Assembly (NCBI GenBank): GCA_951804945.1
Contig: OX638155.1
Span: 72,850,001 to 72,914,000, forward strand
DNA length: 64,000 bases
Origin: Podarcis cretensis
Lineage: Eukaryota
Direction: 5' to 3'
In this document: one piece after another, positions 1 through 64,000 of the stretch
Layout of the letters: each line of letters starts with the position of its first letter
How positions within the stretch are numbered: the first letter of the stretch is position 1
Position numbers and translations under genes: made by a program
The notes under the pieces: model-generated
What the model saw: only the letters and a program-made list of their open reading frames with translations
Databases searched by the model: none
Told to the model about the DNA's origin: nothing

Positions 1-44
1 AATTATCTGCATTTTATACTAAATCCAATCATATTCCCAGGATA

Positions 45-409
45 AAGGTAAAGGTAAAGGTACCCCTGCCCGTACGGGCCAGTCTTGACAGACTCTGGGG
101 TTGTGCGCCCATCTCACTCAAAAGGCCAGGGGCCAGCGCTGTCCGGAGACACTTCCGGGTCACGTGGCCAGCGTGACAAAGCTGCATCTGGCGAGCCAGA
201 GCCACACACGGAAACGCCGTTTACCTTCCCGCTGGTAAGTGGTCCCTATTTATCTACTTGCACCCGGAGGTGCTTTCAAACTGCTAGGTTGGCAGGCGCT
301 GGGACCGAGCAGCGGGAGCGCACCCCGCCGCAGGGATTCGAACCGCCGACCTTTCGATCGGCAAGTCCTAGGCGCTGAGGCTTTAACCCACAGCGCCACC
401 TGCGTCCCC
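45..409 (-). mobile_element. Sauria SINE, full-length, young
   Basis: tRNA-like head GGGACGCAGGTGGCGCTGTGG, (ACCTTT)n tail, 12-bp TSD attcccaggata (33-44 / 411-422). Confidence 0.93.
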
Positions 410-649
410 AATTCCCAGGATAGTTTGCATAAAAAGATGACAAAACAATTAAAATATAAATACACAAGCCTAATGGACTACAAATATCACAAGTTCTCAA
501 GACCAACATAAGAACAACAAGGTAGATTTTTAAAATGTGCCTAAAAGGCTCAAGAAAAGGCAAATCTCTTTGGGAATAGCATTTTGAAATCAGAGCAACA
601 CCAGCAAGAAGACCCTATCTCTGAAACTGAATGGAAACAGAAATTGCCT

Positions 650-972
650 AATTCACAATTTCTGAAAAACAGTATGCAAATGGCAGCACAGCCCTTCAAA
701 ATTCAAGCTTCTCTGAATTTTGTCGTATAGTTCTCCACTCAAACAATATGCACAAAAATGCAAATATTAGTGAAAGCAACATAGAAAAATATTATTATAT
801 TAGTCAAAGTTGAAATGTGCTTCTTAGGAGAAATGCACATAAAAATCTGATGGATTTTCATGAGGATTAAAAATACAAAACCACAAATTCCTGTGGAAAT
901 GTGGAGAACCCAAGTTGAAAATGGGGGAAATGAGGACCTAGAGAAGCAAAATTGACAGATTCATCCATCGCT
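650..972. mobile_element. Old non-autonomous DNA-transposon-like repeat (related copy ~51200-51513, opposite orientation)
   Basis: Recognisable similarity between the two degenerate copies; ends resemble ...ccatccct. Confidence 0.45.
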
Positions 973-2296
973 GTTGTCCAGTGCTGGTTGATGCTTGAAA
1001 CACTGATTTGCAAAGTGAATTAAATAGTTCCAGACCTTTGGACAGCCTCCAGTCTGTCAGGAGTGACGTTAGTAATGGAGGAGACCCAGCTCCTTTTTTG
1101 CATGGAGATGGCCGACCTGATCACACTTTGTCCACATTTTGTCCACAGGCAGAGCACCTTTCTTTCATATAGCATGGTAGGTAGCCAGCTTGGAATGTGG
1201 GCAATGAAATCACTGACCCATCAATAGTTCCACAGGAGGAAACAGAAGCCAAAAGCATGTAAATTGTTGCAGACTGAGATCCTGGCATACAGCTGGCATG
1301 GCAGTTGCCAGAATGCCCCCAGCTAATCTTTCCTTCCTTGGCTTTTGAGAAGATGCCGTTGAAGAGGGAGAACCAAAGAGGCTGGAGAGTTGGATCCAGT
1401 CTCACTTTAGTGTTTGCCTTTCTGCATGCACACAATTGAATTAACCAATTTCACAGACATGAGGTGTGAGATCTAAAAAGCATGAATCCCCAGCCAGCTG
1501 TCTAGACATTGGTGCTGATACATAAACATGCAGGCTGTATAACTGAGCATCAAGATCAACTCATGAGCATGGAAGATGGTTACAAGTACATTTGCAAAAT
1601 GGTGCTTACTCCTTCATCAATAACTGTTTCCCATGGGACTTTTTGCTGCCTGTTGGGATGGAGCTGGTGGCAGACCTTCTCATTTTAATAATGAAGAAGT
1701 TGTGATGTCTAAGATATATATATATCACATCCTAGATGTGTATTTATTTTTTTAGTGAGGATGATTGGACTAATGTGAGCCTTATGTTCTCACTTTGAGC
1801 CTAGCCAATCATTGGCAAACACCCCTACTTACATGATCTAATGCTTACATGCTTGAGTAGTATTAATCTGATACATCTGTGTTTGCCTTTAGCATGCAGA
1901 TAGACACATCCTGGGGATGAAGGACACATCCAGGGAACTAGCCCGAAGGCTCATCGGTTCTGATGGGGCTTTATGTATTTACCACGCTAGAAACTTTTCT
2001 GTTCACTTTTAACAAGTCTCTGCTGCTTTTCTGGGCTGGTGTAGCATTCATGTTCTGTCTGTTTCTGATATCTAGGCTGTAAGTCTGTGTCTTCACAATA
2101 TCTTTGCTTTAGAGGTTGTTTGCTTTTCATGCATCAGAAATAGCCCAGTGTTCGTTTTTCTGAATTTTGTAGAAAGCGCTGCTCATCTACAATTTGCTCC
2201 CATTTTTGGTTCCTCCAGTTCATTCATGTTTTTATTTTCCCTACCTTATAAGTTATTGAAGTGGATGTTCAGTGCACTGATACAACACTGCAAGAG

Positions 2297-2382
2297 AAAG
2301 GGAAAGGGAAAGGGAAAGGGAAAGGGAAAGGGAAAGGGAAAGGGAAAGGGAAAGGGAAAGGGAAAGGGAAAGGGAAAGGGAA
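2297..2382. repeat. (AAAGGG)n microsatellite, ~14 units
   Basis: Direct reading. Confidence 0.98.
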
Positions 2383-4134
2383 TCTTGATGCGATTGTATT
2401 GAGATTCTTTTTGTGTAGTGTTTTACCAAATAGCAGGAGAATATTATATGGCAGTAAAACACTGTGAGAAAAGAATATTAATTCAATTGTACAATGATAA
2501 GATCAAACATGATTTGTGTCAGTCTTTTATAAGTGTGCACATATGTGTCATAAAAATAATGGGGAGAAATACGCAAATTAATGGAAAGCTCCAGTAAACA
2601 GTTCCTACTTCAGTTTTTGAATTTAGAATTTTTCTTAGTTAAGCTGGTATTCAGTATTGGAAAACAGGTCCAAGTGAGTCCAGAAAACAATAAAATAAGG
2701 GAAGTGGGGACAATTTGTTCATCTTAGAGCCACTGATTTTACTCAGGTTAACTGCTTTTCTTTCAACAGAAACCAACTTTTGATTTACCCCTTTGATAGA
2801 GAGGGCTGGAAGTGAGTTTTTTACATCAAGATAACTTCATGGGTAAAGTAATCAGCTGTCAACCAATGAGAAAATGTTCTGCTCTAGCTGGCCATTGTAT
2901 TCATTGTTGAGCATATCTGTGGAACTCCTTCCAAAGGGAAATATATTTGGCTCCATCACTACCAGCTTTGAAACTCATTTATGTTTCCAGCTGCTTTTAG
3001 CTGAGTTTCTGAGTTGTAATGATTTGTATTGCTGCTCTTTAAAATAAAAATGCTTTCTCTAAAAACTAAACAACTTAAAAATTGTGTCAGCTGGTATTAT
3101 ATGAGTTCCTGGATTGTGAAATATTTTAAACTTCTTTTTAAAATAACTGTACTTTATTGGAACAAGATATCGAATGGAAAGTCTGTTTGTGTTTTAAATG
3201 TAAAGTGTACAGGGTGGGGGTAGATTTGCCCTGAAAGGTGGCATAGACATATTTTTAAAAATAAGGAACTAAAAAAAGGGGGGGATTGGGGTCCCTTCCT
3301 GAAGATTCCAATGTGCTTTGGGGGGTGGTTTATTATTTTTTCCTTTGATGTTTTGTCTTTGGAAATATCAAACATATTTACCTTAAACCATGGGTTAATT
3401 CACTTTCCCATGAGGAACTGGGTATGTCTCCAGCTGTATTTTGACTGAATGTTACTCACGGACCATTAACATTGTTTGAAGCAAAGCTTTATCTTTCGAA
3501 GGGCAAAATTTATGGCATTTTTTAAGGAAGAGGAAAAAACTAGGTGCCTTTGGAGTAAAACATGGTTATGTGGGTGGGAGTGAGGAGGCGGTCCGAGCAT
3601 GTTCCCTTTGAAAACTTTGGCTACTTTATTCGACATATGCTGTTTAAATATAGTGCTCTGTGATTTGTGTGTGTGTAATAACAAGAAGGGTCAAATAACC
3701 CAACACAGATTCCAATGTTGCATATGCCCATTCAAACACGTTGGATGGTAAAGAGCTCCCACAGTTGCTAAAATTGATTTAGGTTCTGCACATGTTTCGA
3801 ATTGGGAGCTTTGTTTGTGCAGAAGGTTGAAATCGGTGAGTTGGTGAACCTGCAGCAGGGATGTCCTCAGATTCCCCCCGCCCCCCCCATTCTCATCTTT
3901 CTCCTTGATCTTGATGTGAAGACGGTTATTATTTTACCAGCTACACAAAAATGCAAACATCTCTTGCATATCATATGCATTCTTACACACATTAAGATAT
4001 GCTTATATTATATGCATAGATGCTCCAGGTTTCCTAAAGTAGCAACACACAAATAGATACATACAACAAAGCAAATAACTGTATAAAAATACCTATGTAT
4101 TAATGGACATAAAACCTGCTTAACACAGTTTTGT

Positions 4135-4700
4135 TTAGGGAAGCCTATCAAAAGGATTTTGCATCCAGGTTTCTTGGAGCAGGATGATCTTAAACTGTGA
4201 TATGTAGGTTAGAACGTCTTTGTCCATTGTTTTTGATTGCCATCCAGCAACGTTCCAGGATAGTAATAGAGGTGAGAGTCATTTTGTCTCTTCAATAGCA
4301 TCTAGTGCTTTCCCAGAGTCGTGGAAGATGCATCCATTGGATGGTGAAGTCTTCGGTAATGTGATTAGGGGCGCCACAGAGATTTCAGCGTGGATTTCAG
4401 TTGGGCAGAGTAGGAGTGTGTGTTCTGACGTGACCTGAGGAGTTTCATATCCCATTTTTCGCTCCAAGTTAAGTGGAGTATTTGCCTCATTTGTGGGCGC
4501 TAGGTCTCCAGAGTTGCGAAGATAGAGTAATAACTCATCTAGTCTGTCCGTTATCTCTGTTTGTTCGGCTTTTGGCAGATGGGAAAAGGAAACAAGTAAC
4601 TCCTGCACCATCGAATTCTCTAGATGAGTAGCCTTTGATAGAAGGGGAATGGGGGCCTATCTAGAAGTGGTTGCTGACTTGTTTTATTTGAGTCATCCAG
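4135..4700 (-). mobile_element. Non-LTR retrotransposon fragment (RTE-X/L2-like): ORF1 C-terminus + start of ORF2 APE endonuclease
   Basis: After the TGA at 4279 the same frame reads LSPLLLSWNVAGW...KIILLQETW, the N-terminal APE motifs. Confidence 0.75.
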
Positions 4701-5384
4701 TTTCACAGCTTATAAGCGGGACTGTGTAATTAGTGGCAGGGTACTTTGGCCCAGTCCTATATAAACCTGTTTCCACAGCTGCCCCCAAACCTAGCTGGGA
4801 TAAGGCAAAGAAAACTAATAAAATAATTTAATTAAAACCATAATAAAATCACAACTTGAAAGCTTCAGCAAAATCACGAATAATCGTGAGAACAGCAGAC
4901 TATTTAAAACAGCAGCAACAACCTAAGCCTGTGGAAACAAGAAGAGTATATGAATTGCTTAATATTACTATAGTTGAAATTAATAAATGGTAGGATTATG
5001 ATTATTTGGGGCATTGAAGGGAGAATTGCAGTCCAGTGGAAAAATGCAAGCTAAGCATCCTTTCCAGGCCAGGGCCTCCCCTAGGACTAAGGTGTTAACA
5101 TGACAAAGGTGTAGGTGGCCCATCTAAAAGGAATCTTGGGCTTGGGCAGATGGAGGTGGCCAAGATGGTGCATGTTTGTGAGGTGAAAGGAGAAGAGTCT
5201 TTTTAGTGAGGTACACCGGGGAGAACAAGGATGAGAACAAAGACAGATCCATTTTCGGCAGTCTAGCTGCAGGCAGGCTCAGAGAGATGCTCTTGAGTGC
5301 ACTGCTGTGGGAAAGAAGTCCTTCTTGAGATGGAGTTCCTCCATGCAGACTGAAGGTGTAAATATGTGAATAAATCATATTCCA

Positions 5385-5925
5385 CATATAAAAATTATTA
5401 AATTTTCTGTTTTACAATTTAAAGTACTCATTTTTACATCCTTAAAATATTAATGACTCCTCTTCTCTTTCCATGGTTCATTTTACATATCATAAATCCT
5501 TGCATATTTTACAAAAACTATACCATTCAGTATTCTATTATTACACCCATCAAAACTTATTTACACTGTTGAATTTATCTTAATGCTGCCAGCGTTTTCA
5601 GCTGTACAGAGATATTTCCCATATAATCAATAAACGTTTTCCAATCTTCTCTAAACGTATGTTCTTCTTGTTCTCTTATTCTATACGTTAAGTCTGCAAG
5701 CTGCACAAATTCTGCAAACTTAAGTTGCCATTCTTCTTTGGTTGGGACCTCGCTTGTTTTCCATTTCGGGACTAACAAAACACAGGCCATATTAGTGGCT
5801 TACATAAATATCCTTTTTTGACACCTGGGAATTTCAGTCTGAATTATCCCCAACAGAAAGGACTCTGGTTTGGGGTGGGGGGTGGGGAAAGTACTTTAAA
5901 ACATTTTTTTCAATTCATTATGTGT
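5385..5925 (-). mobile_element. L1-clade LINE 3' fragment, degenerate
   Basis: ORF2 C-terminal remnant KWKTSEVPTKEEWQ...EDWKTFIDYM, homologous to the ORF at 62755-63399. Confidence 0.8.
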
Positions 5926-6104
5926 CAGTTCCTTAAAGCTATGATGTTTTTGCCATGTATTCAATTCTCCAAAGGAGTATAGACCCTGGGTAAGTGCCTG
6001 GAACCCCCTGGAATCTTGCTACTGCTACCCAACTTTTGTTACAATACAAAAATATTACTATGCTATTATATTTTGATCCTACCCTTCTTCCAAGGAGCTT
6101 ACGT

Positions 6105-6550
6105 TTCTGAGCACAATGTTGGTGTTGACCTTTAAAGCCCTAAATGGTGTTGGTGTTGACCTTTAAAGCCCTAAAAGCCCTCGGTCCAGTATACCTGAAG
6201 GAGCGTCTCCATCGTTCTGCCCGGACACTGAGGTCCAGCACTGAGGGCCTTCTGGCGGTTCACTCACTGCGAGAAGCAAAGCTACAGGGAACCAGACTGA
6301 GGGCCTTCTCTGTAGTGGCGCCCACCCTGTGGAACACCCTCCCATCAGATGTCAAAGAGATAAACAACTACCTGACATTTAGAAGACATCTGAAGGCAGC
6401 CCTTTAGAAGACACCTGAAGGCAGTTTTTAATGTGTGACATTTTAATGTATTTTTAATCTTTGTTGGAAGCTGCCCAGAGTGGCTGGGGAAACCCAGCCG
6501 GATGGGCGGGGTACAAATAATAAATGATGATGATGATGATAATGATGATG
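6105..6550 (+). mobile_element. L2 LINE 3' end
   Basis: VLTFKAL..LGP.YLKERL...[15 protein letters not shown]; (AAT/GAT)n tail; small internal duplication 6120-6175. Confidence 0.85.
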
Positions 6551-8574
6551 GGGTACATGTTTTCTTCTGCCATTTTATCCCCGCAACAATCTACAGTGGT
6601 AGGTTAAGAGGAGAGAGAGACTGGCCGAATACCTCCGAGCAAGCTTGATGGTTGATTGGGGATTTTAGCCCAAGACTCTGGTTTAAGTCAAGCACAAGAC
6701 ACTGACTCATAAGGCCTTGTGAATGAGATAAACAGAATTTAGAAGGACACATTCACAGAGGCCAAAAGGTAGAAGAAAGGTCAAAACAGGCTCTTCATTG
6801 CTCTTCCCATGAACTTGTTCAGCTCATTTGATTTCTTTATTATTCCTGAAAGGAGTGAACCCCTCAAAAGGATTTATTTATTCTTTTTTTACAATCAGCT
6901 TCTTACAAAGTAGGGACATCTACTGGTCTATGCATTGGGGGCTTTGGGGTTTAAGCTCTGCTGGTGTATTGCTTACTGCAGAGTTATGCAATGAGAAGAA
7001 ATTCTGATATCCTACCCCATGCTTTTTAAATATAGTGCTTTGGCACAGAAAGTGTAACTCTATCCTTAAAAAGGAAATTCAAGCCTTCAGCTCTGATTCC
7101 TATCCCATACAAGATTTCTCATGCCTAAAACATCACATCGTCAGTCATATAAAATCACTTGCCATTCCAAGAGGTTTAAAACAACAAAGTGAGGTTACCC
7201 TGCATTTTATTTTTTTAAAAAAGCATATCTCTCCATTATCTTGGTTTGTCAGTTTGCGTTAGATCATTAGTATTGGTGTTTTTAAAGAAGTATTTATATA
7301 TGTATATACATATTAATAATGCTTGTGGACACAAGCTTTGTTCAGGGCATTTCTGTTTTATTTGTGTTGCCATGATTGATTTGCTTGCTTTATAATATGC
7401 TGGTTTCAAATTTCCTGCAATGTGGATCAAGTTTATAATCTAATTTGAAATTTATCCTCTGTGTGTTCTGGTCCAAATCAGATAGCAGATAACATTTGAT
7501 CTTACATTTGTCATGACGCTCCCCCCCCCCAGCCCTACTTTGGAAGTTTTATTAGATATTTTAAAGTAAGTTTAATAGGACCCTTGGGGTTGCCAATTCC
7601 ATGTGAACCCCTGAATCAGAAGACCAAAGTTGTCATATCCCCCCTAAATTGACATACTTATACTTTTAGCTGCTTGTTGCATTCATATGATATATTTTGG
7701 CTTGCCATCCCCACAAAACACCATCAAACTCTTGCTTTCACAGCATCATAAGCATTTAGGTGTTGCAGTGAACCTGAAGCATTTGATGGTCTTTTTTTTC
7801 ATATTATTATTAGGGAGTGAGGGTTATTCATGGACCTGAAGAAGTCTTCATATCCAGGTCAGTGCTGGTTCCAATCCTTGGCTTAGCTCATCAAGTACCT
7901 TCCTGGTGAACCAGAAGTGTAATGTTGGTCTTCTACTGATTCTTTCCAAAGCCTGCTGGGAGGTGGTTACTGGTGGTTGCTAACTGGCCGGCTGCTCCCT
8001 GCACAGGTGTGGTGGGATGGAGATGGGCATGAGGGCATCTAGCTAGTCAGTAACAACTTTCTGGTAGAGATGGAGATTCCCAGCACCACCCCTTGTTTGC
8101 CACACATTTGATTGGTGGTCATTCCTACTAGCGGACCACTTCAGAGCTGCTGGTGGTGCCAGTGATACAATGGTGGAAATACCTAAAGCCAAGACATGTT
8201 AGCAAAGATGTGCTTTAACATTTTAGCTGCCCTAACCAGCAACTAACAAAAGCAGAAACTTTCCAGGTACCAGAATTTACACTCCACGTCCAACTAAAAA
8301 GCTGGTTGTGTGGGTGGTCAGGACTGCATGGTATGATGCTGGGAAAAACTACTTGTAAATAAGAGAAGAGTAATTGGATGGGTGACTGAGTAAATTGGGT
8401 TGTTGTCTTTATGGATTCGAACCTGCCGTCCACATCAAAGCAGAAGAAAAGGGTGTTCCACAAAAGTGTGGGAAAGATAGGATTAGCTGTAAAGCTTCTG
8501 CAAAGACTGCTCTTTTTCTGATCCAGATGAAACCATGATACGGAATGTAAAAAAACCAACTGCCCTCCAAGAAA

Positions 8575-9631
8575 CATAGAACCATAGAATCATAGAGTTG
8601 GAAGAGACCACAAGGGCCATTGAGTCCAACCCCCTGCCAAGCAGGAAACACCATCAGAGCACTCCTGACATATGGTTGTCAAGCCTCTGCTTAAAGACCT
8701 CCAAAGAAGGAGACTCCACCACACTCCTTGGCAGCAAATTCCACTGTCGAACAGCTCTTACTGTCAGGAAGTTCTTCCTAATGTTTAGGTGGAATCTTTT
8801 TTTCTTGTAGTTTGGAACCATTGCTCCGTGTCCGCTTCTCTGGAGCAGCAGAAAACAACCTTTCTCCCTCCTCTATGTGACATCCTTTTATATATTTGAA
8901 CATGGCTATCATATCACCCCTTAACCCCCTCTTCTCCAGGCTAAACATGCCCAGCTCCCTTAGCCGTTCCTCATAAGGCATCGTTTCCAGGCCTTTGACC
9001 ATTTTGGTTGCCCTCCTCTGGACACGTTCCAGTTTGTCAGTGTCCTTCTTGAACTGTGGTGCCCAGAACTGGACACAGTACTCCAGGTGAGGTCTGACCA
9101 GAGCAGAATACAGTGGCACTATTACTTCCCTTGATCTAGATGCTATACTCCTATTGATGCAGCCCAGAATTGCATTGGCTTTTTTAGCTGCCGCGTCACA
9201 CTGTGGGCTCATGTCAAGTTTGTGGTCAACCAAGACTCCTAGATCCTTTTCACATGTACTGCTCTCAAGCCAGGTGTCACCCATCTTGTATTTGTGCCTC
9301 TCATTTTTTTTTGCCCAAGTGCAATACTTTACATTTCTCCCTGTTAAAATTCATCTTGTTTGTTTTGGCCCAGTTCTCTAATCTGTCAAGGTCGTTTTGA
9401 AGTGTGATCCTGTCCTCTGGGGTGTTAGCCACCCCTCCCAGTTTGGTGCCATCTGCAAATTTGATCAGGATGCCCTTGAGTCCATCATCCAAGTCATTGA
9501 TAAAGATGTTGAATAAGACCGGGCCCAAGACAGAACCCTGTGGCACCCCACTAGTCACTCTTCTCCAGGATGAAGAGGAACCATTGATGAGCACCCTTTC
9601 GGTTCGGTCAGTCAGCCAGTTACAAATCCAA
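8575..9631 (-). mobile_element. CR1 LINE, 5'-truncated, young
   Basis: RT motifs [40 protein letters not shown]; (ATTCTATG)n tail. Confidence 0.96.
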
Positions 9632-11049
9632 ATGAGCACCCTAATCCTTAGGATGGATTATTTCCCTTGAGTACTAAAAGACCTTTCCAAATGTGATGTA
9701 GATGCTGGGCAGATGGGAGATCAGATCTACTAGTAGTGATTTGTAGTACACTGGCAATAACCGCCGACTCCAAACCACTTAACAGTGACAACAAAATGAC
9801 TTTACCACCTAAATTAGGCATCTGAAATAAAGCAAACTAATAAGGAGTGGAGTTTTGTGCAAAAGAATGGTGTTCAGATCAGTTCTTCTACTGAAAAATG
9901 AATTCCTAGGCTCAGAATGTGCTCAGAGGCACCCAGTTTGCTGATTGGTTGGTAGAGCTTGATGTTGTAGGAAAAATATAAATTTGACCCGGTAAGTCTG
10001 AACTCTGCATGCTCCTGACATGGAAGATGCAATGTTGGGTTCAAAGTCCCCAGTTGGCCGTGGAGCAGATTGGATGGCATTGAGTCAATTGGAAGCTCTA
10101 ATTCACTGAATAGGGTTAATGTGAGGATAAAATTGGGAAATTGGGAAGGGCAGGGAACCCTACACATACATTGGAAGAAGAGGAATTTATCGTTCTCTGC
10201 TAATTAAATAATAAATAAATAAAATTAAAAAACAGAGATGCTATACAAGAACTTCTGCTGTCCTACCACAAAAGCTTCTTAAATGTGCTGACTTTGTAGG
10301 TTAAGATTATGATTATTTTTAAATAAGCAGGCTTTGATTGGAGCCTTAGAATTCCTTAAGACCTCACACCTATCTGGATATAAAGTCATTCACCATCTCT
10401 GCCACCTTCAAGCCACCTAAATTTAAACCCACTTAGCCCTTTAATGTTAAAACATTTATCTTTCATTTGTTACCCATTGAGATCCAGTGAGTCTGCAAGA
10501 CACTGCCGTATTGAAACATCTGGGTTTGATTGCTTGCATTCTTTTAACCGCAGCCACTTTGATCCATTCCAGATGTATGATAACTAAAATTACATTTGAA
10601 TTGTTAATAACTGCTTTTTTTTTGAGGCTGGGGTAGGATAAGCCAGTCTTAAACTCCATACCTCCAGAGAAGAGAGACTTCTAGAAAGATATGCCTTGGA
10701 ACATATGCTGTTCACATACCAAAACCTCCAAGGTGAGATAAGCCCAACACAGATCAGCTTGTATACCATAAACACAAATAGGACGAAGCATACAATATTC
10801 ATGGAACTCATTGCCACGATATGGCTTTTAAAAGGTTAGGTGGGCCTGGGAAAGGTCTTGGCTGCTAAAAACCCAGCCTTCATAATCAGAGCCATGTGCT
10901 GGGGGAAAAAACAGGGGACCTCCATCTTAAGTTATATTTCAACATCCTTAAGGCTCTGGAATAGCTGTTTTGGAGAAAAAGGCTAGATGGACTTTTAGTC
11001 TGACCCAGCAAGCCAGTAATTATGGTTCTTTGCATTGCTTTATCCAGAT

Positions 11050-11510
11050 GTTTAATTTAATTTATTTGGTTTAAATTTTTATAAACAATCCTTTCCTCTA
11101 AAATATTACAAGGTGGTATACACACTAAAAACACAATCTTACAATAAAAATCAATATAAATGTCAAACACATCAGTAAGAACAGTAAGAACACATCAGTT
11201 AGAACTGGTTGGCACTAGATCTCAGATCTGAAAGGCCTGTCTGAATAATACAATTTTTAGAAGATGTCTAAAAGCAAGCAGGGACGATTCCTGCTGAACC
11301 TTCATTGGCAAGGAGTTCCACAGGGCAGAGCCCATCACACTGAAGGCTTGGCACCTGGTAAAGGCCAACCAGGGGCATATGCCCCATCAGAAGACTTTGG
11401 CGTTCAAGGAATAAAGAATCAGGAGGTCCTTGAAGTACTTTGGCCCAAGTAATTTAGAGCTTTGTGAATTAATAAAAGAACTTCAAACCTGGCCTGGTAG
11501 CAGATATTAA
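11050..11510 (-). mobile_element. Old L2 3' end
   Basis: gagttccacag...gaaggc and ggcccaag...agagcttt blocks as in the other L2 copies; T-rich tail. Confidence 0.6.
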
Positions 11511-11609
11511 GATCTGCAAGTCCTTGGATAGAGAAAAAGGAGAATAAAGTGGAGGTAAGAGATGCTCATTTGTGGGTCAATGGTAAAATGCAGCTCCACA
11601 CTTGACAGA

Positions 11610-12371
11610 TTGTTGTTGTTTAGTTGTTTAGTCATGTCCGACTCTTCGTGACCCCCTGGATCAGAGCACACCAGGCACTCCTGTCTTCCACTGACTCCTG
11701 CAGTTTGGTCAGACTCATGTTTGTAGCTTCAAGAACACTGTCCAACCATCTCATCCTCTCCTTCTCCTTGTGCCCTCCATCTTTCCCAACATCAGGGTCT
11801 TTTCCAGGGATTCTTCTCTTCTCATGAGGTGGCCAAAGTATTGGAGCCTCAGCTTCAGGATCGGTCCTTCCAGTGAGCACTCAGGGCTGATTTCCTTAAG
11901 AATGGAGAGGTCCATGGGACTCTCAAGAGTCTCCTCCAGCACCATAATTCAAAAGCATAAATTCTTCGGCGATCAGCCTTCTTTATGGTCCAGCTCTCAC
12001 TTCCATACATCACTACTGGGAAAACCATAGCTTTTACTATACGGACTGGCTTCCTATTGCAAGCAATGGCCATTGTGCAGCCAGAGAAGAAAGGAAGAAG
12101 TATTACTACTGGGAAAAATCATAGCTTTAATGATATGGACCTTTGTCAGCAAGGTGCTGTCTCTGCTTTTTAAGATGCTGTCTAGGTTTGCCATCGCCTT
12201 TCTCCCAAGGAGCAGGCGTCTTTTAATTTCGCAGCTGCTGTCACCACCTGCAGTGATCATAGAGCCCAAGAAAGTAAAATCTCTCACTGCCTCCATTTCT
12301 CCCCCTTCTATTTGCCAGGAGGTGATGGGACCAGTGGCCATGATCTTAGTTTTTTTGATGTTGAGCTTCAG
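11610..12371 (-). mobile_element. RTE-BovB LINE 3' fragment, internally rearranged
   Basis: LKLNIKKTKIMA.GPITSWQI, VKAMVFPVVMYG.ESWTIKKA, LKLRLQYFGHLMRREESLEKTLMLGK; (CAA)n tail. Confidence 0.93.
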
Positions 12372-13040
12372 GGATGGTGGGTGGGGGTTGGAGAAAGATG
12401 GACATTGGGATCTGCTGCCCCTGTGAATCCTCTCAGCTTGCCTCACGAGTAGGCCGGCCCTGTGTTGGATGCTGGCTTTCACATGTGTATCTTACTGTAG
12501 ACATGGCACTGTGTTTGGGGATATGCATGTACATTTGTCTGTATCACAGTGAACTATCCCTGCAATCCTTGCACCCCTGATTTTGAGATGGACCCCACTG
12601 TGTGTCACTTGCACAGAGGACTCCCCTGCTCAATGCTTGAGGGCCCCAGTCCTGCCACTCACCACCCGGCCTAGGGTGGGGCCTGACGGGCTCCATAAAG
12701 GACTGCTGCCGCTGCTGCTGCTGGGCTGAGAGGGCTCCATTTTTGTTTTTGTTTTTTGTTTTTTAAATTGCTGTTATTTTTTACCTATGTCATTTTGAAC
12801 TGTGATATTAATGCTGTATTCTTAGTTTTAGATTTAGATTTATATTGTTTTCCATTTGGTTGTATATTTTTTGATGTGGTTTATTAATTGTTTATGACTT
12901 TTGTAATTATGTAAATCTTGTCATGTTGTAAGTTCCACAGTTGTTTTTAACTGTGGAAAGGCGGCATACAAATAAAATGAAATAAAATGAGGGGGGGGGG
13001 AGATAATGAAATATACCCAAATCATATGAGCCCCATACGC

Positions 13041-13176
13041 CAGGCATAGGCAACCTTTGGCCCTCCAGATGTTTTGGACTACAATTCCCATCATTCCTGA
13101 CCACTGGTCCTGTTAGCTAGGGATCATGGGAGTTGTAGGCCAAAACATCTGGAGGGCCGAAGGTTGCCTATGCCTG
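13041..13176. mobile_element. hAT-type palindromic MITE
   Basis: TIR CAGGCATAGGCAACCT...AGGTTGCCTATGCCTG; 8-bp TSD ccatacgc/ccatatgc. Confidence 0.9.
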
Positions 13177-13591
13177 CCATATGCCATCACTCAAGCAGTA
13201 CTCACAGGCTGGATGAATTTGTGAGGCGAGGTTCAGTCACTCGGGGACTTTTGTAAGTAACTAATAACAGAAGTGGGCAGACACACAGCTGTACTTCCAG
13301 TAGACCAATATAGTAGGAAAGAAGCAATGCAGATTTGCATGCCATTATCAGCCTTGGCAAGAAAGTGACAGCAAATGACCAATGAATTTAATAAAGCACA
13401 GGCAAGATTGATTTAATGTTCTGAGAAGCGGCATGAGTGTTAGGAATCCAACAAGTACATAGACTAAGCTTGTGTGTATGTGGGGGAGAGAGGGAAACTG
13501 TGGTAGGAATATGGGTGAGTCTGGTCAACACCTGTTTTATAGGTCATGGTCAAAATTGAGGTTGTAAAACCTCTTATCAAACATTGGAGCA

Positions 13592-13781
13592 CAGTCATAC
13601 CTCTTGTTACATTTGCTTCAGGTTAAATGTTTTCAGGTTGCGTCCCGTGGCGACCTGGAAGTACCAGAAAGGGTTACTTCCGGGTTTCGCCACTCGCGCA
13701 CGCGCAGACGCGGGTTGTGTTCTGCTCATGTTGCAAACGGTGCTCTGGAATGGATCCTGTTTGCAACCAGAGGTACCACTG
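13592..13781. mobile_element. Tc1/mariner (Tigger-like) MITE, subfamily B
   Basis: CAGTCATACCTC...GAGGTACCACTG-TA; similar to 19177-19428. Confidence 0.8.
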
Positions 13782-15783
13782 TATTGGTGAAAAGAATGCA
13801 AATGCTCAGGTTCCACACTGTCTTTCGCTAGCAGTCTTTGCTTAAAAACCTCCAGCAAAGGAGATCACAGAGTGAGTTGTTTTGTGCCTTTGCTCCCTAG
13901 CATATCCATTTCCATGGGGTTTGTACGCAATGGCTATGGCCACATCCTCACCATGCATTTCATAAGAACTGCTGCTGTTGCTGCTCAGGAGGACTCCCCT
14001 GCTGCGAGTGCCTGTGGGTCCCGTTCCTGCCTCTCTCCACCTGGCCTAGGGCGGAACCTGACTGGCCTCATAAGAACTGCTGCTGCCCAGCAAGGACTTG
14101 TGTATTTTGGGGGAAGTTTTGTCGGGAGTTTTTGCTATTATTGATATTAATTTTTTGTATCTTTATTTTTATGTGGAACTTATTCAGTTTGGTTATGAAG
14201 TTTTTGATGTGTCTTGTTTATTTTTATGACTACTTTGCTATGTTTATAACTATGTAAATCTTTTCGTATTGTAAGCCACCTTGAGCATTGTTTTAACTGT
14301 GGTGGTGGTGATGATGATGATGATAAAGCATGTTCACAGCTTCCCCCAAGGAATCCTGGGAATTTCACTCTATTAAAGGTACTGGGAACTGCAGCTCCGC
14401 GAAGGCTAAACTACAGTTTGGGGGACGCCAAGTGCTTTAAATGTTAGATGTGGATTTGACCTGTATTTCTGCAAGTTGATCAATAAAATTGACCTGCATA
14501 TAAACATAAAAAGATGTTGGCTCATTCTTCATGTGAAATTTCTCGCTCTGTTTTCTCTTTTTTTTTTTAAAAAAAGTGAAAAATCACAATGGGTGGAGTG
14601 CATTTAGAATGGCATAAGCATCAGTTATACACAGCTACCATTGTGATAAGCAGCATTTCCCAATACATACATATATATGTAACAAGGGTGTGAACCACCA
14701 TCTTGGGCAGAAGTGGGATATGGTCTTCCTTCCTTCTCTGGCTGCACAATGGCCAGTCCACTCCTTCCATAAGCAACCCTACAGCTGCCCCTCTCTGGTT
14801 CTGGCCCACAAGCTGTTCATTCTGAGTGACGTACAAGCAGCAGCAGGTATAAACATCCAAGGGCCAACTAGGAAAGTGAATGGATGGAAGCAAGATTCAC
14901 TGAGCCCTATACTGATCCCTTCCATGAACGTAGCATTGTATATTGAATGTGCACCAACTTTCTACTATTTATATCCTGTTGAAAGCCATCAGTCTCTGGA
15001 GACAATGGGGGTGAAGATATCCAGGATTCAGTAGTCCTCCCATCCTACCTTTTGAGGCTAAGAAGGAAGGGAATTCTCAGAAACGAATGATTCATGGATC
15101 AAAGGCTTGTGCTATCTCGTGTTGATGTGCACAAGAAGAAACAGGTGCAGATTTTAGGCTCTGCGTGGTGATCAAGGCGTACAAGGGTGCTAAGGAAAAC
15201 AAGAGTTCATTTCTTTAGTGGCCGACTTAGCACCGCGTTCAGAAAACAGTGAAATGGCCTAACCGAAAGAGCAGGGAACTAATCAGATCAAATGAGTGCT
15301 AAGTCTGCAGCGGAATGCTTCACAAAATTGGAGGAATGTGGCGCTAATGTGCTAGCTTGTGTTACAAGCAAAGCAATGGCCTGCTCAGACCGCAGAGGGT
15401 GTTGCAGCCTAGTGCAAATAATTCCTTTGCCACAAAGATGGGGAGAATTTATTAGCAGGCTGACTTATAATTGAAATCTTACCCTTTTTAGGGATTATTT
15501 CTCACTGAGCTGAAGGAGAAGCATTGTGCTAAAACAAAATATTTGTTTTTCTCGCTGTTTTGCTAAATGGACATTGAAATGAAGGTTCAGGGAGAAAGGT
15601 TTCAGACAGATGTCTCTTAAAGCACCAGTGTAAAATACACAGACACACACAGGTCATGGTGGAAACCATGAAATGCTCCCACACACACACCATAGGTTTG
15701 TAAGCTTACTTTAAGCATTTATGTTTGCCAGATCCTTCAGAGTTGCTACTTAAATACCCCTAGCAGCATGCTATTAATTCATT

Positions 15784-16088
15784 GCGGACACGGAGCAATG
15801 GTTCCAAACTACAAGAAAAAAGATTCCACCTAAACATTAGGAAGAACTTCCTGACAGTAAGAGCTGTTCGTCAAACTGCAAGTAGATAGAATGGTACTGC
15901 TCCGGTGGGAAGGTAAACGGCATTTCTGTGCACTGCTCTGGTTCGCCAGAAGCGGCTTAGTCATGCTGGCCACATGACCCGGAAGCTGTACGCCGGCTCC
16001 CTTGGCCAATAAAGCGAGATGAACTCCGCAACCCCAGAGTCGGTCACAACTGGACCTAATGGTCAGGGGTCCCTTTACCTTTACTTTA
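15784..16088 (+). mobile_element. CR1 fragment (15784-15870) joined to the 3' part of a Sauria SINE (~15871-16088)
   Basis: First part is the reverse complement of CR1 8748-8835; second part ends in ccctttacctttac. Confidence 0.85.
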
Positions 16089-17417
16089 TCCCAGGTCCTA
16101 ATACAAAACTTTAACCACTACACTACCCTGACTCTCGTAGAACAGTGGTTTCCCAAAGTGTGCTAGTTCCAGGTTGTGGAACTCCATCTTATGAAGTTTA
16201 TTTATTTAAAGGAGGGTTTGTTGCACTAGGGCAACAGAGTGCTTTAATCCACTTTAATTTCACAGTATTTCTGGCATGCCTTTGAATCCCTGTTGCAAAA
16301 ATACATCTAGAGGTGACCTCTATGCACTTTGAAAAGCATGTTCTTAGGGGCCTGCTATTCAAAGGGCAGGAGGGGAAGGCAAAAATCTTCTCCACTAAAA
16401 CAAAAATCACACTTGGGCATGCTTAAAAGTTGATATTTGGATTGTGGCCAATATGTCTGCTTTCCACCTTAGGAGGCTAAGTGCCATCTTTTCGGTTATG
16501 CTCTGTGAGAAATAACTTGGAATGGCAATATCCTATCAGTCCTTCTTAAGTAGTAATAGTACACTGGGGAAACTAGAGTTGGAAAAAGTACTTTGAAAGT
16601 GCTTTAATTTGCAAATTCCCCGTGGCCTGTAGCGCATGAACCCTTGGCACAAATGTGTTCTTTTTCAAGTACAGTTTACAGTAGAGGACAAGAAATTGCA
16701 TCACACTTTTCTCATCTCTTCTCAGATTTCCTTAGGATCGCTGATTGCAACACTCCAGGCTATTGTGTTGCTCTGGGTGGCTGAGTGAAAATGATCATTT
16801 ACAGAAACGAAAGCTATTCCAGAGTTAAACCATGAACTGGTTTACTTTTAATCACAAACCCTGAGGTACCAGTGGGCTCCAGCTGAGGGATAGGACCACT
16901 GGGTTCAGGCTTTTTATTCTCAGCTACATAAAAAAGAGTAGACTAAGAGGTTTGTTTTTTTAAAAAAAATATAAAAAAGGGCTGTATAATCCTGGGTGTT
17001 TGGTCAGCACTGATGATTGGACACACACAGATAAACATCATCTGAGGGCACCATGTTGGTGATTACTGCCTTATGTTAGTAGATCTCCACTAATGCAAGG
17101 CCCCTTGTGCTAGCAGACAGACAAGTGTTGGATGGAACTCATAGTTTAAACAGATAATAGGGGTAGATAAACAACCCTGTCAAGAGCATTCTACAGCAAG
17201 GGGGTCACCACCGAGAAGAAGGTAGTATATTCAGAGAAGGTCCTCAAAGCATTCTATATGGAAATGCAGGCAACTCCCCATTTACATGGGGGTTGAGTCC
17301 CAAGGCAAGTTCCAAGTGAAACCGCGTACATTTGAAACACTATTGGAAAAAATCTGCAAACACCTTCTAAACCTCTGGAAAGCCTTGGAAAACTCTTTAA
17401 AAATACCAGCAGCACTG

Positions 17418-17755
17418 TGTTATGTACTGAGTTGAATAGGATCCAAAAGGCAGCAGTCTGATCGGTCCTAGAACAATAGGATTCAGAATGCAGCAGTCTG
17501 ATTGGTCCTAGAACAACAGGGTCCAGAATAAAGCAGTCTGATTGGTCCACAGGAGCCACCCAATCCAGCTCCAGGTGGAAGTGAATCCGCAACCAGATTG
17601 GCCTACAGGTGAATCCCAGAATTAGCCAATCACGTGGGGGCCATTGTGTGAATAATGTATATATAGCAGACATTCTGGGGGAACTTCCATTCCTCCTCAC
17701 CACTATGAGCTGAATAAAGAGCATGAAATCCACTCTCGACTTCAAGTATATTTCA
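17418..17755 (+). mobile_element. Solo LTR (Gypsy/ERV-like)
   Basis: TG...CA ends, tandem ~36-bp units with ATTGG (CCAAT) boxes, TATATATA, AATAAA; near-TSD actg/actt. Confidence 0.8.
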
Positions 17756-18295
17756 ACTTACCAGACATCAAACTCCGCCACAATCGCTCCTTTCAAACTC
17801 CCAATTATCCACAGGCCTCAATGGTCAGTGCAAGGGCTCCTGGGATTGTATTTGCAAAGGTTCATGGGATTTCTGTTTTCATGACTCCCCCCCCCCCCCC
17901 TTATATTTTTAAAGTCACTTCCTGGTTCAGCATGATGTGTGTGTGTCTGGCTGCGCGTCAGTTGGATGTGTGTACATTGGGTGTTGCCCGTACTGGGGGC
18001 ACTGTGCTGTTCTTAGAGCTTTCTCAGAGATTTCCCAGTCATTTTGCTACCTGAGCCCTTTTCACACTTCCCCCCACAAAACGCTCTGCATACTGAACAA
18101 GGTGGAGACAAAATAAGAGACAATATGGCAAAGGTGGGCTTCCAGATGTTGGTGGACTTCCAGATGTTGGTGGACTTCCATCTCCCATCATTTTTAGCCA
18201 GCACAGCTAATGATCTGGTTTCAGCAGAATGTGGAGAGCCACAGGTGCAGCACTATGAAACACATATGCAACCTTGAGGCTAAAGCTGATGATGG

Positions 18296-18301
18296 TTTAT
18301 T
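18296..18301 (-). terminator. Candidate polyadenylation signal AATAAA overlapping the stop codon
   Basis: AAA TAA A on the minus strand; GU-rich 'ttgcatatgtgtttc' about 25-40 nt downstream. Confidence 0.4.
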
Positions 18302-18491
18302 TTAGTATCTTGTGGTAAGGAAGAACGTTAAGTGTTGAGGTGAAGGCCCGTATGTCCATAACAGAAGGGAGATTCAGCAGAGGGGAGGAGGGGAGGAATG
18401 TTAGTTCAGCTGTTTTGCCAAAGAAATTCCCCTGAACGCTGTAGGTGCGTGCGAAATCCGTGTTCCCTTCCTGTTTGCCATAGCCAACCAC
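18297..18491 (-). CDS. NRDC: NRDC-like terminal exon 31 (VVGYGK...[19 protein letters not shown])
   Basis: 195 nt to TAA; matches the nardilysin C-terminus. Confidence 0.96.
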   Translation of the reverse strand: MVGYGKQEGNTDFARTYSVQGNFFGKTAELTFLPSSPLLNLPSVMDIRAFTSTLNVLPYHKILK

Positions 18492-21400
18492 CTGTGAATT
18501 CAAAGGCCAAGCAGTTACCAAAGCAGCAAACACCTGGGGTCTAAAAGTTCAGAGTCTGGTCTCCTGCAAGCACAATCCCGACATCATGTTAATTATGTCA
18601 TTTCTGACAGGTTTCCTATCAACCGATGATATGTGAACTAACTGTAGGCACACTTTTGCATATGACAAACTTGGCACAAACATCTGGGTTACTGCAAAAT
18701 GGTTTCCTGCTGTACAAATTCAGTAAGCAGACAGCAAGCTTGCAGGGGAGATGGTGGCATAGGTTTGTTTTGGCAAGCAGCGTTGCACATTATCTTATAC
18801 AGTGGTACCTCAGGTTACATACGCTTCAGGTTCCAGACGCTTCAGGTTACAGACTCCGCTAACCCAGAAATAGTACCGCGGATTAAGAACTTTGCTTCAG
18901 GATGAGAACAGAAATTGTGCTCCGGCAGCACAGCAGCAGCAGGAGGCCCCATTAGCTAAAGTGGTGCTTCAGGTTAAGAACAGTTTCAGGTTAAGAACGG
19001 ACCTCCGGAACGAATTACTTAACCCGAGGTACCACTGTAAACAGTAAGTTGCTGCTTGGGTAATATTGGGTGCTTGAAGTCAATTTGGAGATGAATGTAT
19101 CGGATTTCACTTCAGATGGCAAGCAGCACAGTGCAAAATCCCTAAAACAAACTCCACCTGCAAACTTTATCTAGTACAGTCATACCTCGGGTTAAAGACG
19201 CTTCGGCTTAAATCTTTTCAGGTTGTGTCCCGTGGTGACCTGGAAGTACCGGAAAGGGTTACTTCCGGGTTCCACCGCTTGTGCATGTGCAGACGCTCAA
19301 AATGACATCACGCGCATGCGCAGAAGCAGCAAATCATGACCCACGCACGCGCAGATGCAGGTTGCATTCTGCTCATGTTGTGAACGGGGCTCCGGAATGG
19401 ATCCTGTTTGCAACCAGAGGTACCACTGTAATGTAGAACCCTAATAGTCAAAATTGTGCCCTCCAGGTGTGGCTCATCTACATGTCCAGTTGTCCCTCTA
19501 CGCTGGCCACACTGGCTGGAGCTAATCATAGAACTGTAGAGTTGGAAGGGACCCTGAGAATCATCTAGTCCAACCCTCTGCAACACAGGAATATGCAGCT
19601 GTCCCATACAGGGATTGAACCTGCAACCTTGGCATTATCAGCTCTACCAACTGAGCTATCTCAGTGCTTTTTAATGGGAGGTGAAGTCTGGCAACATCTA
19701 GAGGGAACCACTTGGCAAACCTTGAAATAGCATGTTAAATGTAGGAACTTTAATATTTGAGATTGACTTCTAATACACTGCAGACCTTATTGAGAGAAAA
19801 ATGATTCTCATCACTTTTGTTTGGATTTAAGCCAATTAAACCCCCATGAAACAAACAAACAGCTGAGAAGATAACAAACCTGTAAAAGTAAGGAGCATTT
19901 CCTTAATGAGTTCAGATGACTGTGGTTTTTAAGAAAGCCAAAGGTCATGAGATGGAAGAAACATTGATCAAATCTCAAAAATAACCAAATCAGTGTTGTA
20001 CAGCTCTGACTGCAAACATAAGGATTTTGAGTAGGTAGTATGGAATATTTGTTGATTTTTATTTGTGTGTGTGAGCGTGGTGTATGCGTCATAGCTCAGA
20101 GACAGGACACCTGCTTTCCATGCAGAAGAATCTTTGGCATCTCCAGGCAGGGCTGGGAGAGGCTCCTGTTTAAAATCCTAAAGGGCTGCTGCCAGCCAGT
20201 GTCGACAATGCTGAGCTAGATGGATCAAGGGTCTGACTTGGCATAAGGGATTTTCTTATGGTCCAGAGTGGTGAATTTTAGTGTGGTGTGTGTCTGTGTT
20301 AATGAGTTGCAATCTCTGTTCTTCTAAATATCCAAAGCAGAACCTACAGTACTAATCTCCCCATGCTTCCACAGGCAGGGAGACATGCGTCCTCCCCACA
20401 AGGGAAATGTGCAAGTTCTTCTTCTTCTGATATTACAAAACAGGAAGCATAAGTGTGAAATTGTGCAAGAGAACAGGAAGTACATCTCATAATGATGCTT
20501 CCAGGTCACCATACCAGAGGCTCAAAGCTACAAAGAGGGCAAGATTCCATAAGTCTAGAATTACAGGTTCTCCCGTCAAGCGGTTAGCAGATGTTTCATT
20601 CTTAGTGTAACAGAAGAATGTGTGAGAGAAGGATTGGCAGCAGGGGAGAGTGATGGAATGGTGGGTGGTGACTGAGTGACAGGCGGACCAAGACTTTGCC
20701 TAACAATGACAGTTAGAGAGCTAGATAGTTGGACAAAGTTGAAGGAAGAGTGGGAAGAAGATGGAGAGTTATCAGAGACAATGAAGACGCATGTAAAAAG
20801 ATGGGGAGTTAGGACAGGTGATAAAGAGGGATGTCAGGTATCTTATAACTGCTATTTGTTAGTTCTTTACCAAACAAGTTGCTCTTGCTGTTCTTTTCCA
20901 CAAATACACATTTTCAATTCATGAATGTGTCCTAGATCTGGAGGATTTTAGATTAGACAGGGGAAGCCGATGTGGTGCCCTCCATTTTCCGTCAGAGCCA
21001 GCCAGCTTGGCTGATGGTTAAGGATGATGGAAGTTGTAGTCTAGCAACATCTGCAAGGCACCTGTTGGCTATCCCTGGGTTAGGGCACCGTCCCCTGTGC
21101 TGGCTTTGAATGACACAGACAAGTAAATAAAAGGAGAGTCTTCCTACTGCTCTCTGTAAATCAGTAGCACACAATACGTTATTGAGGGAAGCCTGGACTC
21201 AAGGGCCAAGGTATAATAAGGGACTAGAATGCCACTGTTTCTATCCATCTATAGGCAAAAGCAAGAGAGGGACAATGGATGTTGCTCTTACCATTTTATA
21301 GTAAGCTACATTCCAGCCATGCAAAAGCCAGGGGTTTCTACAAGCACTCAAACACACAAATGACTCTCCAACTAGGTAAGCAGAAGGCCTTACCTAGGCC

Positions 21401-24400
21401 ACATTCTAGGTAGTCCAAAGCATTCAAGGAAGGCATGAAACAGGTTTGAGTGAGAAATGAGGCCTGTGGGGGGAGGAGTCCAAGGGCCAGACAGAGAGGC
21501 GTTCGACCCCCAGGACTTCAGTTCCCCATCCCTGATTATATATATGGCATCCATTGATACTCCCTCCCATAAGTTCCATATCTATCTGAGAGAGAGAGCA
21601 CACATACTCTGATTTCAGGTATACTCACATGGGTGCTCAGCACTCGTTTGTTCTTGCCCCTGAATCCTAGGAACCAGTCAAGCAAATGGGATTTTCTAAA
21701 GCTCTTCAGGGCTACAATCTATAAGCCATAAAGAAAGAGAGCTTCTTAGGACAGATACACACTCCTTTGTGTCCTCCATCCAGCAAGCAAGAGACATTAT
21801 CAGACACATACCAGACAGGCAAAAACTCTCAAGAAGGGTGCAAAGTAGGACTGTGGACAAGGAGGAGGCTTAGTTTGGTTGGGAAGGGCAAGACAGAGAG
21901 ACCCAGAGGACCACATTTTGGACCCTGGAACTGAGGCTCCCCACCCCTGATATAGTCCTAAAACAAAATGCAGATATTGCCCTAGGAGGAGTGTATGAGC
22001 ATTATAAATGAGCACCATTACATAAATTTCTCCATAGTTTCTTCTCCCTTTCCCCAAAGTAGAGATAAACCTTGAACCATCTTATACGGGATAGTTTATC
22101 TTGCAGTCCTATGCCCATTGACTTGGAAAGAATGCCAGTTGAAAGGCTTGATCTGGATGTATTAAGAAAAATATAAGGGATATGCTACACATCAGTTCGG
22201 CTGTTTACAGGGATTCTTATTTTGGAATCCGCCCAGTGCAACTGTTCCAACAGCCCCGTACACTCGTCACAATGTATAAACTCACATTAGCAAGCTTAGC
22301 AGAACAGTCACCCCAGCTTGGGGCAAGCTAGATGTTGATTCCTACAAGTGAGAGAAAATCTGACACCAATTTAAGAAATTTCCCCCTGTAACCACATTTT
22401 GGGATCTTGAAGATCTCAAGGCACAGCTGCCTCACACATGACAAACACTGAGAGAACATTCAAGTAGTAAACGAGCTGTTCATTTTCACTTGTGAAGAGC
22501 TGTGTGTTAATTTTTTTTGGCTTTGTTTTGCAAGAGCATAATTCAATTAGGAAGCCTAGATCTCAGGTCTCCCCTTTTGGCCTTGTCAGCACCATGTAGG
22601 CAATCACACACAGTCAGCCCAGTCCCACAAAGGCAATAAACCGCCCCCCTCCATTTTATGGACCAGGAGCAAAGCCACTTAACGATTACAACAAACAATT
22701 AACAAGAGACGAAGACGGGTAGCGTTTTACTATTTACTACCTCTCGGGCAAGTCTGTCAAACACGTACTGCTGAGTAAGCACTTCGTTCCAGTTCCTGTC
22801 CACCTCTTCCCCAAGATGGGCATCGTCAGTTTGCTTAAGCTTTATGAGAGCTGAGACCTGTAAAACATGTGGCTCCTGTAGGAATGTCTCTGCTTTTGAC
22901 AAAGTTCTGTTTCCAAAAAGCAAAACTTGCACATTGCCATGAATGTTTGTTTCTCGTTCCAAGGCGTGCACTCCTTTTTATGCTCTGATCCAATGAACAG
23001 GCAGGCAAAATATGTGGCTACATGCAGCAATGGATAGGCACAGAGAAACAGCAAAATTATGGTGTGGCAGCAATCTATTTGACCTTTATAGCTGAACTTA
23101 GGGCTTGTCCATTCTTCCGCTTGTCTCAGTGCTTTCCCCCAGGAAAACCTACACTTTAGCACTGAATTAGAGCAAACCAGGTGTGACGTTAACATATGAG
23201 AGTGCTGGAGGTGAAATAGTTAAACATGTTACCCAATCAGGACCCAGGGGATGGAGTCAGAGGGACTATAAAACAAGCTCTGGGAGGGGCAAAGGGAGGA
23301 GTTCGTTGGGAGGTTGGTTGGAGTGGGAGTGAATTGGGATAGAGTTTGTGGGTAGGTTGAGTTAGTGTAGTGAAATAAGCTGAGTCAGGAACAGTTAGGG
23401 GTAGGAAGACAAGTAAATATCTGAGAGGTGGTTTAGTGAGTGAGAGCAGGTAGTGGAAGTTATAGGTCTGGATAGGCACCCCATGAATGTAATTGACGGA
23501 TACCGTTTATGAAACCACACGCTTGTTGGACTGCAACAAATAAACAGAAGTTTATGTTCCAATTTAACCCTGGCTGGACTCAGTATTGTACCAGGTAGGG
23601 CCTGGGTGGTGGCAGCGAGAAATAAAGTGGTGGCCCAGGGATCAATAGATGGTGAAACATCCGGGGACCCTGTGTGATCGCCACACCAGGTATCCAGCAG
23701 ATTGATGTTTTGCGCCGATTCAGTGGTAAAGAGCAGGCTTTCCAAGGGAAAGTGGTGGGGAAATGGAAAACAGCTCGGACCCAGGAATAGAAAGCACAGG
23801 ATAAGCAGACAACCTCTTGGATCCATAATTCAAGGCAAGGGACAAGTGTAGTGTATATGATCCTTTGTTGGTTGCTGGCATCCATCTGTCTTGAGAGACA
23901 ATGGAGTATGCCTCCGAGGGTGAAGTCAAACTGCTATGTTAGCAGCACCGAAGTGACCCCCCTAGAGTGCAAGCCTGGGCAGTGTGTGTTTAGAGGTCCT
24001 GGGCTGCCCAGACGACAATCTCCCACCTTGGCCTCACTTATGTGGTCAAAGGAAATCAGAGCAATACGTTTGGCACCAGCTTGGCTGCAGGAGTTGCCGG
24101 AAGGAGGTGTACAAGGTGCCATTCAACGGTCTTAGGGACTCCACTCCAGATTTGCGTAGGGTTTACTCCTTTGCCTTATTTTCTCTTGAAGATGTCCCAC
24201 AAGAAGTCCAAGATAAATGCTCAGGTGCCTAAACCAGTCTGGATGCAATGCACAACGTAAAACAAGCCACAAGTCTTACCTGAGCAGAGAACTCATCTTC
24301 ACTTAATTTCCGGAGTTTTTCTTCAAAGTGCACAAAGAACTCTTCTATTTTTTTATCAACAAATTCAGTGCTAAAAGTTATCAAGGGCATCAAGAAGAAG

Positions 24401-27400
24401 TTTAGTTGTTATTGACCTAACCCCTTATGTGCCCACATGGCCTCTTAGATTTGCATAACTGGCACTTTTACACGTGCCACATGATATATGTACATTCTGC
24501 AGCAAATTGAGGGCATGGCAGGTGCCACTCTTGGGAACTCCCTTCCCATTGATAGCAGCAATTAACTGTCTTCACTGTATGTTTTCCATGCCCGCTAGTA
24601 ACATTTTCTTTTCCGTAAGTGCATAATTTTTGCATGCCATATTAACATGTAGTTTTTTAGTCGGTAACATTGTTTTTATATTAATGCCTTTTTAAAAAAT
24701 GTAACGTGTCTTTATTTAATTAAGTTATTTATATACCACACAATAACTGAAGTTTCTGTATGGTCCTTTGTTTTAGGAAGCGGTGCATGCATTTTGTTAG
24801 AGGAAATAAAATTTCACATAGGAATTCACAAAGATTGAATTCCACAGGAAGCATCCCAAAAAGGAAGCAAAGGGACCAACAAGAAACCAGAGTGTCCTGA
24901 AGCTTTTGGTATATCATGCACCTGCTAAGCCTGGGGAGACTGAATCTGACAGGCCTCAAATGAAAAATAATAGTAGCACTTATGTGGAATGTATTGCATT
25001 CAACAAAGGTAATCTTTTACAGCTGGTTAATTAAGCTAACAGTTTCTCTCAAGCAAACAATAGGGAACTCATTTGTTGCTTGAAGATTCATCTCAAATGC
25101 ACTGCCCGAATATAAACATTCTCAGGTTCTTTATATTACCAGCAATGAGCATATTTTCACAGGCAAGAGCTTCATAAAAAAAAAGAAAGCAACAGTGATG
25201 GCTGGTGATCTTGGTTCAGCTAATTGATTAATTATGACAACTACTCAATTGAGACTTTAAAATCTAAGAATCGTATTTACAGCACATAGAAGAAACAGGT
25301 GTTTTAAATTCTGGGGGTGACAGCTGTACACATTTGGAAACTGAAACTTGGTTTTTAACACGCTGCAATAAGACCAGGACAGGCAATCAAGCAGGGCGGT
25401 TGTGGAATCCAGGATTTCGTTTTTCTAGCTTTTTTGCTCGAAAAACACTGGGTCCTTTAGGTTAGATTCAGACTTTGCCTTTCAAGATCCTTCTATGCCA
25501 TGGAAGGCTGCTGTCACTGGAGGTAGGGGAGGCAACATTTGCTTATTAATTCAACACCATTAAGTCTGAGCTCTTCTACATTTGTTTCAAAGCAACATAT
25601 GAAATAAAGGATTTTATGAACTATATAGTCTTATAAAGTCTACCTTTATTAGCTCCCAATCCGGCTAAAGTCCGATGTGCTATTAAGGCAATTGGACTTA
25701 CGTTAACCACAATGGCTGCGTTGGACCAATAACACCTGAACTTAATAAGCCAAGACACATATGAGTCTGATGTCCCCTCATGCAGCCATTTCACTGTTCC
25801 CATCACTTATCTGAACAAACAAGCCAGGATGTTTTCATTCTATCAGTCTTGAAAAATGATTTGTGTGTCTGTTTGTTTTCTATAGGTTCGGCAACCTCTC
25901 GCGATATCGTCACCAAGCTTGTCACAAGGACTCCTGAAGTGGTGTTTGTTGTTGATGTTTGGGTGATCACCAGCAGCTTGAATCAAGATGGCGGACCCAA
26001 ATGTCACTTTGTTGTGACATTGTCCATTTCTTTGGCATAGGCACAGCCAGCCGAATCTTGAGATATCCTGGCCAAACTCATTGTTCCTTTAGTTTTTAGC
26101 GTGATTAATTGTACCTGCCTCCAGGCCACAGACAATTCATGTAGAAAAGCTTATACAAGGAAACACATAATGTAAACATAAGCAAATGCATCTTGCAAAA
26201 GACACTAAGATTCTCAAGCGCTTTGGAAGAGAGCAGTAGAAACATTATTAATGGGGAATTATGGGACATACAATGCACCTTGGCTGCAGTTTATACTCTA
26301 AACATGTCATATCTGTTTTGGAAAAGTGCAGGCCTATGCAGAGCCCTAGAATGTTCAGAGCCCTAGAATGGAAACAATAATATTAAATTTAACTGCTCTT
26401 GAAAAAATATTAATAGGCGACTTACTTATATTTGGTTGCCTGTGTTGTTACGGTAACAGAGAAACCCAGGATCCCAGATGTATTTCTTGTGGAAGGGTAG
26501 ACATGGTAGCTTAAATCAAAGGAAAAGAATAACATTCCACAAGCACAAGTCATTTTATTCTGATCATTAACAAGTACTAATTAGTATATGGGAGCTATCC
26601 ATCAAAACTGGTTCTCCCACATGCTCAATTAAAGTGCATGGAAGCAATACTTGGTAGATGGTTCAGATTGCATCATTAGAATTAGTGCTTTAAACCAGTG
26701 ATTTTCATTACTGCCTTTCAATGTGCCAGCTGCCTAAATGGAAGGCACATTTCAAGATTTGTTCTAACTATGTGAGTTGTACTTTTTCCGGGCTGATTCT
26801 GTATGCCTTACCGTAACAGTTGTGACATTTGTGACTACAGCATGGCACCATGTATTAAACTGTTTTGGGGATCTTGTGTTTGCATTGTGTCTGCACCAAA
26901 ACTGAAATTACTGAACAGCTGGAGAGGCAGGACTTGAAAGGTTTTGGTCCCTGGTTCTTGGTAATGGGATCATGAGAAATTTCGCATGCAGACAAACTCT
27001 AGAATGGGCTGGAGTTGGCCCCTGAAGCATCTTTATTTAACTTCCTCCTGCCACTACTATTTCTTTAATACCAGATTTGAATTAGATGTAATAAAGGGTT
27101 AGCTCTCAGAGTCATCCATTGGAAGATGATATCCAGCATTACTCATATTTAGAGTAACTTTATTCCCTAAATTTCAGTGGGTTTACTCTGATAATGACTA
27201 GGACATTACTCACAGAGCTTTTGGATGCAATATCATCCACGTCTTCTTGTACTGTTGCCTAATGTGCATTTTGGAAAGGGCCACTGGTGATTTTCTTATT
27301 TGGGGCTTCTTTTTTGCAAGCTCGTTTACACTTCATTAGTGACTTTACAAGCACACATGGTGTATATCTGTAAAACTTATTGCTGGAATAATAGAATGGT

Positions 27401-28882
27401 AGGGTCATCTCCAACTCCCTGGGGCTGGACTACAACTCCCATTATCCCTGGGGCTGATGGAAGCTAGGGTCCAACAATATGTGCTGGATACCACATTAAC
27501 CATCCCTGGGTTAGGGGATACCAGCTGTATTATAGAGCCTGAACATCTCTGAGTTTTGAATTTTTGACTGTCTCCCTTCCCTATGACATGTCTGGACTGG
27601 TGAATGAGGGGGCCTCCAAGAATACAGAATTTGGTAACCCCTGACTTAAACACATTCCATATTTCTATCTATTATTAAATAGCAGGGAGAACTCAGAGAA
27701 ATCAAGTACTCTGAAATTCTTGTTACAGATAGGTAGCCGTGTTGGTCTGCCATAGTCAAAACAAAAAAAATTCCTTCCAGTAGCACCTTAAAGACCAACT
27801 AAGTTAGTTCTTGGTATGAGCTTTCGTGTGCATGCACACTTCTTCAGATATCTGAAGAAGTGTGCATGCACACGAAAGCTCATACCAAGAACTAACTTAG
27901 TTGGTCTTTAAGGTGCTACTGGAAGGAATTTTTTTTGTTCTGAAATTCTTGTATATGAAGCGATATTTACTGCAAAGCCTTTCTTCAGATGGCAAACTCA
28001 CCCCAGGGTATTCTTTGTTCGCAAGAAGTCAAAGCATGGCTCCTCCATATGCATCTAAAACGGAACATGATATTTGCAGGGATATTTTCTTTGACCCCAG
28101 AAACAAATATTCAAAATACAAGAAACAATAAACCTCAACACGTGTGACTCTTCCCACCCTCTTTTAAAAAGTTACCAGGTATTGAAAACTTACCTTGGCT
28201 GACACTCATCATTTGAGAGTATAATAGGGTGCATTTAAAAAGAAATGATTCCATCATCAAGGAGTTCACACAATATTTTATGCTACGCCAACTTTTTGGC
28301 AGCCATATGATGCTGCAGCCCAGTGAAGTACAATAAAGGAAAAGGGAAGGGATGGAAGACTTCAACTGGGGAGCTGTTGTACCCTGGATCCCATCAGGGC
28401 TTGGATTATTGTGGCAAACATCTACATGGTATTATGTAGGATGGTGTCGAAACCACAAAAGATGGTGAACAAACCACTTCACTGAGAACAAACTCTTAAT
28501 ACACATTAAACATGAGAAAAGTGAAAAGTAAAGGTAAACGTAAAGGGACCCCTGACCATTAGGTCCAGTTATGAACGACTCTGGGGTTGCGGCGCTCATC
28601 TCGCTTTATTGGCCGAGGGAGCTGGCGTACAGCTTCCGGATCATGTGGCCAGCATGACTAAGCTGCTTCTGGCGAACCAGAGCAGTGCACGGAAACGCTG
28701 TTTACCTTTCTGCAGGAGTGGTACCTATTTATCTACTTGCACTTTGACGTGCTTTCTAACTGCTAGGTTGGCAGGAGCAGGGACCGAGCAACGGGAGCTC
28801 ACCTTGTTGTGGGTTTCGAACCGCCAACCTTTTGATCGGCAGGCAAGTCCTAGGCTCTGTGGTTTAACCCACAGCGCCATAC

Positions 28883-28922
<40 letters not shown>

Positions 28923-31900
28923 TTGCAACTGACTCCAGATCTAGTCTCTAGAGTTTGTGAACTTACCGGTAGTGTAAAACCTGGACTGGAGATGATCCAG
29001 ACTCTGGAGAACTGGAACACATAAGATGCAACTAGGTTCCCTTACATTACATCCCTCTTTTCTTGCCACTAAACAAAAACTCCCATTGCCATGTTGCTAA
29101 TTCAACAGACCTACTGAACAAACTGCACTTTACATTAGCTTGTTCCTGAACCTTGGACATTGTGTTTACATAATCAGCAACTGGACAGCATTCTGGGGAA
29201 GAAGAAAATGGGCATTCCAATGTGCAGTGGGCAAGGTCCGTCAATGACCAATATGAATGATACACCTTTTTGTTTTGCATTTATTTCACACTTTTCAAAG
29301 GATACACTGAAAACCTGAGGATACACATTAAGAAAAGCTTACCACAAGCAGTTCTGTGAGGGAGTACTCTTTTAAATTCTTTGCACCAGTCTTAAGCAAG
29401 AGAGAGAGAAAGAGAAAATGAAACAGAGTCATTAACTGGTCTGTGATTTCTCTATGAACCTGAGAGCTCCATTCAAGTCTCTTAATAGTGAAGAATATGA
29501 GTAGTTTTCTAACTTCCTGTCTTTAGGGAGCCTTACCATACACCCCCCCCCCCGTTTTTTGCTAAAGAAGTCCTGTCACACAAAGTTGCCAGTCAACCTA
29601 GCTGAACTTGACTTTTGTCCCACACAAACTGTGTGGTTTGGAATGCATTCTGGGGGACAGCTGGTCATGGCTGACAATCTATTTTTCATAGAAGCTTCTT
29701 TGTCATGACATTCTCCTCAATGAAAAATTCCAGTCTAGTATCTGGGCCTCTTTTCCTAGAAACCCACGTTTCCTAGAAACAGAGCTTGACAATTACTTTC
29801 TTGGAACATTCTCCATGGATTTTCTATGGCATGAATGCCTGTTAGGACACAATTTGGTGTGGGGTGAGAATTTGAAGGAGCAGAGGTGCCTGACAGTGCC
29901 AGCCCCACTTCTTGAAATTATGCGAGGGGCAACTAGTCATCCCCAGCTTATATTGATCTGAAAGGAATAGGGTTGAAATTCATTGGCTAAACCATCTCCT
30001 TTAATTTTCTTGCCTTTAGGCAAGAGAATGTGGGTTAAATAGCAATTGTTTAGGTCAGAGGGTGGGGGTTAATCCTTCAGGGCTAATCAGTGGGTGGGGA
30101 TCAGGGCTGCATCCTGGTAGTGGGTGAGGCCAGAGTAAAAATGGATGGGGTACCCCATTCCCTTTCTGCTACCCTTTTTTCTTTTTCTGCCACCCCCTCT
30201 CTCACCTTTTCTTACCCCATTCTCCTTGTATTCCCACATCCCTGAAATTAGCATGGTGGCCATATGCTGCTCCCCCCACCCCAAAGTCTAGCTAGGCATT
30301 GCTATGTTTTAGAATAGCAAATAGTAGGGCTGGACTTCAGAACTCCACAGCTCAGGCAGGGACCAAATGAGATATGCAAATGATGGGGGCAGCATTTAAA
30401 CGCAATGGAAACATAATGCAAATGGGGAGAAAATGGAATCAATTATGAAAGTGAATATCAATCCTATTTGCTGGACTGGTTTCCATTCTGGACATAGGAC
30501 AAATAAGCAAACACCAGCAATTTCTGATCCTTTTTCCCAGTCAGGATTCCCCACCATCCCTAATGAATACAAAACCCAACATAAAGGCAGCAATCCTTTA
30601 ACAGTTTCTGAGGGAGTAAGTCCCATGGAACTCAATGGAGCTTACTTCTCAGTAGTAGCACTCAGGATGCACTGTAATAGGTCCGAGTCTACAATACCTG
30701 ATAGTAGACCGTCACATCAGAGTTTGGATTGCCTGCGTGAAGGGATTTCACTTTACACAGAATGTGAGTGTTTGGCAGTTCTATCACCCGGAACTGAATA
30801 GGGCATGGGTGTATGAGAGGAACAAACTGTAATTTTCTGAAAAGAGAGAGGGGCAAAATGAAAGAGGAGCCACCGTTTCTCATCTTCATCATATGAACAT
30901 ATTTGTGAAGGAAGTAATCATCACAGACATGTTCATATTCACACTTGTACTTTCTACCTATACGATACACACCAGTACTTAGCCTTACGTGTACCCTGAA
31001 GTGGTAGACTGCTCCCATGAATAGCCAGTGTTTGCCTCCTGACCTTTATCTCCTCCTGACCTGGACACAGTTACTTGAACTTCAGCAAACTTGCACCAAA
31101 TATAAATTACCAATACTCTGGTAACAGCTAGGCTTGACTACTACAAAGAGTTACATAGATGTTTGGAGACCAGCACTGTTGAGACACAACCCTGATGGGA
31201 TGGCAATAAGAGTGTCCCTGTTCAAGGTTTGTTTGTTTGTTTGTTTGTTTGTTTGTTTGTTTGTGGAGTGCAACTTATGTGTGTAGAAATGTCTGAGGCT
31301 ACTTCTTAGTAAGAGGAATGTATGATGCATGTGTATTGGCAGATGTGTGAGAGTGCAATAGGATGACCAATATTAAATGAGTAGCAAGTATTGTGTGATT
31401 TGAGGATGAATGACTCAAGCATGACTGTGAAACTTCTGCTCCCCCACTTTTTTAAAAAAATTAATCACAACTTCCTGTGCGATCCAAACCTGACAAACTG
31501 TGGTTAATATCACTGTGGTTTTTTTTGAAAAAAGCCCAATTTCATTTTGTACTTTAAGAAGTTGGTTTGTTTGAACAAATTATATTTAAGAGTAATCATT
31601 GCTTACATTTGAGATGTAACAATTAGATGTAGTTAATCTAAAACAGGAGAGGGACCCTCCAATTTTCTTCTCATGGCTGCACTGAAGAAGGAGAAGCCTG
31701 AGAGCCTGAAGTTCACTGCAGCTCATCTTCGTAATGCTAAAACGTGGTTTATTGTTACACCCAAACCATGACAATGTATTTCATTCTTTAAAAAATTTAG
31801 GAGGAAAATCAAGGATGGGTGTTAATAAACATTTTATAGCATTCAGCAATGCTCATCGAAATGCGGTTTTCATTTAATAATAAACTGGGTGTTCAAAACT

Positions 31901-34900
31901 GGCCGTTCAAAACAAAGAAACCTGACCAAATGCATCACTCTTCCCTCTCTCAGAACCCTATGTATATTTCTTAATAGTAAGAATCAAACCAGGATACTCA
32001 CCCAGCAATATAATTCATAAAGTCCTTTGCTTCCTAGGACATAAGGGTAAAAGATCAAACATTATTGAAATGAATGGGGCTATTTTCCAAATACGTACAC
32101 AATATAAACGGAACAAGGCATTTTTGCATTCATGGAAATCATATTTAGTGTTCAACAACTATGTCTATTTTGTTTGCTTCCATTGCAGGCAGAACCCAAA
32201 TTTCAGCTGTCCAACTCTATACTCACATTGCTCATAAAGTTTCCTTGGACAAGTCCCTCTACCCACAGTTTTGATTTGAAAGCTGTCACAAATGCTTGTA
32301 GATCTTCTATGGTAATGCCACTACTAATAGTTTGATATTTTTCTACTAAAGACCACCTGCCATGCTCCAGAATCGAGAGTCGAAGATCTCTGTAAGATGC
32401 ATCAGTAAATGTACGTTAATTTATTTTTTCACCATCTTGGGCTTTTAGTACCCCTAAAATGGCAACACTCAGAATAATTGGAAATGCAGCCTCAGCTAAT
32501 TAAAATATATCAAAATAACAAATGCAGGAGGGATTGGTGACATAATTTTGCTGTGTTGCCTCCCCACACTCCCAAGACAGCAATGAGGAACCTGTGGCCC
32601 TTCATATGTAGTTGGTCTCCCAAGTTCCATCAACCCCAATTGCCATGGCTAAAGGACATGTTTTCATCACTCCCTTCTTTGTTAGATGGCCATAGGAACC
32701 TGTGTCTGGCAGTGTTGCATCTCTGGGGTGGCAGGGTAGGCAAAGCCTTCCTTTTTCTCACAACTCCTCATGAGATCCTGCACGAGGCTGAGGGGTCTTT
32801 TAAAAATGGTGATATGAGCAGTCATTTAATGCTTGGCAATCATTTTGATTCTTGCAAGTGGAAAATCAACACAAGGCTCATATCAATCTGATCTTAGACT
32901 TATTCTTGGCTATATGTGAAAGTTTCTTTAGCAAAGCCGATTTTCTACCACTGAGCCTTTCCATGTAGTCTCCCTGCAGACACTCACTTTGCCAGCGAAT
33001 CTGTTTTGAGGAGATTGTTAAAATATGTCTTTTTTAGCTGTTCAATTATCATCTGGAAAGCTGAAGGCGAGACACTGAGGTTAGACAAGTGATCAATGAT
33101 CAGTTGAAAGAGCAACTGCAAAGAAAAAAGGAAAATTTGACCAAATGAAGAGATACGTGGTACATGAACGTAAGACATGCTAGTTCTGTGGGGATTGTCT
33201 TCAGGTAAGTGGGCACACAGTTGTAACCTAACAGACACCTCATGTTGTGTCATTGGCTATGCGCATCTCACCATTCTATAGTCAGACAAAACCCTCAACA
33301 GAAGGACCAGTCATGTCAGACAGAAACTCCCCAGATCATCCAGGAACCCATCAGATCTCATCCATCTCTGAGGGCAGAACCTCTTAATGGATCTCCCAGC
33401 CTTGAACAGTGGAGTGAATGAATCTTTATTGCTAAAAGCTGTACGCCGTCCTGAAGAGTGGAGTAGCTACATTCAGCTCAAATGTCATGAGGGAATGGAT
33501 GGCCAATGGCAATGGACGTACAGTGATGCCCCCTCCAATCAGTGGAGTATTACCAATCAGTTCTGTGGCAAAGACCAGGTCGAGGATGCATCCATGCATG
33601 TGTGTGGGACCACTGATATAATGAGAAAGGCCCCATGGCTGTCATGGAGGCCCTGAAGTCCTGAGCTGGCCCATTTGAGGCAGCCTTGACATGAATACTG
33701 AAGTCTCCTAACACCACAATGAAAGGGTTCTCCAACACCACATCTAAGAGGACCCCCACCAGCTTAGTTAGGGAGACTGTAGCACAGCTGGATAGATGCT
33801 ACACTAACAACATCCCTGTTCTGGCTCTCTGGACCAACATCACAAATAATCCTTCAACCTCAGACATAGAATAGATATGATACCATAAGGACTACAGGAA
33901 GGACTCCTTATTCTTTCACCATATTTAAGCTGCCCAATTTGATGATGACATTACCATGTACATGTTCACTGGGGCCGACACAGATTAAATTGACTAAAAT
34001 ATATGGACTACTCACAGGTAGTTTATGGTTAAAGCCTTTCACTCGAATGACCAGACCATGTTCTTTGGCTATGATTTTGTATTCCATCTGAGCAACATCT
34101 GCTTGATATGCTGGTTCAGCAAGGTTGTGGGAAAGTGTGCTTACAAAAGTATCAAAAAGCACCATACTGGATGGAGAAGAATAAGTGGAAATGTTTAAAA
34201 CTGTGGACTCAAAGGAGCTGAAGTAATTCAGATGCTACACATGAAAGTGGGTGTTAGTACAGTCTTATCACACTTAGAAAGGATAAAGTTTCAAACAATG
34301 AAAAATCCTCTTTACATGTTCTTGAACCAACTGTAATATCAAGATAGCAATCATATAAAGGCAGATGTACTTATTTTTTGTGGATTTTCATAAAAGGCAT
34401 CATTTGACGGTTGCTCTTTTTTAATTATTAAAAGTTATTAAAAGACTATACAATATAATCATGCATTAACCGTCCTGAGACTTCCGTATATAGGGCAGTA
34501 TATAAATTCAATTAATAATAATAATAATAGTAATATATAAACACACACACACATATAAAACTCAAAAAATCTCACTCTATCAATCATATTATGTTAGAAT
34601 ATAGCACTATTATAAAAAGCACGTAGTATTGTATTGTATTATTATATTTCATCTAGATATATTTTCCAGTATTCAGAGTATTGTATTATTATATTTCATC
34701 TAGATATATTTTCCAGTATTCAGAGTTTCTTACTGTACATTACTCATCACAATAGGGAGAAAGTGTCAAATGAGTCTTGTTCTATTTTCCTTTATTTTTG
34801 GTCTTTGACTTTTTCAGGCTAAGGACATTGCTGTGAAATGAGAGTTAATTGTAAGAGGTGGAAATGAGAGCCTAATGGGAGTTCCCTAGATGATGCCTTC

Positions 34901-37900
34901 TCATAGTAGGAACTACAAGCTGTTATGAAGCAAAAGGGTCAAATCCAGCCATGTTCAGAAGCCACAGATACTTTCCACTACATCCTGTGTCTAGAAAAGC
35001 AGACAAATAAATGTTGAACATCGTAATATCGACTTGCCACTTTATACAATCCAGGCAACAGCAAATTAGGAAACATGGAAAGTAATCTGAATAGAAATGT
35101 CCTCCTATCTCCCAGTTAAATTAATGTAATATATTATATATCACTACTTACTTTAATGCAGACTGTTGTATCACTGGAGTCACCAGATAAAAACAGATAA
35201 ATGCTGGGCAGGAGGGAGAAGGGAAACAGAGAAAAACAGAAGAATCAAAATTTCATGAACGAGGAGATTTAGTCAGGAGGGGGGGGAATACACAGTCCTC
35301 AGACTTTTTGCCTCTGCCCCTCTGGGCTGTTGTACTTTAAAAAAATGCAATTCCTGCACATTTTGGTGCTCCAGTGAGCAGGCTGATGACACCCTCTTTG
35401 TTTTTCAGTGGCCGTCTTTGGGCACAATTTCTATCAGCACCAAGTTTTGGTAATAAGTGGTGATTAGCACTATTCTAAATGTACATCCACTGGACAGTCT
35501 CCAACTGGTCAGTGTGCAGGACAACACATTTGGGTAATGGGGTAGGGAGAAAGGAGACACAGGAGGCGGCCATGCACCTAAACTCCTTTGCCCTGGCAAT
35601 GTAGACCTTCAGGTCCAGCCAGACATCAAGGGAGTGTGGAGCTTTCTCTAGAGAGTGAGAGGGATTTGGACAAAAGGTAGGAAATACCAATTCCGGTTGC
35701 ATGTGAAAACAGGACGCTACCTTAGGAATGAAGGAGGGGCCAGTTCTGTGGGCTACTCTATCCCTATGAAAGGTGCAGAGATGTTTGGCTACTGAAAGGG
35801 TCCAAAGTTCAGAGACTCTGTGAGTGGAAGCGATAACTACAAATAGGAGATTCTCTTCACAATTTCTTTATCCCTTCCCTCTCCCCACCACGCAAAGCTG
35901 TAATCGGAGCTTACCTAGCTTTGAGGAGGTGGTGTGAGGGCTCTTGAGTCCTCCTGTTTCCTTCCCAAAGCTGGGCAAGCAGACCTCCATCTTGCAGGTG
36001 GGGGGCAGTTCCTGGATTTATGCATTTTTGTCTTTACAAGTGGACCCCCAGAACTGAACCCTTGTGTACCATGTTAGCTGTATGCTGGACCTGGGTCAAC
36101 TAGCAAGTGTATCCTCAAGTCAACCTCACCTCAACTGTGCAGGAGGACAGACACCAAATTCAGCTTCACTTTTTGTTAGCTTCTTGTGAAGCACTCCTTT
36201 TAAATCCCTTTCTTGTCAGTTTCCCCAAAGGGTACATTGGTAAGAATCTTTGAATGATAAGAACTCTCCAGAGTGCTGATTGCATTTAACAGTAAACAAA
36301 TTTGAAGTTTTCTAGCGATATTTAGCTAGTCCTCTCCTAAACTTGTAAATGTGTGTGCACCACATGCCTTGGTTGTACCCATTTTATAAATGCAATATAT
36401 TGAGTTTTACCTTTCGGGACACTAAATTTATTGTCTTTCTTGTACCACAGACAACCTTGTTTGGTATCCAATATTTTGTGTGGATATTCTGTTTTGTGCT
36501 CGGTTGATTTCTTCACAGTGAAATCTGTAGCTAGCATGGGAGATACAATAACAGATTGCTAAATGTGAACACCATTCATCCATAACACTTGGATGTAAAG
36601 GTAGTTTCTTATGGTACTGCTGCATATGTGCTTGTTACACCTGCCTTTGAAGATGTTCAGAGACATAAAGCACTGATCCACACTTGTAACAATAAGTATC
36701 TGGCTTTTGTTCATGATCATTGGAAGTTAAACAAAGACATGAGGGAGGCAGTGAGAACCACTGTGTCAGTTCCACCTCCTGTCACTGTTCTCATTATTCT
36801 CCAACCTGTGGAGGACAATCTCCAAGCAAGGAGACTTCTGAATGACTCTGATGGAGCATCCTTGCAGCACCAACATCACCACCATCCTGCAGCAATGCTG
36901 GAGGGCAGCTCTGCATTGCCACAACAACTGCTCCTCCAAGCATGCACTCAATGACCCTTAGCCAAAGGTCTGAATTTGAAATGTATTGTGTTTGAACAGA
37001 CCTTTGGTGATATGAGTTCTTTCAGCTGTGACTAGTCCATGGAAGTCCATACAAGTCCATTATTGAGGCTACAACTAATGACTGGATGAACATGGCTGAA
37101 AACACAGGAGTAGGTGACAGTGTACTGATACATCAACCATAATGTACTCAGGGTAAGGTCTGGAAAGAGTCCTCTGCATACAACAGTATTCATGGAAAGC
37201 TTGTTCTCAACCCAGGCAATTGCAAGACTGTCTTCAGGCAGGATATGCAGTTGGAACGGGATCCTCTTCTTGTACTGCTTACCTATAAATTGATTTTCTT
37301 CTGGTAGGTGTAAATCTGGATGCAGCATGAAATCAGTGTCCCACAATGTGCTCCAGTATGCATCGATTTCTGTGGATATGACATAAAATGGCATTATTCT
37401 GCTATCACAAAATGTAAGTTCGAGGGACATCCAAGCCAAGTGTTAACCAGGTTCAACAGCCAGGACACTGCACTGAATCAACACTGGGCCTAAATTCAGA
37501 CTGGCGTAATTCTGCAAGCAGACACAAGCTTTAGGCACCTAAAAGAACATGAGAAGAAACCTATCAAATCAGATCAAAGGCTTGCCTTGTCCAACATTCT
37601 GTTGTTACAGTGGCCAACCAGATTATTATTATGGGAAGCTCACAAGCAGGACATGAGTGGAATAGTACTCATGACACCCCAGGAACTGGTATTCTGAGGC
37701 ATCTGATCTCTGGTGCTGAAGGTAATAATAAAGGTAAAGGTAAGGGGACCCCTGACCATTAGGTCCAGTCGTGACCGACTCTGGGGTTGCGGCGCTCATC
37801 TCACTTCATTGGCCGAGGGAGCTTCTGGGTCATGTGGCCAGCATGACTAAGCTGCTTCTGGCGAACCAGAGCAGCGCTACCACCTAATACAACTACTTAT

Positions 37901-40851
37901 ACTGAGTCAGAGCATTGCTCATCTAGTTCAGTATTGTCCATGCTGACCGAAAGCTGCTCTCCAGGGTTTCAGACAGGAGATGTTCACAGTTCAACCTGGA
38001 ACAGCAGGGAGTGAACCAGAAAGCTTCTGCATACAAAAAGCAGATGCTCTTTTGCTGATCTACATCATGTTCTTGTTGTGAAAATCCTTAGCTGTCAACT
38101 TGCTCGAAAAGCTTCAGAGGCATGTTTTAAATCACAGAAACTTTACATTGTTTTACCTGTTGCGCTGTATTGTGTCCCAAACCATTTCTCCTTCAAGGGA
38201 CATTTCCCCTCATGGTAAGGAGAAAAGAAAATGAAGTTTGCCTTTTGAGGGATGAGATGGTTAAGGGCATCAGCAACGACCTATAAACATAATAGAACGT
38301 ATCAGTTTGTTTTCAACTAGTCATTCCTAACTTCTGGGCAGGGAAGTACACAATTCAAACGTTTGATAACAAGTATTTCTCCACTGGAAAAAGATCTGGA
38401 AATGTTCTAGTTACCAACACATTTTTTAACTCCTATGAGGAAATTTCAAAGTGACTTCTACATAACAGCTTTCCTCCTAAAGACAGATGGAGATTACTTA
38501 CTTCAGCATTATATTCAATCAGTAGCTGGTCTCCTATCAGAAAGTCCTCCTTTCGAAATATGTGCATATATTCAGAAATATTTTCTACATATTCAAGTGG
38601 ATCAACCTGGGAAATGAGCAAAATATGATTTGGAAATCATCACAATGTTAGGATTTCTCTTAGAGAGCAGTCCCTGAAACAGGAGAGGTTTGGGATGTGT
38701 GAACACCAGTATGCAAAACTAGTCACATATTGAAAATATCAGTATTAGTATAGACACAAGAAAATACTGGAAAATTGAATAGATAATACCTGCTCCTGAA
38801 AGCAAAATTCATTGCCTTCAATCTTCTGAATGTCTTCCCATATTCTGTGAGGGAACAAGTTGAGTCCATATTAATCCTTAACTCTCAAGAAAATAATCAA
38901 ACTGAATTTCTAGGTAAGATATCATGCAGAAGGTGTTTTGTCTGCATTAACTATTCATACTGTTGAAATGGGACTACCGGACGACATTGGTTAAAAACTG
39001 CTGCAATTATCTGTTTGCAAAGACTGGATGCATATTGGAGGATGAAATTGTGTCCCCCCTGATCTATATATGTTCAAGTCTACTATCTGCACAGATTCTA
39101 CATGCATGCAATTTCCATACATACAAACGTTTAAGCTTTTTTCAGTTGTATATACAAAGGACCTATTCATACTGATTGTAGCAGCAGTGAACCCCTGATA
39201 AAATCTAAGAAAAATTGCATTCACCTATATATTGGTCTAGGAGGTTATGCAAATATTTATTTTCAAATGTATAATATTTTGCATATGAAGCAACAGGCCC
39301 AGAGTGGATTGACCCAGAGTGATTTTGTGTGGTTGTATTGTTATTAATAATGGTTTTCTGAGTTGTCTTCAGCGTATTAGATATTGGATAATAAGTATTT
39401 GTTGCTCATCAGAAACAGAGTAACTATTGTCCCCTTATTTCATAAGCCTAGTAAGTTTTGCTGATTAGTATAATGTGTCTAGTAGCTTTCTTTGGTTCTA
39501 GCACTTCTTTTTAAAAAATCACCTTTCTACAGGTCCATGCTTTCTCAGCATCTTCAAGTACTGGAATATAATATGAATAACCTGAAGACAGAAAAAGAAA
39601 ACGGTTCATCATCTGGTTACCCTTACCTACAAAAAAATGTTTCACAGAATTTAGCAGAAGGTCCACGTTTTCCAGTACATTTAAGTGTAAGGCAGCACTG
39701 TAACGAAAGACCTAATCTATGATACTTTACTATCCTACTCTGGGCATTCCTTGCATGAAGGGGGCATCAAATGACAACTGGGCAGCAGGAATGTGCCCCT
39801 GGCCCTGTCTCTAAACATCAATGCCATAACAAGGTCATCTGCAGTGAAGAAGGGCTGGGCCACACTTTCGCATGTCTTGTGCCTAGAAAGCATGAGTCCA
39901 AGCAGTTTCCCACTTACCTCATGCTTTTTAGGCACAGGTCCAAGCGATTTTGCCTTTGCCCTGCTGCTTTCCCCAGGAAAACCTACTCTTTAGCGATAAA
40001 TCAGAACAAATAGCAACCTGCAGAAAAGCTGATTCAGCGGCGCTAAACAACAGGTTTTCCTGGGAGAAAGCAGTGGGGCAAACGGAAGTGTGGATTAGCC
40101 TGGTGCAAACAGCTGTTCACATGAGAACATAGGAAGCAAACTTATATCAAGTCAGACCACTGGCCTAATCCAACTCAGTATTGTCTACACTTTCCAGGGC
40201 AGCAGTGGCAGTGGCTCAAAATCTATTATATGCTCAATATATATTTAATATCTACAAATTATATTTTCATAATTATTGTTTTTACTATACTCTGTAAACC
40301 CCCCCCCCCCTTATAGTCATATTCAAGATAGTGTCATATTAACTTAGGTTCCATTCATTTCTATGAAACTACTCTGGGTAAAAGTTAGCTGGCTACAGCC
40401 CTCTGTCCTTTGTACTGATAGTACTGTCTGTTTGTACTGATGTCTGTCTGTTTCAGGGCTGGATCATGTTTTGTAAATAATAAAAGTAAATAAATAACAA
40501 GGGAAATTTACCTCATAAAAATGTTCAAAACCTTCATCAGTCAAAGTCACAGAGATGCTGAAGATGGAGTAAGTAGAGTTTTGTTCAAATCCTGTCTCAC
40601 CATTTCCTCCAAATAATGCAAGGGCCCAAAATCTATTGCAAAATTTAAACCATGATTATGCAGATGAACCACATTGCATTTTAAAGCATCTTACCTTTGA
40701 GTTCATTACGGGGAAGAGAGGTGGAATTAAGGATGCTTTGCTTTTAGAAATGTGTGCCACTTCAAAAATAACATAAAAGGGTAAGTGATCTTCCATGACC
40801 TTGAATATCCTCAAAAAGGTATTTATAGGTGCAAAATGCAAATTTATTTGC

Positions 40852-40940
<89 letters not shown>

Positions 40941-43900
40941 CAGCCCGTCCTACTAGAAAACTTTGTCATTTGATAAACATGATTTGCAATGCATTGATCT
41001 GGAATGACTTTGTGATTTTTAACAAAGACATAATCATTTGTAGAATTAGGAAATCAACCCAAGCAGTAAGGTGGGTAACTTGAGATGATTACTATTTTAT
41101 TTAAAAGCATTTCTAAACTGTTTGATAAGTAAAAAAACAACATTATTGTTAGTAATTACATTCTACCTATCTCAAGGTGGTGTACAATAAAAAATAGCAA
41201 CAGGAAAAACAAAAACAAACAGGCAAAAGCACAAAAAGCATTTATGTTTTAAAAGGCAACAGCAAAATAAATAGACATCCATGGCAGAGATTCATTAATC
41301 AACCAAGAGAGGCTTGTCGGAACCAAACTATCTTCAGTTGCTTCCGGAAAATGCAGAAAGTCTTTGCCTGTGGTATTTTGACATGAATGCTATTCCCCAG
41401 AAGAGGGGCAGCTACAATGCAAGCCATGGGGCAACCACACTGAAATCTCTGCCCTGTTCAGCAGAAGCTCTCTTGCAGACTGCAGTGACCTACTGGGTAT
41501 ATAAGGGCTAAAACAGTGTCTCAAGTAACCTGGTTCTGGGCCTTTTATGTTAGTACCAAAACCTCGAACTTGCCCCTGCAGCAAACTGGCAGCCAGTCAA
41601 ATCCCACAAGCAAGATATCATAGAATTGTAGAGTTGGAAGGGACCCGAGCTCCATACAGTCCAACCCCCCTGCAACGCAGGAAATATATGCTGGCGGTAG
41701 TTTGCCCCCACAAGCAACCTAGTAATTGTGTTCTGTACCAGCTTCAGACTCCAGATCTACCTCAAGGGTAGCCCCACTCAGAGAACATTGCAATACTCCA
41801 ACCATGAGATTACCAAATCCTTGGACAACTGTGGTCAAGCTACCCTGATCAAGGAACAGCTGTAGCTGTCTTGCTGACCAAAGCTGGAAAAAAGACCCTC
41901 TTTGTCATCAAACTGAGCTGTGGTTTCAGTGACAGAGCTGGATGCAACATCCATTATGAATCCAATATAAAACCCAATATCTATTCAAATTCAATACCCA
42001 TTAAAACAAAAATACAACCTAAAAACTGATGAAAGTTTAAAAGCAAATAAAGCAGAGAAGAGGTTATTTATGCATACTCAAAACAGCTCAAAGTGTCTCA
42101 GAACCTGTAAGTCATCTTACTGCCTCTCAATATTCAAAAGGGATAATTTGACATGTTTAGCTGTTTCATCACGCAACATAAGATTATCCCATTTCAGTGC
42201 AAACTTGACAAAGCAAAATCTTCAAGACATACTTTTTCCTCAGAAGCGATAGCACACTGCCATTGCCTTCATGTCCCACCAGCCAGGAGAGGTAATGAAG
42301 AGGCTTAGTCCTACAAAGATTAAAGATTAAATAAGTTAAATAAGTTTGACATTTGCCCCTAAACTCCTAACTCCAACACTTGTCTCCTCTTCTTTAATCA
42401 TCTGTCTTTAACTTAACCAATCCATTCTTCAGCTTTTAATAATGTTGTACTGAACCTTGGTGTTGCACTGCGACACTACTACCCAAGAGTTATTTGATCC
42501 TTTCCCCTTTTTCTTTTGCACAGCAGATCATGGAACTAGGGACTTGGTGGGTTTGAACTCCATGGTTTTGCCAAAATGGACTTGTCAAATATGCACTGAG
42601 GAACATTTTGGGCAATTCTGGCAAACTGGATTGCATGGTTATATGCTGAATAGCTTCATAGACAATAAAGGGAAGGACCATAGCTCAATGGTAGAGCATC
42701 TGCTTTGCATGCAGAAAGTCTTAGGTTCAATCCTTGGCATCTCCAGTTAGGGTGGGGAGAGATTCCTGTCTGAAATCCTGAAGAGCTACTGCCTGCCAGT
42801 GAGATGATACAGAACCAGGTGGCCCGGTGGAGTACAGGGACAGGTTTAAGGTGCTGGTTTTGACCTTTAAAGCTCTATGCGGCCTAGGACCAACGTACCT
42901 ACGGGACTGCCTCTCCTGGTATGCCCCGCGGAGGACCTTAAGGTCCACAAATGACAACATTTTGGAGGTCCCAAGTCACAAGGTGGTTAGGCTGGTCTCA
43001 ACCAGGGCCAGGGTCTTTTCAGTACTGGCCCCAACTTGGTGGAACGCTCTGTCACAAGAGACTGGGCCCTGCGGGACTTGACATCTTTCTGCAGGGCCTG
43101 CAAGACAGAGCTGTTCCGCCTGGCCTTTGGTTTGGACTCAGTCTGACTAGTGCGTTGTATAAATGGAAGTAGGTTTAAAATGATCTCTTACCGATAATTC
43201 TTTTCTTGTGGGGGAAGACTCCAAGAGATGCTCAGAGAATGTATTTCTTTCACTGGAACAACTGAGGCGGGAGAAATGAGTCAATTTCAAACATTCACAT
43301 GGGTGGTTATTCTTGCAGCAGACATTGAGAAAACGGGCAAGGGAAACGAAAGAGGTGGTGAGAGGAATAAACATGCACACATATTACTTCCAAAGGTTAT
43401 AAGGCCATGTAAAAAAACACCAAAAGTTGGCATCCGTTTGTCTCAGGAGGCAATGGAAGAGTGCACCTTCAGTGGCATAGTCAAACAACTGGAGAAGAAG
43501 AAGAAGAGTTTGGATTTGATATCCCACTTTATCTCTACCCGAAGGAGTCTCAAAGCAGCTCACATTCTCCTTTCCCTTCTTCCCCCACAACAAACACTCT
43601 GTGAGGTGAGTGAGGCTGAGAGACTTAAAAGAAGTGTGACTAGCCCAAGGTCACCCAGCAGCTGCATGTGGAGGAGCAGGGAATCGAACCCGGTTCACCA
43701 GATTACGACTCTATCGCTCTTAACCACTAGACCACACTGGCACTGGAGAGTTACAGAGCCTGCTGTGGCTGAAGAAACCAAAACAGGAGAGACATATTAG
43801 AGACAGCTGAAGCTAAGATAGTAGCTTGCCTTAAGGTCACACTGTGACCTTGTGCCTGAGGTGGACTTTGAGTGGAGAACTTCTTCTTCCAATATGTCTT

Positions 43901-46900
43901 GTCAGTAGAGATATTTACCCCATATTGCATCTATATTTGAACTATTTAAAACCATGTGTAATTGTTTTAAATGTTTGTATTGTTGTTGTTGTTTTTAAAT
44001 ATAGAGACCTGTTTTAAATTATTTTTACACTTTTCTTGTTTTTTTAGCTGTAGTTGTAACCCATCCTGGGACAGTAAAGGTTTTTTTAAAAAAGCAATGT
44101 AGCTCTGATGCAATTTTCCATTGACAATGGATTGCTGCTCTACATCGCCTTCTGGTGTCACATTTTTACAACACATTTTAAATGTTTTAACTGAACCGTG
44201 TAGGTGGGTCCTCAGTTTGGTAAGTGATATCCCTTCAGATTTCCCAATGATAACAATTTTTGGGTTGAGACTAATTACCTTTGTAAAGCTTGTGAAATGC
44301 AGGTGTGTCAAACGGCTGTGGCAGATGACCAAAAGTTGGTTTGGGTAATCCACTTAAAAACAATAAAGAAACAATAAATAAATAAATAAATTGCAATTCC
44401 CACTGATTCCTGCTCTCAGTTCTCTCCTCCAAATATTTATATATTTAGGTGGCAATCCAACAGACACTTACAAGGGACTAAATCCTATTGAATTCAATGT
44501 TATTTGCTTCTGAGTAGATATGCACAGGTTTGCATTGAACTAAGACTGCATAGTTAATTACACATTATTTTCATGGGATGCTATGACTACATCTGAGCCT
44601 TTGCTTTAGTGGGTTCTCAGAACGGAATTTATTTGCTTGACACTGATTACAAGTTTGGTGGAAGACCCAGCATTTCCAATCTAATGTTTGTCCTTGCCCT
44701 ATTGTATCTCTAATTAAAAGGAAGTCAAGGATCAGTACCTTTTACTAGTACTTCCATCTATTTCTCAAATATCTAGTTCTCTCCCCCTTAATATAATTCT
44801 TTGATTCTCTTCCCTGGCTTGGCAGAATTCAACAAAAACAGATCTGGTAAAGTAAAGGTCTATGATAAAGTGGATAAAACTGGTAAAAAACAACAACGCC
44901 ACACATAAACTCCACCTTACAATTATATCTTAGGAATGCATAGTAATATTTGACCGTATTCTTTCTCTTTTATATTTCTAATTGATATGTCATTGATATG
45001 TCACAAAGTATCAGATTTTGCAAGCCATCAACAGTTTTAGGATAAAGAACAACAACAAAATTTCTTACTTATTTGGGATCTGTGAGAAAATTTCCGTCAC
45101 CCATTTCTCCAAAGTGTCCAGAGTTTCTAATAAAGAAATATTGAAATATTGAGAGAGAGAGAGAGAGAGAAGAAGAAGAAGAAGAAGAAGAAGAAGAAGA
45201 AGAAGGGGGGGGGAGAGAAAGAAAGCAGTATGTTCTCACAAGGACAAAGTTAAGGTGATAACATTGGAGCAGCATTCTTAAATATTATGAACACACGGGG
45301 CTGTAGAAAGAAGTCATTGCACTGATGGAACAAATTCCACTCATCAATGGTACTTCTCATTCCTCTTCCTCCTGTGCGTCACCCACACCATCTCAAATCT
45401 GCTACGGGGTTTTCCCCAAGCCTAAAGACCACATTTCAGGTGAGGGGTGATAGGGAAGGCAAGGGATGGGGATTTCCTTTGTACAAATGGAAGTCCTTCC
45501 ACATGTGCAATTAATTTGTTTGCTACAACCCACAATGCATAGATGTTTGCATCAACTAAATGGCAAAGTTGCAGGAGCTCCCAACTTTTTCCACACTTCG
45601 TTTTGATGTTGTTCATCCTCAATGAACTACCTAGTCACATTATACCTAATAAACCTTCACCCTATGATTTGCCTTTTGTATCAGACCAGCAACCTTCTCA
45701 GTTATTCTTATTCAGGCATTACTCACCAAATGAAAAACACTGATATAGCAGGGAACCCTTTCTGTGCGTGGAATCTCCCTGTGTGATTAAGAACCCTGAA
45801 AGATACCCACTGAAAACATCCACACTAAACTTGCAGTTCAGGAGACACTAAACATGAGAACACTTCAAGCAATTGAAGATTTGTCTGTTCCAGCAGACTT
45901 TCCCTGACTCTTACAATATTTTGAAAGTGTGATGCTATGCTTTTTACCTTTCTAGAACTTTATTGCATTACATAGTACTGTTGTGTTTTAGTTTTATTGT
46001 TTTATTTTGTGCAAATGCTTATAAAATGAAATACAGTGGTACATCGGGTTACAGACACTTCAGGTTACAGACTCCGCTAAACCAGAAGTAGTACCTCAGA
46101 TTAAGAACTTTGCTTCAGGATGAGAACAGAAATTGCACAGTGGCAAGGGGAGGCCCCATTAGCTAAAGTGGTACCTCAGGTCAAGAACAGTTTCAGGTTA
46201 AGAATGGACCTCAAGAACGAATTAAATTCTTAACTCGAGGTACCACTGTATGTATATTCTATATGCATATCTATCTATGTACCATATCTATAAGTCTTTG
46301 TAAGCTGCTTAAATATCATTTTGGTGTTAAGTGAATTACATCATAAACCCAAGAAGGCCTGGGGTGAACCATGTCTCAATCATATAAAATGGCTGCCACA
46401 CTGAAAGAAGTAGAAAAATAGACTGGACAACAAAATAGTGTCGATGGGCGCCCCTCCATCAATGGGAAAAAGTACATATTTCACCCACTGCCATGTTCAT
46501 ACACAGAGAAAAGCGCTTTGCATCTCTATCTTCCCTTTCAGAACAGAAGAGAGGGTAAGTTTCCAATCCAGGCATCTCAAGAAATGTGGGCTTATTTAAG
46601 AGCAAGTATTTGTTGTAGGAGGGGCTGAGTCAGTCTGAATATGAACTGAGCAGGAAGAGCAAACAGTCTCCCATTCACTGAGATATTTTTCATGGGTGCC
46701 AAAGGAGGTACAGTGGTAAAGGTAAAGGTAAAGGTAAAGGTACCCCTGACCAACAGGTCCAGTTGTGACCGACTCTGGGGTTGCGCGCTCATCTCGCTCA
46801 AGACGCCGGGAGCCAGCGCTTGTCTGAAGACAGCTTCCGGGTCATGTGGCCAGTGTGACTAAGCCGCAGCTGGTGAGCCAGCACCAGCGCAGCACACGGA

Positions 46901-49900
46901 ATCGCCGTTTACCTTCCCGCTGGAGTGCGGTCCCTATTTATCTACTTGCACTTTGGGGTGCTTTTGAACTGCTAGGTGGGCAGGAGCTGGGACTGAACGA
47001 CGGGAACTCACCCCGTCGCGCGGGGATTCGAACCACTGACCTTTCGATCAGCAACTCCCGCGGTACCTCAGGTTAAGAATTTAATTCGTTCTGGAGGTCC
47101 GTCCTTAACCTAAAACTGTTCTTAACCTGAGGTACCACTTTAGCTAATGGGGCCTCCCACTGCCACTGCGCCACTGCCACGCAATTTCTTTTCTCATCTT
47201 GAACCAAAGTTCTTAACCCGAGGTACTATTTCTGGGTTAGTGGAGTCTGTAACCTGAAGCGTCTGTAACCTGAAGCGTCTGTAACCCAAGGTACCACTGT
47301 ACTGGCATAGGTGACCCCTGTAGTCATAAAGTTACTTATCTTGGGCGCTGCATTGTCAGCAAAACAGTTCATGGTATGCGATCTCATACGAACCATGACA
47401 AAATTCTTCCAAACATACGTGCACCCCCCCAACCAACAACTTAACATAGCATTGTATAACAAACATGCATACTCACATATATATAACTTATAGTTCAGCA
47501 CAGGGAGATTTTTATACCTCTAGATTGGACAACTAGATTCATATAGTGGGCTGAGTAGTGACGCGTCCTGAAATCCCTAAGCCTCTGATAGGTGTTAATT
47601 CTGTTCTTTTTCGGCGAATGTTTAAGTGTCTCCGCATTACCTGCAAATTTTTAACGGGAAGAGATTTGCTTTGAAATCAGCGAGGGTTTTAAGTTTTCAT
47701 GTTCGTGCATCAGATATCTTAGTCCTAAAAAGCTTCTCCAGGACCAATCATGCATCTATTTTTTATTTTTTATTTTAGCATGATTAGCCCAAGTCATGAA
47801 TATCAATCGTGACAGTTACACTGCATTCAGTTAGAAGTTCCACCTAATAAACAAGTCTCACCCAAATAATGGCAAATTATGGATATTTCCAGATGTCTCA
47901 GGAACCTAAGCAGCTCTCTTATAATACCATATTCACTCGAATTTAATGCTCACCTTTTTGGGCCAAATTACATTGCCAAAATTAAGGTGCGCATTAGATT
48001 CGATGGCACATTTACATTTGCCAGCAAATACCTTTTTTGGTTTCAAGGTTCTGAAAATTGAGGTGCGCATTAGATTCGATGGCACATTGGACTCGAGTAC
48101 GGTAAATACTGTAAGTCAGATTATCAGTCCTTTTAGCAATCCAAGGGCAGAAACTCTCAAGGATTTCAGATAGGAGTCCTTTACAACCTTCTCGAGGAGA
48201 CGCCAATGATTGAACCTGAGACCATTTTCAGGCAGAGCATCTGTTCCAACTATGGCTCTTCCCCTATTTCAGGGGTTGGGAACCTCTGGCCCAAAAGCCT
48301 AATTAGGCTCACCAGGCCTCCCCATTTAGCCCACCTGGTCATTTGGCCAAGTCTTGTCTGCCTGTTCAACACCTGATTCTAGATATAACTGGACCAAATG
48401 GGGTTTGTAAAGGTAGGACATCAGCTGATCATCTACATGGGCAAAAACGGGACACCTCATGTCATTGGCCCATGGGTGATAGGGGAGAGAAGGATTTAGT
48501 CTGTCATCCAGGTCCAGTGTTGGCATGATGGGAACAGTATTTTTGTTCTTCAATGCCGGGTTGTTGTTATAGACCGTAACAATGTGCCCCCACTACTCAA
48601 TCACTCTGTTGTCTTATGTATACTGAGTTAATAAGCACTATGAAGTCAGGGCTGGGACTAATTGCTGCCTGACCTGCTATTCTGCAGGGTTGACAGGCCA
48701 ACTTCATGTAATCAGCTGGTCAAAAATAATCTGCTAAATTTGTTTGCCAGGGCTTGCGTTTCAGGGCCATGCTGGGTTAAATCCCAAACTAAGCAGAAAT
48801 GAAGCAATTCAGGAAAAAAACAACAACCAACCATCAGCCAAAGATCTTTGGAAGGAACCAGAATTAAGGGCTTTTGTTCAAGTACAACAGCTCAAGAATT
48901 CCCTAATGCTTTTAAACTAAAACCCCACACTTTAAACTGAACCTCGCAACATTATACTTACCCCAAAAGAATTTTCTCATAGGATGTCCTTGTTTTGCAA
49001 GGCTTCCAAGGAGCAATTCTCTTCTGTTAGCATCAGAGGGCCTGGCTATTTGATATTCTGTTTGTTTTGAAGAACACATTAAGCAGCAGAAGGGAGAGTA
49101 CCTTTTTCAGTGATAAGATCATTTAGACAAGGAAACAGCCTATTAACACACATACACGAAGCAGCAGCGGATGAACTGACCTACCTACCTCATCTACAAT
49201 GAGAGGGATGGAAAGAGACAAACCATTCTGCTGCATACATCTGATGGGCTGAATCATGGAGTTCCCAGGGCACCAGGGAAGGGAGGCACTGCCCATTAAA
49301 TGAACAGAAATAACCAGCATCACAAGGAAAATGGAAGCTGTGGGAGCTGCGGTAATTGCCTTCTCCTCCTTTAGGTCCATGTCAACATGGTGCCATGGGA
49401 TGAGCAGGGTGGCAAGGAAAGGAAGAGATCACAGTGGCCCTTTAATTCATAAGAGGAGCTTTGCTGGATCAGACCAAAGGCCCACCTAGTTCACCATTCT
49501 GTTCCCACAGTGGCAAACCAAATGCCCAAACAGGATGCGAGCACAACAGTGTTTTCCTACTCATGTTCCCTAGTGACTGGTATGCAGTTACCTTTGATAC
49601 TGGAGGCAAGATACAGCCATCTCCAGATACACCAGATACTGGAGGCAAGATAACCATATTCTCCATACATTTGTCGAGTCCCCCTTTAAAGCTGTCTACC
49701 AGCGATGTAGTGTTGGTTGTTGGCGCCTAGCCAGTGTGTGCACTGAGCAGCGGAAAGGGGTGCTAGCCCAGCCCTCACCACTGATACTGCCAGAGTGACC
49801 ACAATGGAGCAAAGCGGGGCCGACCTCAGCTGTGTGGAGAGGAGCAATAGGCTGGGCTGGGCTTGCCTGCATGGGGTGGCCTGGTTTGTGCCCCCACAAG

Positions 49901-50092
49901 AATTGTGCACTCGCGGCCACCCTCCCCCTGGCAGCCCCATGCTACGCCCCTGCTGTCCACACTGGTATCTTGTCTATGGTGCACTCCCTAATGGTAAGAA
50001 TGGTACAGAAAACTAACTTTTGTGTATCTGATAACCAGCATCTGTATAGCACTGCTTTGACTCAGACCTATCCTCCAGTTTGCCTTTTTTGC

Positions 50093-50136
<44 letters not shown>

Positions 50137-53100
50137 TTATTATTTATTATTTATACCCCACCCATCTGGCTGAGTTTCCCCAGGCACTCTGAGCGGCTCC
50201 CAATCGAGTGTTAAAGACAATACAGCTTTAAATATTAAAAACTTCCCTAAACAGGGCTGCCTTCAGACGTCTTTTAAAAGTGGGATAGCTGCTTATTTCC
50301 TTGATGGGAGGGCGTTCCACAGGGTGGGTGCCACTACCGAGAAGGCTCTCTGTCTGGTTCCCTGTAACTTCACTTCTCGCAATGAGGGAACCACCAGAAG
50401 GCCCTCGGCACCCGATCTCAGTGTCCAGGCTGAATGATGGGGGTGGAGATGCTCCTTCAGGTATACAGGACCAAGACTTTAAAGGTCAGCACTAACACTT
50501 TGAATTGTGCTTGGAAACGTAAAAAAAAGGTAAAGGTACCCCTGCCCGTACGGGCCAGTCTTGACAGACTCTGGGGTTGTGCGCCCATCTCACTCAAGAG
50601 GCCAGGGGCCAGCGCTGTCCGGAGACACTTCCGGGTCACGTGGCCAGCGTGACAAAGCTGCATCTGGCGAGCCAGAGCCGCACACGGAAACGCCGTTTAC
50701 CTTCCCGCTGGTAAGCGGTCCCTATTTATCTACTTGCACCTGGAGGTGCTTTCGAACTGCTAGGTTGGCAGGCGCTGGGACCGAGCAGCGGGAGCGCACC
50801 CCGCCGCAGGGATTCGAACCGCCGACCTTTCGATCGGCAAGTCCTAGGCGCTGAGGCTTTAACCCACAGCGCCACCTGCGTCCCCTTTGCTTGGAAACGT
50901 ACTGGATTGCTAAACGTGGATTGCTGAACTGCAGCTATATCCTAAGCAGGAAAGTGTGGTCCATTCAGCCATTCATCAAACACCATCCTTTGAGCATTCT
51001 GTACACATTTGCTGGCATACAATGTTTTGTATGTAGGAAAAGGCTGTCCCCAAGGTGGTTGTGAGCAGCTTCCTCCTTTCTACCCTCTCCCTGTCCAAAG
51101 GTTCCATTTCTTGACATACCAGGGCCTTTTTCCCATATGTAATGGCTATTCTTGTCACCTGCCATGCTCTTAACTGCCTAACTGCTAGAGCCTGCAGTAT
51201 GACCATTTCTCTGCATCTCCTAATAAAAACATTTTTGTATGCAGTTTAGAATAAGATGCACATTTTTAAAAGTAATTTCCCCTAATGCAATGTGCTTTTG
51301 TATTTCACTAATGTATTCATTTTTAGGCACACTCTCCTCAGTATATGCATTCTTGTAAACATTGATTGGTTGGGAGAATCACATCACAAAATTGGGAGAA
51401 GGGCAAATTTCAAAGGATGGCTGTGTTTCAATTCTCATATTGTTTCAGAAAATTGCAAATTGGATAGATTCACCTTTAAATGCAAACAGGATCTAATTTC
51501 TCCTCTATCCCTACAAGAAGGCAGGCATAGATGTGCAGTGTAAAATAGTTTGCAAAAAAAAAGGGAGCCAGATTCAATGCTCTGCAGTATGATATGAATG
51601 CAGGACAAAATCTGGGGTCTGGAACTGAGCCTGGCGCAGCAATGTCTAGCACTAGATCCTGTCCTGCACTCTGATTGTACTGCAGCCTGTTGAATATTTC
51701 ACAAAGTGTGCAAGGCCAATTTTAAATGGGATTACAGGTCTAAAATCCTCTCAGACTAAAGAGGTAGGCCATTAATAGTCCTGCTTTACAAATGAGGACT
51801 CGGAAATTAAAGAGAATATATCCACAAAATCAGACAGCTGAAGATTAGATCTAAAGTTTGGAGGCACAGTTGAAAAATCCAGGATGCATGGGTTGGAGGG
51901 GAAATAATTTTTCCTACAGTGAGAAACCCACGTTGTCTGTTGTGCTTTGTGAAGCATTGTATTTAACCTCAGACATAAAAGACTAGAGTTAGACAAAGGT
52001 AGTCACTCTTTTCCTCTTAGCCCGTCACCCATGTCATCCTCACAATTAACACACATTGTGAACTCACACCAGAAAGTGACATATCTCCACATTTTATAAC
52101 AACTTATAACCTGAATGCATTTAAAGACCTACTGAATTCAATGGGATTTATTTCCTGAAGATATGCTTAGAATTGCAGCCTTACAGTTAATTACCTAGTT
52201 CGGTATGCTCTGGGAACTGATAAAATTACACTCCCAAAATTTATTGACCACAATCCAACATAAAGTTAAACACTCTTAAGACCATTATTTCAAAGGGCTT
52301 AAGGAGGCTTAAATATTTGGATTGTGGACATTGTATCTAAATATTACTTTTATAAAGTGGTTACATAAAACATGGGTCATCCAAATTTCATGATAGGAAT
52401 GCTACTTAAACCTGATGAGATCGTTTCTCTTAAGAATTGCAAGAATATCAACAATAAAAAATTTAGATCAAACCCATTTGTTTTACCACTATCTACAGCT
52501 TCAACTTCTCGGTCAATTGCATCCTTAATCATCAGTGGCTGGATGAAAAATTGTGCCCATCTACAAGAGAAATTGAAAATCGGGTTTCTGCTGTGCTGAA
52601 AAGCAGAACTATAATATTCTGTTTTGAAAAGTGCATATACAGTCCCTTGGGATATACCGTTCAAGTAACTTACTCAGAGTAGACCATTTAAAATTACCAG
52701 TACACACTGGTCCTGCTATCCAAACACTTGTTATACAAAATTTCACTTATCCAAACATGAGGAATTAGTACCCAAACCTTGCTATACGTCCCCCACAGAT
52801 TCAGATATCCAAATAGCCAGACCTGAGTTTAGTACTGTAAATAAACAGCCTCAAATAAGTCTTATTTCTTGTGTTCTGCTTATATATGGCAATCGTTTTG
52901 CCAAAAATCATGGTGGGTGGGGGGGGGGGAAGGAAAGAGAAGAGATAGGACAAATAAGAGCATTTTTTTCCTTCCATGGTTGCCTTTTGAAAGGTTTCAT
53001 AGGGTTTCCTGGAGTTTCCCTGCTCTCCCCCATCATTTGGGGGTCAAAATTCCCCATAAGAATCAGTGGAAATTGTTACTTGTTATAAGAATGCTCACCT

Positions 53101-56100
53101 CGCAAACTGTTTCCTGAGAATGCATTGTGTTCAGATAGTGGGAACTGCATATAATGACCATTAATAACTTTGCACACTGCTTCTCACTCCCACTCCTCTA
53201 GTGTACATCTTCCTGGTTGTTATTTGGTTTTGTGTTGCAAAGTTACCTGTCGAGGGCTTCCCTAAAATATTTTTTCTGGATATCAAAATGGAAGACTGTT
53301 CGCTCTGTGTCTGTCGAAGCATTGTCTGAGCCTCCGTGCTTCTTTAAGAATGTATCGAACCCATTCTCATCTGGGTATTTCTGGCTACCCATAAACACCA
53401 CTGAAAGAAAACATTGAAAAAATTGGGTGCATGCCTTCCAATCCTGGGATATGCTCAGAGCATGTACTGCTGCTGATCATTTCAATGAACCCCATGCATA
53501 TCTCTTGCTGAATCTTTTTGCTTTAAGCCAAACAGCTTTCGCGATACATTGGAAGGAGTGCAAGACTTGATTGTGGCAAACCTCAAAGGCTGGGGGGATG
53601 GTTTTATAACACTTGGGTCATTACACTACTGTCACACACTGGCTGGACACAGAGGAATGGTGGGAGGAACCAGCTGGGAACCCCCAAGGGAAGAAATTTC
53701 AGAGCCCTGGGAGGAAGTGTCTGAAGCTGAAGAGGTCACAGGGCTTAGTGAGCAGGGAGAGTCTGTGGCAGAGAGATGTGCAGAGTCAGAGTCAGAAGTT
53801 GAAGCAGGGGAGAAGGGAGGCCAAGAGGCAGAAGTGAATCAATCTGGTGAAGAAGTTAGGGTGTCTTCCCCTCCTGCTGCGACAAGCTCCCCTTCCTCCA
53901 CATCTCCCAGAACCAAGAGAGGCATGAAGAGGGTGGAGGAGAAGTCAGTTTCATGCTGCCGTAGTCTCCAATTTCTTGGGAAAACCCTGGAGAGAAGGGG
54001 ACTTAGGCAGCTGGTGAGGGGCATGGAGCTTCCATCTCAGCAATTGCTTCACAGGGCAAGACCTGCCGGAGATGAGTTGCTGTGCTCATTAGGCCTGTGC
54101 GACCCATACAGCACATAGGCAGCAATTATTCACACAATTAATATTCTTGTTCAAAAACAATTTTTCACCATTTATCAAATTTGTGAGAATAAGACAACTA
54201 CTTACAAAGTGCCATGAAAACTTATAAGCTATCTAAAATAAAGTGAACTTGCAGCATCAGATATTTATTATTTTTATTTTATTTATTAATTGTGTGAATA
54301 ATTGCCGCCTATGTGCGGTACGGGTTGCACAATCATTATTAACAGCACAGGTTATTTTTATTTTATTTATTAATTGTGTGAATAATTGCTGCCTGTGCTG
54401 CATGCATTGCACAATCATTATTAACAGCACAGGTTATTTTTATTTTATTTATTAATTGTGTGAATAATTGCCGCCTATGTGCTGTATGGGGTTGCACAAT
54501 TGTTATTAACGGCACAGGTTGCATTTCTTCAGCAGTGCTCATTAGTGCAGATCCTGTTTTTGCTAACAGTCATCTCCAACTTGCTCAGTGTAATTTACTG
54601 TTGGCTCGATGCTGTCACTGCAGAGCAGACTCTGCTCTGAATCCAAGGCCAATCTCAGCACTTGGAACCTTGGGCAGCTCCTAAGATCCAGGTGCTGTAG
54701 CAGAACCCACAAGCATTGTTTGGGCCCTCCGGACTGCCTTTTCCCTCAGCCATGAGTTTATCTGGTGGCAGCAACAGAATCTGGGAAAGTGCCTGCTGTT
54801 TTAACCTCCCCCTGCAGTGCCACAGAGTACACACAGAAGTCTTCTACCCTCTCAGACCTCTGAAATGAGGCTCAGAAGCAGCTTTGTACTTCAGGATAGT
54901 TTGCTGTGTGTCCTTGGTTATGAACTGTGTGTGCCCACGGGCCAAGAAAGGTTGGTGACCCCTTATCTAATGTGATGTTGCTCTGAGGCATTATGGGAAA
55001 TTTAAAAGGTGGGTGGCTTCCCAGACTCAGTTGTTACTGCTAGGCAACCACTAGAATGGTCCACTAGGAGGGATTTTGGAAGGTCCCCCTCAAATGTGGT
55101 ACTGCATATTGCATGGTATCACAGAGCAGGCAAATAAAGCAGGGTTCCCCAACCACCCCAGTGATTTCATTATGCAGATATGTTCACAAAACATTCCTCA
55201 AGTCTGATGTTTTGGAATACATCCCATCATCCCTGACCATTGGGCATACTGGCTGGAGCTAGTGGGCTCTGGAGTCCGAAATATCTGGAGACACCAAGCT
55301 GAGGGGGGGTATGAGATTATGGGAAGACATTGCTTTCTTTGGGCCATTAACTGCTAAGTTTATTTATTATTAATCTATTAATTCTTTTCAACCATGATTT
55401 CATCAACTTTTAAAATAAAACTATAAATCAGTTTCAAGCTGTGAGTAAAAGAAAATATTGATAATTGTGTTTTGATTCCAGAAAACTGCCTCCCAGGCCA
55501 ATAAATTATAGACTATCTTTTCAGTGGCTTTCTTTTTTGGTAGAAAGACATATAGAAGTAGCTACGTACTGTGCTCCAAAAAATGAGCTAGTCCAGGTAA
55601 ATCATCAGGGTCACAGAAACTGCCAACACCAACAGCAAGGGCAGCTGCAGACTGTAATATATATAGAGAGAGAGGGGGGGGGAGGATAGACATTATATCA
55701 CAAAGAAAGCAGCATGTTTCCCCAATATAAAAGAATTCCAGTTCCATCACAATGCTTCCCCATCTTAAAGAAAACAGATCAAGACTTAGGCTGCATTCAC
55801 ACCATAAATTTGAAGCACATTGAATGCAAATTATTTTCCCCAAAGAATACTGGGAGCTGTAGCTTAGCCTAGAACTACAGTTCCCAGGATTTGTTGGAGG
55901 GGCAATAATGTGCTTTCAGTGTATGGTGAGGTGTGTCTCCAGCTCCAAGGGCCTTCTGGTGGTTCCTTCTCTGCAAAAAGAGAAGTTACAGGGAACCAGG
56001 CAGAAGGCCTTCTCAGTAGTGGTGCCTGCCCCGTGGAATGCCCTCCCTTTAGATGTCAAGGACATTAAAGAACTACACAACTTTCTGAAGACTTCTGAAG

Positions 56101-58880
56101 GCAGCCCTGTATTGGGATAATGCTTGATATTTTGCTGTGTTTTTATTATGTTGGAAGCCACTCAGAGTGGCTGGGGCAACCCAGTCAGATGTGTGGTGTA
56201 TAAGTAATATAATATGTTGTTGTTGACACCAAAATTCTCTTTGTAGTCACCTGTATTTTCCATACTGTGTAAGTAAGTATTAGTTCTATGAAAAATTTTC
56301 TGTGCAGTGCCCCTCCATCCAATCCAGTCAGAAGTATAGCTCATTCTCCCCCTTTCATAGAGGACTCAAAACCTTATTCATAGAATCATAGAATCATAGA
56401 GTTGGAAGAGACCACAAGGGCCATCGAGTCCAACCCCCTGCCAAGCAGGAAACACCATCAGAGCACTCCTGACATATGGTTGTCAAGCCTCTGCTTAAAG
56501 ACCTCCAAAGAAGGAGACTCCACCACACTCCTTGGCAGCAAATTCCACTGTCGAACAGCTCTTACTGTCAGGAAGTTCTTCCTAATGTTTAGGTGGAATC
56601 TTCTTTCATGTAGTTTGGAACCATTGCCCCGTGTCCGCTTCTCTGGAGCAGCAGAAAACAACCTTTCTCCCTCCTCTATGTGACATCCTTTTATATATTT
56701 GAACATGGCTATCATATCACCCCTTAACCTCCTCTTCTCCAGGCTAAACATGCCCAGCTCCCTTAGCCGTTCCTCCTGTGGTTTCCAGAAACTGGTATTC
56801 AGAATCATTACTGCATCTGACCATGAAGGTGGAGCATAGCCATGACTTTGATAGCCCTTTCCTCCATGAAACGTGCTGTGATATTCCTTTTCCTTGTTCA
56901 TCACTATTGCTTTTATCCATTTTGTAAACCGCCTTTGGAAAGATTTCATTTTGAAGGGCAGGTTAAAAATGGAAAATATATATTAATAAAGGTTAAAAAC
57001 CACTGTCGTATGAGCCAATTCAAATAATATATAGGTATACACCTACAAAAATTAAAAATGTGGCTAAAAGAGGCTTGCATAGAGATGTGTATTGTACAGG
57101 TATACTCACTGATTTGTTGCTCCTCCCTGTTGAACATACCTTACAGGTTTCCCTTTTTGTTGTGTGTCAAATATTTAGCTTAGGGAAAAGGTTGCCTGGT
57201 CAACATGCAGTTGTGCTGCTTGCTAACGTACCTGCTTTTCTGTGCTGTCCATCTTATTTTCCTCTTCTTTCTTGACTAGCTGTTCATAAATTTCATAGTC
57301 ATCGTTCTCGTCTTTGATTCTGCTTTCACGACGCTCTTTTTGTTTACCTTTTTTACCATGACCACTTAGAACTCCACCATAACCTTCAATAGTGGCCTCT
57401 TTTCCTCCAGGTACTTCTCCAAATTCTTCCACATTCCCATACTTCTCATCCTCAAAGCTGCTGTCTTTCCCATCGTCCGTATCAGAGGACATGTCTTCCT
57501 CTTCTGACGCCTCAGAAGAATTGCAGTCATCCATATATAAGTCAGAAATAAGCAGAGCGTTCAGGCCATTGCTTAATTTTATGTACCTGCAAAAGTAATT
57601 CCATGAGCATTTTTATCGTTTCTATTTCTCTTTTTGCCCAATGTGGGCGTGCATTTACCAAGATGGCAGTCACCACTCCCTTCTCTATTAACCTGGGGAT
57701 GTGCAGGGAGAAAAATGCAAGGATAATCCGGTCAAGGAGAGGGTTTTCAAATGCCTATCCAGTAACTAAACCCACCCTTTGTGGAAAGCAGCCTGTTGAG
57801 GATGAGTATGAACAATTCTGGATTGAGAAAAACTACATTATTTTTTTGCACTATGGATGGGTCAGTGTGAGCACAGCCCAAGTGTCCAACCAGCACCATG
57901 TCCTGCTTGCAACAGAAGTCAACAGACAATCACAGGAAGTCCCCAGCAGAGCATGAGAACAACAGTCACTCCCCTCTCATTTGTTGCCCCACCCCATCAA
58001 CTGGTATTAGTTGCTTGCCTATCTCTGAACCTTGATGTTCCAGTTACCTAATATCCTAAGTAAAACTGATCTGTCCGCCATAAATTTATCTACCTTTTTA
58101 AATACTATATCTAATCCAGAGCCCATAATCAGATCTTGCGGCAACAAATTGCACTAGGTGATTAAATGTCATTCAAATGTCTTCCCTTTTTTGTCTGTTT
58201 TGCATCTATTTACCCTGAATTCTAGTGCCGTGAAAGAGACGGAAAATATTCCCTTTCCATGATCTATAATTGTATAAATCTCTATTATGTCCTCCAGTTT
58301 GTCAACATCTCCTTACAAGCTCCAAGCAGTGAAGCATCTCAAAAAGAACATGGGAAACAATTCTCCACGAGATCGCAATAGGCAACCTTCGCCTATTGTC
58401 ACTGAGTTAAGCACAGCCTACCCACTTCCCAATAATAGGAATTCATGCAGATTTCCTGGGAGTCAAGTTCCCACCATTGCATTAAAAAAATAAATTGCCA
58501 CTACTAGCCAGGTATGCTGGTGGGAATGCCTTGATATTGCTTAATTGCTTCTTAATTTTTAAACTTACTATGTGACCGAGTCTGTACTTTTAGGTTATTT
58601 ACGTACTTGGGACACACTGGGACATTTACAGTGCTGCTGGCCTCTTGAGGGGGGTTGCTCTTTTCTCCAGACCCTTTATTCACCTGTATTCTTTGTGGTC
58701 GCTGGGGGACTTCACAATATCGGGGTCCCCTGCGTTTTTCTTGGCCCGGCGCTTGTGTCCTTCCTCGTCAGAGTCTTCCTGTTGTGCCTGGGTCCTTCGA
58801 CACCCCTGCCGTCTCCCCTGCTGCGGTGGGCGTAAGACTGGGCAGTTCTCAGTCACATCGGGCTTTGTCCCTCTAGACAT
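18297..58880 (-). CDS. NRDC: Nardilysin / nardilysin-like Zn metalloendopeptidase (M16A), 31 coding exons, 3375 nt, 1124 aa
   Basis: 31 GT-AG exons join in frame. Peptides match nardilysin throughout ([56 protein letters not shown]). Exon order and splice phases are internally consistent. Confidence 0.97.
18800..19037. mobile_element. Tc1/mariner (Tigger-like) MITE, subfamily A
   Basis: TA-CAGTGGTACCTC...GAGGTACCACTG-TA. Confidence 0.9.
19177..19428. mobile_element. Tc1/mariner MITE, subfamily B
   Basis: TA-CAGTCATACCTC...GAGGTACCACTG-TA. Confidence 0.88.
19525..19660 (-). mobile_element. Short SINE with tRNA head and CR1-type tail
   Basis: gatagctcagttggtagag...ggttcaatcc A/B boxes; ttccaactctacagttctatgat tail. 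Confidence 0.8.
20090..20260 (+). mobile_element. tRNA(Ala)-derived SINE, degenerate (copies also ~37893-38065 -, ~42672-42820 +, ~62183-62355 +)
   Basis: tagctca..gtagagcatctgctttgcatgcag...ggttcaatcc head and shared gagctagatggacc body. Confidence 0.75.
21629..21718 (-). CDS. NRDC: NRDC-like exon 30 ([30 protein letters not shown])
   Basis: 90 nt, AG/GT boundaries. Confidence 0.95.
22741..22857 (-). CDS. NRDC: NRDC-like exon 29 (VSALIKLK...[24 protein letters not shown])
   Basis: 117 nt, AG/GT boundaries. Confidence 0.97.
23182..23685 (+). mobile_element. Solo LTR (Gypsy-like), 504 bp
   Basis: TGTGACG...CGCCACA ends, perfect 5-bp TSD ccagg, CCAAT, TATAAAA and AATAAA; splits an older palindromic MITE (cf. 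39930-40100). Confidence 0.88.
23830..24205. mobile_element. Interspersed repeat, unassigned (RTE 5'UTR/SINE-like)
   Basis: GC-richer block resembling lizard retroposon sequence; family not determined. Confidence 0.35.
24280..24370 (-). CDS. NRDC: NRDC-like exon 28 ([30 protein letters not shown])
   Basis: 91 nt, AG/GT boundaries. Confidence 0.96.
26426..26509 (-). CDS. NRDC: NRDC-like exon 27 ([28 protein letters not shown])
   Basis: 84 nt, AG/GT boundaries. Confidence 0.97.
   Translation of the reverse strand, partial: LPCLPFHKKYIWDPGFLCYRNNTGNQI
27724..27939. mobile_element. Penelope-like element terminal-repeat remnant forming a perfect 180-bp palindrome
   Basis: 27760-27939 is self-complementary; 13-bp TSD ctgaaattcttgt (27711-27723 / 27940-27952); gtagccgtgttggtctg...gtagcaccttaaagaccaac is typical of vertebrate PLE ends. 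Confidence 0.85.
27849..27884 (+). ncRNA. Minimal hammerhead-ribozyme-like motif (mirror copy on - strand, 27815-27850)
   Basis: CUGAAGA-A-GUGUG(CAUG)CACAC-GAAA-GC-UC; palindromic stem III (AGCU); stem I only ~3 bp. Confidence 0.6.
28002..28054 (-). CDS. NRDC: NRDC-like exon 26 ([18 protein letters not shown])
   Basis: 53 nt, AG/GT boundaries. Confidence 0.97.
28525..28879 (-). mobile_element. Sauria SINE (older subfamily), followed by (TTA)n at 28883-28922
   Basis: Homology to 45-409; aaggta tail. Confidence 0.9.
29343..29390 (-). CDS. NRDC: NRDC-like exon 25 ([16 protein letters not shown])
   Basis: 48 nt, AG/GT boundaries. Confidence 0.94.
30698..30836 (-). CDS. NRDC: NRDC-like exon 24 (KLQFVPL...[22 protein letters not shown])
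   Basis: 139 nt, AG/GT boundaries. Confidence 0.96.
31226..31263. repeat. (TTTG)n microsatellite
   Basis: Direct reading. Confidence 0.95.
32002..32033 (-). CDS. NRDC: NRDC-like exon 23 ([11 protein letters not shown])
   Basis: 32-nt exon, cctag|...|gtgagt; phases fit. Confidence 0.9.
32227..32389 (-). CDS. NRDC: NRDC-like exon 22 ([13 protein letters not shown]...[12 protein letters not shown])
   Basis: 163 nt, AG/GT boundaries. Confidence 0.96.
32988..33115 (-). CDS. NRDC: NRDC-like exon 21 ([10 protein letters not shown]...EQLKKTYFN...LAK)
   Basis: 128 nt, AG/GT boundaries. Confidence 0.96.
33290..33870 (-). mobile_element. Degenerate L2 ORF2 endonuclease region
   Basis: [17 protein letters not shown]...[12 protein letters not shown] (GDFN-like APE motif). 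Confidence 0.7.
34016..34166 (-). CDS. NRDC: NRDC-like exon 20 (MVLFDTFV...[11 protein letters not shown]...KGFNHKLP)
   Basis: 151 nt, AG/GT boundaries. Confidence 0.97.
34632..34725. repeat. Perfect 47-bp tandem duplication
   Basis: tattgtattattatatttcatctagatatattttccagtattcagag x2. Confidence 0.95.
35152..35203 (-). CDS. NRDC: NRDC-like exon 19 ([18 protein letters not shown])
   Basis: 52 nt, long pyrimidine tract + CAG, gtaagt donor; phases fit the neighbouring exons. Confidence 0.92.
35570..35855 (-). mobile_element. DIRS-like retrotransposon tyrosine-recombinase relic
   Basis: [14 protein letters not shown]...FHRDRV...[10 protein letters not shown]...[10 protein letters not shown]...HSLDV. 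Confidence 0.75.
36411..36530 (-). CDS. NRDC: NRDC-like exon 18 (TDFTVKK...[15 protein letters not shown])
   Basis: 120 nt, AG/GT boundaries. Confidence 0.96.
37283..37369 (-). CDS. NRDC: NRDC-like exon 17 ([28 protein letters not shown])
   Basis: 87 nt, AG/GT boundaries. Confidence 0.95.
   Translation of the reverse strand, partial: KSMHTGAHCGTLISCCIQIYTYQKKINL
37730..37878 (-). mobile_element. Sauria SINE 3' fragment
   Basis: aaaggtaaaggtaaggggacccctgacc... Confidence 0.85.
38157..38280 (-). CDS. NRDC: NRDC-like exon 16 ([15 protein letters not shown]...[11 protein letters not shown])
   Basis: 124 nt, AG/GT boundaries. Confidence 0.96.
38502..38606 (-). CDS. NRDC: NRDC-like exon 15 ([12 protein letters not shown]...[11 protein letters not shown])
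   Basis: 105 nt, AG/GT boundaries. Confidence 0.95.
38790..38844 (-). CDS. NRDC: NRDC-like exon 14 ([18 protein letters not shown])
   Basis: 55 nt, AG/GT boundaries. Confidence 0.95.
39523..39581 (-). CDS. NRDC: NRDC-like exon 13 ([20 protein letters not shown])
   Basis: 59 nt, AG/GT boundaries. Confidence 0.95.
40512..40632 (-). CDS. NRDC: NRDC-like exon 12 ([22 protein letters not shown]...EHFYE)
   Basis: 121 nt, AG/GT boundaries. Confidence 0.97.
40855..40938. repeat. Compound (CT)n(CA)n microsatellite
   Basis: Direct reading. Confidence 0.97.
41090..41600 (-). mobile_element. Old L2 3' end
   Basis: Remnant [22 protein letters not shown]; T-rich tail. Confidence 0.6.
42233..42310 (-). 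CDS. NRDC: NRDC-like exon 11 ([25 protein letters not shown])
   Basis: 78 nt, AG/GT boundaries. Confidence 0.96.
42822..43140 (+). mobile_element. L2 ORF2 3' fragment
   Basis: [28 protein letters not shown]...APTWWNAL. Confidence 0.85.
43192..43261 (-). CDS. NRDC: NRDC-like exon 10 ([23 protein letters not shown])
   Basis: 70 nt, AG/GT boundaries. Confidence 0.95.
43495..43741 (-). mobile_element. tRNA-derived MIR/CORE-like squamate SINE
   Basis: gccagtgtggtctagtggttaagag...gggttcgattcc head, gtgaccttgggctagtcac core, (CTT)n tail. Confidence 0.8.
44279..44352 (-). CDS. NRDC: NRDC-like exon 9 ([24 protein letters not shown])
   Basis: 74 nt, AG/GT boundaries. Confidence 0.96.
45069..45126 (-). 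CDS. NRDC: NRDC-like exon 8 ([18 protein letters not shown])
   Basis: 58 nt, AG/GT boundaries. Confidence 0.96.
45151..45204. repeat. (GA)n(GAA)n microsatellite just upstream of the exon 8 acceptor
   Basis: Direct reading. Confidence 0.95.
46034..46248. mobile_element. Tc1/mariner MITE, subfamily A
   Basis: TA-CAGTGGTAC...GAGGTACCACTG-TA. Confidence 0.9.
46711..47299. mobile_element. Tc1/mariner MITE (subfamily A, inverted) interrupted by a Sauria SINE (~46719-47060, - strand)
   Basis: TA-CAGTGGTA | SINE | GGTACCTCAGG...GTACCACTG-TA. Confidence 0.88.
47518..47640 (-). CDS. NRDC: NRDC-like exon 7 ([11 protein letters not shown]...[10 protein letters not shown])
   Basis: 123 nt, AG/GT boundaries. 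Confidence 0.96.
47927..48103. mobile_element. Tc2/pogo-like MITE with internal direct repeat
   Basis: taccatattcactcga...ctcgagtacggta ends; aggtgcgcattagattcgatggcacatt x2. Confidence 0.65.
48962..49057 (-). CDS. NRDC: NRDC-like exon 6 ([31 protein letters not shown])
   Basis: 96 nt, AG/GT boundaries. Confidence 0.96.
50094..50521 (-). mobile_element. L2 3' end with (ATT)n tail
   Basis: Reverse-complement match to 6105-6550. Confidence 0.88.
50522..50885 (-). mobile_element. Sauria SINE, full-length, young, nested in L2
   Basis: About 5 substitutions relative to 45-409; 14-bp TSD tgcttggaaacgta. Confidence 0.94.
52487..52560 (-). CDS. NRDC: NRDC-like exon 5 ([24 protein letters not shown])
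   Basis: 74 nt; the third Zn-ligand Glu codon spans exons 5/6. Confidence 0.97.
53247..53400 (-). CDS. NRDC: NRDC-like exon 4 ([16 protein letters not shown]...EALDR)
   Basis: 154 nt, AG/GT boundaries. Confidence 0.97.
53630..54089 (+). mobile_element. LTR-like (Gypsy) remnant
   Basis: TGTCACA start and purine-rich low-complexity body; similar in character to 60496-61170; no TSD found. Confidence 0.55.
54090..54520. mobile_element. MITE with right terminal segment triplicated (~85-bp units)
   Basis: 54092-54142 is the reverse complement of the unit repeated three times in 54268-54520. Confidence 0.75.
55570..55651 (-). CDS. NRDC: NRDC-like exon 3 ([27 protein letters not shown]; HXXEH motif)
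   Basis: 82 nt, AG/GT boundaries. Confidence 0.97.
55935..56210 (+). mobile_element. L2 3' end
   Basis: GLLVVPSL...[20 protein letters not shown]. Confidence 0.85.
56379..56775 (-). mobile_element. CR1 3' end, same young subfamily as 8575-9631
   Basis: Near-identical to 8575-8972; (ATTCTATG)n tail. Confidence 0.95.
57232..57586 (-). CDS. NRDC: NRDC-like exon 2 ([15 protein letters not shown] + acidic domain...TEKQ)
   Basis: ttttgcag| acceptor, |gtacgt donor, 355 nt. Confidence 0.93.
58684..58880 (-). CDS. NRDC: NRDC-like coding exon 1 (MSRGTK...[12 protein letters not shown])
   Basis: ATG at 58880 corresponds to the internal Met of mammalian NRDC (MPGRNK); donor AG|gtgaat. Confidence 0.88.
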
Positions 58881-59654
58881 AGCTGTGGCTCTGAGGTGAT
58901 TTGCGAGGTGCTTGCCAGCTACCCTGCACTTGAATTTCCCACCTAGTTACTGTCTTGCAGAAACTTCTGTTCTTCCATACCAAAACCAGCCTCCTTGACA
59001 GGACTATACAATCCATCCCAGACCCTGTTGGATGCTTGGATTCTTGAGAGATAGCATCTGTTTATGACATAGATAAAGGAACAAGCCATGATTCCATGAG
59101 GGGTAGTGAGGGAAATAAGACAAGAAATGGAGAAAACTAAGCACATCAAATTCATTCATTCAGTCACCTATGTATAAATTGGTTGGTTTGTTTGAAACCT
59201 TTGTATCCAGGTTTGTTTGTTTTTTACTTATAAAAAGCCCTCAAGTTACTTCAAGAGAGATTTGGGTTTTTCTAAATTTACCTTTAAAAACTTATATCTT
59301 GCCTTTCATCTGAAATAATCTAAGGGTGGGTAACAACAATCAAAATCACATAAAACCAGACAGGAAAATTAGTACACAAGGTAGCAGCAAGCAGTAGAAA
59401 TTACTATAAAAAGTTGGCATCTAAAAATTTGTCTGAATAAAGATCATAAATATCATTAAAAGCTTGAGTGAACAGGACATGCACCATAGGGTATCTAAAA
59501 GATTATTCTGTTTTACAATATGCCTCATTATTTGTGTAATCAATGGAGTTACCCCAAGACTGCATAAAAATTGTTGTGTACCCGTAGTTTGCCATGCATG
59601 GGAAAAAAATATTATTTTTTGTTCCTTCCTCTTGCCTACATATAAACTCTTGTA

Positions 59655-59824
59655 CAGTGGTACCTCGGGTTACATACACTTCAGGTTACATACGCTTCAG
59701 GTTACAGACTCCACTTACCCAGAAATAGTACCTCGGGTTAAGAACTTTGCTTCAGGATGAGAACAGTTTCAGGTTAAGAACGGATCTCCGGAACAAATTA
59801 GGAACTTAACCAAAGGTACCACTG
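59655..59824. mobile_element. Tc1/mariner MITE, subfamily A (internally deleted)
   Basis: TA-flanked CAGTGGTACC TIRs. Confidence 0.88.
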
Positions 59825-60272
59825 TAGTCTGTTAAAACTGTGATGGTTTTGATATATACACTTTGATGTAACTTTGTTAGTATATTGGGAGACATTGTTT
59901 TATTTCCATTTTGTGTGATTGTTACATGTCATATGTTCTAATAAATACATTTTTCTAAAAAGAAAGATAACAACGAAGGCACCGAAAAACTATGGCTCTG
60001 GAGATAGTTCCACCATTTGGACACCTGTACAGAAAAGGCCCATTCTTTTGTAGCCTTTGCCTAACACAGTAGTGAGGAACCATTCTTCAGCATAAGGGTC
60101 ACGTTTCCTTGTGGTCTGCCTTCTGGGGACTGATGGCCAGGGATGAGCAGAGCAACAAATGTGGTTCTTATCTCTGTACAGTAGGCTTCAGTGCAGCCAC
60201 ACAAATGTCAGAGGTTTCAACATGTATATCTCTCTAGCCATCCATGCTTGGTGTTGGTTAGGTTATTAGAAA

Positions 60273-60315
60273 GAAGAAGAAGAAGAAGAAGAAGAAGAAG
60301 AAGAAGAAGAAGAAG
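60273..60315. repeat. (GAA)n microsatellite
   Basis: Direct reading. Confidence 0.95.
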
Positions 60316-60573
60316 ACAACGAACTGGAGAACATATTACAAATTTATATGATTATACATGGTAAGAGTAACAGGGTTGCACTCCTCTTTCTCTCTCTCAA
60401 TAAAGGTCATCCACCAGAGTGTTCAAACCTGATTCTATCCTCAACCCAGCCCTGAAGTCAGACTGAGGTGGATCCAGATAATCAGTGTCATCCATTGTAA
60501 AGGTGGTGTTTCCCCTTCGCGGTTACACTCCGGCACAGTCAGTGTGGTATTTACAGTCTTTATTACATATACA

Positions 60574-60788
60574 CAGTGGTAGCTTGGGTTACAAATGCTT
60601 CAGGTTACAGACTCCGCTAACCCAGAAATAGTACCTCAGGTTAAGAACTTTGCTTCAGGATGAGAACAGAAATCGTGCAGTGGCAGCAGGAGGCCCCATT
60701 AGCTAAAGTGGTACCTCAGGTTAAGAACAGTTTCAGGTTAAGAATGGACCTCCAGAAAGAATTAAGTTCTTAACCTGAGGTTCCACTG
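60574..60788. mobile_element. Tc1/mariner MITE, subfamily A, inside an LTR-like remnant (~60496-61170)
   Basis: TIRs CAGTGG...CCACTG-TA; the flank has ~90-bp internal direct repeats. Confidence 0.8.
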
Positions 60789-62450
60789 TACAAGAAACAG
60801 CTACAGTTCAGAACTGCGCATCCGAACCCGTTGAGTCAGATTTGGGGAGTGGCTTCCTATGATTCCTGTGCCAACAAAGAGCTTCCTTCCCAAGCCTCTG
60901 GGTGGTTGCAGGGCTCTTCAGCATCCCTGAGCCCTTGCTCTCCCTGGCTACTCTCTGCTCTCTCTTCTGCTTCCTCTGTCTCTGGGTGGTTGTGGGACTC
61001 TTCAGCATTCCCGAGCCCCTGTTCTGCCTCTTCTGTCCATTGCTCCTCCAAATCCTCCCTGACCATCCATGAACCCTTGAAGTTGCTCCACCACAACCCT
61101 GTCCACCACTTCCACCTATGGAACCAGGCAGTATTGGTAACTGGCAAGAAGTTATTGCAGACCATTGGAGCATGTTTATTATTTGCCTCAGAAATGCATT
61201 GTGTGTGTTTTTAAATGACAATATCTGCTTTGCAAACAGAAAAAGGCACGTTACAGTTGTGTGATGAATAGCAACAGATTCTCTGCTATCAGTTCTGGAA
61301 GGGAAGGAAAACAAGAGTGAGCAATCAAGGTCAGTAAGAAGCATTGGCAAAGAATCGCTGTAGGTTTATAGTGCCATTATCACCTCTACTTATGTCAAAG
61401 AATAAGCAGGGCTGTGGAAGAGCCAACTGAAAAAGTAGGAATGAGGGATTTGAGGTTTACAGGGTAATTTATATTCCTAATGCATCTTCCCATAGAAAAG
61501 ATAATCCAATTTAAAACCTGATTTATCTATAATGGATCACATTATATTTTGCTTACATTCTGAAAGTTTAGTATGAGTGCCTGGATTATGCAGTGCTCCG
61601 AGCCAAAGTTCATTTTAATGCAAACCTAAAAAAACAAAACAAACTGTTTTATATAGTTTTTGGATGACTATCCTGTTTGTATCCAGTTGTGTTTGGTTTC
61701 AGTAAAATGGGCATGAAAGCAAAGTAGTGACGGTTAATAACACTTAACAGATATTAAAAAGAAGAGTGCAAGTAGCTGAGACTACCAGACAAAAAAAAGT
61801 GTATAATTGGAGAACTTCCGAAGGTGCTCTGAAAATATAGACAATCCTTCCTTGCACAAGGTTTTCAGCCACGTACTAGGTTCCAGCTGCAGGGAGTGGG
61901 AGAGCAGTCAGATGAATCTAGGAACCACAGTAAGCCACCAGAATGCTTGTGGGTTCAACATAAGAATTTGGTGGCCACCATGAGACCAGGATGTTGGACT
62001 AGATGGGCCACTGGCTTGATTCAGCAGAGTTAGGGAGGATAACATGAGAAGACCCTTTGGGAAGAAGTTTGAGAGACAGAAATGAGATAAAGACTTCTTT
62101 GTCAATGTCTGTGAACATGGCTGTCAACATCATTTGGCTCTGGAGAAATGCTGGATCACATTGTCACCATCACATTAGGAAAGGCTGTGGCTCAGTTGTA
62201 CAGCACATGTCTGGCATGCAGGAGGTTCTAGGTTCAGTCCTAGGTGTCCGCAGGTAAATCTGGGAGAGGCTCTTGCCTAGAACCCTGTCAGTCAGTTTAG
62301 ACAATACTAAGCTAGATGGACCAAGTTTCTGACTCCATGGAAGGCAGCTTCCTACTAACTGATTGTGGTAGAAATTATATTTGTTGCCTCTAACTAAGTT
62401 GTCAGTAGTGACTCCATAACTCAACGGAACAAATTTCTGAATATTTTCTA

Positions 62451-63398
62451 TTTTTTTTTATTATATATATATATTTATTAAGATTTTTAAATGCAAATAC
62501 AGAAATAATAAACAGTATAACATATATCATAACATAGTTTCATAACTTCTTTGGACTCCCTCGCGTCTCCCGCTCCCACTTACATCATTGTAAATTTTGC
62601 CAGCAATTTATCATCTTGTTTAGATTCTTGTATCCCATTCATTTGAATATAATCTAATAATTCTCCAAAAGGTTTATATTTTCCTCAATCTCACTTATCG
62701 TCCTAATTCCGCCTAATTTGGTGGTGCTCAATTATTTATGATCTAGCATCCTCCTTAACATTCAACCAAATTACAGTATTTTTGTAAATAAATCTTAAAT
62801 TTCTTCCAATCTTCTTCAGCTCTCTCCTCTCCCAGGTCTCGGATTCTGCCGGTCATCTCAGCCAATTCCATATAGTCTATCAGTTGCATCTGCCATTCTT
62901 CCAGTGTGGGTAGATCTTGGGTTTTCCAATGCTTAGCGATGAGTATCCTTGCTGCCGTTGTTGCATACAGGAAAAAAGTTCTGTCCTTCTTTATCACCCT
63001 CTGGCCGACAATACCCAGGAGGAAGGCCTCTTGTTCCTTGGGGAAAGTATACTTAAATACCTTTTTCAACTCATTATATATCATTTCCCAGAAGGCCTTC
63101 ACTCTAGGGCACGTCCACCAGAGGTGAAAGAATGTTCCTTCATTTCCTTTACATTTCCAGCATTTGTTATCAGACAAATGGTATATTTTGGCAAGTTTAA
63201 CTGGGGTCATGTACCATCTATATATCATTTTCATTACATTTTCCTTCAAAGCATTACATGCAGTGAAGTTCAACCCAGTGGTCCACAACCTTTCCCAGTC
63301 CTCAAACATAATGTTATACCCAATATCCTGTGCCCACTTTATCATAGCCGATTTAACCATTTCATCTTGTGTGTTCCATTTTAACAGCAAGTTATACA
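62451..63398 (-). mobile_element. L1-clade LINE, 5'-truncated, young
   Basis: Open 214-aa ORF2 C-terminus with CWKC...H...C knuckle, A-rich tail, 16-bp TSD ttctgaatattttcta (62435-62450 / 63399-63414). Confidence 0.92.
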
Positions 63399-64000
63399 TT
63401 CTGAATATTTTCTAAAAGGCACTCTTTCATTTCTTGTGGGGTGATTCTCAACTTTCTCCTTTACCCTCAATGTTATTAATTAAATCTACTGTATGTCAAG
63501 GGCAGCTATTTAATTCAAGCCTTGACTAGTCCATGAGAGCCAGCACTGTTGGCAACCTGTCAACACCAGCCCTCAGAGTGAATTCTTTTGACAGGTTTGC
63601 CCCTTAGATCTGGCTGTTTCCCCATGTGCAAGATGGCAACTCTTTTGCAGTGCTTGTAGTTGAAAGCATGAATGTACTTTAATTGTTTTTCTAATGCCTT
63701 CTATTCATGGAGTTATTGCTTTCCTTGTGAAATGTCTTGAGGACCACTTGAAAGGTGGCTAGCGAGAGCAAGAGAAAGGTCACAGATATCAAAGAGGTGG
63801 CTGTTTTCAGAAAATCAATACTTTCAACCTGTTATTCCACATTGTAGTCTTGGGTGGCAGCCATAAGCCAGTTAAACTCCCAGTATTTGGATGACATCTG
63901 ATTGCCCTTCAATGGGAACCAACTGAATTAAATCCCACTACTTATTTGACAGCGTTGTCCCTAAACCCTATCATAATTTATATGTAGTGCACATTTTAAC

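What the first reader, a model, noticed from the sequence alone, without database searches (positions are those of the whole stretch)
18297..58880. Intact but divergent 31-exon nardilysin: candidate second NRDC paralog rather than the canonical ortholog
Seen: an uninterrupted 1124-aa ORF with HFLEH and the AVDSE Glu, so it is predicted to be catalytically competent. Its full intron set points to DNA-level duplication, not a retrocopy. Known: mammalian NRDC is single-copy and well conserved, starts at a CpG-island first exon and lies tail-to-tail with OSBPL9. Here many exons differ strongly from the human sequence as I recall it ([18 protein letters not shown] vs AYIRFHLISPLIQKSAAN; VIHIIFQ vs VAYTVFQ). 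I also find no OSBPL9 terminal exons in the 18 kb downstream and no clear CpG island. Inference: a reptile-retained 'nardilysin-like' duplicate at another locus, possibly tissue-restricted and uncharacterised.
Basis: partly seen in the sequence, partly recalled or inferred. Interest (0 to 1): 0.72.

Follow-up and report, generated by a model that had tools for sequence, protein, structure and literature searches.

The report
Second nardilysin lacking its mitochondrial address
This lizard carries a second, intact and spliced copy of the gene for the peptide-cutting enzyme nardilysin, also found in snakes, turtles, crocodilians and some birds but not recovered from mammals; it has lost the front segment that sends the human enzyme into mitochondria, so it likely works only outside them.

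Summary
Confirmed. The window holds an intact 31-exon gene for a 1124-aa nardilysin with HFLEH and Glu288. Seven introns are spliced out in contigs of a probable RNA run from a relative.

It is not the canonical gene. The genome has a second copy on C6, between an oxysterol-binding-protein gene and a Rab3 gene, with a CpG island and 80% identity to human NRDC (window copy 69%). The window copy lies on C7 between ABRA and ANGPT1. All 30 intron positions are shared, so the duplication was DNA-level.

Trees place the duplication in the sauropsid stem. The paralog occurs in squamates, turtles, crocodilians, palaeognaths and waterfowl; none was recovered from mammals, galliforms or Neoaves. In alligator and mandarin duck it sits about 20 accessions from NRDC on one scaffold, so the squamate copy likely moved.

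New here: it starts at the equivalent of human Met50 and lacks the roughly 50-residue mitochondrial presequence (49 of 51 paralog proteins short; 42 of 48 canonical proteins extended). It is predicted to be an extramitochondrial nardilysin.

Databases already label it 'nardilysin-like'; my searches found no paper on it. Activity, localisation and tissue are untested.

The parts
18297..58880 (-). Nardilysin paralog ('nardilysin-like'), 31 coding exons, 1124 aa
58684..58880 (-). Exon 1 (197 nt). Starts at the Met equivalent to human Met50, carries the basic cluster KRRAKK, has no presequence
58881..58949 (-). 22 in-frame codons without Met upstream of the ATG, closed by TAA at 58949-58947; no strong splice acceptor inside
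57232..57586 (-). Exon 2 (355 nt): acidic stretch, 101 aa, 32% D/E
55570..55651 (-). Exon 3, with HFLEH (55585-55571; His207, Glu210, His211)
53247..53400 (-). Exon 4 (GGSDNAST strand)
52487..52560 (-). Exon 5 (AVDS; first base of the Glu288 codon)
48962..49057 (-). Exon 6 (completes Glu288, predicted third zinc ligand)
47518..47640 (-). Exon 7
45069..45126 (-). Exon 8
44279..44352 (-). Exon 9
43192..43261 (-). Exon 10
42233..42310 (-). Exon 11
40512..40632 (-). Exon 12
39523..39581 (-). Exon 13 (VIHIIFQ)
38790..38844 (-). Exon 14
38502..38606 (-). Exon 15
38157..38280 (-). Exon 16
37283..37369 (-). Exon 17
36411..36530 (-). Exon 18
35152..35203 (-). Exon 19 (AFICFYL...)
34016..34166 (-). Exon 20
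32988..33115 (-). Exon 21
32227..32389 (-). Exon 22
32002..32033 (-). Exon 23
30698..30836 (-). Exon 24
   Evidence: spliced joint
29343..29390 (-). Exon 25
   Evidence: spliced joints
28002..28054 (-). Exon 26 (Cys922 and LRTK motif)
   Evidence: spliced joints
26426..26509 (-). Exon 27
   Evidence: spliced joints
24280..24370 (-). Exon 28
   Evidence: spliced joints
22741..22857 (-). Exon 29 (117 nt)
21629..21718 (-). Exon 30
   Evidence: spliced joints
18297..18491 (-). Exon 31, coding part with TAA
   Evidence: spliced joint
16913..16918 (-). First AATAAA downstream of the stop (candidate polyadenylation signal, about 1.4 kb 3' UTR; untested)

Best explanation
The window encodes an intact, spliced second nardilysin gene that likely arose by a DNA-level duplication of NRDC in the sauropsid stem, lacks the N-terminal presequence of the canonical copy, and is therefore predicted to act as an extramitochondrial (cytosolic, nuclear or cell-surface) zinc peptidase and adaptor. 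Steps: (1) Shown: two copies in this genome with the same 30 intron positions, the canonical one at the OSBPL9/RAB3B-type locus. (2) Inferred from trees: one duplication after the split from mammals and before squamates split from turtles and archosaurs. (3) Inferred from shared scaffolds and close accession numbers: the copy arose near NRDC, stayed there in turtles and archosaurs, and moved in squamates to the ABRA-ANGPT1 interval, where it evolved faster. (4) Shown in sequence: translation starts at the Met50 equivalent, and the frame upstream is closed. (5) Inferred from human NRDC: such a protein does not enter mitochondria, so the duplicate hard-wires one of the two products that canonical NRDC makes from alternative starts. 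(6) Untested guess: having lost the CpG-island promoter, it is tissue-biased, most plausibly to male germ cells.
For: Two exon searches of the genome found only the window and C6 as NRDC-level matches (3 of 3 candidates, the third at 48% identity and most likely IDE; 2 of 2). 29 of 31 exons have identical length, and all phases match. Core identity to human is 69.4% for the window copy and 79.9% for C6. C6 neighbours: Oxysterol_BP exon about 7 kb beyond the stop on the opposite strand, and Rab3 exons 16 and 41 kb upstream. Window neighbours: TLDc exons closest to the zebrafish structure 4acj rather than NCOA7 (OXR1), a Costars-domain gene (ABRA), and an exon 42 of 43 identical to Angiopoietin-1. 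The paralog clade has SH-aLRT 97, 99 and 100 in three trees, inside an all-sauropsid clade at 100. AU tests reject canonical sauropsid plus mammal monophyly (p 4e-5) and squamate paralog plus squamate NRDC (p 0.016). Six derived residues unite squamate and archelosaur paralogs; none unites the two squamate genes. Both copies share a contig in seven turtle, crocodilian and duck pairs and in Emys; accessions are 23 apart in alligator and 20 apart in mandarin duck. N-terminus: 49 of 51 scorable paralog proteins are short and 42 of 48 scorable canonical proteins are extended, with basic, acid-poor extensions. Human NRDC started at Met50 or lacking residues 1-49 fails to reach mitochondria (PMC13087469, passages read). 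Catalytic residues align with IDE. dN/dS between the paralogs is 0.15 over 941 codons. Seven spliced joints match predicted introns in run X1 and four in X5.
Against: No activity or localisation data exist. Six of 48 canonical proteins are also annotated without the extension, and 2 of 51 paralog models (P0303, P0241) are long, so database starts are imperfect. An upstream exon spliced into a weak acceptor 2-10 nt before the ATG (scores 0.3 or less; true acceptors have median 6.9, minimum -0.3) is not excluded, because the 5' end was not seen in RNA. The paralog's own first 30 residues are fairly basic, and no targeting predictor was available. All trees are 'quick' trees (the careful search did not finish) and the AU tests used LG+G4 with a long squamate branch. 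In the 28-row tree the paralogs nest with turtle and archosaur NRDC (98), although canonical monophyly is not rejected (p 0.34). Location in other species rests only on contig lengths and accession numbers. dS of 1.3 is near saturation, and the ratio averages both lineages. Four cysteines otherwise near-invariant (human 216, 269, 967, 1028) are replaced in squamate paralogs, and the acidic stretch is diluted (30-41% D/E against 45-66% in canonical proteins), so enzyme properties may differ.
Confidence: 0.72

Rival explanations
1. Two independent duplications: a local one in turtles and archosaurs, and a separate dispersed one in squamates, joined in trees by long-branch attraction.
For: The copies lie in different places (near NRDC in alligator and duck, ABRA-ANGPT1 here). 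The squamate stem branch is long, 0.27-0.30. No tuatara sequence was recovered.
Against: AU p 0.016 against joining the two squamate genes; 6 shared derived residues against 0; support 99 under the site-heterogeneous model; both groups lack the presequence.
Confidence: 0.08
2. The duplication is older (amniote stem or earlier) and mammals lost the copy; gene conversion between neighbouring copies in early sauropsids made it look younger.
For: The copies are neighbours in archelosaurs, where conversion is possible. Two sites are derived in both archelosaur copies, and one tree nests the paralogs with archelosaur NRDC.
Against: AU p 4e-5 against canonical sauropsid plus mammal monophyly. No amphibian, fish, shark or mammal sequence fell into the paralog clade.
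Confidence: 0.05
3. In squamates the paralog is neofunctionalised: still a zinc enzyme by motif, but now chiefly a nuclear or non-catalytic adaptor with changed substrate range.
For: 17 squamate-paralog-specific substitutions at otherwise conserved sites, against 3 for squamate NRDC. Four conserved cysteines are lost. 18 of 18 squamate paralogs have 4 or more K/R just before the GDPxI motif, against 0 of 26 canonical proteins. The acidic stretch is longer and diluted.
Against: Zinc ligands, the catalytic Glu, the NA strand, the Arg and Tyr of the RTK..LGY motif and Cys922 are kept. This rival shares the origin story with the best explanation and differs only in function.
Confidence: 0.12
4. 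The gene is the canonical NRDC orthologue, or an assembly duplicate or decaying pseudogene.
For: Some databases name members of this clade simply 'nardilysin' (alligator, duck, ostrich, Pogona).
Against: A separate canonical copy exists on C6. The two are only 70% identical in the core and their introns share only repeats. The frame is intact, spliced and conserved across squamates.
Confidence: 0.01

Closest known systems
Nardilysin / NRD convertase (NRDC; M16A), canonical copy on C6 and human NRDC
   Same: Four Pfam M16 domains, HXXEH plus distal Glu, an acidic stretch before the catalytic domain, 31 coding exons with identical phases, about 70% core identity.
   Different: No N-terminal presequence, no CpG island, different neighbours, longer and less acidic stretch, about twice or more the divergence between squamates (e.g. 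86% against 96% to Rhineura; 79% against 91% to geckos, different gecko species).
Human NRDC Met50-initiated / delta-MTS form (PMC13087469, passages read)
   Same: Begins at the same Met and lacks the 49-residue targeting sequence; that form is cytoplasmic with some nuclear signal.
   Different: Here it is a separate gene with its own promoter rather than an alternative start or isoform.
'Nardilysin-like' entries of NCBI/UniRef in squamates, turtles, crocodilians, palaeognaths and waterfowl (e.g. XP_028594397.2, CAI5779116.1)
   Same: Same gene by tree and cluster membership.
   Different: Automatic labels only, some named plain 'nardilysin'; no origin, loss pattern or targeting difference is described in the papers searched.
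Insulin-degrading enzyme (IDE; M16A)
   Same: Closest solved structure, E 6e-154 over residues 180-1061 of P0002; catalytic residues align.
   Different: No acidic stretch; a much more distant paralog, probably the third hit on C5 (48% in exon 4).

Membership tests
Peptidase family M16A | Inverted zinc motif HXXEH plus a distal Glu ligand | tested here: met
   HFLEH 207-211 and Glu288, aligned to the IDE motifs
Peptidase family M16A | Four-domain single-chain architecture of about 110-130 kDa | tested here: met
   PF00675, PF05193, PF16187, PF22456 all above cut-off in P0002, 98.6% identical to the window protein; no structure was predicted
Nardilysin (NRDC) subfamily | Acidic stretch inserted ahead of the catalytic motif | tested here: met
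   101-aa insert, 32% D/E; less acidic than canonical (45-66%)
Nardilysin (NRDC) subfamily | Groups with vertebrate nardilysins rather than IDE | tested here: met
   69% core identity to human NRDC, 30 intron positions shared with C6 NRDC, nested among vertebrate nardilysins; IDE itself was not in the trees
Nardilysin (NRDC) subfamily | Cleavage N-terminal to Arg/Lys in dibasic sites; ADAM activation; H3K4me2 binding | not testable with these tools
   Needs biochemistry
Canonical NRDC orthologue | Lies between OSBPL9 (tail-to-tail) and RAB3B (order as recalled and as given in the finding) | tested here: not met
   That arrangement is at C6; the window gene lies between ABRA and ANGPT1
Canonical NRDC orthologue | N-terminal mitochondrial targeting sequence before the second Met | tested here: not met
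   In-frame stop 23 codons upstream with no Met; 49 of 51 paralog proteins short; 5' end not seen in RNA
Canonical NRDC orthologue | CpG-island first exon | tested here: not met
   C6 has a unique 900-bp island (GC 0.65, o/e 0.70); the window has none
Canonical NRDC orthologue | Groups with canonical squamate NRDC | tested here: not met
   The C6 copy does; the window copy is in the separate paralog clade
Retrocopy / processed gene | Loss of introns | tested here: not met
   All 30 introns are present at shared positions
Ohnolog of the two vertebrate genome duplications | Duplication predates jawed-vertebrate splits; co-duplicated neighbours | tested here: not met
   Nested within sauropsids; AU p 4e-5; no paralogous neighbours in 200 kb against 264 kb

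The most novel reading that the evidence does not exclude
Sauropsids split nardilysin's dual targeting between two genes: an undescribed, mitochondria-excluded paralog was kept across the group, relocated and re-tooled in squamates (new basic nuclear-localisation-like cluster, loss of four conserved cysteines, no CpG promoter) into a germ-cell or otherwise tissue-specific enzyme, and lost in chickens and most modern birds. It would be a natural experiment separating nardilysin's mitochondrial chaperone role from its peptidase, shedding and chromatin roles.
Probability: 0.3. Interest if true: 0.62.

Novelty: new member of a known kind. Interest (0 to 1): 0.42.

Why it matters
Nardilysin's location and function have been debated: mitochondrial chaperone, cytosolic peptidase, cell-surface shedding enhancer, nuclear co-regulator (PMC6339878, PMC13527935, passages read). 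In mammals one gene serves all these roles through alternative starts. A long-retained paralog that lacks the targeting sequence shows that the extramitochondrial form is selected on its own, and gives a natural variant with which to test it. It also matters for annotation: several alligator, ostrich, duck and lizard proteins named 'nardilysin' are this paralog, which can mislead orthology and expression studies. Lineage-specific duplicates of housekeeping enzymes are common, so the surprise is moderate.

Tried and rejected
Expression by tissue. The run search listed no holder on record as RNA. In one search, among the 15 listed joints (165 not shown), runs X7 and X13 show no spliced joint of this gene and X5 shows four at low depth, against seven in X1. 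The runs are contigs from different organisms and unknown tissues, so this is not taken as evidence of tissue restriction. The 5' half of the gene was not examined in RNA, so the transcription start is open.

Trees. The careful tree did not finish and the quick tree under the mixture model was used. For speed, 29 of 80 rows were left out and 52 of 80 out; the four unnamed Logan rows were dropped afterwards.

Co-duplicated neighbours. Six-frame comparison of 200 kb of C6 with 264 kb of C7 found only NRDC exons and repeat-like matches.

Other genes nearby. A crude exon scan and Pfam check of its stronger candidates found no other gene between ABRA and ANGPT1. The scan is insensitive.

Bird losses. 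No galliform or neoavian paralog appeared among the best 120 hits of three protein searches or the cluster lists. This is absence from ranked, length-limited lists, not shown loss. No tuatara protein was recovered.

Literature. Searches nardilysin+paralog+duplication (10 papers), 'nardilysin-like' (5), nardilysin+lizard (2), nardilysin+chicken+testis (5), and a five-term sauropsid search (242 hits, 20 listed, none of the 20 containing NRDC or nardilysin) showed no paper on this gene, judged from listings only. The essential-cysteine paper that I recall was not found. Earlier scan findings: none.

Other. Three exon-31 differences in run X1 (1 synonymous, 2 not) are too few to use. No structure or complex was predicted, since neither would decide anything here.

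Full report
Observation. A spliced model built against the closest database protein gives 31 exons on the minus strand, from 58880 to 18297, with all introns GT-AG and no internal stop. The protein is 98.6% identical to a Podarcis lilfordi 'nardilysin-like', so the genome is a wall lizard or close lacertid. HFLEH (207-211) and Glu288 are present and align with the zinc-site motifs of IDE, the closest solved structure. Within a 60-protein-plus alignment, HXXEH is intact in 35 of 36 paralog rows and 44 of 44 other rows.

A second, canonical copy. Searching the genome with exon 4 gave three matches: the window, C6:57.78 Mb (83%) and C5 (48%, probably IDE). Exon 20 gave only the window and C6. The C6 gene has 31 exons and 1183 aa. 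All phases match and 29 of 31 exons are the same length; only exons 1 and 2 differ. Its core is 79.9% identical to human NRDC against 69.4% for the window copy, and the two are 69.7% identical. An Oxysterol_BP exon lies about 7 kb past its stop on the opposite strand, and Rab3 exons lie 16 and 41 kb upstream on the same strand. The Rab exon matches Rab3A, 3B and 3D almost equally by score and differs from human Rab3B at two positions; the names OSBPL9 and RAB3B rest on this plus recalled human gene order. C6 exon 1 sits in a unique CpG island, whereas the window's upstream 500 nt have one CpG and nearby CpG-rich patches are repeats.

Where the window copy lies. In 100 kb on either side I found TLDc exons closer to the zebrafish structure 4acj than to NCOA7 (read as OXR1), a Costars-domain gene (ABRA) about 75 kb beyond the stop, and an Angiopoietin-1 exon about 97 kb upstream of the ATG. 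From recall, OXR1-ABRA-ANGPT1 are adjacent in mammals, so the gene is an insertion in that interval. No neighbour was co-duplicated, and the introns of the two copies share only repeats.

When it arose. Three trees (73, 51 and 28 rows, all quick searches, one under a site-heterogeneous model) put all sauropsid sequences in one clade (100) beside mammals. A paralog clade (97, 99, 100) holds squamates, turtles, crocodilians, palaeognath birds and duck. AU tests reject a pre-amniote duplication (p 4e-5) and a squamate-only duplication (p 0.016), and do not reject monophyly of canonical sauropsid NRDC (p 0.34), although the free 28-row tree nested the paralogs with turtle and archosaur NRDC. Six derived residues unite the two paralog groups and none unites the two squamate genes. 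In alligator the two genes lie on one 9.9-Mb scaffold 23 accessions apart, and in mandarin duck on one contig 20 apart. Gharial, Gopherus, Carettochelys, Pelodiscus, Pangshura and Emys also have both on contigs of identical length. In squamates they share a large contig in Tiliqua, Hemicordylus and Naja (about 1370 locus tags apart in Naja) and lie on different ones in Varanus, Rhineura and lacertids. I infer a local duplication followed by relocation in squamates. No mammal, amphibian, fish, galliform or neoavian protein fell into the paralog group among the 336 proteins fetched, which suggests but does not show later loss in most birds.

Is it alive? Contigs of run X1 (a related organism; RNA by the tool's guess) skip seven of the 13 introns in the laid stretch exactly at the predicted CT..AC boundaries, among the 15 joints listed; X5 skips four. 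dN/dS between the paralogs is 0.15, with dS near saturation. Full-length frames are annotated across lizards, snakes and amphisbaenians. The squamate paralog evolves faster than squamate NRDC: stem branch 0.27-0.30 against 0.09-0.13, and 17 against 3 group-specific substitutions.

How it likely works. Canonical amniote NRDC has a basic, acid-poor extension of about 37-83 residues before a second Met. In human cells, NRDC started at Met50 or lacking residues 1-49 fails to reach mitochondria and stays in cytoplasm with some nuclear signal (PMC13087469, passages read; a review reports the same targeting signal in fly and orthologues, PMC6339878, passages). The window protein begins at the Met50 equivalent, in a good Kozak context. 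The frame upstream has 22 codons without Met and then a stop, and no strong acceptor lies in that stretch. Of 57 paralog proteins chosen, 51 were scorable: 49 are short and 2 long. Of 52 canonical proteins, 48 were scorable: 42 are extended and 6 short (the rows include close relatives and are not independent). I conclude that the duplicate encodes only the extramitochondrial form. All 18 squamate paralogs examined carry a basic cluster before the first conserved motif, against 0 of 26 canonical proteins and 3 of 11 archelosaur paralogs; this may act as a nuclear signal. Mammalian nardilysin is abundant in late spermatids, at the manchette and axoneme (PMC4820967, abstract and outline; PMC13527935, passages). 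With the loss of the CpG island, this makes a germ-cell role my leading guess, but nothing here tests it.

Comparison with what is known. It is a member of M16A and of the nardilysin subfamily by every feature testable here. It fails four features of the canonical orthologue, and it is neither a retrocopy nor an ohnolog. NCBI and UniRef already hold it as 'nardilysin-like' or plain 'nardilysin'. Five literature searches showed no study of it (listings only; most subscription papers are outside the library, and no supplements were read). The scan's earlier notes held nothing.

Verdict. This is a real, conserved sauropsid paralog, annotated but apparently unstudied, whose most informative feature is the loss of the mitochondrial presequence. 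Novelty: new member of a known kind. Interest 0.42.

Noticed in passing
P0142, P0205, P0294, P0296: Alligator, mallard, ostrich and Pogona proteins named plain 'nardilysin' in NCBI belong to the paralog clade, not to canonical NRDC.
   Followed up: partly
G000:C7:72750001-72793000 (L024-L028) and L043:1769-1897: Neighbouring genes outside the window: OXR1 3' exons (+), ABRA (-) and an ANGPT1 exon (-); the paralog is the only gene found in the roughly 210 kb between ABRA and ANGPT1.
   Followed up: yes
window:58684-58880: Exon 1 remains 58% GC with 11 CpG inside an AT-rich, CpG-poor setting, possibly a relic of the ancestral CpG-island exon.
   Followed up: partly
window:59006-59056 (minus strand): A moderate splice-acceptor-like site 177 nt upstream of the ATG, followed at once by a short upstream ORF; could mark a 5' non-coding exon structure.
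   Followed up: no
window, many sites (e.g. 50-420, 28535-28880, 46730-47055, 50525-50885; 8580-9660; 11500-12500; 62755-63411): Abundant interspersed repeats: a CpG-rich SINE-like element with over 30 matches in 464 kb, and decayed fragments that look like CR1-, RTE- and L1/L2-type LINEs (family names recalled, not tested).
   Followed up: partly
P0233: A 55-aa protein labelled Nostoc sp. sits in the cluster of the lizard paralog but has no BLAST match to nardilysins; probably a clustering artefact.
   Followed up: partly
P0080: A 121-aa 'Ixodes ricinus' M16 fragment is 97.5% identical to mammalian NRDC, probably host contamination.
   Followed up: partly
P0070, P0072, P0073, P0202, P0203, fish and shark rows: Frog, fish and shark nardilysins are annotated from the second-Met position, while a caecilian has a 32-aa extension; whether the presequence is missing or only unannotated in those groups was not checked.
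   Followed up: no
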